Part shown: positions 1-64,000 of the stretch, piece after piece
Layout: each line of letters opens with the position of its first letter
Position numbering within the stretch: the first letter of the stretch is position 1
Assembly (NCBI RefSeq): GCF_030028105.1
Contig: NC_092398.1
Span: forward strand, 28,924,424-28,988,423
DNA: 64,000 nt
DNA from: Mobula birostris
Lineage: Eukaryota
Direction: 5' to 3'
Notes under the pieces: model-generated
The model's database searches: none
What the model was told of the DNA's origin: nothing
The model's input: the letters and a program-made list of their open reading frames with translations, nothing else
Program-made: the position numbers and the translations under genes

Positions 1-1150
1 CGGGAGCCTTAGGACCTAACACCACCAGGTTCAGGAACAGTTATTACCCTTCAATCGACAGCCTCCTGAACCAGTGTGGATAGCTTTACTCACCTCAACA
101 TTGAACTGCCTGGACAATGTAATGGGCAGGAAAAATCATTGCGGCCACAACCCACCCAGCAAACTGCTTTTTCAGAAAACTCCCTTCTGGAAAGCACTAG
201 AGGGCTATTAAAACAAAGACTTAATGCCATCTTAAAGGTTCTTCCCCCAGGCAGTTAATCTGATCAGCCATTCTCGAGACCTCCCCTACCCCCTCTATCT
301 ATTACCTCCATTACTGCACTGTAAACACATCAAACCACTTTTTATAAACATGTTTACATGCTGCTATTTCTGTATTTATGCACATTTTATACCAAATCTA
401 TACTTTAACCTTAAAATTTATATTTTATATAATTCTTCATTCGATATCATTGTTGTTTTCTGTTGCATGACACACCCTGACCAACTCACCACGGCAAATT
501 CCTATCCATATCAACGTACATGGTGCCTCAAGTTGATCCTCGGATGTTGCCTCTTTGAGGCAGTGGTTTCTCTAGGTATTCCCAGTGGTGGAGAGGAGTT
601 TGCCTGTGAGGTACTGAGTTAGGTAGAGTTGACGAGGTATTTTTGTACACACGGCCCCAGATGGAGGCTTGTGGTCCAACTTAACTGTGGTTGCCAACAT
701 CCGGGTGGCAAGTGCCAGCTCGGAAAGGCATCTCAATGCCAGTAGAACTAGCAAAACCAGCACCGCCTGGGGCTGGTGTAGTTCTGCCAGGCCTCCAAAA
801 GAAGGTCAGGTTGAAGATCAGGTTACAGAGTTATACCTCATGGGAACAGGCCATTACCACAATCGAGCACGTCTACAAGGAGAGCTACCACAAGACAGCA
901 GCATCCATCATCAAGGACCCCACTATCCAGGCCGTGCTCTCTTCTCACTGCTGCCATTGGACAGGAGGTGCAGGAGCCTCAGGTCCCACACCACCAGGTT
1001 CAGGAACAGATATTACCCCTCAACCATCAAGCTCCTGAATCGACGTGGATAGCTTCCCTGATGCCAGCACTGAAATGATTCCACAAGCTGTGGACTCACT
1101 TTCAAGGACTCTACACCTCATGTTCTCAATAATCTTTTTTATATACAATT
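1..1150 (+). mobile_element. Rex1/Babar-type LINE 3' fragments (1-110 and ~870-1150)
   Basis: YKESYHKTAASIIKDP-like C-terminal coding remnant and the recurring 'caccaccaggttcaggaacagttattacccctcaaccatcaggctcctgaac' end seen in many copies. Mirrored at 50150-51289. Confidence 0.75.
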
Positions 1151-1239
1151 CGTCTTTTTTACAAATTAGTTTCACAGTGTTTGTCTGTTTATATATATAG
1201 TGTTTCATTAAATTCTTGGTTTATTAAGTTTATTATAGC

Positions 1240-1740
1240 TAGTAATGGTAATGGGGATAAACTCCCACTACCTATTAAATGCTCCCAATGACATGCATCT
1301 CAAACAGCCTCTGACGACCAAATCCAGCTCCTGGCCTTCACGTGTGGCTTAGCTACTAAGTCCAGTGCAACTGTTCCACTGACAGGAGAAGGGGCAAAGG
1401 TGGGTTACTGGTGCCTTAAAACCAGTCCCTTCAAGCAGATGGGGCTTATCTACCGTGGTTGGAAGCTCATCTAGGAGAAGGAAAACCTTGATCTCAAACC
1501 TCTGCTGCATTGTGGCTGTACCCAATCACGGGGAAGGTTTCGGGAGTAAACCCTGAAGAAAAGTCCAGAACTGGAGTCCCTAAGGCAGTCTAAAGTTGAG
1601 TCAACGCTGACTGGCAACTCCTGAGACACCACTGGTGCCAAACTGTATCGGTCTCTGCCGTTCCTTTGGATTCATCAGATGCGCGGAGAGGGGGAGCCTG
1701 TTGCGTAAGCAACAGCTCTCTCTCCGCATTGTACCCCCCT
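1240..1740 (-). mobile_element. Unclassified SINE-like/RTE-related interspersed repeat
   Basis: Independent related copies at 51446-51815 (+) and 63715-64000 (-), plus the arm mirror at 49560-50045. They share 'ttttccttctcctagatgagct' and 'tacagtttggcaccag' motifs. Family assignment is uncertain. Confidence 0.6.
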
Positions 1741-2149
1741 GGCTTAGGCCTAAGAGGTGTGGTGTGAGTCACAACCCAGTCATCCCCTGGGCCACGTTAC
1801 AGCCACAGACTGACCACAGACTGACCATAGACAAAACACAATCCCCCCACAGACGGACTACACTCTGACTACAGCCTGAACACAATCTGACCACAGACTA
1901 AATACAGATTGGCCCCAGGTTGCCGCAGATTCCAGCCAAACAATCCTGGAAACTTGGCACGGATTGGGCTGGATCTCCATGTATAGGCCAGGCTCCTTCC
2001 CAAATCCAATCCCTGGGGCCTGCAACATGCAGAGAGCCCAGCAAACATCCTAGAAGGACAGAGAGACCCTCCCCCACCCCATAGGACTCTCAAAGCCAAC
2101 TTCCTTGGCATCACCAACATCTAGGAATCTAGGATATTCTTAGTCTGTT

Positions 2150-3760
2150 GATGATTAGATCTCTGGCATTCAAGACCAGTGATCCAGAACTAAACAGTAA
2201 GTCCAGATACGAACTACGGAAGGCTATCTTAAAAGCGTTATAAACAATTTCGATTGAGGTTAGAGCCTGAATCAGATGCATGTTAGCTCTGGCAAGGTTT
2301 GCAAGCCATTTCTTCCTACAAAGCAAAACTTAATATGATGAATGGCAGTGATGCTTCACTCTCAGAAGAGCTCAACGCCTTTTAGAAAGAGAGAATAAAA
2401 CTACACCTATGCGAATCCCCGCAGCATCCAGTGACTCTGTGATCCCTGACTCGGAGGCTGACGTCAGAACATATTTGAAGGAGTCAGACCTCACAGAGTT
2501 TCTGGCAAGGCACAGAAAACCCGTCCCAGGCAACGGGCGGGAGTGTTCAAGGATACCTTCAATCTCTCACTGCCGCAGTCGGAGCTTTCCACCTGCTTCA
2601 AAAGGGTGACAATCACACCAGTGCCGAAGAAGAGTAGGGTGAGCTGCTTCAGTGACTATCGCCCAGTAGCACTCATGTCCACAGAGATGAAGTACTTTGA
2701 GAAGTTGGTCATAGCTAGGAGCTATGACCTGTACCCATTGCAACTTGCCTATTGCCACAATAGCTCTACAGCAGATACAATCTCACTAGCTCTCCACTTG
2801 GCCTTAGATCACCTGGACAATAGTAATGCTTACGTCTAGCTGCCACTTCTTTGACCGCAACTCAGCGTTCAACACCATCATACCCTCAGTGTTAATCAAC
2901 AAGCTCCAGAACCTGGCCGTCTGTACCTCCCTCTGCAAAAAGATCCTTACCTTCCTCCCTGGGAGACCACAGTCTGTGCGGATCGGAAATACGATCTCCA
3001 CCTCACTGACAATCAGCACTGGGGCACCTCAGGGATCTGTGCTTAGCCCACTGCTCTACTCTCTCAGCACCCATGACTGTGCAGCTAGCCACAGCTCAAA
3101 TGCCATCTGTATATTTGCCGACAGCACAACTGGTGCTGACAGAGTATAACTTAGTGACGAGGAGACGTACAGGAGTGGGGTAGATCATCTGATTGAGTGG
3201 TGTCCCAGCAGGTTCGTGGTCACAGTGTCAGTAAGACCAAGGAATTGATTGTGGAGTTCAGGAAGGAGAAGTCGAGGGAACACACGCCAGTTCTCATCGA
3301 GGGATCAGAAGTGGAAAGTGTGAGCAGTTTCAAGTTCCTGGGTGCCAACATCTCTGAAGGTCTATCCTGGGCCCAATGTACAGTTACAGAGAAAGCACAA
3401 CAGTGGCTATATTTCATTCAGAGTTTGAGGAGGTCCGGTTTGTCACCAAAGACGCTCGTAAATTCCTGCACTGGTACCATGGAGAGCATGCATCACTGTC
3501 TGGTGTGGGGCTGCCACTGCACAGAAGCAGGAAAAACTCAGCCAACTCCATCATGGGCACGAGCCTCTCTGGCATCCAGGCACCCAGGACAGCTTCTAAA
3601 TGTGACGCCTCAACAAGTCGGCATCCATCACTATGGACCCCCAACATCCAGGACATGCCCTCTTCTCACTGCTACCAACAACGAGGAGGTACAGGAACAT
3701 GAAGGCACCCACTCAATGATTAAGAAACAGCTTCTTCCCCTCCGCCATCAGATTTCTGAA
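2150..3760 (+). mobile_element. Degenerate Rex1/Babar LINE ORF2 (RT) with deletions and frameshifts
   Basis: Fragments MFKDTFNLSL..VPKKSRVSCFSDYRPVAL; [44 protein letters not shown]; KTKELIVEFRK..FKFLG. Mirror at 47520-49140 (-). Confidence 0.9.
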
Positions 3761-3944
3761 TGGAGATTGTATCCATATACAGTACCTCAGTGTTTTCCCC
3801 TCACTTTCTGCACTACGTATTTAATTTATTTTTTATGTGTATGTATTGTAATTTATAATTTTTAATACTTCGTACTGCATTGTACTGCCGCATAACAACA
3901 CATTTTCACAACCGATGCCGGTGATACTAAACCTGATTCTGATC

Positions 3945-4795
3945 CTGATCCTCATTGCCGGGGGGAAAGACTCTGCCATTGTTGGGTGCATCAGCAAGGG
4001 AGATGAGGCTGAGTACAGGGCTACGGTAGGAAACCTTGTCACATGCTGTGAGCAGAATTATCTGCAGCCTGATGTGAAAAAGAGTAAGGAGCTGGTGGTA
4101 GACCAGAGGAGAGCTAAGGTACCGGCAACCCCTGTTTCCATCCAGGGGGTCAGTGTGGACATGGTGGAGGATTACAAATACCTGGGGATACGAATTGACA
4201 ATAAACTGGACTGGTCAAAGAGCACTGAGGCTGTCTACAAGAAGGGTCTCTATTTCCTGAGGAGACTGAGGTCCTTTAACATCTGCCGGACGGTGCTGAG
4301 GATGTTCTACGAGTCTGTGGTGAGCAGTGTGATCATGTTTGCTGTTGTATACTGGGGCTGAGGGTAGCAGACACCAACAGAATCAACAGACTCATTCGTA
4401 AGGCTAGTGATGTTGTGGAGATGGAACTGGACTCTCTGACGGTGTTGTCTGAAAAGAGGATGCTGTCCAAGTTGCATGCCATCTTGGACAATGTCTCCCA
4501 TCCACTACATAATGTACTGGTTGGGCACAGGAGTACATTCAGCCAGAGACTCATTCCACCGAGATGCAGCACAGAGCGTCATAGGAAGTCATTCCTGCCT
4601 GTGGCCATCAAACTCTACAACTCCTCCCTTGGAGGATCAGATACCCTGAGCCAATAGGCTGGTCCTGGACTTACTTCCTGGCATAATTTACATATTACTA
4701 TTTAAATATTTGTGGTTTTATTAGTACTTAATTATTTATGGTGCAACTGTAACGAAAACCAATTTTCCCCCGGGATCAATAAAGTATGACTATGA
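3945..4795 (+). mobile_element. 5'-truncated Rex1/Babar LINE, second subfamily
   Basis: DDSAIVGCIS-like RT end, KSKELVVD, YKYLGIRIDNKLDWS, RHRKSFLPVAIKLYNSS; ends aataaagtatgactatgac. Mirror at 46450-47295 (-). Confidence 0.9.
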
Positions 4796-5059
4796 CACCG
4801 AACGGCACATTGATGTTACTCGAGCCTGTGGGCTGGTCTCATTTCAGCGACATGATGGTCCCATGCACAACAACAAAATTGCTCGTATTATCTTGGGCTG
4901 TTAGTTCACGCCTTGGCCACGGTCCAGGCCATTCGCGAAACCTGGTAACCTGACCCCATCCAGTGTTGGGCTCAGCGATGGAGGGGAAATTCAGAATGTC
5001 TAATCAGTTCAGAATCAGAATCAGAATTACTATCACTGACATACAGTACGCTATGAAAC

Positions 5060-5219
5060 NNNNNNNNNNNNNNNNNNNNNNNNNNNNNNNNNNNNNNNNN
5101 NNNNNNNNNNNNNNNNNNNNNNNNNNNNNNNNNNNNNNNNNNNNNNNNNNNNNNNNNNNNNNNNNNNNNNNNNNNNNNNNNNNNNNNNNNNNNNNNNNNN
5201 NNNNNNNNNNNNNNNNNNN
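5060..5219. other. Assembly gap (160 N)
   Basis: Run of N in the sequence. Confidence 1.
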
Positions 5220-5769
5220 CCATTACATCTACACAGAGGGCTGTAGCAGGAAAGCAGCATACATCATCAGGGTCCCCCACCAGCCAGTCCACACTCTCTT
5301 CTCACTGCTGCCATCAGGAAGAAGGTGCAGGCGGCTCAGCACCCAAACCACCAGATTCAGGAACAGCTATTACCCCTCAATCATCACACTCCACACTCTT
5401 GAACCAAATAGGGTAACTTCAAGTCGTCCCATCACTGAAATGTTCCCACAATCTATGGACTTACTTCAAGGACTTGTCATCTCAGTTCTCGATATTTATT
5501 GCTTGTTTATTAACTATTATTACTTCTTTGTTTTATATTTGCATAGATCCGTGTCCTTTGCACATCGGCCGTTTGTCCGCCCTGTTGGGTGTAGTCTCCA
5601 TTGATTCTACTTCGGTCCTTAGATTTACTGAGTATGCCCGCAAGAAAAGGAATCTCAGAGTTTTGTACGGTGACATCTGTGTAATTTGGTAATAAATTTG
5701 CTTTGTACTTTTTATAAGTATATGTAAGACATTGGAGCAAAATTCGGCCCATCAAGTCTGTTCCACCTT

Positions 5770-7800
5770 TCAATCATGGCTGATTTATTTGCCCTCTCAA
5801 TCCCATTCTCCTTCAGTTTAGTTCAGTTCAGAGTTGCGCCGCTATTTTAAATTATTAATATTTTTAAAAAATATTTATGTTCTTTATCTTCTGTGTTTTT
5901 CTTGTGCTGCATCAGATCTGGGCTAACAATTATTTCCGAAAGACCATAAGACGCAGGAGCAGAATTAGGCCATTCAGCCCATCCAGTCTGCTCTGCCATT
6001 CCATCCGGGATCCCACTCAACCCCATGCACCTGCCCTCTCACCATATCCTTTGATGTCCTGACCGATCAGGAAACGATCAACTTAAGACCATAAGACACA
6101 GGAGCAGAATTAGGCCATTCAGCCTATCGAGTCTGATTTTGTCTCATTTAGAAACGTGGAAACATAGAAAAACTACAGCACAATACAGGCACTTCGGCCC
6201 ACAAAGCTATGCCAAACATACCCTTACTTTAGAACTACCTAGGCTTACCCATAGCCCTCTATTTTTCTAAGCTCCATGTATCCATCCAGGGGTCTCTTAA
6301 AAGACCCTATCGTATCCTCCTCCACCACCGTCGCCGGCAGTCCATTCCACACACTCACCACTCTCTGTGTAAAAATATCTACCCTTGACATCTCCTCTGT
6401 ATCTATTTCCAAGCACCTTAAAGCTATGCCCTCTCATGCTAGCCATTTTAGCCCTGGGAAAAAGCATCTGACTATCCACACAATCAATGCTTCTCATTAC
6501 CTTGGACACCTCTATCAGGTCACCTCTCATCCTCTGTTGCTCCAAGGAAAAAAGGCCGAGTTCACTCAACCTATTCTCATAAGACATGCTCCCAAATCCA
6601 GGCAACATCTTTTAAATCTCCTCTGCACCTTTCTATGGTTTCCACGTCCTTCCTGTAGTAAGGCGACCAGAATTGAGCACAGTAAGTACTCCAAGTGGGG
6701 TCAGCCTGTAGCTGTAACATTACCTCTCGACTCTTAAACTCAGTCCCACTATTGATGAAGGCCAATGCTCCATATGCCTTCTTAACCACAAAGTCAACCT
6801 GCACAGCAGCTTTGAATGTTCTATGGACTCGGACCCCAAGATCCCTCTGATCCTCCAGACTGCCAAGAGTCTTGTCATTAATGCTACATTCTGCCATCAT
6901 ATTTGACCTACCAAAATGAACCACCTCATACTTATCTGGGCTGAACTCCATCTGCCACTTTTCAGCCCAGTTTTAGAGCCTATCAATGTCCCGCTGTAAC
7001 CTCTTCAATGGCATTCAGCAATCTTGAATCTTGAAGATCGAGGAGACAAATAGGATGAGCTAAGTTGGATAACGCGGTCAATGTGGATGTGATGGGCCAA
7101 AGGTTCTGTCCCCCAGCCATGACTCCGTGACCCCTCAGTCTCCCTTATTGCAGGGAAGTAATCCCAGTCTATCCAATCTCTCCTCATAATTTAATCCCTC
7201 CAGTCCTCGTAAATCTGAGCTGTCCTTCTCAATCGAATCACCCATGAAGTATTTGAGAGAAAGTTTCAGTGGCCCCAGTCTGTGACAGATCCCCCACTGA
7301 CGTCCTTCCCCGCAAATCATTTGCCGTGACTGCATCAGTATCCCTTGCTGTGTACACCTGTACTATATGGACATGAGAACATAAACATAGACCATTAGAG
7401 CACAGTGAAGGCCCTTCAGCCCACAATGTGGTGCTGACCCATTAACCTACTCTAAGATCGATCTAACACATAGCCCTCTATTATCCTATCAACCGTGTGC
7501 CTACCTAAATGTTTCTTAAATGCCTCTCAGGTATTTGCCTCCACTACCACCCCTACCTTCCGCTCACCATCTACTCTCTGTGTAAAAAACCTGCCTCTGT
7601 CATCCCTCTATGCTTTCTAGCAATCGATTTAAAATTATGCCACCCACCCTGCCATATTAGCTACTTCCACCCTGGGGAAAAAACCTTTGGCTTCTACACT
7701 GTCCAAAACTCCACCAAATTTTGAGACGTGCAGACTTAGTCACCCAAACCTTCCACTTCCCCATGCAAGTTGTTTATAAAAATCAGCAAGCTCAGAACAG
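5770..7800 (-). mobile_element. Cluster of CR1 LINE 3' fragments and tails
   Basis: KYEVVHFGRSN..DLGVRVH..KKAYGALAFI..YCAQFWSP and RMRGDLIEV..LFPR motifs on the minus strand; 'aagaccataagac' and 'atagaaacatag' tails. Mirror at 40760-42830 (+). Confidence 0.85.
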
Positions 7801-8282
7801 ATCTCTGCGGTACGCCGCTCTCTAGTCACCGACTTACAGGCAGAATACTGCCACCCACTTCCCTCTGTGGGCAAGCCACTTCTGCTTCCTCAAAGCCCAG
7901 CTTTCCTGGGTCACGTGCCTCCTGACTTTGCCGACCACGGGGAACCGTGTCGGTTTACGGACGCTGGAATCTGGAGCGACACTCAAGGCGCCGGGGGATC
8001 TCAGTAGGTCGGGCAGCATATATGGAGATGAACGAGGTAGTCCTAGTGAAGGATCCGGGTCCAAAATGCCGACTGTCCATCTCCCTCCACAGACACTGCC
8101 CGACCTGCCGAGTTCCTCCATCTCCTGTACTTGGAGCTTGCCCATCGACAGCATTCCTTCATGGGAACTTATTTTTTTATTTAATTTGTATTTAGGGGTA
8201 CAACACAGTTAATAGCCCCTTCTGGCTATCGAGTCCGTCCCACCCAATTATACCCAAGTGACCAATTATCCTACTAACCCAT

Positions 8283-8580
8283 TTTTTTTTAGATTAAAGT
8301 CCATCACGAGCCTTGTGGCCTATCAGGCCAGTGTTTATGCCGGTTTCCGTGGCGTGAAGCGACTGAGGATCCGAGACTCCCCCCGCCCAGATAGACGCCA
8401 GTCTATCGCGAGGTTAACCTCCAGCATTTTTGCCCGTACTTATTCTCAGCTGGGTAGACTGGAGCATTGTGTGGTTAAGTGCCTTGCTCAAAGACACACA
8501 CTCTGCCGCAGCCGAGGCTCGAACCCATGACCTTCAGATCGCTAGTCCAACACCCTAACCACTTGGCCATGTGCCACACA
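8283..8580 (-). mobile_element. tRNA-derived V-type SINE, left arm only
   Basis: A box TGGCCAAGTGG and B box GGTTCGAGCC on the minus strand; core 'gagcaaggcacttaacc'; poly-A tail. 12-bp TSD ctactaacccat at 8271-8282 and 8581-8592. Empty site at ~40265 in the right arm. Confidence 0.9.
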
Positions 8581-8793
8581 CTACTAACCCATACGTCTTT
8601 GGAATGGGGAGGAAGCACCCGGACAGATTCACAAACCTCTGGGGAAAAAAAAACAATTTCTCCTCATCTCCCTCCTAAATCGATACCCCAGAATGTCGAG
8701 GCTATGTCTCTTAGTTCTCGTCTCACCTACAATTTTCCTGTCTCTTTTTTTTTGCCCCTGCCTTTCATAAATTTATACACGCAGCTGGGTACT

Positions 8794-9325
8794 TAAAGTG
8801 GCCACTGAGTGTATGTTCATGGTCTTCTGCTGCTGTAGCCCATCCATTTTAAGGTTTGACGTGTTGTGCATTCAGAGATGCTCTTCTGCACACCACTGTT
8901 GTAACGTGTGGTTATTTGAGTTACTGTCACCTTCCTGTCAGTTTGAACCAGTCTGGCCATTCTCCTCTGACCTCTCTCATTAACAAAGCGTTTTCACCCA
9001 CAGAACTGCCGCTTACTGGGTGCATTTTGTTTCTTGCACCATTCTCTGTAAACTCTAGAGGTTGTTGTGCATGAAAATCCCAGGAGGTCAGTAGCTACTG
9101 AGGTACTCAAACCACCCCGTCTGGCACCAACAATCATTCCACAGTCAAAGTTACTTAGATCCTGTTCCTTCCCCATTCTGTTGTTTGGTTTGAACAACAA
9201 CTGAACCTCTTGCCCGTGTCTGCACACTTTTATGTATTGAGTTGCTGCCACATGATTGGCTGATTAGATATTTATATTAAGAAGCAGGTGTACTGGTGTG
9301 CCCAATAAAGTGGCAACTGAATGTA
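8794..9325 (-). mobile_element. Non-autonomous Tc1/mariner-like element
   Basis: Inverted ends aaagtggccactgagtgta; internal MGKxxDLSxFDxGMIVGARRGG..ATDLLGFS..SRVYREW transposase N-terminus remnant. Mirror at 39539-40066. Confidence 0.8.
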
Positions 9326-9544
9326 AATTAGTGAGGTGGCCTCTAATGCTTCACTTGGCAGAGAATTCCACAGCTTCACTAATATCTGTGAGAAGCAGTT
9401 CCTCCTCATCTCAGTCCTAAATCCGGTTTTAGTCTCACTCACCAGTGGATAGATCTTTCCTGACTCTGTCTTTACATATTCCTTTCATAATCTCATCTTC
9501 GCGTACAACTTCCTCTGTCAGCTTCTCTCCCTCTCCCTTTCATA

Positions 9545-9800
9545 ATTTTGTATGAATGTATAAGATTCCAGCCTTTCACCTTTCCTAATCACCTGGCTCC
9601 CTATCACCTCCTCCCCTTCCCTGCCCACCTTTTTTTCATTCTGCATTCTTCCCCCTTCCTTTCCAGGCCTGAAGGAGGGTCTCGGCCCAAAACGTTGACA
9701 GTTTTATTAATTTCCATAGGTGCTGCCTGACCTACTGAGTTTCTCCAGCATTTTGTGTGAGTTGCTCTGGATTTCCAACGTCTGCAGACCTTCTCATGTT
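9545..9800 (+). mobile_element. Penelope-like element 3' fragment with degenerate hammerhead motif
   Basis: cctgaaggagggtctcggcccaaaacgttgacag followed by 'gctgcctgacctactgagtttctccagcattttgtgtg'. Related pieces at 12870-13030, 17990-18160, 26200-26560, 37020-37200, 39070-39330, 51840-52150 and 57640-57920. Confidence 0.65.
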
Positions 9801-9849
9801 TCCGACTCCAAGGAAATTAAGTGTGGAAGGGTGGGGTTTGTAAGTTTTG

Positions 9850-10380
9850 AGATGACTCGGAGGTTGGTGGAGTTGTGGATAGTGGGGAAGGTTGCCGTGG
9901 GTTACAACGGGACACTGACAGGACGAAGAGCCGGGCTGAGCGATGGCAGATAGAGTTCCATCTGGAAAAGTGTGAAGTGATTCACTTCGGAAAGTCGGAA
10001 TTGAAGGCAGAGTGCAGAGTCAGTGGTTGGATTCTGAGCTGTTGGAGGGACAGTGGGAACTCGGGATCCACGTCCACAGATCCCTCAAAGTTGCTGGACA
10101 AGTCGATCAGGTTCTTAAGAAGGTGTATGGTGAGTTGGCTTTCATTGGACAGGGGATTGAGTTCAAGAGTAACGAGGTAATGCTGCAGCTCTATAAAACC
10201 CCTTGGGGTCTTGTGTTGGTCGCCTCATTCTAGGAAGGATGTGGAAGCTTTAGAGAGGGTGCAGCAGATATCTACCAGTGTGCTGCCTGGATCTGAGGGA
10301 TGTCTTATCAGGATAGGTTGAGCAAAGTGGGGCTTTTTACTTTGGAGCAAAGGAGGATGAGAGGTGACTTGATAGAGATG
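9850..10380 (+). mobile_element. CR1 LINE RT/C-terminal fragment
   Basis: LQRDTDR..AERWQIEFHLEKCEVIHFG..LGIHVHRSLKVA..LAFIGQGIEFKS..LQLYKT. Confidence 0.85.
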
Positions 10381-12057
10381 ATTTGATTCCCAGGAGCGTA
10401 GGAGAATGAGGAGAGATTTGATAGAGGTATACAAAATTATGAGGGGTATAGAAAGGATAAGTGCAGGCAGGCTTTTCCCACTGAGGTTGGGGGAGACTAG
10501 AACTAGTGGTCATGGGTTCAGGGTAAATGGGATATTCAAGGGGAATCTGAGAGGGGGAACTTTCTCACGCACGGGGTGGTGAGAGTGTGGAACGAGCTGC
10601 CAGCGGAAGTGGTGCATGTGGTTTTGAGTTCAACATTTCAGAGAAATTTGGATAAGTACATGCATGGGAGTGGTGTGGTCCTGGTGTGGGTCGATGGGAG
10701 CAGGCAGAGTAGCAGTTCAGCATGGAATAGGTGGGCCAAAGGGCCAGTTTCTGTGCTGCTGTGCTCTGTTTCTAAAAGGCTTCTAAACACCATTATGGTG
10801 GCAGTCTCCCTCACCAACCCTCGCAGCCCGTCCCCGACACCCACCTCTGCATAAAACAATTTGCTCCATGTCTGTTCTTCATTCTCTGCCCCCTGCCCCC
10901 CTTCACCTTGAATGCCCGTCCTTCAGTCTTTGACAGTTCCATACTGAAGGAAAAGACTTTGCCTCCCCTACCGATGCCTCTCAATATCTTACAAACTTCT
11001 ATCAGGTCTCCACTCGTCCTCCGACGCTCCAGAGAAAAGCACACTAGCTGGTCCAACCCCCTCCTTATCGCCCATGCCCTGAATCCAGGCAGGATTCTGG
11101 TGAACCGCTTCTGCACCCTCTCCAAAGCCTCTGTCATCACTGATTTACTGAACTCTGACACCTCAGTGTTCCACTCGGAAAAGTGTGAAATGACTCACTT
11201 TGTAAGGTTGAACTTGAAGGCAGAGTTTATGTCAGGACTTTTAGCAGTGTGGAGGAACGGAGACAGAGCCCACAGATGCCTCAGAGTCGGTAGAGAGCCG
11301 ATAGGATGGTGAAGAAGGCAAAAGAAGTGTTGGCCGTCATCAGTCGGAGGACTGAGGTTAAGATCCATCAGATAATGTTTCATCTCCACACAACTCCAGT
11401 TAGACCACACTTGAAGTATCGTGTTCAGTTCAGGTCAATTCATTTAGAGAGGGTGCAGAGAAGATTTACCAGAATACTGCCTGGATTAGAGAACGTGTCT
11501 TATGAAAACAGGTTCAGCAAGCTGGACCTTTTCTCTCCGCAGCAAAGGAGGTTGAGAGGTGACCTGATAGAGGTGTGCAAGATGATAAGAGGCAGAGGAG
11601 TTTCCCAGGATGACAGCCAGCACTTGAGGACGTCCATCGGCTGGTGACTGGAGGAAAGTTTAGGGGGTGATGTAAGGGGTAGATTTTTTATATGGAGGGG
11701 TGTGGGTGGTGGAATGCACTTCGAATGGTGGTGGTAGAGGGAGATACATTAGACATTTAAGAGATACTTAGATGGGCAAATAGATGATAGAAAAATGGAG
11801 GGCTACATGGAAGAGGAGGGTTAGATTGATCTTAGAGTTGGTTAAAATGATAGCACAACATTGTGGGCCAAAAGGCCTGTACTGGTAGTACATCACTGTG
11901 GGCTGGAAGGCCTGCACTGTGCTGTGATCTTCCACGTTCATTAGGGACACAAGGGGGGATATCTGAGGGATGAGATATTTTCCCTTCCAGAAGAAGTGAA
12001 TTGAGGCCCCCGCTTGGTGTGGAATTGGAGGGGATGGAGGACCGCAGAGTTCCAGTG

Positions 12058-12300
12058 AAGCCGAACACCGCCATCAGTCCCCTAGTGGAGACAAGGGTGC
12101 GGAGTCCGGTGTGCCGGGCAGCTGGCAGAGCTCCGCGCAGCTCCCTCAGGTGGAGGACAGGAGAGAGAGTCACTGAAGGATCCTTTATCGTAGCCGTTCG
12201 AAGCTGAGGGCGCCGCTTGGCGCAACATCTCAGAAGCCCAATTTCCCTCTGAGCTGCGGTCAGCAACAATCACCCCTGTTGAAACCGTACAGGGGTGCGC
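12058..12300 (+). pseudogene. Degenerate Ig constant-like (CD80/nectin C2-set_2-type) exon remnant, copy 1
   Basis: ccag|TG AAG CCG start gives VKPNTAISPLVETRVRSPVCRAAGRAPRSSLRWRTG with C-x3-G-x2-P-x5-W spacing; GC-rich at third positions; in-frame stop shortly after. Copies at ~17187-17430 (+) and ~37750-38010 (-). Confidence 0.45.
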
Positions 12301-13999
12301 TGGTGTCACCTGGGTCTGCGTCTGCGGACGACAGGGGCGAGATTTGGAGATGGGTTAAAGATTGACGTAAGTTTATTATCGAAATACACATTTGTTTCCG
12401 GATACCATCCTCGGATTCATTTTCTTGTGGGCATTTGCAGGAGCGAGAAGAAATACAATAGAAAAACTATACATAAGTAAAGACAGACAAATAACCAATG
12501 TGCAAAAGAAGATAAATTGTACAAATAAAAAGTAAGTAAATAACACTGAGAACATGAGTCGTAGAGTCCTCATAAATAAGTCTATAGGTTTTGGAATCGG
12601 TTCAGTGTTGGGGTGAGTGAATATTCCTCACTGGTACTTGATGGCTAAAAGGTAATAACTCTTCCTGAACCTGGTGGCGTGGGACCTGAGGCTCCTGTAC
12701 CTCCTTCCCGATGGCAGCAGTGAGTAGAGAGGATGGTCTGTGTGGCGGGGGTCCTTGACGATGGATGTGCTCTTTGCAGATGTGCTCAGTGCTGGGAGGG
12801 ATTTTCCTGTGATGGGCTGAGTTGCATCCAGCACCTCCACCGCTCCCCCCCAGCTGGTCTCACCTGTCACCTGCCGGCTTCTATTCTACCCCCTCCAACA
12901 ACCTTCTTATGCTGGTTCTCCTCCATTCCCTTTCCAGCCCTGATGAAGGGTCTCAGCTTAAAGCATCGTCTGTTCATTCACCTCCACAACTGTTAGCTGA
13001 CCTGCTGGGTTCCTCCAGCACTTTGCGTGCTTTGTGCTGAACAGCAGACTCAATGGGCCAGTGACTTGATTCTGATGCATGTTGGCCTCTAAGTTATGGA
13101 GAGAGGTTGGGCCAGCTCAGGCAAATGCATTCAGTCTTTTTTTCTGGGGTGGAGGGTTCAGAACATAAGGTGTGTGGGTTTCATCACCGTGATCATATGC
13201 GCCTTGTCGTATGACGTGGGCGATCACAGACCATGATCGTTCTTGGCAAATTTTTCTACAGGAATGGTTTGCCATTGCTGCCTTCTGGGCAGTGTCTTTA
13301 CAACACAGGTGACCCCAGCCATTATCAATACTCTTCAGAGATTGTCTGCCTGGTGTCAGTGGTCACTTAACCAGGAGTTGTGATCTGCGTCGGCTGCTCG
13401 TACGACCATCCACCACCTGCTCCCATGGCTTCAAGTGACCCTGATCAGGGGGCTCAGCAGATGTTTCTCCTTGCCCAAGGGTGACCTGCAGACTGGCAGA
13501 GGGAAGGAGAACCTCCTGACATTCATTTTCCTGCAGACATTTACAGTAGAACAAAGAAATACAGCAGAATCAATGAAAAACCAGTCACAATAACTGACAC
13601 TCCTTGTGCAAAAGAAGACAAACTGAGCAAATATTAAGAAATCAAATAATAATTGTAATAAATAAATAATACTGAGAACATGAGTTGAAAGTGAGTCCAT
13701 GGGTTGTGGAATCAGTTCAGTGTCGGGATGAGAAGTTAGCCACGCCAGTTCAGGAGTCTGATGTTTGAAGTCCTTACTGCTCCTGAACCTGGTCTTGTGG
13801 CACCTAAGGCTCCTGTACCTCCACAGAGAAGACAGCAGTGAGAAATAAACCTTGCGATACCGTGAGATGCTCTTTTTTTAGTTTATGAAGTCCCAAAATG
13901 CTTTAGAGCAAGTAGGTAATTTCAAAGTGTTGCAATGTGGGAAACGGGGCTTTTGGCACGTCCCTGGAGGTACCCCCAGTGTGTAGAGTGGGATAGACA

Positions 14000-15171
14000 T
14001 AGAAACATAGAAACATAGAAAATAGGTGCGGGAGTAGGCCATTCGGCCCTTCGAGCCTGCACCACCATTTATTATGATCATGGCTGATCATCCAACTCAG
14101 AACCCCGCCCCAGCCTTCCCTCCATACCCCCTGACCCCCGTAGCCACAAGGGCCATATCTAACTCCCTCTTAAATATAGCCAATGAACTGGCCTCAACTG
14201 TTTCCTGTGGCAGAGAATTCCACAGATTCACCACTCTCTGTGTGAAGAAGTTTTTCCTAATCTCGGTCCTAAAAGGCTTCCCCTCTATCCTCAAACTGTG
14301 GCCCCTCGTTCTGGACTTCCCCAACATCGGGAACAATCTTCCTGCATCTAGCCTGTCCAATCCCTTTAGGATCTTATACGTTTCAATCAGATCCCCCCTC
14401 AATCTTCTAAATTCCAACGAGTACAAGCCCAGTTCATCCAGTCTTTCTTCATATGAAAGTCCTGCCATCCCAGGAATCAATCTGGTGAACCTTCTTTGTA
14501 CTCGCTCTATGGCAAGGATGTCTTTCCTCAGATTAGGGGACCAAAACTGCACACAATACTCCAGGTGTGGTCTCACCAAGGCCTTGTACAACTGCAGTAG
14601 TACCTCCCTGCTCCTGTACTCGAATCCTCTCGCTATAAATGCCAGCATACCATTCGCCTTTTTCACCGACTGCTGTACCTGCATGCCCACTTTCAATGAC
14701 TGGTGTATAATGACACCCAGGTCTCGTTGCACCTCCCCTTTTCCTAATCGGCCACCATTCAGATAATAATCTGTTTTCCTATTTTTGCCACCAAAGTGGA
14801 TAACTTCACATCTATCCACATTAAATTGCATCTGCCATGAATTTGCCCACTCACCCAACCTATCCAAGTCACCCTGCATCCTCTTAGCATCCTCCTCACA
14901 GCTGACACTGCCACCCAGCTTCGTGTCATCCGCAAACTTGGAGATGCTGCATTTAATTCCCTCATCCAAGTCATTAATATATATTGTAAACAACTGGGGT
15001 CCCAGCACTGAGCCTTGCGGTACCCCACTAGTCACCGCCTGCCATTCTGAAAAGGTCCCATTTATTCCCACTCTTTGCTTCCTGTCTGCCAACCAATTCT
15101 GTATCCACATCAATACCTTACCCCCAATACCGTGTGCTTTAAGTTTGCACACTAATCTCCTGTGTGGGACA
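14000..15171 (-). mobile_element. Young 5'-truncated CR1 LINE with uninterrupted RT to stop
   Basis: ORF 14097-15170 has SGVPQGSVLGPQLF..YINDL..KFADDTKL..RPHLEYCVQFWSP..RGHSL with no stops; (TAGAAACA)n tail at 14000-14020. 9-bp TSD ggatagaca at 13991-13999 and 15172-15180. Empty sites at ~19120 and ~35300. Confidence 0.97.
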
Positions 15172-18100
15172 GGATAGACAGGATAATATTTCATTTCTCG
15201 TCCTGAGCAGTAGATGTCTGTCCCGGGACGTTTTGGAGATTTGGTCATACTAACCAACAAGACAGCAAATGGAGTCTCTGTTTGATATCTGAGCTAGAGC
15301 ACGTAACAGTTTGGGAACAGCCGTACAGCTCAGCACGTCTGTGATGAACACAGTATCAAATCCTATCGAATCCACTCTGCGTTCACCTGAGCTATCTCCC
15401 TCAATCCCCTGACAGAGGAAATTTACAAGGATGCTGAGACTACAGGACCTGAGTTATAGGGAAAGATTAAACAGGGTCGGATTTGATTCCCTGGAGCGTA
15501 GGAGAATGAGGGGAGATTTGATAGAGGTATACAAAATTACGAGGGGTATAGAAAGGATAAGTGCAAGCAGGCTTTTCCCACTGAGGTTGGGGGAGACTAG
15601 AACTAGTGGTCCTGGGTTCGGGGTAAAAATTGGGATATTCAAGGGGAATCTGAGAGGGGGAACTTTTTCACGCACGGGGTGGTGAGAGTGTGGAATGAGC
15701 TGCCAGCGAAAGTGGTGCATGTGGTTTTGACTTCAACATTTCAGAGAAGTTTGGATAAGTACGTGGACAGGAGTGTGGAGGGCTGTGGTGCCTGTGCGGG
15801 ACGATGGGCGTAGGCAGAGTAACAGTTCAGCATGGACTAGATGGGCCAAAGGGCCATTTTCTGTGCTGCTGTGCTCTGTTTCTAAAAGGCTTCTAAACAC
15901 CACTATGGTGGCAGGCTCCTTCACCAACCCTCGCAGCCCGTTCCCGACACCCACCTCTGCGTAAAACAATTTGCTCTATGGCTGTTCTTCATTCTCTGCC
16001 CCCTGCCCCCTTTCACCTTAAATGCCCGTCCTTCAGTCTTTGACATTTCCACACTGAACGGAAAGACTCTGCCTCCCCTACCAATGCCTCTCAATATCTT
16101 ACAAACTTCTATAAAGTCTCGACTCGTCCTCCGACTCTCCAGAGAAATCCACACTAGCTTGTCCAACCCCCTCCTTATCGCCCATGCCCTGAATCCAGGC
16201 AGGATCCTGGTGAACCGCTTCTGCACCCTCTCCAAAGCCTCTGTCATCACTGATTTACTGAACTCTAACACCTCAGAGTTCCACTTGGAAAAGTGTGAAA
16301 TGACTCACTTTGTAAGGTGGAACTTGAAGGTAGAGTTTATGTTAGGACTTTTAGCAGTGTGGAGGAACGGAGACAGAGCCCACAGATGCCTCAGAGTCGG
16401 TAGAAAGCCAAATGGATGGTGAAGAAGGCATAAGGAGTGTTGGCCGTCATCAGTCGGAGGACTGAGTTTAAGATCCATCAGATAATGTTTCATCTGCACA
16501 CAACTCCAGTTAGACCACACTTGAAGTATCGTGTTCAGTTCAGGCCACTTCATTTAGAGAGGGTGCAGAGAAGATTTACCAGAATGCTGCCTGGATTAGA
16601 GAACATGTCTTATGGAAACAGGTTCAGCAAGCTGGACCTTTTCTCTCCGCAGCAAAGGAGGTTGAGAAGTGACCTGATAGAGGTGTGCAAGATGATAAGA
16701 GGCAAAGATGTTTCCCAGGACAACAGCCAGCACTTCAGGACGTCCATCGGCTGGTGATTGGAGGAAAGTTTAGGGGGTGATGTAAGGGGTAGATTTTTTA
16801 TACGGAGGGGTGTGGGTGGTGGAATGCACTTCAAAGGGTGGTGGTAGAGAGAGATACATTAGACATTTAAGAGATACTTAGATGGGCAAATACATGATAG
16901 AAAAATGGAGGTCTACATAGAAGGGGAGGATTAGATTGATCTTAGAGTTGGTTAAAATGATAGCATGACATCATGGGCCGAAAGGCCTGTACTGGTAGTA
17001 CATCATTGTGGGCTGAAAGGCCTGTACTGGTAGTACAACATTGTGGGCTGGAAGGCCTGCACTGTGCTGTGATGTTCCACGTTCATTAGGGACACAAGGG
17101 GGGATTTCTGAGGGATGAGATATTTTCCCTTCCAGAGGCCCCCGCTTCTTGGTGTGGAATTGGATGGGGTGGAGGACCGCAGAGTTCCAGTGAAGCCGAA
17201 CACCGCCATCAGTCCCCTACTGGAGACAAGGGTGCGGAGTCCGGTGTGCCGGGCAGCTGGCAGAGCTCCACGCGGCTCCCTCAGGTGGAGGACAGGAGAG
17301 GGAGTCACTGAGGGATCCATTATCGTAGCCATACCAAGCTGAGGGCGCCGCTTGGCGCAACATCTCAGAAGCCCAGGTTCCCTCTGAGCTGCGGTCAGCA
17401 ACAATCACCCCTGTTGTAACTGTGCAGGGGTGCGCTGGTGTCACCTGGGTCTGCGTATGCGGACGACAGGGGATGAGATTTGGAGACAGGTCAAAGTTTG
17501 ACGTAAATTTATTACCGAAGTACACATTTGTTACGGGATACCATACTGGGATTCATTTTCTTGCAGGCATTCGCAGGAGCGAGAAGAAATGCAATAGAAA
17601 AACTATGCATAAGCAAGGACAGACAAATAACCAATGTGCAAAAGAAGATAAATTGTACAAATTTAAAGTAAGTAAATAACACTGAGAACATGAGTCGTAG
17701 AGTCCTCATAAATAAGTCTATAGGTTTTGGAATCGGTTCAGTGTTGGGGTGAGTGAATTTTCCTCACTGGTTCTTGATGGCTAAAAGGTAATAACTCTTC
17801 CTGAACCTGGCGGTGTGGGACCTGAGGCTCCTGTAGCTCCTTCCCGATGGCAGCAGTGAGTAGAGAGCATGGTCTGTGTGGCGGGGGTCCTTGACGATGG
17901 ATGCGCTCCTTGCAGATGTGCTCAGTGCTGGGGAGGGATTTTCCTGTGATGGACTGAGTTGCATCCAGCACCTCCACCCCCACCTGGTCTCACCTGTCAC
18001 CTGCCGGCTTCTATTCCACCCCCTTCAACGACCTTCTTATGCTGGTTCTCCTCCCTTCCCTTTCCAGCCCCGGTGAAGGGTCTCAGCCCAAAGCATCGTC

Positions 18101-20639
18101 TGTTCATTCACCTCCACAACTGCTATCTGACCTGCTGGGTTCCTCCAGCACTTTGCGTGCTTTTGTACTGAACAGCAGACTCAATGGTCCAGTGACTTGA
18201 TTCTGATGCATATTGGGGTCTAAGTTATGGAGAGAGGTTGGGCCCAGCTCAGGCAAATGCATTCAGTCTTTTTTCTGGGGTGGAGCGTTCAGAACGTAAG
18301 GTGTATGGGTTTCATCACCGTGATCATATGCACCTTGTCATATGACATGGGCGATCACAGACAATGATCGTTCTTGGCAAATCTTTCTACAGGAATGGTT
18401 TGCCATTGCTGCCTTCTGGGCAGTGTCTTTACAAGACAGGTGACCCCAGCCATTATCAATACGCTTCAGTGATTGTCTGCCTGGTGTCAGTGGTCACTTA
18501 ACCAGGAGTTGTGATCTGCGTCGGCTGCTCGTATGACCATCCACCACCTGCTCCCATAGGTTCAAGTGACCCTGATCAGGGGGTTCAGCAGATGCTACAC
18601 CTTGCCCAAGGGTGTCCTGCAGACTGGCAGAGGGAAGGAGAACCTCCTGACATTCATTTTCCTGCAGCCATTCACAGTAGAACAAAGAAATACAGTAGAA
18701 TCAATGAAAAACCAATCACAATAACTGACACTCTTTGTGCAAAAGAAGACAAATTGAGCAAATATTAAGAAATCAAATAATAATTGTAATAAATAAATAA
18801 TACTGAGAACACGAGTTGAAAGTGAGTCCATGGGTTGTGGAATCTGTTCAGTGTTGGGGTGAGAAGTTAGCCACGCCAGTTCAGGAGCCTGATGTTTGAA
18901 GTCCTTACTGCTCCTGAACCTAGTCGTGTGGCACCTAAGGCTCCTGTACCTCCCCAGAGAAGTCAGTAGTGAGAAATAAACCTTGCGATACCGTGAGATG
19001 CTCATTTTTTTAGTTTCGGAAGTCCCAAAATGCTTCAGAGCAATTAAGTAATTTCGAAGTGTTGCAATGTGGGAAACGGGGCTATTGGCACGTCCCTGGA
19101 GGGACCCCAGTGTGTAGAATGGGATAGACAGGAAAATATTTCATTTCTCATCCTGAGTAGTAAATGTCTGTCCCGGGACGTTTTGGAGATTTGGTCATAC
19201 TAACCAACAAGACAGCAAATGGAGTCTCTGTTTGATATCTGAGCTAGAGCACGTAACAGTTTGGGAACAGCCGTACAGCTCAGCACGTCTGTGATGAACA
19301 CAGTATCAAATCCTATCGAATCCACTCTGCGTTCACCTGAGCTATCTCCCTCAATCCCCTGTCAGAGGAAACTTACAAGGATGCTGAGACTAGAGGACCT
19401 GAGTTATAGGGAAAGATTAAACAGGGTCGGATTTGATTCCCAGGAGTGTAGGAGAATGAGGGGAGATTTGATAAGAGGTATACAAAATTGCGAGGGGTAT
19501 AGAAAGGATAAGTGCAAGCAGGCTTTTCCCACTGAGGTTGGGGGGAGACTAGAACTAGTGGTCATGGGTTCGGGGTGAAAAATGGGATATTCAAGGGGAA
19601 TCAGAGGGGGAACTTTCTCACGCACAGGGTGGTGAGAGTGTGGAACGAGCTATCAGCGGAAGTGGTGCATGTGGTTTTGACTTCAACATTTCAGAGAATT
19701 TTGGATAAGTACATAGACGACAGGAGTGTGGAGAGCTGTGGTCCCGGTGCGTGTCGATGGGCGTAGGCAGAGTAGCAGTTCAGCATGGACTAGATGGGCC
19801 AAAGGGCCATTTTCTGTCCTGTTGTGCTCTGTTTCTAAAAGCCTTCTAAACACCACTTTGGTGTCTGGCTCCTTCACCAACCCTCGCAGCCCGTCCCCGA
19901 CACCCACCTCTGCGTAAAACAATTTGCTCCATATCTGTTCTTCATTCTCTGCCCCGCCCCCTTTCACCATAAATGCCCGTCCTTCAGTCTTTGACATTTC
20001 CACACTGAAGGGAAAGACTCTGCCTCCCCTACCAATGCCTCTCAATATCTTATAAACTTCTATCAGGTCTGCACTCATCCTCCGACTCTCCAGAGAAATC
20101 CACACTAGCTTGTCCAACCGCCTCCTTATCGCCCATGCCCTGAATCCAGGCAGGGTCCTGGTGAACCGCTTCTGCACCCTCTCCAAAGTCTCTGTCATCG
20201 CTGATTTCCTGAAATCTGACACCCCAGAATTCCACTCGGAAAAGTGTTGAATGACTCACTTTGTAAGGTTGAACTTGAAGGCAGAGTTCATGTTAGGACT
20301 TTTAGCAGTGTGGAGAAACAGAGACGGAGCCCATAGATGCCTCAGAGTCGGCAGCAAGCCGACAGGATGGTGAAGAAGGTATAAGGAGTGTTGGTCGTCA
20401 TCAGTCGGAGGACTGAGTTTAAGATCCATCAGATAATGTTTCATCTCCACACAACTCCAGTTAGACCACACTTGAAGTATTGTGTTCAGTTCAGGCCATT
20501 TCATTTAGAGAGAGTGCAGAGAAGATTTACCAGAATGCTGCCTGGATTAGAGAGCATGTCTTATGAAGACAGGTTAGGCAAGCTGGGGCTTTTCTCTCCG
20601 CAGCAAAGGAGGATGAGAGGTGACCTGACAGAGGTGTGC

Positions 20640-21498
20640 AAGACAACAAGAGGCATCGATAGAGTGGACAGCCAGAGGCTTTTTCTCAGGTTGGAAATGG
20701 CTAATATGATGGGGTACAATTTTAAGGTGATTAGAGGAAAGTATAGAGGGAATGTCAGAGGTCGGTTTTTCACACAGAGAGTGCTGGGTGCACGGAACGC
20801 ATCAGCAGGGGTGGCAGTGACAGAAACACTTTGGGGACATTTAAGAGACTCTTGGACAAGCAAATGGATGATTGAAAAATGGAGGAATATGTGGGAGGGA
20901 AGGGTTGGATTAATCTGAGAGTAGGTAACTAGCCGGGCATAACATAAGATCATAACACATGGGGGCAGAATTAGGCCATCTGGCCCATCAAGTCTGCTCC
21001 GCCATTGAATCATGGCTGATCCTTTTTTCCCCTCCTCAGCCCCACTCCCGTAACCTTTGATGCCATGTCCAATCAAGAAGCTATCAAGCTCTGCCTTAAA
21101 TACACCCAACGACCTGGCCTCCACAGCTAACAGGTTGGACAAATTCACCAGCCTCTGGCTAAAGATATTTCTCCACATCTCTGTTTTAAATGGATGCCCA
21201 TCTATCCTGAGGCTGTGCCCTCTTGTCCTAGACTTCCCCACCATGGGAAACATCCCTCCCACATCTACTCTGTCCAGACCTTTCAACATTTGAAAGGTTT
21301 CAATGAGATTCCTCCCCTGATCCTTCCAAATTCCATTGTGGGCCGAACGGCCTGTTCTGTGCTATGATGTGTTCTACTTTCTCTGTAACCTCCACTCCTC
21401 CGCATCCTCCCTGTAATGGGATGGCCGGAACTGCACGCAGTTAAACCAAGTGCACCCCATCCAAAGTTTTATACAACTGTGAGGTGACTTGCTGATGC
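20640..21498. mobile_element. Mixed-orientation CR1 3' fragments at the inner end of the left arm
   Basis: RGIDRVDSQRLF..FKVIRGKYRG (+) and MLKGLDRVDVGGMFPMVGKSRTRGHSL (-). Mirror at 32930-33790. Confidence 0.85.
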
Positions 21499-21967
21499 GA
21501 ACCTGCAGTGTCTATGCTAGAAGATTGCATCAGTGTGGCGTTCCTGACAGAGCTCAGCAGTGCCACACTTCCCCATCCTTCTCAAAGTGCCACAAACCCT
21601 CGGTACCATTCCCCACCCCCCTCAGTGTGGAGGACCCTCGGCAGTGCCCCTCCCACGCTGCACCTTCACATCATCTCTACCCTCTCCCACAGCGTGGCAA
21701 CTCCCGAAGGCTCTGAGAGTGGTTCCTGAGATCTTAAGCTCAGCTCTCTCCAGAAGTGGGTCCCACGGCCCCAAATTCAGACTGACTTATATATTGTGTG
21801 TGTGTATCCAAACAACCAACACAACCTCAGGCTGTGCTGGGGGCAGCCCGCAAGTGTTGCCACACATTCTGATGCCAACTCAGCTTACCCGCCACGTTCG
21901 GCAGAACAACAGCAAAACAAGCTTTTTCCCTCCCTCTCACCCGCTGACCCGCCACACACACACACAC

Positions 21968-22641
21968 AGGTCATCCTCCAAACCCAGGAAAGGCCGGCTG
22001 GCTGGGACTGTTGGAGACCCAGTGCCGGAGGCCATCAGGTCTCAATTCCCAGATGCGCGATCGACCCTCAGTCCTTGACCACAGGGCACAATGATGATGG
22101 GACCCTGTACTCCAGTCCTCGAACTCCGGCCTCATCGATGGCACGAGACCTGAACTCCAGACACGCCAACTGGAGTAGCTAAGGGGTCACCAGCTCTCAT
22201 CCTTCCTGCCCTCCTGGTCCTCCAATCCTACTGCTTGTACAGCAAACTGACTGACCCAGGGTGTGGAGGAGAACCACCTAGTCTTTGTCCAGCATGTTTG
22301 CCAACTAGACACCCATCCATGGAAGTCCTTCATCCACGTTCTCGCTGGCCTTCACCAATGAAGCGAAGCCCTAGATCTGGCCTGACTTCTAATTCCCCCA
22401 CATTCCTGTCGCTAAATCCTAACCCGACCCGTAAGACCTCTTTCCGTCCCCAAAAATATTGATACGAACCTAAGAAAATCAACTTCAGTCTGAGCCACAA
22501 CCTCGATAGAGACTGAAGCTCAGCACCATCTGACTGGAGGAAATGGTTCAGTTACCCACGGAGCCGTGGACAGTGGCCACAAAATGAGAGTCTGGGCTCA
22601 GGGCTCATCGGACTGATGATGATGATGATGATGATGATGAT
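21968..22641 (+). mobile_element. Unclassified retroelement-like 3' fragment ending in a (GAT)n tail
   Basis: GC-rich body ending in a (GAT)n/(TGA)n run of about 9 units at 22615-22641. No recognisable domain. Confidence 0.35.
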
Positions 22642-23419
22642 ATGAAAAGCAGGGCAGTTAGGCATTTAGAGACATTTAGGCACGTAAAGGTATATAGCGT
22701 ATTTAGGGCAGGGCATTTAAAGTGGGAAGAGGCAGGGCATTTAAGATACACTAATCGTCTGTAATTTCAAGGGACGTTAAGTCCTAAACATTGGTGGACT
22801 GATGGATAAGGACTGACCATTACAGAGTCTAACTGATTAGTAAGGGTATGCTGAACACTGTGTTAATGACTGAAGGAAACCAGGCTGAGCTAATGGCAGG
22901 AGGGCAAAAGATCAAGGCATCTGTCTGTCTCTGTGTGTCTCTCTCTACGTTTGTGGATCTCCTGTTTACTGGAACACCTTGCCCTGGATTCTTTAGACTG
23001 GAAACCGCGATTGGTGCCTATGACCCAGGGTGATTTCAGAAGCGAGTTGGAGTTTTCAGTTCTCCTAACAACAATCAAGTGGTGACTAAGAATTGTGAGC
23101 CCTGGAATCTTTGTGACTTGCTATGGAGTATTTTCAGTGCCTTTCTATTTTTGTGATAATAAATTGGGCTTGAGTTCCTTTGTCGGGCCTGTTTACTTAT
23201 CACATCTCGAATAGTTTGGGTCTGATCAACCCAGCCCACTACAGTCTACGTACTTTGTTACTTTGAAGTCTTTGTACAGCTAAAACATGACATCCCAACT
23301 CCTGTATTCAGTGCCCTTTCGATGACGGCAAACATACAAACACCTCCTTCACCTCCCTGTCCGTGTCGCCACTTTAAGGTTTTATGAACCAGCACACCTT
23401 GGTCTCTCTGTTCTACAAC

Positions 23420-23877
23420 CGACCTTCCCTCTAATTCTTTTTACCACTGTGTGGACTAACCACTGCTCTGAAAACTGCCTGGCACTTTAAATGTTTTTTT
23501 TATATATGAATATTACAGCATCAACATTCATTGCAGGCCAGCAGTTTATTAACAATGAGCTACGGACTTCCATTCTGTGTTCATTGTTACAATTTGTAAC
23601 AGTGTTGTAACCTGTAACACTGACAATGTAAATGTATTGAAGCTCTGAAATGTTTCAAGGTTTGTGGTATGTTTATTATTTAGAAAATTAATGAACTCTA
23701 TCCATTAACATAATTAATTACAGGGTATTTCTCATTTCAAAATGATGCCAATATTTTAAAATTATATTAACATTATATAAAAGAGAATTTCAGCTGCGCA
23801 GTAATAACGGCTATGTGCGCGGGAGCATTTCAGTTACTGCGTGGCCACACACCCATACAGGTTAGAGGGAACAGTGT
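23420..23877. mobile_element. Possible hAT (Tip100/Arthur-like) MITE
   Basis: Imperfect inverted ends ttccctctaa (23425) and ttagagggaacagtg (23862-23877); AT-rich interior. Confidence 0.45.
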
Positions 23878-24109
23878 CTACAACACTCACCGGGACTTGC
23901 CTGTTCACTGTTTATGCCCTGTCCTGGTTTGATCCATGAAAATGTAACACCTTGCATTTATCTGAATTGAATTTCATCTGCCATTCCTTACTGAAGTCTG
24001 GAGTAAGCCTTTCCCTATAGCTCCCTCTGCTGTTCACTCTCTCTCGTTCAAGTTTATTGTCATGGGAACAGATGCACAGCTTATAAATACCAGGTCCATA
24101 TGGACGGCC

Positions 24110-25150
24110 CGTTTGCCTTGTGGCTAGCGCATTACTTAACAACAACCAGCAATCAGGGTTCAATTCCCGCCACTGTCTGTAAGGAGTTTGTCTACTCCAC
24201 CGTCGCAAATTGCTACAGAGGTACTGTGGAGAGCGTTCAAACTGGTTACATCACCATCTGGTATGGGGGTGGGAGGGGGTGGATTTCTGCAGGGGATCAA
24301 AATGGCCTGCAGAGATTTGCAAACTTTGTTCCATCATGAGTACGAGCCTCCACAGCACCTAGTACATCTTCAAGGAGGGATGCCTCAAAAAAGCAGCATC
24401 CCCCTCATTAAGAACCACCCCCCCCACCCCAATCACACAAGTATGCCTTGTTCTCATTGTTATCATCAGGAAAAAGGTACAGAAGCCTACAGGTGCGCAC
24501 TCAGTGATTCAGGAACAGCTTTGCCATCCGATTTCTGAACAGACATTGAATCCATGAACTTTTTTATTTGTATTTATTCACTAATATAATTAAACTGTTA
24601 TATATTTACTGTAATTCACATTTTTTCTATTATTATGTATTGCGCTATACTGTTGCCGCAAAGACAAGAAACCTCACAACACATCCTGGAGATATTAAAC
24701 CTGATTCTGACTCTGATTCATTCTGATTCCCTGACCATGTGGGTTTCCTCCGGGTGCTCCGGTTTCCTCTCACATTCCTAACACGTACGATTAGGGTTAA
24801 TGAGTTGTGGGCATGCAATAGGACCAAAAAACACATGAGCAGAATTAGGCCATTCAGCCCATCGAGTCTGCTTTGCCTTTCCATCATGCCTTCTCGCCAT
24901 ATCCTTTGATGCCCTGAACAATCAGGAAACTATCAACTTCCGCTTTAAATATACCCCCGGACTTGGCCTTCACGCGGTCTGCAGCAGAGCATTCCACAGA
25001 TTCCCCACCCTCCGGCTATGTTGGCGACAGAAGTGTGGTGACTTGTGGGCTGCCCCAACACAATCGCCGCTGAATTGTATTGATACAAAGACACATTTCA
25101 GTGTATGTTTCGATATTTCGATGTATATATGACAAGTGAAACTAATTTTC
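24110..25150 (+). mobile_element. HE1-type tRNA SINE split by nested Rex1/Babar and CR1 fragments
   Basis: Head ggttcaattcccgccactgtctgtaaggagtttg (24155); core gtgggtttcctccgggtgctccggtttcctc (24739); 3' part from ~25015. Rex 3' fragment at 24205-24720. Confidence 0.7.
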
Positions 25151-25202
25151 TATCAATCTTTTTGTACTAGGAACTATTATCACAACAGGGTAGACACCGT
25201 CC

Positions 25203-25445
25203 TTAAGCCTGGTATCTTCTCCGCAGTGGGAGAGGGGAGAAGAGAGAATGTCCGGTGTGGGTGGGTTCTTTGATTATGCTGGCTTCTCTACTGAGGCAGT
25301 GGGAAGTGTAGGCAGAGTCCGCGGAGGGGAGGCCAGTCTCCGTGATGTGCTGAGCTGTGTCCGTGACTCTCTGCACTTCTCTGTGGTCACGGACAGAGCG
25401 GTGCTGAACTGAGCCATGACACACCTGGATAGGATGCTTTCTGTG
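25203..25445 (-). mobile_element. Rex1/Babar 3' fragment
   Basis: VQRVTDTAQHIT..LPS..YTSHCL..ASIIKEPTH.GHSLFSPLP. Confidence 0.8.
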
Positions 25446-25507
25446 GCGCGAGGACAGGGACGGTTGTGGGACAGGCGGCAGACGGTGGTTTACAAGCACA
25501 CTGGTAC

Positions 25508-25606
25508 CTGAGCTGGCACTGGAACTGGAGACGCCAGAGTCACTGGACCGCACGCTCGCACTGCACGTGTTCAACTGGCACAGCCCGGCCTGGTTGTTGA
25601 CCTTTG
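25508..25606 (-). CDS. Candidate 99-nt phase 1-1 exon, Ser-rich cytoplasmic-tail-like
   Basis: Strong acceptor ctctctctctccctctctgcag| and donor CAG|gtacca; open frame (A)KVNNQAGLCQLNTCSASVRSSDSGVSSSSASS(G); non-repetitive and GC3-rich. Confidence 0.6.
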
Positions 25607-26574
25607 CTGCAGAGAGGGAGAGAGAGAGAATGGACATCTTGTATTACGCAGTAATATTCAGCACACTATCCACAAGCTCCAAACTTAAGTCTAAACTTTA
25701 AGCCCTGTCTTCAACTTACACTTCAGAAACTGATTTACTTCCCGTTTCAGCTCCACCCCCCCCATGTTCCAATTTTCCATCCATTCGGCCATCATATATA
25801 GGAGCAGAATTAAGCCATTTGGCCCATCGAATCTGCTCCACCATTCCATCTTGGCCGATTCAATATCCCTCCCAACCCTTCTCCCCTAACTTTGTCACCC
25901 TTACTAATCAAGGACCTATCAACCCCTGCTTTAAATATACCATCCACAGCCCTCTGTTACAATGAGCTCCACAGATTCAATGCCCTCTGGCTAAAGAAAT
26001 TCCTCCTCATCTCTGTCCTAAAGGGGTGACCTTCTGTTCTGAAGCTGTGCCCTCTGGTCTGGGACTCCTCCACTCTATCTGGGCCTTTCAATGCTTGATA
26101 GGTTTCAATGAGATCTGACCCCCTCCATTCTTCTAATTTCCATTTAGTGCAGCCATAAATCACTCCTCATACATTAACACTTTCATTCCCAGCAATATTT
26201 ACCCACCTCCCTATCACGTTCCAGCTTCTGCAGGTTTCTCCTACCTGCTCCTAGCTCCATCTGCCCATCAGATACTCCTTGTCTGGATCCACCCATCACC
26301 TCGCAGCCTCTGTTACTGTTCTCTCTCTCCCCTCCACCATCCGCCCATTCTCCCTCCTTCCTTGAATCCACCCATCGTCCCATTTGTTCTCCGCCTCTTT
26401 ATACTGGTTATCTCCCGTATAAAGAGTGCCAATGATGAGTCTCGACCCTGAAGTGTTGACTGCCCATTCCCCTCCCCCACTCACAGACGCCGTCTGACCC
26501 AGTGAGTTCCTCCAGCATCGAGCACTGTAACAGATTCCAGTGTCTCTGATCTTTTAGAGTCTGAACTTTCTCAC

Positions 26575-26604
26575 CTGTAGGTTGAATGTCCAGCCTTTTG
26601 ACCC
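26575..26604 (-). CDS. Candidate 30-nt phase 1-1 micro-exon
   Basis: Acceptor ctctctgtttctcacacag| and donor CAG|gtgaga; encodes (G)VKRLDIQPT and splices in frame to the 25508-25606 exon. Confidence 0.6.
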
Positions 26605-28628
26605 CTGTGTGAGAAACAGAGAGGTTACAATATCTGACATTGGCTCTGAAACAGTACAGGTCCTTTGGCCCACGATGTTTTATTCTAATATCACAGCAGA
26701 GTACAGGCGCTTCGGCCCACAATGTTCTGCTAACCTTTTAACCCATTGCATGATAGATCTGACACTTCCCTCCCACAGAACCTGCATTTTTCTATCATTC
26801 ATCTGCTTATCTGAGTCCCTTAAATGCCCCTTCTGCAGCTGCCTCCACCACAACCCATAGCAGAAAGTTACATGTACTGACCACTCTTCTGTGTGTAAAA
26901 ACCTGCTTATATCATCCCCTAACCACCTTAAAATCACGCCCTCTCCTAATTAGCCATTTCCGTCCTGGGAGAAAGTCTCTGGCTGTCCCCTTGTGCCTCT
27001 TGCTCACCTCTGTCAGGTCACGTCTCATCCTCCCTCGCTCCAGAGAGAGAAGTCCCAGCTCGCTCAGCCTATCCCCGTGAGACGTGCTCTCTCATCCCGT
27101 CAGCATCCTGGTAAATCTCCTCTGCACCCTCTCCCTAAAGCTTCCACATCCTTCCTATAATGAGGTGACCAGAGCTGAACACAACCCTCGACGTGTGATC
27201 TAACCAGGGTTTTATAGAGTTTACAGAAGCAACCATAGAATAGTTGGCATAACGTAATCCTATCTGCCTGTACGTGGCCCATATCCCTCAAATCCCAGCT
27301 TGTTCATGTACCAAATACTATTTAAACACTATAGTGTCTGCTTCTACCACCTCCCCTCAAGGCACCCACAGCCCTGAGTGCAAAGAAAAAATATGTTACA
27401 TGAGAACGTAGAAGAAGAATGAGGCCATTCAGCCCATCAAGTCAGCCTTTTCTCCTGGGAGCAACGGAGGATGGGAGGTGACCTGATAGAGGTGTATAAG
27501 ATGATGAGAGGCATTGATCGTGTGGATAGCCAGAGGTTTTTTCCCAGGGCCGAAATGGCTAACACCAGGGGGCAGAGTTTTAAGGTGCTTGGAGGTAGGT
27601 ACAGAGGGGATGTCTGGGGTATATTTTCACATAGAGAGTGGTGGGTGTGTGGAATGCACTGCTGGTGGTGGTGGAAGTGGATATGATATGGTCTTTTAAG
27701 AGCCTCGTAGATAGGTACATGGAGCTTAGAAAAATAGAGGGCTATGCGCTAGGAAATTCTAAGTGGTTTCTAGAGTAGGTTACATGGTCAGCATAACATT
27801 GTGGGCTGAAGGGCCTGTAATGTGCTGTAGATTTCTATGTTCTATGAGTCTGCGGTGACATTCCATCATGGCTGATTCATTACTCCTCTCAACCCTATTC
27901 CCCTGCCTGATTTTTTACACCTTGGTCTCCTGCACTCCGAGCTATAAGTCCCAGCCTGTCCGACCTCTCCCGGTAACACAGTCCCTCAAGTCCTGCCAAC
28001 ATTTCTGTAGATGTTTTATGCACTCGTTCCAATTAAATCACCTCTCTCCAATAGCAGGGTGCCCAAAACTGAGCATGATAACTCCAGAGTTAAGATGGTG
28101 CTGGTGAATGTCAGTGACTTCTGGCTGGTGGCTGATGAGACAAGGGAAACAACTAAACACTTGTGTTAATCGCTCTTTTCCTGGTAAAAGCGATCACCAC
28201 AAACAATAGGCCTGCAGCTTCCCTTTGGACTTGGAGGCAATTCAGTGTGGTAGAAGCGAGACAAGCTGAGGAGGGTCTATCGATGTAAGCACTGGGCCGA
28301 ATGGGAAAGGTCGGGCACAGGTCAAATGGAGGCAGCGGGTTTCGGGTCCCAGAGCATATCGATGTGACCGAACACCATATTTGGATGATGACTTAGGCGC
28401 TGAGCCAGACTGAAAAGGTTGGCATGTCAGGGCCGGTTTGTGTCAATAGACAAACTCCTTGTGGGCTTCATAGAACATAGAGCAGAGACAGCCTACAGCA
28501 CAATACAGGCCCTTCAGCCCACAAAGCTGTGCTGAACATATCCCTTCCTTAGAAATTACCGAGGGTTACCCATAGCCCTCTATTTTTCTGAGCGCCATGT
28601 ACCTGTTCGGAAGTCTCTTAAAAAGCAG

Positions 28629-30705
28629 ATGAGTTTAGAGTGTGGATCAGCACTTGGAGCTATGATGTTGTGGCCATTACAGAGACTTCGATGGTTCAGG
28701 GACAGGAATGGCTACTTCAAGTGCCAAGCTTTAGATTTTTCAGAAAGGATAGGGAGGGAGGCAAAAGAAGTAAGGGGCGTGGCATTGTTGATCACGGACA
28801 GTGTCACAGCTACAGAAAAGTAGGAAGTCATGGAGGGGTTGTCTAAGGAGTCTCTGTGGGTGGAAGTTAGGAATAGGTAGGGGTCAGTAACTCTACTGGG
28901 TGTTTTTTACAGGGACATCGAGGAGCAGATAGGGAGGCGGAATCTGCAAAGGTGTAATAATAACTGTTGTTGTGGTGGGAGATTTTAATTTCCCAAATAT
29001 TGATGGGCATGTAACTAGTGTTACGTACCCCGTAACTGGGTTGCCAAACCAGCAGAAATGGATCACTCAGTTGGAGTCTGGATTACTAGAACTAAGAAAG
29101 TTTTATTAAAGAAACAAGCAACACAGTAATCGAAAGGATAATAAGTGCAACAGTTCAGCAATGATAACCACACATGTGCACAGAATTAAGATAACAGCAT
29201 CAACCGAGCTCTATCTTTGTCTAGGGGTAAATGACCAAATTTCAAAGTGACACAAAAGTTCAGTCCAATTTAGTTCAGTTCGCAGTAATCGTTGCCATGG
29301 CGATAGACAAGGTGTGGGGAGAGAGAGAGAGAGAACGGGAACGACTGATCATTCAGACACGGCTTCCACTCACAGACCGGCGATATTTGCTCACAAGCAG
29401 CTTCCGGGCAGGTCCTTGGTGATGTCACCTGAGGTCACCGACTGTGACCCCTCCTCCAGATGCGTTCGATCCTCTGCAGTGAACCCGGCACCCAAGCAAG
29501 GGTGGACACACACCGGGTTCCCGCTGATCGTACCTTTCCACCCTGTGCATTGTCCGGTACTTCCCACCGACTCGTGAGAGGCGCACCGCTTCCAGGGTCT
29601 CGTTACCTCGGGTGTCGTGTGTGTCCTGCCTTAGCGAACCTGTCCCTTTTTATCCCCCTGCTGGGGTATCGCCTGTCCATCACTTCAAACAGTTCAGGGT
29701 TCAAAGGGGGAGCCGATCTTGGCAATACCCAGACTGATGGCTCCTTCATTAACATCTCCACATGCTGCTTCATTGTTCCTTATCTCTCCTTCCCCCCTGA
29801 GGGCAGGTGGCAGACCACTGCTGATCACACAGGACAGCTAACATCTTATCTATGTGTATTCTCGTCACACTAGAGCGAGGGGTTTAGATGGGGTGGAGTT
29901 TGTAAGGTGTGTTCAGGAAAGTTTCTTGACATAATATGTAGATAAGCCTGCAAGAAGAGAAGCTGTACTTGATCTGGTATTGGGAAATGAAACTGGTCAG
30001 GTGTCAGATCTCTCAGTGGGAGAGCATTTTGGAGATAATGATCACAATTCTACTTCCTTTACCATAGCATTGGAGAGGGATAGGAACAGACAAGTTAGAG
30101 AAACATTTAATTTAAGTAAGGGGAAATATGAGGCTATCAGGCAGAAATTTGGAAGCATAAATTAGAAACAGATGTTCTTAGGGAAACGTACAAACTAAAT
30201 GTGGCAAATAGTCAGGGAATATTTGTGTGGGGTTCTGCAGAGGTACGTTCCAATGAGACAGGAAAAGGATAGTAGGGTACAGGGACCGTGGTGTACAAAG
30301 GCTGCTGTAAATCTAGTCAAGAAGGAAAGAAAAGCTTATGAAAGGTTGAAAAACAAACTAGGTAATGATAGAGATCTAGAAAATTATAAGGCCAGCAGGA
30401 AGGAGTTTAAGAATAAAATTAGGAGAGCCAGAAGGGGCCAGCAGAAGACCTTGGCAGACAGGATTAAGGAAAACCCCAAGGCATTCTACAAGTATGTGAA
30501 GAGCAAGAGGATAAGATGTGAGAGAATAGGACCAATCAAGTGTGACAGTAGAAATGTGTGTATGGAACCAAGGAGATAGCAGAGGTACTTAATGAATACG
30601 TTGCTTCAGTATTCAATATAGAAAAGGAACTTGGCGAATGTAGGAATGACTTACAGTGGACTGAAAAGCTTGAGCATGTAGATATTAAGAAAGAGGATGT
30701 GCTGG
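28629..30705 (+). mobile_element. CR1 ORF2 endonuclease/linker fragment interrupted by a solo LTR
   Basis: YDVVAITET..FRKDREGGKR..GVALL, VVGDFNFPNID, AVLDLVLGNE, DNDHNS, RIKENPKAFYKYVKSKR. Confidence 0.9.
29019..29869 (-). mobile_element. Solo LTR (Gypsy-like)
   Basis: TGTTACG...GTCACA termini; 4-bp TSD ctag at 29015-29018 and 29870-29873; the host CR1 frame resumes across it; AATAAA on the minus strand near 29102. Confidence 0.85.
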
Positions 30706-30719
30706 ACAGTGGATGCAAT

Positions 30720-32929
30720 AAAAGAATTACTTTTTAATTGGGGCGACGATCAAGATTTTAAAGGCAGAGATTTGTGGCGGTTTCTCTCAGTTGAGGAGTG
30801 ACCAATCAGCAAGAGGGATTCATTAGAAAGGGCCAATAGGAATAATTGAAGTGCAAGTGCAGCGACCATTGTTTGGAGTGTGCCCGTCTTTAGAGTGGTT
30901 GAGAAATCAGGCTTGGGTGAGGTAAAATTGTCCTGTAAGTTACTCTCCCTCTGTTCTTGTTTGTTCATTCCTCATCTGTTAGTGCATAGTACAGTGAGAA
31001 TGGCTCCAGGGGCAGTGGTCTGTATTGTGTGTGGGATGTGGGAAGTCTGGGAGACCTCTAGTCTCCTAGATACACACATCTGCACCAGGAAAAATGAGCT
31101 GCAGCTCCTGAGAGATCATGTTAAGGAACTGGAGCTGCATCTCGATGACCTTCGACTCATACGGGAGAACAAGGAGGTTGTAGACAGGAGCCACAGGGAG
31201 GTAGTCACCCCGAGATTGCAGGAGACAGGTAACTAGGTGACTGTTAGGAGAAAGAAGGGAAATGCACGGCCAGTGCAGAGTACATCTGTGGCCGTTCCCC
31301 TCAATAGTAATATATAACTTTAGATACTATTGAGGGGGATGACCTTACGGGGAAGCCACAGTGACTGGGTCTCTGGCTCTGAGTTTGGTGTTGTGGCTCA
31401 GTAGAGTAGAAAGGTGAAGAGGACTGCAGTGGTGATAGGAGATTTCTTAGTCAGAGGAACAGCGACAAGGTTCTGTGGCTGTGATAGACACCCAGATGGT
31501 ATGTTGCCTTCCTGTTGCCAGGAATAACTCGGATTGGGTCCATGCCACTCTCAAGGGCGAGGCTGAACAGCCGGAAGTCCTGGTACATATTGGCACCAAT
31601 GACACCGGTAGAGCAGGTGAGGAGGTCCTGAAAAAAGATTTTAGGGAGTTACATAGAAAGATAAAAAGCAGGACCTCCGGGATAGTAATCTCTGGATTGC
31701 TGTCTGTGCCACGTGCCAGTGAAGGTAAGAATAGGATGATTTGGCAGGTGAATGCGTAGCTGAAGAATTGGTACAGGGAGCAGGGTTTCAGATCATTGAG
31801 ATCTCTTTTGGGGAAGGTATGACCTGTACAAAAGGAACAGGTTACACCTGAACCCGAGGGGGTCCAATACCCTTGCGGGGAGATTGGGTACAGTTGTGTG
31901 AGTTGGTTTACTCTAAGTTGGCAGGGAGATGGGAACGAGAGTGGTAGTGCTGAAGATGAGGTAGTTGGTTTACAAACAGAGACAACGTGGAGTGAGTCTC
32001 CTAGCAAGGAAAGGCTGATGATAGGGAAAAAATTGCAATCAACAGTTACAATGTCAAAGGCTGACAAAATCAAAAAGGGTGAATACAGGATTAAAGGTGT
32101 CATATCTGAAAGCATGCAGTACAGACAATAAGGTCGATGAACTTGTAGCACAGTTACAGATTGGCAGGTATGATGTTGTAGGCATCACTGAATCATGGCT
32201 GAAGGAAGATTATAGCCAGGAGATTAATGTCCAACGGTACACATTGTATCGAAACGACAGGCAGGAAGGCAGAGGGGCCAGTATTGTTCTGTTGGTAAAA
32301 AATGTAATTAAATCATTAGAAAGAGTTGACGTAGGGTCGGAAGGTGTTGAATCATTGTGGATAGAGCTTAGAAACTGCAAGGGGTAAAAAGACCCTGATA
32401 GGAGTTATATACAGAAACCCCCAAAAGGATTCAACGGGGCATAGAAAATGCACGCCAAAAGGGTAACTTCACAATAGTCATGTGGCATTTCAATATGCGG
32501 GTAGATTGGGTTGATGTGGGATTCCAAGGGGGAATTTCTAGAATGCCTAAGGGGTGCTTTTTCAGAGCAGCTTGTGGTTGAGCCCACTGGGGGATCAGCT
32601 ATTCTGGATTGGGTGTTGAGCAATGAACTGGAATTGATTACAGAGCTTCAGGTAAAGGGACCCTGAGGGGAAAGTGTTCTTAATATGATCGACTTCACCC
32701 TGAAATCTGAGAGGGAGAAGCTAGGATGACATAACCATTGCTAACAAGGGCAGTCAGAGACAACATAAAAGCCAAAGAGAGGGCATATAATGGAGCAAAA
32801 CTTAGAGGTTTGGGAAGCATTTTAAAACCAACAGAAGGCAACTAAAAAATCATTAAGGTAAAGATAGAATACAACATTAAGCTAGCCAATAATATTACAG
32901 AAGATACCAAAGTTTCTTCAGATACATAA
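30720..32929 (+). mobile_element. CR1 5' half: 5'UTR, ORF1 (Zn finger/coiled coil + SGNH esterase) and ORF2 endonuclease, degenerate
   Basis: AVVCIVCGMWEV..HIC..LQLLRDHVKELE; VIGDxLVRGT; QPEVLVHIGTND; NKVDELVAQL..YDVVGITESWL; CCAAT motifs at ~30801 and ~30833. Confidence 0.9.
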
Positions 32930-35900
32930 GCATCAGCAAGTCACGTCATAGTTGTATAAAACTTTGGATGGGGTGCACTTGGTTTAACTGTGTGCAGTTG
33001 TGGCCATTCCATTACAGGGAGGATGCGGAGGAGTGGAGGTTACAGAGAAAATAGAACACATCACAGCCCAGAACAGGCCTTTCGGCCCACAATGGAATTT
33101 GGACGGATCGGGGGAGGAATCTCATTGAAACCTTTCAAAATGTTGAAAGGCCTAGACAGAGTAGATGTGGGAAGGATGTTTCCTATGGTGGGGGAGTCTA
33201 GGACAAGAGGGTACAGCCTCATGATAGAGGAGCATCCATTTAAAGCAGAGATGTGGAGAAATTTCTTTAGCCAGAAGCTGCTGAATTTGGCGAATCTGTT
33301 ACCACAGACAACTGTGGAGGCCATGTCATTGGGTGTATTTGAGGCAGAGCTTGATAGGTTCTTGATTGGACACGGCATCAAAGGTTATGGGAGTGGGGCT
33401 GAGGAAGGAAAAAAGGATCAGCCATGATTGAATGACGGAACCAACCTGATGGGCCAAATGGCCTAATTCTGCCCCCATGTGTTATGATCTTATGTTATGC
33501 CTGGCTAGTTACCTACTCTCAGATTAATCCAACCCTTTCCTCCCACATAGCCATCCATTTATCTATCATCCATTTGCTTGTCCAAGAGTTTCTTAGATGT
33601 CCCCAAAGTATTTGTGTCCACTACCACCCCGCTGATGCGTTCCACGCACCCACCACTCTCTGTGTGAAAAATCTACCTCTGACATTCCCTCTATACTTTC
33701 CTCTAATCACCTTAAAATTGTACCTCATCATATTAGCCATTTCCGCCCTGAGAAAAAGCCTCTGGCTGTCCACTCTATCGATGCCTCTTGTCGTCTTGCA
33801 CACCTCTGTCAGGTCACCTCACACCCTCCTTTGCTGCGGAGAGAAAAGCCCCAGCTTGCTGAACCTGTCTTCATTAGACATGCTCTCTAATCCAGGCAGC
33901 ATTCTGGTAAATCTTCTCTGCACCCTCTCCAAATGAAGTGGCCTGAACTGAACACAATACTTCAAGTGTGGTCTAACTGGAGTTCTGTGCAGATGAAACA
34001 TTATCTCATGGATCTTAAACTCCATGTTCCGACTGATGATGGCCAACACTCCTTATGCCTTCTTCACCATCCTGTCGGTTTACCTACCGACTCTGAGGCA
34101 TCTATGGGCTCCGTCTCTGTCCCTCGACACTGCTAAAAGTCCTAACATAAACTCTGCCTTCAAGTTCAACCTTACAAAGTGAGTCATTTCACACTTTTCC
34201 GAGTGGAACGCTGAGGTGTCAGAGTTCAGTAAATCAGTGATGGCAGAGGCTTTGGAGAGGGTGCAGAAGTGGTTCACCAGGATCCTGCCTGGATTCAGGG
34301 CATGGGCGATAAGGAGGGGGTTGGATAAGCTAGTGTTGTTTTCTCTGGAGAGTCGGAGGACGAGTGGAGACCTGATAGAATTTGTAAGATATTGAGAGGC
34401 ATTGGTAGGGGAGGCAGAGTCTTTCCCTTCAGTGTGGAAATGTCAAAGACTGAAGGACGGGCATTTAAGGTGAAAGGGGGCAGGGGGCAGAGAATGAAGA
34501 AAATACATGGAGCAAATTGTTTTACGCAGAGTTGGGTGTCGGGAACGGGCTGCGAGGGTTGGTGAAGGAGCCAACCACCGTAGTGGTGTTTAGAAGGCTT
34601 TTAGCAACAGAGCACAACTGCACAGAAACAGGCACTTTGGCCCATCTAGTCCATGCTGAACTGTTATTCCCATCATCCCGCACAGGGACCACAGCCCGCC
34701 ACACTCCCGTCGTCTATGTACTTATCCAAACTTCTCTGAAATGTTGAACTCAAAACAACACGAACCACTTCTGCTGGCAGCTAGTTCCACACTCTCACCA
34801 CCCCGTGAGTAAGTTCCCCCTCAGATTCTCCTTGAATATCCCATTTTTCACCCCGAAACCATGACCACTAGTTCTAGTCTCCCCCCAACCTCAGTGGGAA
34901 AAGTCTGCTTGCACTTATCCTTTCTATACTCCTCATAATTTTGCATACTTCTATCAAATCTCCACTCATTCTCCTATGCTCCTGGGAATGAAATCCGACC
35001 CTGTTCAACCTTTCCCTATAACTCAGGTCCTCTAGTCCCTGCAGCATCCTTGTAAATTTCCTCTGTCAGGGGATTGAGGGAGGTAGCTCAGGTGAACGCA
35101 GAGTGGATTCGATAGGATTTGATACTGTGTTCATCACAGATGTGCTGAGCTGTACGGCTGTTCCCAAACTGTTACGTGCTCTGGCTCAGATATCAAACAG
35201 AGACTCCATTTGCTCTCTTGTTGGTTAGTATCACCGAATCTCCAAAACGTCCCGGGACAGACATTTAGTGCTCAAAGACGAGAAATGAAACGTTTTCCTG
35301 TCTTTCTCACTCTACACACTGGGGGGGGGGGGGGTACCTCCAGGGACGTGCCAAAAGCCCCGTTTCCCACATTGCAACACTTAGAAATTAATTAATTGCT
35401 CTAAAGCATTTTGGGACTTCCTAAACTAAAAAAAAAGCATCTCACGGTATCGCAAGGTTTATTTCTCACTGCTGACTTCTCTGGGGAGGTACAGGAGCCT
35501 TAGGTGCCACACGACCAGATTCAGGAGCAGTAAGGACTTCAAACATCAGGCTCCTGAACTGGCGTGGCTAACTTCTCACCCCAACACTGAACTGATTCCA
35601 CAACCCATGGACTCACTTTCAACTCATGTTCTCAGTATTATTTATTTATTACAATTATTATTTGATTCCGTAATATTTGCTCAGTTTGCCTTCTTTTGCA
35701 CAAGGAATGGTTGTTCACTTATTCTACTGTATTCTTTTGTTCTACTGTGAATGTCTGCAGGAAAATGAATCTCTGGGTAGTATCTGGTGACATATACATG
35801 CTAAATAATAAATTTATTTGAACTTTGGTCAGTACTTTACCCTGGGGAACTTTACTGTTATTCTATTAGAATGATAGAATCATGAAGGCAGAGAGACATA

Positions 35901-36006
35901 GAGCATAGAAACGGGCCGTTTGGCTCGACTGGTCCAGGCTGGTGTTGCCACATCCAAGTCAGTCACGTTTGCCAGCGTTTGGCCCGTAAGCTTCTAAACG
36001 TTTCTA

Positions 36007-36314
36007 TTTTTTTTTGGCGTGTGCCTGCGTGCGTGCGAGTCTGCGTGTCCGTGTGTGCATCCGTGATAATGTCTTTTTCATGGCTTTTACCAGACGCGGA
36101 GCGAGAGTGAGAGAGAGAGACTGTGTGGCGCGACACTCCTCACACAAACATTTTTCACAGTATTTTCCCTTTATTTTCTGAGGTCGGGTTGCGATCTCGA
36201 CACTCAAACCGGCACGGATGGACAGTGTACTCGGGTCCGGACCTGACTAGTTTCGAACCCGCGAACCTCCGCTCCAGGGTCCGGAGCCGATGTCGTTGCG
36301 CCACCAGCCAGCCC
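36007..36314 (-). mobile_element. Young tRNA-derived SINE
   Basis: A box TGGCGCAACG, B box GGTTCGAAAC, CpG-rich body, poly-A tail. TSD gcttctaaac at 35990-35999 and 36315-36324 (extends to 15/17 matches). Confidence 0.85.
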
Positions 36315-37749
36315 GCTTCTAAACTTTTCCAATCCATCGACCCATCCAACTGTCTTTTAACAGTTGTTATTGCTCGTTCCTTACCCATTCCCTCTGGCAG
36401 CACGTGCCACACATACTGTGTTCCACACTCTGTATTGTAAAGTTCCCGGTGAGTTCCTTTCAAATCCCTTGAGCCCATGCAATGTGTTTGTGTGGGCAGG
36501 GAGGAGATGCGTCTCTGCCAAAGGAGTTGGAGGGTTCTCCTTCCCTCTGCCAGTCTGCAGGTCACCCTTGGGCAAGATGTAGCATCTGCTGAGCCCCCTG
36601 ATCAGGGTCACTTGAAGCCATGGGAGCAGGTGGTGGATGGTCGTACGAGCAGCCGACGCAGACCACAAGTACTGGTTATGTGATGACTGACATCAGGCAG
36701 ATAATCTCTGAAGCGTATTGATAATGGCAGGGGTCACCTGTCTTGTAAAGACACTGCCCAGAAGGCAGCAATGGCAAACCATTCCTGTCGAAAAATTTGC
36801 CAGGAACGATCATGGTCTGTGATCGCCCACGTCATACGACAAGGCGCATATAATCAAGGTGATGACACCCACACACCTTATGTTCTGAACCCTCCATCCC
36901 AGAAAAAAGACTGAATGCATTTGCCTGAGCCGGCCCAACCTCTCTCTATAACTTAGACCCCAACATGCATCAGAATCAAGTCACTGGCCCATTGAGTCTG
37001 CTGTTCAGCACAAAGCACGCAAAGTGCTGGAGGAACCCAGCAGGTCAGCTAACAGTTGTGGAGGTGAATGAACAGATGATGCTTTGGGCTGAGACCCTTC
37101 ACCGGGGCTGGAAAAAGAAGGGAGGAGAAGCCAGCACAAGAAGGTCGTTGGAGGGGGTGGAATAGAAGCCGGCAGGTGACAGGTGAGACCAGGTGGGGGT
37201 GGAGGTGCTGGATGCAACTCAGCCCATCACAGGAAAATCCCTCCCCAGCACTGAGCACATCTGCAAAGAGCGCATCCATCGTCAAGGACCCCCGCCACAC
37301 AGACCATCCTCTCTACTCACTGCTGCCATCGGGAAGGAGCTACAGGAGCCTCAGGTCCAACGCCACCAGGTTCAGGAAGAGTTATTACCTTTTAGCCATC
37401 AAGAACCAGTGAGGAAAATTCACTCACCCCAACACTGAACCGATTCCAAAACCTATAGACTTATTTATGAGGACTCTACGACTCATGTTCTCAGTGTTAT
37501 TTACTTACTTTTTATTTGTACAATTTATCTTCTTTTGCACATTGGTTATTTGTCTGTCTTTACTTATGTATAGTTTTTCTATTGCATTTCTTCTCGCTTC
37601 TGCGAATGCCTGCAAGAAAATGAATCCGATTATGGTATCAGGTAACAAATGTATACTTCGATAATAAACTTACATCGAACTTTGACCCGTCTCCAAATCT
37701 CGCCCCCATCGTCCGCAGACGCAGACCCAGGTGACACCAGCGCACCCCT

Positions 37750-38010
37750 GTACGGTTACAACAGGGGTGATTGTTGCTGACCGCGGCTCAGAGGGAACAC
37801 AAGGGTGGTGGTGTGAACCTGGGCTTCTGAGACGTACCGCCAGGCGGCGCCCTCGGCTTGGAACGGCTACGATAAAGGATCCTTCAGTGACTCTCTCTCC
37901 TGTCCTCCACCTGAGGGAGCTGCGCGGAGCTCTGCCAGCTGCCCGGCACACCGGACTCTGCGCTCTTGTCTCCACTAGGAGACTGATGGTGGTGTTCGGC
38001 TTCACTGGAA
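37750..38010 (-). pseudogene. Ig constant-like exon remnant, right-arm (least deleted) copy
   Basis: VKPNTTISLLVETRAQSPVCRAAGRAPRSSLRWRTGERVTEGSF; shifted frame EGAAWRYVSEAQV (E-strand-like); then CVPSEP..TITPVVTVQG (second Cys/G-strand-like). Confidence 0.5.
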
Positions 38011-41000
38011 CTTTACGGTCCTCCACCCCCTCCAATTCCACACCAAGCGGGGGCCTCAATTCACCTCCCTCTGGAAGGTAAAATATCTCATCCCTCAGAT
38101 ATCCCCCCTTGTGTCCCTAATGAACGTGGAAGATCACAGCACAGTGCAGGTCTTCCAGCCCACAAGGTTTACTACCAGTACAGGCCTTTCGGCCCACAAT
38201 GTTGTGCTATCATTTTAACCAACTCTAAGATCAATTTAACCCTCCCCTTCTATGTAGCCCTCCATTTTTCTATCATCTACTGTATTTGCCCATCTAAGTA
38301 TCTGTTAAATGTCTAATGTATCTCCCTCTACCACCAACCATCAAAGTGAATTCCACTACCCACACCCCTCCGTATAAAAAATCTACCCCTTACATCACCC
38401 CCTAAACTTTCCTCCAGTCACAATCCGATTGATGTCCTCACGTGCTGGCCATTGTCCTGGGAAACCTCTTTGTCTCTTATCATTTTGTACATCTCTATCA
38501 AGTCACCTCTCATCCTTCTTTGCTTCAAAGTGAAAATCCGCACTTTGCGCAACCTATCTTGAATCCTCAAATCCAGGCAGCACACTGATAGATATCTACT
38601 GCACCCTCTCTAAAGCTTCCACATCCTTCCTAGAATGCGGCGACCAACACAAGACCCCAGGGGGTTTTATAGAGCTGCAACATTACCTTGTTACTCTTGA
38701 ACTCAATCCCCTTTCCAATGAAAGCCAACTCACCATACACGTTCTTACGAACCCGATTGACTTCTGCAGCAACTTTGAGGGATCTGTGGACGTGGATCCC
38801 AAGTTCCCACTGTCCCTCCAACTGCTCAGAATCCAGCCACTCACTCTGCGCTCTGCCTTCAAATCCAACTTTCCAAAGTGAATCATTTGACACTTTTCCG
38901 GCTTGATCTCCATCTGCCACCGTTCAGCCCGGCTCTTCGTCCTGTCAATGTCCCGTTGTAACCCACGGCAACCTTCCCTGCTGTCCACAACTCCACCAAC
39001 CTCCGTGTCATCTGCAAACTTACAAACCCCACCCTTCCACATTTAATTTCCTTGGAGTCGGAAACATGATAAGGTCTGCAGATGTTGGAAATCCAGAGCA
39101 ACTCACACAAAATGCTGGAGGAACTCAGCAGGTCAGACAGCATCTGTGGAAATTAATAAACTGTCAACGTTTTGGGCCGAGACCCTCCTTCAGGCCTGGA
39201 AAGGAAGGGGGAAGAATGCAGAATAAAAAAAAGGTGGGCAGGGAAGGGGAGGAGGTGATAGGGAGCCAGGTGGGTAGAAAAGGTGAAAGGCTGGAATCTT
39301 ATACAATCATACAAAATTATGAAAGGGAGAGGGAGAGAAGCTGACAGAGGAAGTTGTAAGCGAAGATGAGATTATGAAAGGAATATGTAAAGACAGAGAC
39401 AGGAAAGTTCTTTCCACTGATGAGTGAGACTAAAACTAGATTTTGGACTGAGATGAGAAGGAACTGCTTCTCACAGATATTAGTGAAGCTGTGGAATTCT
39501 CTGTCAAGTGAAGCAGTAGAGGCCACATCACACTATTTACACACAGATGCCACTTTATTGGGCACACCGGTACACCTGCTTCTTAATGTAAATATCTAAT
39601 CAGCCAATCATGTGGCAGAAACTCAATACATAAAAGCATGCAGACATGGGCAAAAGGTTCAGTTGTTGTTCAACCAACAGAATGGGGAAGAAACATGATC
39701 TAAGTGACTTTGACTGCAGAATGATTGTTGGTACCAGACAGGGTGGTTTGAGTACCTCAGTAGCTGCTGATCTCCAGGGATTTTCATGCACAACGGTCTC
39801 TAGAGTTTACAGAGAATGGTGCAAGAAACAAAATGCATCCAGTGACTGGTAGTTCTTTGGGTGAAAACGCTTTGTTAATGAGAGAGGTCAAAGGAGAATA
39901 GCCAGACTGGTTCAAACTGACAGGAAAGTAACAGTAACTCAGATAAACACGCGTTACAACAGTGGGGTTCAGAAGAGCATCTCTGAATGCACAACACGTC
40001 AAAACTTAAATTGGATGGGCTACAGTAGCAGAAGACCATGAACATACATTCAATGGCCACTTTAAGTACCCAAATGCGTGCATAAATTTATGAAAGGCAG
40101 ATGCAAAAAAGAAGAGTCAGGAAAATTGTAGGTGAGACGAGAACTAAGAGACATAGCCTTGACACTCTGGGGTGTCGATTTAGGAGGGAGATGAGGAGAA
40201 ATAGTTTTTCTTCCCCAAAGGTTTGTGAATCTGCCCGGGTGCTTCCTTCCCATTCCAAAGACGTATGAGTTAGTAGGGTAATTGGTCACTTGGGTATAAT
40301 TGGGTGGCATGAACTTGATGGCCAGAAGGGGCCATGAACTGTGTTGTATCCTTAAATAAAAAAAATAAAAAATAAGTTCCCGTGAAGAAATGCTGTCGAT
40401 GGGCACGCTCCAAGCTACAGGAGATGAAGGAACTCAGCAGGTCGGGCAATGTCTGTGGAAGGAGATGACCAGTTGGCGTTTTAGGTCCAGACCGTTCACC
40501 AAGAGTGCCTCGTTCATCTCCATAGATGCTGTCTGACCTGCTGAGATCCCCGGGCGTCTTGTGTGTCACTCCAGATTCCAGCGTCCGTAAACTGAGAATG
40601 TTCCCCATGGTCTGCAAAGTCAGGAGGCACGTGACCCAGGAAAGCTTGGCTTTCAGGAAGCAGATGTCAGTTGCCCACAAAGGGAAGTGGGTGGCAGTAT
40701 CCTGCCTGAAGCTTGGTGACTAGAGAGCGTCGGGCCGCAGAGATCTCTTCTGAGTTGGGTGGTTTTTATAAATAACCTGCGTGGGGAAGTGGCGGTTTGG
40801 GTGACTAAATTTGCAGATGACTCGATGGTTGGTGGAGTTGTGGACAGTGTAGAAGCCAAAGGTTTTCTCCTCAGGGTGGAAGTAGCTAATATGGGGGAGC
40901 AGCATAATTTTAAAGCGATTGTTGGAAGTATAGAGGGATGACAGAGGTAGGTTTTTTTACACAGAGAGTAGACAGTGAGCGGAAGGCAGGAGTGGTAATG

Positions 41001-43150
41001 GAGGTAAATACCTGAGGGGCATTTAAGAAACATTTAAGTAGGCACATGTTTGATAGGATAATAGAGGGCTATGTGTAAGATTGATCTTAGAGTTGGTTAA
41101 TGGGTCAGCACAACATTGTGGGCCGAAGGGCCTTCACTGTGCTCTCATGGTCTATGTTTATGTTCTCAAGTCCACATGGTACAGGTGTACACAGCGACGG
41201 ATACTGATGCAGTCACGGCAAACGATTTGCGGGGAAGGACGTCAGTGAGGGACCTGTCACCGACTGGAGCCACTGAAACTTTCTCTCAAATACTTAATGG
41301 GTGATTCGATTGAGAAGGACAGCTCAGATTCACGAGGACTGGAGGGATTAAATTATGAGGAGAGATTGGATACACTGGGACCACTTTCCCTGCAGTGAGG
41401 GAGACTGAAGGGTGATGGAATCATAGCTAGGGGAACAGAACCTTTCGCCCATCACATCCACTTTGACCGTGTTACCCAACTTAGCTCATCCTATTTGTCT
41501 CCCCGATCTTCAAGATTCAAGATTGCTGAATGCCATTGAAGAGGTTACAGCGGGACATTGATAGGATGCAAAACTGGGCTGAAAAGTGGGAGATGAGTTC
41601 AACCCAGATAAGTGTGAGGTGGTTCATTTTGATGGGTCAAATATGATGGCAGAATATAGCATTAATGGCAAGACTCTTGGCAGTTTGGCGGATCAGAGGG
41701 ATCTTGGGGTTCGAGTCCATAGAACATTCAAAGCTGCTTCGCAGGTTGACTTTGTGGTTAAGAAGGCATATGGAGCATTGGCCTTCATCAATCATGGGAC
41801 TGAGTTTAAGAGTCGAGAGGTAATGTTACAGCTACAGGTAGACCCCACTTGGAGTACTTACTGTGCTCAATTCTGGTCGTCTCATTACAGGAAGGACATG
41901 GAGAACATAGAAAGGGTGCAAAGAAGATTTACAAGTGTGTTGCCTGAATTGGGGAGCATGCCTTATGAGAATAGGTTGGGTGAACTTGGCCTTTGCTCCT
42001 TCGAGCGACAGAGGCTGGGAGGTGAACTGATAGAGGTGCCCAAGATAATGAGAGGCATTGATCGTGTGGATAGTCAGAAGCTTTTTCCTAGGGCTGAAAT
42101 GGCTAGCATGAGAGGGTATAGTTTTAAGGTGCTTGGAAGTAGATACAGAGGAAATATCAGCGGTAAGTTTTTTTTACACAGAGAGTGGTGAGTGCGTGGA
42201 ATGGGCTGCCCGCGGCAGTGGTGGGGGCGGAAACGATAAAGTCTTTTAGGAGGTTCCTGGATAGATACATGGAGCTTAGAAAAATAGAGGGCTATGGGTA
42301 AGCCTAGGTAGTTCTAAGGTAAGGGTATGTTTGGTACAGCTTTGTGGGCCGAAGTGCCTCTATTGTGCTGTAGTTTTTCTACGTTTCTATGTTTCTAAAT
42401 GAGACGAAATCAGACTCGATAGGCTGAATGGCCTAATTCTGCTCCTGTGTCTTATGGTCTTAAGAAGGCAGAAGTTGATCGTTTCCTGATCGGTCGGGGC
42501 ATAAAAGGATATGGTGAGAGGGCAGGTGCATGGGGTTGAGTGGGATCCCAGATGGAATGGCAGAGCAGACTCGATGGGCTGAATGGCCTAATTCTGCTCC
42601 TGCGTCTTATGGTCTTTCGGAAATAATTGTTAGCCCAGATCTGATGCAGCATAAGAAAAACACAGAAGATAAAGAACATAAATATTTTTTTTAAAATATT
42701 AATAATTAAAAATAGCGGCGCAACTCTGAACTGAACTAAACTGAAGGAGAATGGGGTTGAGACGGCAAATAAATCAGCCATGATTGAAAGGTGGAACAGA
42801 CTTGACGGGCCGAAGTTTGCTCCAATGTCTTACATATACTTATAAAAAATACAAAGCAAATTTATTACCAAATTACATAGATGTCACCATACAAAACTCT
42901 GAGATTCCTTTTCTTGCGGGCATACTCAGTAAATCTAAGAACCAAAGTAGAATCAATGGAAGACCGCACCCAACAGGGCGGACAAACGACCGATGTGCAA
43001 AAGACAAGGATCTATGCAAATATAAAACAAAGAAGTAATAATAGTTAATAAAGAAGCAATAAATATCGAGAACTGAGATGACGAGTCCTTGAAGGTAAGT
43101 CCATAGATTGTGGGAACATTTCACTGATGGGGCGACTTGAAGTTACCCCA

Positions 43151-45859
43151 TTTTTTTAAATTTCAAAATATACTTTATTCAAAAATAAATATATACAATA
43201 AACCATTCAATAACTTTTCATCCTTTACATACGTTTCCATTATAGTCAGTACATATCCGTATTTATAGCCACCCACGTGGCACTCCAGCAGTTCAGCCTA
43301 GCATATCATTGTTGAGGGGTATACTCCCCGCCCTCCCGCGGGTGGAGAAACCTAAACCGTGGTCCTTCCCCACCGGGCCCTTGCGGTGGCTGCACCGAGT
43401 TTCAGTGCGTCCCTCAGCACATACTCCTGCAGCCGAGAATGTGCCAGTCGGCAGCATTCTGCCACGGACATCTCCATGTGCTGGTAGACCATCAAGTTTC
43501 GGGCTGACCAAAGAGCGTCTTTCACCGAGTTGATGATCTGCCAGCAGCACCGGATGTTGGTCTCCGTGTGCGTCCCCGGGAACAGCCCGTAGATCAGAGA
43601 GTCCTCTGTTACGCAGCTGCTGAGGATGAAACGTGACACTAGCCCGTCCATCCTCCTCCACACCCTCTGCGAACTGGCAGTGTGCAAAGAGGTGGGTCAC
43701 AGACTCCTCCTCACTGCAGTACTCCCGTGGGCAGTCGGGTGCGGAGACGACGTTCCGGGCGTACAGGAGGGCTCTGACTGGGAGGACCCCTCTCACCGCC
43801 AGCCAGGCGAGGTCTTGGTGCCTGTTGGTGAGATCTGGCGATGAGGCATTTTGCCAGATGAACTGGACAGTCTGCTCAGGGAAACACCCCACAGTGTCCA
43901 TCACGTCCTTCTCCTGCAGTGCCTGCAGGACACTTCGTGCCGACCACTGCCTGATGGCCCTGTGGTCAAAGGCGTTCTCCTGGAAGAACTTTGCTACGTA
44001 GGACAGGTATGCCGGCAACGACCAGCTGACTGGGGCGTTGCGCGGGAGTGGGGCCAGACCCATCCTTCGTAGCCAGGGCGACAGGTAGAACCTGGGCACA
44101 TAGTGGTACTTGGTGCCCACATACCTGGGTTCTACACACAACCTGATGCAACCACATACGAAGCTGGCCATCAGGGTGAGGGCGACATTGGGGACGTTCT
44201 TGCCCCCGTTGTCCAGGGACTTGTGCATGACGATCCGTCTCACCCACTCCATCTTGGATCCCCAGACGAATCTGAAGACAGCCCGGGTGATTTCCGAGCT
44301 GTAGGAGCGGGGGACGGGCCAGACCTGCGCCAAGTACAGCAGCCCTGAGAGCACTTCACACCTGATGACCAGGTTCTTGCCCGTTATCGACAGGGAGCGC
44401 CCTCCCCACAGTCCCAGTTTCTGTTTCACCTTGGCAGTCCGCTCCTGCCAGTTCTTCTTGCATGCCTCAGCCCCTCCGAACCAGATCCCCAACACCTTCA
44501 CGTGGTCAGACCTGGTGGTGAAGGGGACGCTGGATCGGTCGAGCCAGTTGCCGAAGAGCATGGCTTCGCTCTTCGTGCGGTTGACCCTGGCCCCCGACGC
44601 TAGCTCGAACTGTTCGCAGGTGCCAATCAACCTGCGAACTGACCTCGGATCAGAGCAGAAGATGGTGACGTCGTCCATGTACAGGGAGGTTTTCATTTGG
44701 GTCCCTCCACTGCCTGGCAACGTCACCCCTCTTATGCCCTCATCCCTCCTGATGGCTTCCGCAAAGGGTTCTATGCAGCAGACAAACAAGACAGGGGAGA
44801 GGGGACAGCCCTGCCTGACTCCAGACCTGATGGGGAAGCTGTCTGTTCCCCACCCGTTGACCTGGACTGCACTATGGATGTCTGTGTAGAGCAGTCTAAT
44901 CCAATTCCGGATTCCCTCCCCAAGTCCCATTTTGGAGAGCACGTCCGCCATGTACGTGTGCGATATCCTGTCGAAGGCTTTCTCCTGGTCCAAGCTGACC
45001 AGGTAGGCGTCCACCCCCCTGTCCTGCACGTAGGCGATGGTGTCCCTCAGCAGCGCGAGGCTGTCTGAGATCTTCCTGCCCGGTACAGCACAGGTTTGGT
45101 CCGGGTGGATCACCTGTCCCAGAGCAGACTTGACCCTGTTGGCGATAGCCTTGGACAGGATCTTGTAATCCACATTCAGGAGAGAGATGGGTCTCCAATT
45201 TCTAATGTCCTCCCTTTCCCCCTTCTGCTTGTAGATGAGGGTGATGATGCCCTTCCTCATGGACTCAGACATACTGTCGGCCAGAAGCATAGCGTTGTGC
45301 ACTTCCAGCAGGTCTGGGCCCATCCAGTTCCACAGAGCCGAGTACAACTCAGTTGATAAGCCGTCACTTCCGGGAGTCTTACCCGACCCAAAGGAACGGA
45401 TGAAGCCTGTCAGCTCGTCCAGGGTCAGTGGCTGATCCAGACTCTCCCGCTTGCAGTCGTCTAAGACCTGCGTGATAGACGACAGGAAGTTGCGGGAGGC
45501 TGTGGATTCTGTGGCCTTTTCGTCGTACAGACCGACATAGAAGGACTTGCAGATCCTCAGTATGTCGGTCTGCGAGGACGCGACTGAGCCGTCCTCTTCC
45601 TTAAGGTTGTGGATCACAGAGCTCCCCCTGTGCACCTTTTGGAAGAAGAAGCGTGAGCACGTCTCGTCCTGCTCCACGGTTTGGACCCTTGATCGGAAGA
45701 TGATCTTGGAGGATTCGGTGGCGAGGTGCTGGGCTTGCCGGCCCTTCACCTCTCGCAGTTCCTCCCTGACATCTACCCCCTTCGACTGCAGAAGGAGAAG
45801 TTGCTGCAACTCTGTCTGGAGTTTACGCAGTTCCCTCTGCTCCTGCCTTGCCTTCTGGA
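43151..45859 (-). mobile_element. Tx1-clade (L1 group) non-LTR retrotransposon, 5'-truncated, nearly intact RT
   Basis: 838-aa ORF with ETCSRFFFQK, WRPISLLNVDYKILSK, LDQEKAFDR, GVRQGCPLSP, YMDDV and CPREYCSEEESVTHLFAHC zinc knuckle. One frameshift near 43667, then ..LKLGAATARARWGRTTV*. Poly-A tail; TSD tacccca(ttt) at 43144-43150 and 45860-45866. Confidence 0.97.
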
Positions 45860-45866
45860 TACCCCA

Positions 45867-46339
45867 TTTTTTTTTTCCAAAAATACTTTATTCAGAAATA
45901 TTACAAAATAAAAATAATTACATACAGGAAAAGAAAACCATTCGTTGACTGTGAGTCCTTATTCAATACAGTTAATAACAATAAAAATTTTGCGTTGACT
46001 CTGTTCATTTACAAATGAAAGATGTTTACAGTAAATCATGCGTTTACTCTCAACCCTTGGTCAAGAGTTAAGACTTATTAACAATCAAAATTTTCAACAA
46101 TAAAGGCAGGCAATGGCTCTAATACTTTCCCAAATTAACAATTCCACCCACTCCTTGGGCACCATGTTGATTATCTGTCCACACCGCTGATGAGGGTAGG
46201 TCTCCTCTCCACCCAACATCTCCCCCTCCTACGGGTGATGAACGTTAAACTGTGGTCCTTCCCCACCGGGCCTTCGCGGTGGCTGCACCAAGTTTGAGTG
46301 CATCCCTCAGAACGTACTCCTGCAGACGAGAGTGTGCCA
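45867..46339 (-). mobile_element. Second, short Tx1 3' fragment (different subfamily)
   Basis: LAHSRLQEYVLRDALKLGAATAKARWGRTTV*, then a ~380-bp 3'UTR that does not align with the neighbour's, aataaa and an A10 tail. Confidence 0.9.
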
Positions 46340-49300
46340 GTTCAAGAGTGTGGAGTGTGATGATTGAGGGGTAATAGCTGTTCCTGAACCTGGTGGTGTG
46401 GGTGCTGAGCCGCCTGCACCTTCTTCCTGATGGCAGCAGTAACATCAACGTGCTGTTTGGTGTCATAGTCATACCTTATTGATCCCGAGGAAAATTGGTT
46501 TTCGTTACAGTTGCACCATAAATAATTAAATAGTAATAAAACCTCAAATAGTTAAATAGTAATATGTAAATTATGCCAGGAAATAAGTCCAGGACCAGCC
46601 TATTGGCTCAGGGTGTCTGACCCTCCAAGGGAGGAGTTGTAAAGTTTGATGGCCACTGGCAGGAATGACTTCCTATGACGCTCTGTGCTGTATCTCGGTG
46701 GAATGAGTCTCTGGCTGAATGTACTCCTGTGCCCAACCAGTACATTATGTAGTGGATGGGAGACATTGTCCAAGATGGCATGCAACTTGGACAGCATCCT
46801 CTTTTCAGACATCACCGTCAGAGAGTCCAGTTCCATCCCCACAACATCACTGGCCTTACGAATGAGTCTGTTGATTCTGTTGGTGTCTGCTACCCTCAGC
46901 CTGTTTCCCAGCACACAACAGCAAACATGATTGCACTGGTCACCACAGACTCGTAGAACATCCTCAACCCCGTCCGGCAGATGTTAAAGGACCTCAGTCT
47001 CCTCAGGAAATAGAGACGGCTCTGACCCTTCTTGTAGACAGCCTCAGTGCTCTTTGACCAGTCCAGTTTATTGTCAATTCGTATCCCCAGGTGTTTGTAA
47101 TCCTCCACCACGTCCACAATGACCCCCTGGATGGAAACAGGGGTCGCCGGTACCTTAGCTCTCCTCTGGTCTACCACCAGCTCCTTACTCTTTTTCACAT
47201 CAGGCTGCAGATAATTATGCTCACAGCATGTGACAAGGTTTCCTACCGTAGCCCTGTACTCAGCCTCATCTCCCTTGCTGATGCACCCGACAATGGCAGA
47301 GTCTTTCCCCCCGGCAATGAGGATCAGGATCAGAATCAGGTTTAATATCACCGGCATCGGTTGTGAAAATGTGTTGTTATGCGGCAGTACAATGCAGTAC
47401 GAAGTATTAAAAATTATAAATTGCAATAAGTACACATAAAAAATAAATTAAATACGTAGTGCAGAAAGTGAGGGGAAAATACTGAGGTACTGTATATGGA
47501 TACAATCTCCATTCAGAAATCTGATGGCGGAGGGGAAGAAGCTGTTTCTGAATCATTGAGTGGGTGCCTTCATGTTCCTGTACCTCCTCGCTGTTGGTAG
47601 CAGTGAGAAGAGGGCATGTCCTGGGTGTTGGGGGTCCTTGGTGATGGATGCCGACTTGTTGAGGCGTCACATTTAGAAGCTGTCCTGGGTGCCTGGATGC
47701 CAGAGAGGCTCGTGCCCATGATGGAGTTGGCTGAGTTTTTCCCGCTCCTGTGCAGTGGCAGCCCCACACCAGACGGTGATGCATGCTCTCCATGGTACCA
47801 GTGCAGGAATTTACGAGCGTCTTTGGTGACAAACCGGACCTCATCAAACTCTGAATGAAATATAGCCACTGTTGCGCTTTCTCTGTAACTGTATATTGGG
47901 CCCAGGATAGACCTTCGGAGATGTTGGCACCCAGGAACTTGAAACTGCTCGCACTTTCCACTTCTGATCCTTCGATGAGAACTGGCGTGTGTTCCCTTGA
48001 CTTCCCCTTCCTGAACTCCACAATCAATTCCTTGGTCTTACTGACACTGTGACCACGAACCTGCTGGGACACCACTCAACCAGATGATCTACCCCACTCC
48101 TGTACATCTCCTCGTCACGAAGTTATACTCTGTCAGCACCAGTTGTGCTGTCGGCAGATATACAGATGGCATTTAATCTGTGCCGAGCCGCACAGTCATG
48201 GGTGCTGAGAGAGTAGAGCAGTGGGCTAAGCACAGATCCCTGAGGTGCCCCAGTGCTGATTGTCAGTGAGGTGGAGATCGTATTTCCGATCCGCACAGAC
48301 TGTGGTCTCCCAGGGAGGAAGGCAAGGATCCATTTGCAGAGGGAGGTACAGAGGCCCAGGTTCTGGAGCTTGTTGATTAACACTGAGGGTATGATGGTGT
48401 TGAACGGTGAGTTGCGGTCAAAGAAGTGGCAGCTAGACGTAAGCATTACTATTGTCCAGGTGATCTAAGGCCAAGTGGAGAACCAGGGAGATCGTATCTG
48501 CTGTAGACCAATTGTGGCAATAGGCAAGTTGCAATGGGTACAGGTCCTTGCTTAGGCAGGAGTTGCTCCTAGCTATGACCAACCTCTCAAAGTACTTCAT
48601 CTCTGTCGACGTGAGTGCTACTTGGAGATAGTCAATGAAGCAGCTCACCCTGCTCTTCTTACGCACTGGTGTGATTGTCACCCTTTTGAAGCAGGTGGAA
48701 AGCTCCGACTGCGGCAGTGAGAGATTGAAGGTATCCTTGAACACTCCCGCCCGTTGCCTGGGACGGGTTTTCTGTGCCTTACCAGAAACTCTGTGAGGTC
48801 TGACGCCTTGAAAGATGTTCTGACCTCAACCTCCGAGACAGGGATCACAGAGCCACTGGATGCGCCGGGATTCGCACAGGTGTAGTTTTATTCCCTTTTT
48901 CTAAAAGGCGTTGAGCTCTTCTGAGAGTGAAGCATCACCGCCATTCATCATATTAAGTTTTGCTTTGCAGGAAGGAATGGCTTGCAAACCTTGCCAGAGC
49001 TAACATGCATCTGATTCAGGCTCTAACCTCAATCGAAATTGTTTATAACGCTTTTAAGATAGCCTTCCGTAGTTCGTTTCTGGACTTACTGTTTAGTTCT
49101 GGATCACTGGTCTTGAATGCCAGAGATCTAATCATCAACAGACTAAGAATATCCTAGATTCCTAGATGTTGGTGATGTCAAGGAAGTTGGTTTTGAGAGT
49201 TTTATGGGGTGGGAGAGGGTGTCCCTGTCCTTCTAGGACGTTTGCTGGGCTCTCTGGATGTTGCAGACCCCAGGGATTGGATTTGGGAAGGAGCCTGGCC

Positions 49301-52300
49301 TATACTTGGAGATCCAGCCCAATCCGTGCCAAGTTTCCAGGATTGTTTGGCTGGAATCTGCGGCAACCTGGGGCCAATCTGTATTTAGTCTGTGGTCAGA
49401 TTGTGTTCAGGCTGTAGTCAGAGTGTAGTCTGTCTGTGGGGAGATTGTGTTTTGTCTGTGGTCAGTCTATGTTCAATCTGTGCTAAGTCTGTGGTCAATC
49501 TGTGGCTGTAACGTGGCCCAGGAGATGACTGGGTTGTGACTCACACCACATCTATTAGGCCTAAACCAGGGAGGTACAATGCGGAGAGAGAGCTGTTGCT
49601 CACGCAACAGGCTCCCCCTCTCCGCGCATCTGATGAATCCAAAGGAACGGCAGAGACCGATACAGTTTGGCACCAGCGTTGACTCAACTTTAGACTGCCT
49701 TAGGGACTCCAGTTCTGGACTTTTCTTCAGGGTTTACTCCCGAAACCTTCCCCGTGATTGGGTACAGCCACAATGCAGCAGAGGTTTGAGATCAAGGTTT
49801 TCCTTCTCCTAGATGAGCTTCCAACCACGGCAGATAAGCCCCATCTGCTTGAAGGGACTGGTTTTAAGGCACCAGTAACCCACCTTTGCCCCTTCTCCTG
49901 TCGGTGGATCAGTTCCACTGGACTTAGTAGCTAAGCCACACGTGAAGGCCAGGAGCTGGATTTGGTCGTCAGAGGCTGTTTGAGATGCATGTCATTGGGA
50001 GAATTTAATAGGTAGTGGGAGTTTATCCCCATTACCATTACTAGCTATAATAAACTTAATAAACCAAGAATTTAATGAAACACTATATATAAACAGACAA
50101 ACACTATCAAACTAATTTGTAAAAAAGATGAATTGTATATAAAAAAGATTATTGAGAACATGAGTTGTAGAGACCTTGAAAGTGAGTCCACAGCTTGTGG
50201 AATCATTTCAGTGCTGGCATCAGTGAAGCTATCCATGTTGATTCAGGAGCTTGATGGTTGAGGGGTAATAACTGTTCCTGAACCTGGTGGTGTGGGACCT
50301 GAGGCTCCTGCACCTCCTGCTCAATGGCAGCAGTGAGAAGAGAGCACGGCCTGGATAGTGGGTTCCTTGATGATGGATGCTGCTGTCTTGTGGTAGCTCT
50401 CCTTGTAGACGTGCTCGATTGTGGTAATGGCCTGTTCCCATGAGGTATAACTCTGTAACCTGATCTTCAACCTGACCTTCTTTTGGAGGCCTGGCAGAAC
50501 TACACCAGCCCCAGGCGGTGCTGGTTTTGCTAGTTCTACTGGCATTGAGACGCCTTTCCGAGCTGGCACTTGCCACCCGGATGTTGGCAACCACAGTTAA
50601 GTTGGATCACAAGCCTCCATCTGGGGCCGTGTGTGACCCTGTACAAAAATACCTCGTCAACTCTACCTAACTCAGTACCTCACAGGCAAACTCCTCTCCA
50701 CCACTGGGAATACCTAGAGAAACCACTGCCTCAAAGAGGCAACATCCGAGGATCAACTTGAGGCACCATCTACGTTGATATGGATAGGAATTTGCCGTGG
50801 TGAGTTGGTCAGGGTGTGTCATGCAACAGAAAACAACAATGATATTGAATAAAGAATTATATAAAGTATAAATTTCAAGGTTAAAGTACAGATTTGGTAT
50901 ATAATGTGTATAAATACAGAAATAGCAGCATGTAAACATGTTTATAAAAAGAGGTTTGATGTGTTTACAGTGCACTAATGGAGGTAATAGATAGAAGGGG
51001 TGGGGGAGGTCACTAGAATGGCTGATCAGATTAACTGCCTGGGGGAAGAAACTTTAAGATGGCATTAAGTTTTTGTTTTAATAGCCCTCTTGTGCTTTCC
51101 AGAAGGGAGTTTTCTGAAAAAGCAGTTTGCTGGGTGGGTTGTGGCCGTAATGATTTTTTCCTGCCCACTACTTTGTCCAGGCAGTTCAATGTTAAGGTGA
51201 GTAAAGCTATCCACACTGGTTCAGGAGGTTGTCGATTGAAAGGTAATAACTGTTCCTGAACCTGGTGGTGTTCGGTCCTCAGGCTCCCGAACTTCATTTC
51301 CAGTGGTAGCAGTTTCATCCCCAAAACTAACTACTGAGCCGTCTTTGGAAGCATATTCTTCCTGAAATGCAGAGATTAGAACTGTACACAGTGCAACACA
51401 TGCAAAATGGTGGAGAAACTCGGCAAGTTAGTCAGAATCTATAGTAGTAGCAGGCAGCCATCAATCCCGAGGGATCATGGGTTTGCGTCTCTAGTGGACT
51501 GTGTCCTCTCCAGGGCGGGAGGATTTGAAGAACCGACAGTTGCCCATGCAGTGGGTTCCCCCTCTCCACGTCACTGATGTAGTCCAAGGGAAGGGCAAAC
51601 GCCGATTAGCTTGGCACCATCGTCATCGTAGAGGTTACCAGAGTGAAGTTGTAAACTACATCAAACTGACTTAGGGATCCCAGCTCCAGATCTTTTCTTC
51701 AGGGTTTACTCCTGAAGCTATTCCCATGGGTGGGTGTGGCCGTAAGGCAGCGAAGGTTTCAAATCAGAGTTTTCCTTCTCCTAGACGGGCTGCCGTCCAA
51801 GGCTAACGAGTCCCGCCTGCCCGAGTCAGAACCCATAGGGGAGGATAAAGAGTCGATGTTTCAGACCCAGACACTTCATCAGGACTGGAAAGGAAAGTGG
51901 GGGGTGGGGGCGGGGGTGTTATTTGCAGAATCCAGAATAAGAAGGTAAGTGGAGGGGGAGATGTACAAGCTGGAAGGTGATAGGTGAGACTAGGTGAGGG
52001 GGTTGAAGTAAGAAGCTGGGGAGGTGATAAAGGGCTGAAGAAGACGGAATCTGATAGGGGAGGATCATGGGATAAAGGGAAGTAGGAGGGGCACCAGGGT
52101 AGGTGATGGGTAGGTAAGGAGAAGAGGTAAGTGGGGAACCAGATTGAGGAATGGAAAAAGGGAACTGAATTGAATTGACTTTATTACTTACATACTTTAC
52201 ATACATGAGGAGTAAAAATCTTTACGTTGCATCTCTATCTAAGTGTGCATTGTGCAATCATAGTAATTTATCATAAATAGATGTAATATAGAGTACACTC

Positions 52301-52444
52301 AAATAAGCGTGAGTCCATCAGCTGATGGTCTGGTGGAAGAAGAGCGGAGGATGGGGGGAAGAAATGACTGAAAGTTCGAGAAATCGATGTTCAAGCTCCC
52401 AGTTTAAATTTAGTAAGACACAATGATGGTTGCTTGAAACAAGC

Positions 52445-52793
52445 TGCCATGGGTGGTGATGGGGGTGAGGGGTACCATGGGTGGTGATGGGGTTGAGGGG
52501 TGCCATGAGTGATTTTGGGGGTGAAGGGTGCCATGGGTGGTGATGGGGGTGAGGACTACCATGAGTAGTGATGGGTGTGAGGGTTTCAGTCGGTAGTGAT
52601 GGGGCTGAGGGTTGCCATGGGTGGTGATTGGGGTGAGGGGTGCCATGGGTGGTGATTGGGGTTGAATGGTGCCATGGGTGGTGGTAGGGGTGAGGGATTC
52701 CATGGGTGGTGATGGGGTTGAGGGCTGCCATGGATGGTGATGGACGAGAGGGCTGCCATGGATGGTGATGGGGGTGAGGGGTGCCATGGGTGA
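52445..52793. repeat. G-rich minisatellite, ~28-bp unit, ~12 copies
   Basis: Unit TGCCATGGGTGGTGATGGGGGTGAGGGG; first period 52445 to 52473. Confidence 0.9.
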
Positions 52794-52827
52794 TGACAGA
52801 GGGCACTAATCAGGCATTTAAACGAGG

Positions 52828-53505
52828 TGTCATGGTCCGTCCGTGAACTCCACATTCCGGTTCAAGACAAAGATCCCGAAGCCAAGCTCCAAGAACCCTA
52901 GCCTCGACGATTCCGTAGGCAAGCTCCAAGAACCCAAGCCTCAAAGATCCCGCAACCAAGCTCCAAAAACTCAAGCCTCGAAGATCCCGCAGCCAAGCTC
53001 CAAAAACTCAAGCCTCAAAGATCCCGCAGCCAAGCTCCAAGACCCCAAGCCTCAAAGATCCCGCAGCCAAGCTCCAAGACCCCAAGCCTCAAAGATCCCG
53101 CAGCCAAGCTCCAAGACCCCAAGCCTCGAGGATCCCAAGCCAAGCTCAAGACCCAAGACCCCAAGCTGAGCTCCAAGACCCCAAGCCTTGAGGATCGCAA
53201 ACCAAGCTCAAGACCCAAGACCCCAAGTCCCAAGCCATGTCATGTCCTTGCGTGGTTCTGGGGTCCGAGCCCGAGGCAAGACCTAGGTTCTGGGTCCTTG
53301 TCCAGTCTCGGGCTCGGAGTCCAAGCCTTGTCTCCTAGTCCATGGTTCCTAGTCCTGGTCCCACTTTCCCTAGCCCAAGTCTGCGCTCTTGTCCCTGCTC
53401 TTTGCCTGAATCCTGTCACGTCCCTACTCTTGTCAAGTCCTGTTCCTTGTACTTCAATGTCTGTGTCTCGCATTTGGATCCGTTCCCAACACCCCCTTTG
53501 TGACA
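52828..53505 (+). mobile_element. Internally deleted solo LTR with expanded 37-bp tandem repeat
   Basis: TGTCATGG...TGTGACA ends; 5-bp TSD cgagg at 52823-52827 and 53506-53510; ~7 copies of caagctccaagaccccaagcctcaaagatcccgcagc. Ends match 54809-56070. Confidence 0.85.
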
Positions 53506-54020
53506 CGAGGAGCCTGAATTGGAAATGGAAAAACAGGGCTGGGGTGGAATTACCAGAAGTTAGAGAAATTGATGTTCATGCCACCAGGTTGAAAGCTACC
53601 CAAATGGAAAATGGGGCATTGCTCCCCTAATCTGAGGGTTTCTCATCATGACAGTAGTGGAGGCTGTGGGCAGACATGCCAGAATGGGAATGGGAAGTCG
53701 GAATGAAATGGGTGATGGGAAATCCTATCTCCCAGTGACAATCCATTTCAATTCGACTTTGTAACGTCACTGTTTATTCCCCTCCATAGATGTGGCTTGA
53801 GCTGCTGAGATCCACCAGCATTTTTGCATGTGTTGCACTGGATTTCGAGCTTCTGCAGAACCTCTTGTGTTTGTGGTGTATTCAGTAATCCACGTGCCCT
53901 TTAAAACTTTCATCCATACATCCCCAATTTCATAATCCTTCACAATAAGGACCAGCATTCCAATAGACTTTGCAATTATTTGCCATATCTGTAAATAGCT
54001 TTTTAAAAAGTTTCACACGC

Positions 54021-54561
54021 TGCACTCAGTATCTATTTTATTAGGCTTGTCTCTATACCGGCTTGTTAATGGTAATATTTAATCAGCCAATCGTGTGGCA
54101 GCAACACAATGCATAAAAGCATGGTGACATGGTCAAGGGGATTAGTTGTTCAGACCGAACATCAGAATGGTGGAATAAATGTGATCTGTGACTTTGACCG
54201 TGGAATGATTGTTGGTGCCAGATGGGATGGTTTAAATATCTCAGAAACTGCTGATCTCCTGGGATTTTCACGCACAGCAGTCTCTGTTTTACTGAGATTG
54301 GTGTGGAAATCAAAACAAGATGAAAACATAAATCCAGTGAGATTTAGTTCTGTGGGCAAAAATGAGAAAGGTCAGAGGAGAGTGGCAAGACTGATTCAAG
54401 CTGACAGTAACTCAACTGTTTTGTGCAGAAGTATATCTCTGAATGCACAACACATTGAACCTTAAACTGGATGGGCTACAGCAGCAGAAGACCATGGACA
54501 TACACTCAGTGGCCACTTTACTAGGTACAGGAGGTAACTAATAGTGTGGCCACTGAGTATA
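54021..54561 (+). mobile_element. Non-autonomous Tc1/mariner-like element
   Basis: DFDRGMIVGARWDGLNISETADLLGFSRT remnant; ends in palindromic cactcagtggccacttta...gtggccactgagta. Confidence 0.8.
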
Positions 54562-54569
54562 TTTATCCA

Positions 54570-56345
54570 CCCTCTACAAAACATTGGTTAGACCACAGTT
54601 GGAATTTTGTGTTCAGTTCTGGTCGCCTCATTATAGGAAGGATGTGAAAGATTCAGAGAGGGTGCAGAGGAGATTTACCAGGATGCTGCCTTGCCGAGGT
54701 AGATTGGGCGAGCTAGGAATTTTTGGAGTTAATGAGGATGTGAGGCGACCTGATAGAGGTGTGCAATGTGATAAAAGGAAAATGACAGGCTGGAGTTTTC
54801 TCCCAGGGTGTTATGGTCTGGTCCGTGAAATCCACATTCCGGTTCATGGTCCGGTCCATTGATCCTTGTTCCAGGTTTTCCCGTTTACCCCGTTTATCTT
54901 GAGCACTATAATTGAGGTACATGAGTCTAGTTTGGGCAGACTCATAAAAACCTCCAGAGTCCAGGGCTTGGCTACTGGACTGTTCTGTTCATCTCCTTGT
55001 CTTTCCCCCTGACTCTCTGCCTGGATACCCCGCCTGACTCTCTGCCTGCTCACCTAGCCTGGATATCCCGCCTGTATAACCCGCCTGTATCTGAAGTTTT
55101 ACCGCTGGAGCAAGGCCGGATCACTGTTAGGTCAAGATAAGGAACTGTCTTTCGTTGTGTGGAACTGTCTCTGTCTCCTCACCTTCGCTAGGTAGGTCCG
55201 GCCGTTTGCCGCCACCTTGTGTTGCTATACGTCTCTTCATGTTCAGCTTTCTGTGTACGACTCCCGGCCCTATGCCCTGTTCCCAAGGAGGAGTCCCAGC
55301 TCTGTGTTATGTTTATGAGTCCCGGCCCTATGTCCTGTTCCCAAGGAGGGGTCCCGGCTCTGTGTTATGTTTATGAGTCCCGGCCCTAAGTCCTATTCCC
55401 AAGGAGGTGTCCCATTCTGTGTTCCATGCTCCTGTCTCTTCTAGTCCAAGGCTCCGTACTCCTGAAGGCCCTAGTCCGGTCTGTGCCTCGTCCAGTCCTA
55501 TCTGAGTTCTGTCCATGTGCCTTTACCTGTCCTTGTGTCTCGCCCTACCCAGGAGTTCCTCACTCAAGCCATGTTCAGTCCTATAGCCTTGACTTGTCCT
55601 CACCTAGTTCTGGAGTCCGAGCCCGAGTCAAGTCCCAGGTTCTGGGTCCTTGCCCAGTCTCTGGCTCGGAGTCCATACCCAAGCCTTGAAGTACTTAAGA
55701 CCCCAAGCCTGTCTCCAAGCTCAAGCCTCAAGACCCCAAGCCTCAATACCCTAGCCACGTCCTGACAGTAACCATGTCATGCCCTTGCCTAGTTTTGTGA
55801 TCCGAGCCCGACTCAAGACCTAGGTTCTGGGTCCTTCTCCAGTCTCTGGCTCGGAGTCCACGCCCAGGCTCCTAGTTCCTAGTTCCATGTCCTGGTTCCA
55901 CTGTCCGAGTCTAGTCCTAGCCTAGGCCCTTTGTCCTTGTCTCGTCCAGGCTCTGTGTCATGTCCAGCGTCCCTTCTTCTCCACTTTCCTTGCTTGCTTA
56001 ACTCTGGTCCTCGTCCTGTTAGTGTCTGTGTCTTGCATTTGGGTCCGTTGCCAATGTCCCCATTGTGACACAGGGTGGAAATAGCTCATTCAAGGGGGCA
56101 AAATTTTAAAAGTGATTGGAAGAAAGTATTCTTTACACAGAGTATGATGTGTGTATGGAACACCCTGCCAGGGGTGGTGAGAGAGGCAGATACATTTGGG
56201 GCATTTAAGAAACTCTGAGGCAGGCACATGGATGATTGGAAAAATGGAGGGCTCTGTAGGAGGGAAGGGTTCGATTGCTCTTGGAGTTGGTTCATGGCCG
56301 GCACAATCGAGCGGGCTGAAGGGCCTGTACTGTTCTTTGATCGAT
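54570..56345 (+). mobile_element. CR1 3' fragment split by a solo LTR
   Basis: VRPQLEFCVQFWSPHYRKDV..ERVQRRFTRMLP; reads ..ttctcccaggg|tggaaatagc.. across the LTR. Confidence 0.8.
54809..56070 (+). mobile_element. Solo LTR, 1262 bp
   Basis: TGTTATGG...TGTGACA ends; 5-bp TSD caggg at 54804-54808 and 56071-56075. Confidence 0.9.
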
Positions 56346-56900
56346 CCTACGCCACCTGCCAAGTTCTTGTCCACACATTTAACCTGTCATCGGCACGGCG
56401 TGCGGCTGAAGGGGAGCAATGGACGAATTTATAACACAGAACGCGGAGTTTTTAATATTTGCTTGTCGGTGTGTTTGTGTGGTGTCTCTCGCACTCAGTT
56501 GAAAGGCAGTTAGTGCGGAGTTCATGGCCGTACAGTGGATCCACCAATCAGAACTGTTTTTTTATATATAAGGAAGTGGGTTTACATTTCAGCCTTCTTC
56601 GTTGGAGACGGGGAGGCGGTGGGGACTTTCTGTAGCTCCACGGAAGCTTCGCAGCAGAGCGTGAGCCAGGGATACGATCAATTACAAACGTGGTGATAAC
56701 TGATGGGCGTTAAAATAAGATCTCAGGGGAAGCAACTGATTAATGACGTGCCTGTAATTCGCAAGGGGACGAAATTGCAAGCAGGGAATTACAGGGAAGA
56801 ACAGCCAACGAAAACAGAGAGAGCTTCTTAGAGATGAAGGCCATTGAGTTCAGAAGAATCTATGAAGGCTCTCTCCGCTCCATCCACACCGTCCCGACAG
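56341..56900. promoter_or_regulatory. Non-repetitive CpG-rich patch with CCAAT/Y-box, TATA and Ets-like motifs
   Basis: About 25-30 CpG in 560 bp; ccaatcag at ~56544, tatataa at ~56564, ggaagtg at ~56572, gc|gtgagc donor-like site at 56661. Confidence 0.4.
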
Positions 56901-57984
56901 GCGATCCCGGGGTCAGACACAGAGTGAAGCTCCCTCTACATCGTTCCATCACACACCCCCGGGGCCAGTACAAAGACATCAATCCTATATCCTCTCATGA
57001 GGCATAGGAGCAGAAATAGGCCATTCATCCCATCAAGTCTGCTCTGCCATTCCATCGTGGCTGATTAATTATCCTTCTCAGCCCCATTCTACTGCCTTCT
57101 CCCTCTAAACTCTGAAACTCTTACTAATGAAGAACCTACCAACCTCCACTTTAAATACACCCAATGACTTGGCCTCCGCAGCGGTATGTGCAGTGAATTC
57201 CACAGATTCACCTCCCTGAAGAAATTCCTCCTCATCTCTGTTTAAAGGGACATCCTCGTATTCTGAGACTGTCCCCTCCGGTCCTAGTCTCCCCCATTAT
57301 ACATAGAAACATAGAAACCCTGCAGCACAATACAGGCCCTTCGGCCCACAAAGCTGTGATGACCTACAGTTCATTATAGGAAATATTCTCTCCACATCCA
57401 CTCTATCGAGGCCTTTCATTATTCAATAGGTTTCAATTCAATGTTCCCACTGTGTACTTTCACTCATACACCCATCATCACAACCAAATTTCCTTGGGTA
57501 CCGAGCAATTCAGTAACCAATTCATATAGTATGGTGATTAGTTATTAGGTAATAATATTAAAACAGTTATGGAAGGGTATAAGCCGTCATGACTTTGGGA
57601 CAAGAGGGTCTTAGTCCATGAGGCTGACTGTTTATTTCCCTACACAGATGATGCTGAACTTGCTGAGTTTCTGCAGCATTTTGCGTGTTGCCCTGGATTT
57701 CCAGCATCTGCAGGATCTAAAAATGAGGAATTCTGCAGATGCTGGAAATCCAAAGCAACACGTACAAGTCCTGAAGCAGCATCGATAGAGGGGTTGAATG
57801 AACTAGTCCTGGTGAAGGGTCCCGGCCTGAAACTAAGACTGTTTCTTCATTTCCAGAGGTGCTGCCTGACCTGCTGAGTTCCTCCAGCATTTTGTGTGTG
57901 TTACCCTCGCAGAATCTTTTGTGTTTACGATCTCAGCTGGTGAAAGTCCCATTCGTATTTCTGACTAACAAGCATCAAACGATG

Positions 57985-58260
57985 TGAAGGACCCGGGCGT
58001 AACGGTTACAGCGTCAGTGATCCGAAGATCGGGGTTCAATTCCCGTCACAGTCTATATGGAGTTCTCCCCGTGGGTCTCTTCCCATTTCCTCCCATGTTC
58101 CAAAGATGTACAAGTTAGGGTTAGTGAGTTATGGGCATGGTATATCGGTGCCAGAATCATAGTGACACTTGAGGGCTTCCCACAGCACAATCCTCACTTA
58201 TTTAATTCCACACAAAAACGATGTATTTTTCTGTATGTTTCAATATACACTGATATGTAT
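57985..58260 (+). mobile_element. HE1-type tRNA SINE
   Basis: B box ggttcaattcc; degenerate core gtgggtctcttcccatttcctcccatgttccaaagatgta; same family as 24110-25150. Confidence 0.7.
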
Positions 58261-58261
58261 T

Positions 58262-58818
58262 TGCACCTTTTTCACCTCAGACAGTTGAGGAAGTTTGGTA
58301 TGGGTCCCCAAATCCTAAGAACTTTCTACAAGGGCACAACTGAGAGCATCTTGACTGGCTGCATCACTGCCTGGTGTGGGAACTGTACTCCCCTCAATCA
58401 CAGGGTTCTGCAGAGAGTGGTGCGGACAGCCCAGCGCATCTGTAGTTGTGAACTCCCATAATTCAGGACATTTGCAAAGACAGGTGTATAAAAAGGGCCC
58501 GAAGGATCGCCAGGGCCCCGAGTCACCCAAACTGTTCCAGCTGCTACCAGCCGGGAAATGGTACCGCAGCATAAATGCCAGGATCAGCAGGCTGCAGGCC
58601 AGCTTCTTCCACCAGACCATCAGACTGAGGTACTCGCGCTGATCTGAGTATATTTCTATGTTATATTGACCATTCTATTTATTATAAGTTATTGTAAATT
58701 ACTATGATTACACACAGCACATTTAGACAGAGACGTAATGTAAAGATTTTTACTCATGTATGTGTAGGGCAAGAAAAGACAAGACAAGATGTAAGAAATA
58801 AAGTCAATTCAATTCAAC
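58262..58818 (+). mobile_element. Rex1/Babar 3' fragment
   Basis: LFHLRQLRKFGMGPQILRTFYKGTTESILTGCITAWCGNC..LQRVVRTAQRI; tail aataaagtcaattcaattcaa. Confidence 0.85.
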
Positions 58819-58819
58819 A

Positions 58820-58844
58820 TTTCAGTATTATGTATAGATATATA

Positions 58845-58877
<33 letters not shown>

Positions 58878-60015
58878 TTGAGCGTTCTTTATTGTTTAAA
58901 TAATTCATTACTAGTTATATGCAGAAGTCCGTGCATGGCATACGTCATCACGCCATCACATGATATGCACGCATCTTGCTTCAAGTAAAAAATAAAGTTA
59001 GTCTTGGGTTCCCCGTTCCCCTGCTCTCCTTTCAGTTCACTATTTTTGGAGTTGCAAAGTTGAATTGAAGGAGTTGTCTGAGCATTGTCAGTTTGGTAAC
59101 GGGCTTAATAAAGCACTGAGAGATAATTAATTTGTGGAAACTTACAAGACAGCACTCAAAACTGGCTCCTAACTGAAACACAAATTACATTCAGAAGAGC
59201 AATTGAAATAGCTATGTCAATGAAAACAGCAGACAGAGACACAATTGAACTGCAATCAGGAATGAAAGTGAGTGTGAACAAAATTGCAATATTGAAACAG
59301 AAAGTGGCCTGACCAAACAAATTATTTTACCACTGTGGCAGAGGTTCACAACACCAGACGAATGCAGACTTAAAGGTGAAACTTACAGAAAGTGTAACAA
59401 AGTAGGACATACAAACAGCATATCAGGCAGACAAAAACAAATGGACTGCACAGGGAAGAGAAAAAGATAAAGTTGTCGTTTCAAAGGAGCACTAATCTTC
59501 ATGATGCTGATGAAAAATCTGATTATGATGTGTGACACTGGACTGTGTAGCCTTTTAGATTTCCGATGTAAAAACTGGCAAGAGACAAACAATGACTTAG
59601 ACTAGAAGTGAACGGCAAAATAATTAAAATAGAATTGGACACTGGGTCAGCTGTTTCAGTCATTCCACAAAATGAGTTTGACCAGCTTTTCAAAGATATT
59701 AAATTGAAGGCTGTAGATGTCCAGGTATGAGTCTAAACTGAAGTTTGTAGTCCAAGTAAGAACCCAAACTGGAGAAAAGATAACTCCTGTGGAAATGACA
59801 TTTGAAACAATGAAATACAATAACCATCAAGCCACACTGGGCTTGTATGTGGTAAAAGCAGGAGGACCATGATTGGCTGAGACAACTCTATTGGAGATCC
59901 ATCCACCATTGGCATGCCACCACCCCTGCAGTAGAGTCATCTGAAAGCGAACTGAGAGGGACACTGCAGCGCTCAAGGATGGCATTGGAAACATATCAAG
60001 GGTAAAATAGTGTGA
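58820..60015 (+). mobile_element. Degenerate Gypsy LTR element: LTR part, gag, Zn knuckles, protease
   Basis: ELKELSEHCQFG..LRD; AIEIAMSM; CGRGSH..C..C.KVGH; VNGKIIKIELDTGSAVSVIP. Confidence 0.85.
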
Positions 60016-60034
60016 ACTGAGACTGCATCCTCGT

Positions 60035-60935
60035 TGGCTACAGAGACCGTACCAAATGGTTGGAAAAGACAACCCCTTGTTCGAGAAAGGGAATAGGGAA
60101 AACCCTGGGAATTTATTTCTGTGGTGGGAGAATTATTGGAGATTTCAGAGAGAAGATTTATGAGCATTTGGAGAAGCAGGGTCTGACTAAGTACATTCAG
60201 CATACGGAGTGATTCATTTCGGAAGGTCGAATTTGAAGGCAGAATACAGGGATAATTGCAGGATTCTTCGCAGTGTGGAGTGACAGAGGAATCTTGGTGT
60301 CCACATCCATTGATCCTCAAAGTTACTGAGGAAGTTGATAGGATGGTTGGCCTACATTAGTCAGGGGCTTGAGTTCAATTAAGCCGCGACGTAATGTTTC
60401 AGCTCTAAAAAAAACCTCACTTGGAATATTGTTCTCTCTTCTCTTTGCCTCATTGGAGAAAGGAAGTGGAAACTTTTTTTAGAGAGGGTGCAGAGGAGAT
60501 TTATCGAGAAACTGACTGGATTAGGGAGCATGCCTTATGATGATAAACTGAGTTCCCTAGGGCTTTTCTCTTTGCAGTGAAGGAGGACAAAAGGTAACTT
60601 AACAGAATTGTACAAGATGATGACAGAGATTGATCGAGCGGACAGTCAGCATCTTTTTCCCAGGAAAAAGTGACTAATATGAAGGGGCATAATTTTAAGG
60701 TGATTGGAGGAAAGTATAGGGGGGATGTCAGGGGTAAGAATGGTGGGTGCATGGTTGTGGTAGAGGCAGATACATTAGGGACATTTAAGAGACTCTTAGA
60801 TAGGCACATTGAGAAAAAATGGAGGGCTATATGGGAGGGGAGGGATAGATTGATCGTAGAGTAGGTTAAAAGGTCGGCACAACATTGTGGGCTGAAGGGC
60901 CTGTACTGCATTGTTATGTTCTACTTTCTATGTTC
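60035..60935 (+). mobile_element. CR1 fragments with tail
   Basis: PLFEKG..PGN; VIHFGRSNLK; FKVIGGKYRGDVRG; tail ctactttctatgtt at 60921-60934. Confidence 0.85.
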
Positions 60936-61068
60936 CCGGAGCACCTGGGAGAAACCTGTTCAGTCAGAGTGAGATGGCGTAAAGTACACACTCAAAGATT
61001 CCGGAGGGCGGGTTTGAACATCCCGGTGCTACGGGGCAGCGGTTCTAATCAGCGTGCAGCCCTGTGCG
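60936..61068 (-). mobile_element. HE1-type SINE 5' part abutting the alpha2 exon
   Basis: Minus strand gcacagggctgcacgctgattag (A-box-like), gatgttcaaac (B-box-like), caggtttctcccaggtgctccggg (degenerate HE1 core); truncated by the CR1 tail. Confidence 0.65.
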
Positions 61069-61324
61069 GGGGCTGACGTGTGCTGCCCGCAACTGAATGT
61101 GTCCCCGTCCTTTGGCTCGATCCCAGTGTACTTGTAGACGTTGAAGCTCCAGTCTGACACCACCACCAGCTGCGATGATCGGACGGGCCCAGTGAACGGC
61201 TGCCTGTTGATCAGGAAGCTGAGCTCGATCTTGAATGGGTAGAAGTTCTCAGCGTCACACGACAGGATGTTCGACTTCTCTGGAGGATAGCCGTCTTCCG
61301 TGTAGATGTGGACGGTGGGTTTCT
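61069..61324 (-). pseudogene. WA: MHC W-category alpha chain (WA), alpha2 Ig-C1 exon, 3' end damaged or truncated
   Basis: Acceptor tgtcccag|AG, phase 1. KPTVHIYTEDGYPPEKSNILSCDAENFYPFKIELSFLINRQPFTGPVRSSQLVVVSDWSFNVYKYTGIEPKDGDTFSC. Cys-Cys spacing 56 as in class II alpha2, but beta2m-type DWSF, KSN.L.C and S.L, and F in place of the C-strand Trp. No donor found; runs into a SINE. Confidence 0.8.
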
Positions 61325-61501
61325 CTGGGACATGGAGCAACAGTCACCGTGAACAGGTCAAAGGTAAACGTCGATGTGGAAAGGTCAGCGTGAATGGGGC
61401 AAAAGTAACTGTGAATGTTCACAGGTTTCTTCTGAACACAACCAAACCTGTCCCTGAAATTCTGGGCAAATCAGGTGTAAGAGGCCTCAAAGCTTCAGAG
61501 A

Positions 61502-61650
61502 AGGGATATATAAAGGTTTAGCAAAAGTGCAAAGGTCAGGGATATGGAAACGTTTAGTGAAAGGGCAAAAATCAGGGATATGGAAAGGATTAGCGAAAGT
61601 GCAAACATCAGGGATATGGAAAGGATTAGTGAAAGGGCAAAGATCAGGCA
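61502..61650. repeat. 36-bp tandem repeat (~4 copies) in the WA intron
   Basis: Unit agggatatggaaaggattagtgaaagggcaaagatc. Confidence 0.8.
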
Positions 61651-61914
61651 GATATACGAAAAGGACAGAAGTGCAGCTGGCAGAGGCACTGCCTCATCCA
61701 GCTGACAGAGCCAGAGGATGTGGTGGAGGAGGGTTCTATTGGACTGAAAGACAATTAGACAGGTACACAGATAGGCAAGATACATTGGCCAAATGCAGCT
61801 GATGGGGTCTAGTTCAGTTCAGAATGGATCACGAGAAGGTTCGAAATGTTTATAAAATTGAAATATTCACGAATGTTCACAAGTAAGTGTTGAGTTGTAT
61901 GAGATGTCGTTGAA

Positions 61915-62570
61915 ACATAGAAACATAGAAAATAAGTGCAGGAGTAGGCCATTCGGCTCTTCGAGCCTGCACTGCCATTCAGTATGATCATGGCTGATCA
62001 TCCAACTCAGAACTCTGTACCAGCCTTCCCTCCATACCCCCTGATCCCTTTAGCCACAAGTGCCATATCATTGAGGCCTAATTTGGAGCATTGTGTGCAT
62101 TTCTGGTCACCTGTCTGCAGGAATGATATCAATAAGATTGAAAGAGTGCAGAGAAAACTTATGAGGACTTGAGGACTTGAGGACCAGAGTTATTGGGAAA
62201 GGTTGAATAGGTTAGGACTATACTCCCGGAGTGTAGGAGAATGAGGGGAAGATTTGATTGAGATAAACAAAATTATGAGGGGTGTAGAGAAGCTAAACGT
62301 GAGCAGGCTTTTTCCGCTGAGGTTGGGCGAGACTGGAGCTGGAGTTCGTGAGTTGAGAGTTAAGGGTGAAGTGAAAGGGAACCTCAGAGGTGTTGAGAAT
62401 GTGGAACAAGCTGCTATCGCAAGTGGTGGTTGTACCGTTGATTGCAATATTTAAGAGATGCACCTGGATGGGAGGAACACGGAGGGTGATAGCCCGGGCG
62501 CACATCAATGGATGAGAGTACGGCATGGGCTAGATGGGCCAAAGGTCCCGTTTCTGTGCGCTATGACTCT
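61915..62570. mobile_element. CR1 fragments in the WA intron
   Basis: 61915-62068 (-) has the same tail and 3'UTR as the young CR1 at 14000; 62068-62570 (+) has RPNLEHCVHFWSP..IERVQRK..LFPLRLG. Confidence 0.85.
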
Positions 62571-62584
62571 GCGCGGCGACTCAC

Positions 62585-62857
62585 TTTTCAGGACGCTCGA
62601 ACCGTTGGTGAACTTCATCATCTCCTTGGTGATGCCCTGCTGCCAGGCCTGGATCCCACTCGATCTCTCCTTGAAGTGGTTCACCTCATCTTGGCCGAGC
62701 TCCTTTACCCCGTCTGTCTCAACTCCCTTGATGAAGAACATCTGGCGCTGGTAATCGTAGAAGAGGAAGGGAGAGGTGTTCGCATCGAAGACCTTGCCGT
62801 TGGTTTCGGAACTCGGGCTGTAGCTGTAATACAGCCTTTCTGAGACGCTTTTAAACA
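62585..62857 (-). CDS. WA: MHC W-category alpha chain (WA), alpha1 exon
   Basis: Acceptor cttctttctcactttattccaag|TG and donor A|gtgagt; 273 nt, phase 1-1, no stops. FKSVSERLYYSYSPSSETNGKVFDANTSPFLFYDYQRQMFFIKGVETDGVKELGQDEVNHFKERSSGIQAWQQGITKEMMKFTNGSSVLK resembles class II alpha1 (FD..F..D; helix ending K.tN.s). Joins the alpha2 exon in frame (A|AG=K). Confidence 0.8.
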
Positions 62858-62949
62858 CTTGGAATAAAGTGAGAAAGAAGTTAGGTACGGTATATGCCCA
62901 CCCTTTCCTCGATCACGTCCAAAATAAATAAATTATCAAAGTACATCTA

Positions 62950-63530
62950 CAATCACTGGCCACATTATGAGGTACACCTGCTCGTAGTACTCAGCCAATC
63001 ACATGGCAGCAGCTCAATGCGTAAAAGCATGCAGGCATAGTCAAGAGGTTCAGTTGTTGTTCAGACCAAACATCAGAATGGGGGAAGAAATGTGATCTAA
63101 GTGACCATGGAAAGATTGTTGGTGCCAGACGGGGTGGTTGGAGCATCTGAGAAGCTGCTGATCTCCTGGGATTTTCACCTGCAACTGTCTCTGGAGCAGT
63201 GGTTCCCAACCCGGGTCCATGGGCCTCTTGATTAATGGTTGGGGTCCAATCCACAAAACAGGTTGGGAACCCCTGTTCTAGAGTTTACAGAGAATGGTGT
63301 GAAAAACAAAAACAAAAAAAAAAATCCAGCGAGCAGCAATTCTGTGGGCAAAAACGGCTTGTTAATGAGAGAGGTCAGAGGAGAATGGCCAGACTGCTTC
63401 AAGCTGACAGGAAGGCAACGGTAACTCAAATAACCACACGTTACAACTGTGGTGTGCCGAGGAGCATTTCTGAGCACGCAGCACGTTAGAGCTGGTAGTG
63501 GCTAGGCTACAGCAGCACATAAACTTAGTG
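62950..63530 (+). mobile_element. Non-autonomous Tc1/mariner-like element
   Basis: Same family as 8794-9325 and 54021-54561 (ccaatcacatggcagc..., attgttggtgccagacgggg..., agagtttacagagaatgg). Confidence 0.8.
63197..63275. mobile_element. 79-bp hAT (Charlie-like) MITE nested in Tc1
   Basis: TIRs cagtggttcccaac / gttgggaacccctg; 8-bp TSD ctctggag and ttctagag; uninterrupted Tc1 copies read ctctagag here. Confidence 0.8.
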
Positions 63531-64000
63531 GCTGTCGTGGAAATATTAACTGGGAGCACCTGAGTGACCTTGAGTTTCGTTTTAAGAGTTTATTAACGTG
63601 ATAGCATGGAGGGCCTGCAGCAGTCTCCACCGCCAACAGAGCTCTATCTTTTAGGTTATACATAGCTCACCATATACTACCCTGAGATTCATTTTCTTAC
63701 AGGCCTTCACAGTTTTGTTGAGGCCCTCCGTTGGTCGGGGACAACTCTTATTGCATCCTAGCGGTCTACATGGTATGCAAGCCAGGGCAGTCCGATATGG
63801 AGCGCAAGCTGTTGCCCCTGTCGCAAGCTTCCCCTCTCCACGCAGCCGTGAATCCAAAGGAACGGCGGAGACCGATACAGTTTGGCACCAGCCAGTGTTA
63901 CTCGTGTTGCCAATCAGCATTTAACTCAACGTGGGGACTCCAGCTCCGGATAATTCCTCGGAGTTTATTCCCGAAGCCAGGCCCATGACTGGGTATAGCC

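What the first reader, a model, noticed from the sequence alone, without database searches (positions are those of the whole stretch)
1..51289. Large diverged palindrome (arms at least 14.4 kb ancestral, 11.4 kb spacer) next to an MHC-type gene
Seen: 1-21498 is the inverted copy of 32930-51289. Removing left-only sequence (V-SINE ~310, CR1 1181, tandem gain ~5150, 4821-5306) leaves ~14.37 kb. Removing right-only sequence (Tx1 pair ~3200, ~775 bp retained) leaves ~14.39 kb. Divergence of ~5% plus TSD-flanked arm-specific insertions shows the copies are old and not homogenised by gene conversion. Inference: birth-and-death duplication in an immune gene cluster, and a substrate for recurrent inversion of the spacer.
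Basis: seen in the sequence. Interest (0 to 1): 0.75.

Follow-up and report, generated by a model that had tools for sequence, protein, structure and literature searches.

The report
Old inverted duplication near ray MHC-W gene
Two stretches of about 20 kb lie head to head around an 11.4-kb spacer in a ray genome, next to a W-category MHC gene: a real, old, gene-free inverted duplication made mostly of transposon debris, and an ordinary kind of structure.

Summary
Window 1-21498 is the inverted copy of 32930-51289, around an 11,431-bp spacer.

The left arm runs off the window start, so the true arm length is unknown.

The gap at 5060-5219 sits in a non-coding, left-only stretch (4821-5303). 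The right arm is continuous across that point, which supports the order and orientation of the two left contigs. It says nothing about what the gap holds.

One correction matters. Divergence is not a uniform ~5%. It is 3.4% from the window start to about 6140 and 8.3% from there to the inner boundary (likelihood-ratio statistic 143.6). The step is not at the gap. Two ~400-bp patches are nearly identical between arms. So "never homogenised" is too strong: the outer part was converted or added later.

I found no MHC exon or other non-transposon domain in the arms or spacer. The only MHC exons lie 9.8 kb beyond the visible right arm.

An assembly artefact is unlikely.

This is a new member of a known kind and of low interest. 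Other first readers of this scan noted further palindromes and an inverted duplication around WA exons elsewhere in this genome.

The parts
1..21498 (+). Left arm of the inverted duplication. It runs off the window start, so it is only the visible part.
   Evidence: Self-BLAST chain against 51289-32930.
32930..51289 (-). Right arm, the inverted copy of the left arm.
   Evidence: Block-wise global alignments give 91-96.6% identity for the single-copy blocks.
21499..32929 (.). Spacer of 11,431 bp. It matches the arms only at dispersed-repeat level (65-81%). It is rich in CR1 pieces.
   Evidence: Both junctions are sharp.
1..6140 (+). Outer, younger divergence stratum. It is 3.4% different from R51289 to about R42410.
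   Evidence: Maximum-likelihood change point at L6140, with a 2-lnL support interval of 6047-6292 and a likelihood-ratio statistic of 143.6. A change point at the gap is 14.7 lnL worse. Non-CpG divergence is 2.5-2.8% here against 5.5-8.4% further in.
6141..21498 (+). Inner, older divergence stratum, 8.3% different from the right arm.
5060..5219 (.). Assembly gap (N) inside the left-only stretch.
4821..5303 (+). Left-only stretch, most likely deleted from the right arm. It is bounded by a 3-nt ACT microhomology.
   Evidence: A LINE-tail copy (5225-5494) reads through the right edge of this stretch without a break, and the right arm's copy is cut there.
8283..8580 (-). Left-only tRNA-derived SINE with A and B boxes and an A8 tail. 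Its 12-bp TSD, CTACTAACCCAT, lies at 8271-8282 and 8581-8592.
   Evidence: The empty site in the right arm is near 40267-40279.
14000..15171 (-). Left-only 5'-truncated CR1 with an open 398-aa reverse-transcriptase reading frame and a (TAGAAACA)n end. Its 9-bp TSD, GGATAGACA, lies at 13991-13999 and 15172-15180.
   Evidence: Pfam RVT_1 at 2e-15.
10380..20926 (+). Left-arm tandem array of about 2.3 units against one in the right arm. It was made by unequal crossing-over between same-orientation CR1 fragments.
   Evidence: Direct repeats are. The chimeric CR1 junctions at 11443-11842 and 16553-16952 share the same crossover point. A CR1 reading frame runs across the 10380 junction. Unit copies are 5-10% apart.
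43154..46339 (-). Right-only L1/Tx1-like LINE insertion with a poly(A) end, an open 838-864-aa reverse-transcriptase reading frame, and a short second tail piece at 46222-46398.
   Evidence: Pfam RVT_1 at 6.5e-38 and zf-RVT at 4.7e-8. Junctions are. tblastn is. The nearest Atlas clusters are LINE-1 ORF2-type.
35777..36532 (-). Right-only 756 bp. Both left unit copies lack it at the same junction, so it was most likely deleted in the left arm before the tandem amplification.
20950..21498 (-). 5'-truncated CR1 tail that forms the inner end of the left arm.
   Evidence: An nhmmer profile of CR1 copies from the window matches from the boundary outward only.
32930..33500 (+). The same CR1 tail, forming the inner end of the right arm.
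30850..32929 (+). Degraded CR1 5' part in the spacer (ORF1 esterase-like region, endonuclease, linker motif). It ends exactly at the right-arm boundary.
   Evidence: Weak Pfam hits to Lipase_GDSL_2 and Exo_endo_phos. Translations, and comparison with the neighbouring CR1 5' part at 28536-30734, are.
61050..62855 (-). The adjacent MHC-type (WA) gene remnant, outside the visible arms. The Ig-like exon is at 61050-61325 and the membrane-distal domain exon at 62526-62855.
   Evidence: Pfam C1-set at 2.3e-11. phmmer finds elasmobranch class II-like proteins, with a best E-value of 7.9e-19. tblastn places the two exons.

Best explanation
This is a genuine, old inverted segmental duplication in a transposon-rich intergenic stretch of a ray genome, beside a W-category MHC alpha-type gene. 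It is a palindrome with a unique 11.4-kb spacer. It appears to have no function of its own.

Shown:
- The arms are collinear and inverted.
- Each arm later gained or lost sequence. The left arm gained a SINE, a CR1 and a CR1-mediated tandem amplification. The right arm gained an L1/Tx1-like LINE and lost about 483 bp.
- The arms have two ages of divergence, 8.3% in the inner part and 3.4% in the outer 6.1 kb or more.

Inferred order of events:
1. An inverted duplication formed.
2. The left arm lost 749 bp.
3. Soon afterwards, unequal crossovers among CR1 fragments expanded the left arm.
4. The SINE and CR1 inserted.
5. The outer part of one arm was copied onto the other. This was either long-tract arm-to-arm conversion or an outward extension of an older, shorter palindrome.
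6. The right arm then took the LINE insertion and the deletion.

How the first duplication arose is not resolved. A replication template switch or fold-back is the most likely class of event. The inner boundary falls at the 5' end of a CR1 fragment, which hints at a transposon-guided switch.
For: - Inverted collinear chain with sharp inner junctions and no gap at either junction.
- Clean empty sites and TSDs for the arm-specific SINE and CR1.
- Intact long reverse-transcriptase reading frames in the arm-specific LINEs, which suggests they are younger than the duplication.
- Chimeric CR1 junctions with one shared crossover point in the tandem array.
- Tandem unit copies that have diverged 5-10% from each other. 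An assembler cannot create that.
- A change point at L6140 with a likelihood-ratio statistic of 143.6. CpG sites, non-CpG sites and indel density all shift in the same direction.
- Near-identical patches at L519-917 (0.75%) and L12461-12835 (1.3%).
- Arm divergence of 3.4-8.3% is 17-40 times the nucleotide diversity measured in a shark, pi = 0.002 (PMC10587355). The arms are therefore not two alleles.
- No MHC exon in the arms or spacer. Only transposon domains turned up in the 30 ORFs scanned against Pfam.
Against: - There is only one assembly and no reads, so depth and junction-spanning support are untested.
- The left arm is cut by the window edge, so its extent and any genes further out are unseen.
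- The two strata could partly reflect local mutation-rate differences. The inner part is richer in CR1 fragments.
- Exon detection in a vertebrate with these tools is weak. Short exons of unknown families could be missed.
- Which inner junction is ancestral could not be decided.
Confidence: 0.8

Rival explanations
1. Assembly artefact. One arm, or the contig left of the gap (1-5059), is a mis-placed copy of the other haplotype and not a second genomic copy.
For: One scaffold gap lies inside the left arm. The less diverged stratum includes the contig left of that gap. MHC-linked regions of cartilaginous fish can carry very old allelic lineages (title of PMC8010645, seen; I did not read the paper).
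Against: - The low-divergence stratum continues about 900 bp past the gap into the main contig. A change point at the gap is 14.7 lnL worse.
- Both inner junctions lie in continuous sequence.
- The arms differ by 3.4-8.3% plus kilobase-scale insertions with TSDs, against pi = 0.002 in a shark.
- The left arm holds its own diverged tandem copies.
- The contig left of the gap carries the undeleted form at 4821, unlike the right arm.
Confidence: 0.05
2. A single duplication of uniform age with no later conversion. The two divergence levels would reflect a locally higher mutation rate in the CR1-rich inner part.
For: The highest divergence (9-10.8%) is in the CR1-dense stretch 6141-8282. Divergence varies within the inner blocks.
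Against: - The step is abrupt, within about 250 bp.
- The step is also seen at non-CpG sites (2.5-2.8% against 5.5-8.4%) and in indel density, 2.1 per kb in the outer 4.8 kb against 4.3-5.9 per kb in most inner blocks, though only 2.8 in 8578-10380.
- The part of unit B outside its CR1 junction fragment is still 5.4-7.1% diverged.
Confidence: 0.15
3. A gene-bearing, selectively maintained palindrome of the sex-chromosome ampliconic type, whose arms carry paired WA genes further out.
For: The arm runs off the window. An earlier first-reader note (s1-146084) places a WA gene 9.4-13.1 kb before the window start. That is the mirror position of the in-window WA exons, which lie 9.8-11.6 kb beyond the right arm's visible end.
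Against: Arm identity is 91.7-96.5%, not above 99.9%, so there is no ongoing homogenisation. No gene was found in 40 kb of visible arms. The in-window WA has only two recognisable exons, and an earlier follow-up called it broken (s1-145105). The upstream WA is described as deeply divergent.
Confidence: 0.1

Closest known systems
Inverted segmental duplications (inverted low-copy repeats) of vertebrate genomes
   Same: Two inverted copies longer than 10 kb at 90% identity or more, around a unique spacer. The copies are decorated with copy-specific transposon insertions. In principle they are a substrate for inversion of the spacer by non-allelic homologous recombination.
   Different: Repeats known to drive recurrent inversions are usually 97% identical or more, with long identical tracts (my own knowledge). 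Here identity is 91.7-96.5% and the longest identical run is 187 bp.
Sex-chromosome ampliconic palindromes (human Y P1-P8 and X palindromes)
   Same: The arm-spacer-arm geometry and the kilobase scale. There is also evidence for at least one past arm-to-arm homogenising event.
   Different: Those keep arm identity above 99.9% by continuing gene conversion and carry expressed genes in the arms (my own knowledge). This one has drifted to 3.4-8.3% divergence and shows no gene in the visible arms.
Birth-and-death duplication blocks of MHC gene families
   Same: It lies in a cluster of W-category MHC genes. That family was described in PMC8713811 and is reported there as head-to-head WA/WB pairs. 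Neighbouring copies appear decayed.
   Different: The duplicated stretch seen here contains no MHC exon. Whether the arms reach the WA genes cannot be seen from this window.
Replication-based inverted duplications (fold-back inversions; DUP-TRP/INV-DUP mediated by inverted repeats)
   Same: An inverted copy separated from its source by a unique spacer, with sharp junctions. One boundary coincides with a repeat edge (the CR1 5' end).
   Different: After about 8% divergence, no junction microhomology or second breakpoint can be demonstrated, and the outer junction is outside the window.

Membership tests
Inverted segmental duplication / palindrome with spacer | Two copies in opposite orientation, collinear over more than 1 kb | tested here: met
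   A chain of blocks covers 1-21498 against 51289-32930.
Inverted segmental duplication / palindrome with spacer | Sequence identity of 90% or more (the usual segmental-duplication threshold) | tested here: met
   Identity is 96.6% in the outer stratum and 91.7% in the inner stratum over 14,413 aligned sites. Only the recombinant tandem copies fall to 87-89%.
Inverted segmental duplication / palindrome with spacer | The spacer is not itself part of the repeat | tested here: met
   21499-32929 matches the arms only through dispersed CR1 fragments at 65-81%.
Inverted segmental duplication / palindrome with spacer | Both copies are present in the genome and not only in the assembly (read depth, spanning reads) | not testable with these tools
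   No reads are available. Indirect sequence arguments only. A protein search with a spacer ORF beside the left junction found no independent data.
Homogenised ampliconic palindrome (Y/X-chromosome type) | Near-identity of the arms (above 99.9%) maintained by ongoing arm-to-arm gene conversion | tested here: not met
   Divergence is 3.4% and 8.3%. Only two ~400-bp patches are near-identical.
Homogenised ampliconic palindrome (Y/X-chromosome type) | Protein-coding genes carried in mirror-image pairs in the arms | tested here: not met
   In the visible arms, only transposon domains turned up in the ORFs scanned and no MHC exon. Sequence beyond the window was not seen.
MHC birth-and-death duplication unit | The duplicated block contains a member of the MHC gene family | tested here: inconclusive
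   None within 1-51289. The WA exons at 61050-62855 lie outside the visible arm. The arm is truncated by the window start.
MHC birth-and-death duplication unit | Some duplicated copies decay to pseudogenes | not tested
   An earlier follow-up (s1-145105) called the adjacent WA broken. Here only its two exons were located.

The most novel reading that the evidence does not exclude
The palindrome is much larger than the window shows, and its arms reach mirror-image WA genes on both sides. One lies 9.4-13.1 kb upstream of the window and the other at 61-63 kb in the window. The two divergence strata would then record stepwise outward growth or partial re-homogenisation of a palindrome. With the other inverted duplication noted around WA exons 3.58 Mb away, inverted duplication would be the main way the W-category MHC family expanded in this ray.
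Probability: 0.3. Interest if true: 0.45.

Novelty: new member of a known kind. Interest (0 to 1): 0.2.

Why it matters
On its own it matters little. It is one more diverged inverted segmental duplication in transposon-rich vertebrate DNA.

It has some value as a dated record of local events: duplication, CR1-mediated unequal crossing-over, partial re-homogenisation, and then recent LINE activity. It also has some value as a warning for anyone annotating or assembling the W-category MHC region of this ray, where paralogous arms, a gap and tandem copies could mislead read mapping.

If the arms prove to include the WA genes, it would show how this recently described MHC category multiplies.

Tried and rejected
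- Haplotig or mis-join at the gap as the cause of the low-divergence stratum. Rejected, because the change point is about 900 bp inside the main contig and a change point at the gap is 14.7 lnL worse.
- An older split of the C2 copies before the palindrome formed. This was suggested by 12-15% divergence. It disappeared once the chimeric CR1 junction was excluded.
- MHC exons hidden in the arms or spacer. tblastn with four elasmobranch class II-like proteins and the window's own WA exons found only the two known exons.
- Pfam scans of 30 ORFs. Only RVT_1, zf-RVT, the LINE-tail artefact ALKBH8_N, weak esterase and endonuclease hits, and C1-set in the WA exon.
- Rfam over the whole window and ARAGORN. 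No hits. Rfam at relaxed threshold on the SINE also gave nothing.
- Deciding which inner junction is ancestral. Sensitive BLAST of the spacer edges, an alignment to CR1 copies, an nhmmer profile and a search for a TSD around the boundary CR1 tail were all inconclusive.
- Independent sequence for the left junction. A protein search with the spacer ORF 21560-22075 found nothing.
- Reaching the upstream sequence through annotated WA homologues. The hits were all from other species.
- The scan's own notes searched by sequence were blank, which means nothing.
- Dating. The only direct elasmobranch mutation rate found is 7e-10 per site per generation with a wide interval, from a shark and not a ray. 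It would put the arms 25 and 59 million generations apart. I give no date in years.
Full report

The window has one N run, at 5060-5219. A self-comparison with blastn gives a collinear inverted chain between 1-21498 (L) and 51289-32930 (R):

| Left | Right |
|---|---|
| L1-4820 | R51289-46438 |
| L5304-5404 | R46440-46340 (98%) |
| L5406-8282 | R43153-40265 |
| L8578-10380 | R40279-38490 |
| L11443-13513 and L16553-18644 | R38614-36533 |
| L13515-13999 | R35776-35299 |
| L18646-21498 | R35776-32930 |

The largest block scores 7689 bits, so chance is not an issue. Homology stops within one base at 21498 and 32930. At the other end it runs right up to window position 1, so the arms continue beyond the window. 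The spacer is 11,431 bp (21499-32929). It matches the arms only through dispersed CR1 fragments at 65-81% identity.

**2. The gap, tested first**

The gap lies in a stretch that only the left arm has, 4821-5303. In the right arm the homologues of L4820 and L5304 are adjacent (R46438/46440). The paralogue therefore independently supports the order and orientation of the two left contigs.

A LINE-tail copy (5225-5494; alignment) reads through the right edge of the left-only stretch without a break. The right arm's copy is cut at that point, and the stretch is bounded by a 3-nt ACT repeat. So the right arm lost this sequence, and the left arm did not gain it.

Because the right arm lacks the stretch, it cannot tell us what the gap holds or how long it is. 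The figure of 483 bp rests on the nominal 160 N. The ORF that the ORF listing draws across the gap (4963-5604) reads through N. Neither flank matches anything but repeat copies at DNA level, and the 32-aa stretch before the gap has no Pfam hit. Reading frame is therefore not a meaningful question here. I did not look up or fill the gap.

**3. Arm-specific sequence**

- *Left only, 8283-8580.* A tRNA-derived SINE with A and B boxes and an A8 tail, inserted in minus orientation. It has a 12-bp target-site duplication (TSD), CTACTAACCCAT. The right arm has a clean empty site. The family name V-SINE could not be tested.
- *Left only, 14000-15171.* A 5'-truncated CR1 with an open 398-aa reverse-transcriptase frame (Pfam RVT_1), a (TAGAAACA)n end and a 9-bp TSD, GGATAGACA. 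The site is empty both in the right arm and in the paralogous left unit.
- *Right only, 43154-46339.* An L1/Tx1-like LINE with a poly(A) end and an open 838-864-aa frame (RVT_1 and zf-RVT; LINE-1 ORF2-type neighbours). A short second tail piece sits on top of it.
- *Right only, 35777-36532.* Both left unit copies share the same junction here. This is most simply a 749-bp deletion in the left arm before that arm was amplified.

Removing arm-specific sequence leaves about 14,419 bp on the left and 14,418 bp on the right (my arithmetic from the coordinates).

**4. The tandem gain in the left arm**

The left arm holds about 2.3 copies of a unit that the right arm has once. The unit junctions at 11443-11842 and 16553-16952 are chimeras of two CR1 fragments that lie 4.7 kb apart in the right arm. 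Both have the same switch point. The third junction, at 10380, falls inside a continuous CR1 reading frame.

This is unequal crossing-over between same-orientation CR1 pieces. It agrees with another first-reader note (s1-146401).

With the chimeric piece excluded, unit copies differ by K2P 0.05-0.10, about the same as the inner arm divergence. The amplification therefore followed the inverted duplication closely.

**5. Divergence is not uniform**

Global alignments of the blocks give K2P 0.035 for L1-4820, and 0.062-0.092 for the single-copy inner blocks.

Over 14,413 aligned sites, a single change-point model places the step at L6140. The 2-lnL support interval is 6047-6292. Divergence is 3.45% on the outer side and 8.25% on the inner side, with a likelihood-ratio statistic of 143.6.

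| Measure | Outer | Inner |
|---|---|---|
| Non-CpG divergence | 2.5-2.8% | 5.5-8.4% |
| CpG-context divergence | 16-24% | 19-32% |
| Indel events per kb | 2.1 (L1-4820) | 4.3-5.9 in most blocks; 2.8 in 8578-10380 |

Forcing the step to the assembly gap costs 14.7 lnL. The young stratum is therefore not simply "the other contig".

Two patches are far more alike than their surroundings. L519-917 differs at 0.75% and L12461-12835 at 1.3%. The second patch is also reduced in the third copy.

The simplest reading is that the outer part was made alike again after the first duplication. That could be long-tract arm-to-arm conversion, or a later event that extended an older, shorter palindrome outwards. 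A few short conversion tracts or slowly changing elements sit on top of that. The right-arm LINE insertion and the 483-bp deletion lie in the young stratum, so they are the latest events.

**6. What is in the arms and spacer**

Pfam scans of 30 ORFs gave only transposon domains. The window's own reverse-transcriptase ORFs, used as tblastn queries, mark CR1 fragments throughout both arms and the spacer. A roughly 310-bp repeat family is the 3' tail of the LINE at 2462-3870. Rfam and ARAGORN found nothing.

The MHC-type gene is real but lies outside the visible arms. The exon at 61050-61325 is an Ig C1-set domain. The exon at 62526-62855 matches class II-like proteins of sharks and skates. With those proteins as queries, no other MHC-like exon appears anywhere in 1-60000. 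The W-category family is described in PMC8713811.

**7. The inner boundary**

In both arms, homology begins within about 10 bp of the 5' end of a truncated CR1 tail (nhmmer).

On the right side, the spacer ends with a degraded CR1 5' part in the same orientation. It has an ORF1 esterase-like region, an endonuclease and a linker motif, SFFRYI, that ends at 32928. The reverse-transcriptase region that would normally lie between the linker and the tail is absent.

I could not decide which junction is ancestral, and I found no TSD. A transposon-guided template switch is an attractive explanation, but it is unproven. The chance that a random breakpoint falls this close to a repeat edge in such DNA is perhaps several per cent, by my rough estimate.

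**8. Artefact or real?**

The arguments against a false haplotype duplication are:
- Both junctions lie in continuous sequence.
- Divergence of 3.4-8.3% is 17-40 times the nucleotide diversity reported for a shark, pi = 0.002 (PMC10587355).
- There are kilobase-scale insertions with TSDs and matching empty sites.
- One arm holds tandem copies that have themselves diverged by 5-10%.

Read depth and spanning reads remain the decisive test, and they are not available here.

**9. Consequences**

Inversion of the spacer by recombination between the arms is possible in principle. However, the longest identical run is 187 bp and only 12 runs reach 100 bp, so this is a poor substrate. Nothing in the spacer looks orientation-sensitive.

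**10. Extent**

Earlier first-reader notes place a WA gene 9.4-13.1 kb before the window start (s1-146084). That is the mirror of the in-window WA exons, which lie 9.8-11.6 kb beyond R51289. Other notes record an inverted duplication around WA exons 3.58 Mb away (s1-146391) and further palindromes elsewhere in this genome. These are unchecked leads. WA genes are dense here, so a chance mirror position is not unlikely.

**Verdict**

The structure is an ordinary old inverted segmental duplication with an instructive but unsurprising history.

Noticed in passing
window 519-917 and 12461-12835 (paralogue 17590-17960): These patches of about 400 bp differ between the arms by only 0.75% and 1.3%, against 3.6-7% in their flanks. 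The second patch is also reduced in the third unit copy, and it coincides with a LINE-tail copy (12461-12771). They could be short conversion tracts or a slowly changing element.
   Followed up: partly
window 32911-32945 and 21485-21540: The palindrome's inner boundary coincides with the 5' end of a CR1 tail in both arms. On the right it abuts the linker region of another CR1 5' part in the same orientation. The left spacer also has a 7-nt inverted repeat, CTGATGC ... GCATCAG, about 30 nt from the boundary.
   Followed up: partly
window 28536-32929: Two stacked CR1 5' portions (endonuclease and linker at 28536-30734; ORF1 esterase-like region, endonuclease and linker at 30850-32929). No reverse-transcriptase stretch was found in either. 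This is unusual, because most CR1 copies in the window are 3' fragments.
   Followed up: partly
window 43293-45887 (-) and 14100-15293 (-): Long open reverse-transcriptase reading frames (838-864 aa in the L1/Tx1-like element, 398 aa in the CR1) sit in arm-specific insertions. This suggests fairly recent LINE activity in this genome.
   Followed up: no
window 52445-52796 and 52868-53227: Two minisatellites (28-bp unit x 12.5 copies; 37-bp unit x 7.9 copies) lie 1.2 kb beyond the visible end of the right arm.
   Followed up: no
window 61502-61648: A 36-bp tandem repeat (4.1 copies) lies in the intron between the two WA exons.
   Followed up: no
window 5030-5059: A (CAGAAT)n microsatellite sits directly at the left edge of the assembly gap. 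It is a plausible reason why the assembly broke there.
   Followed up: no
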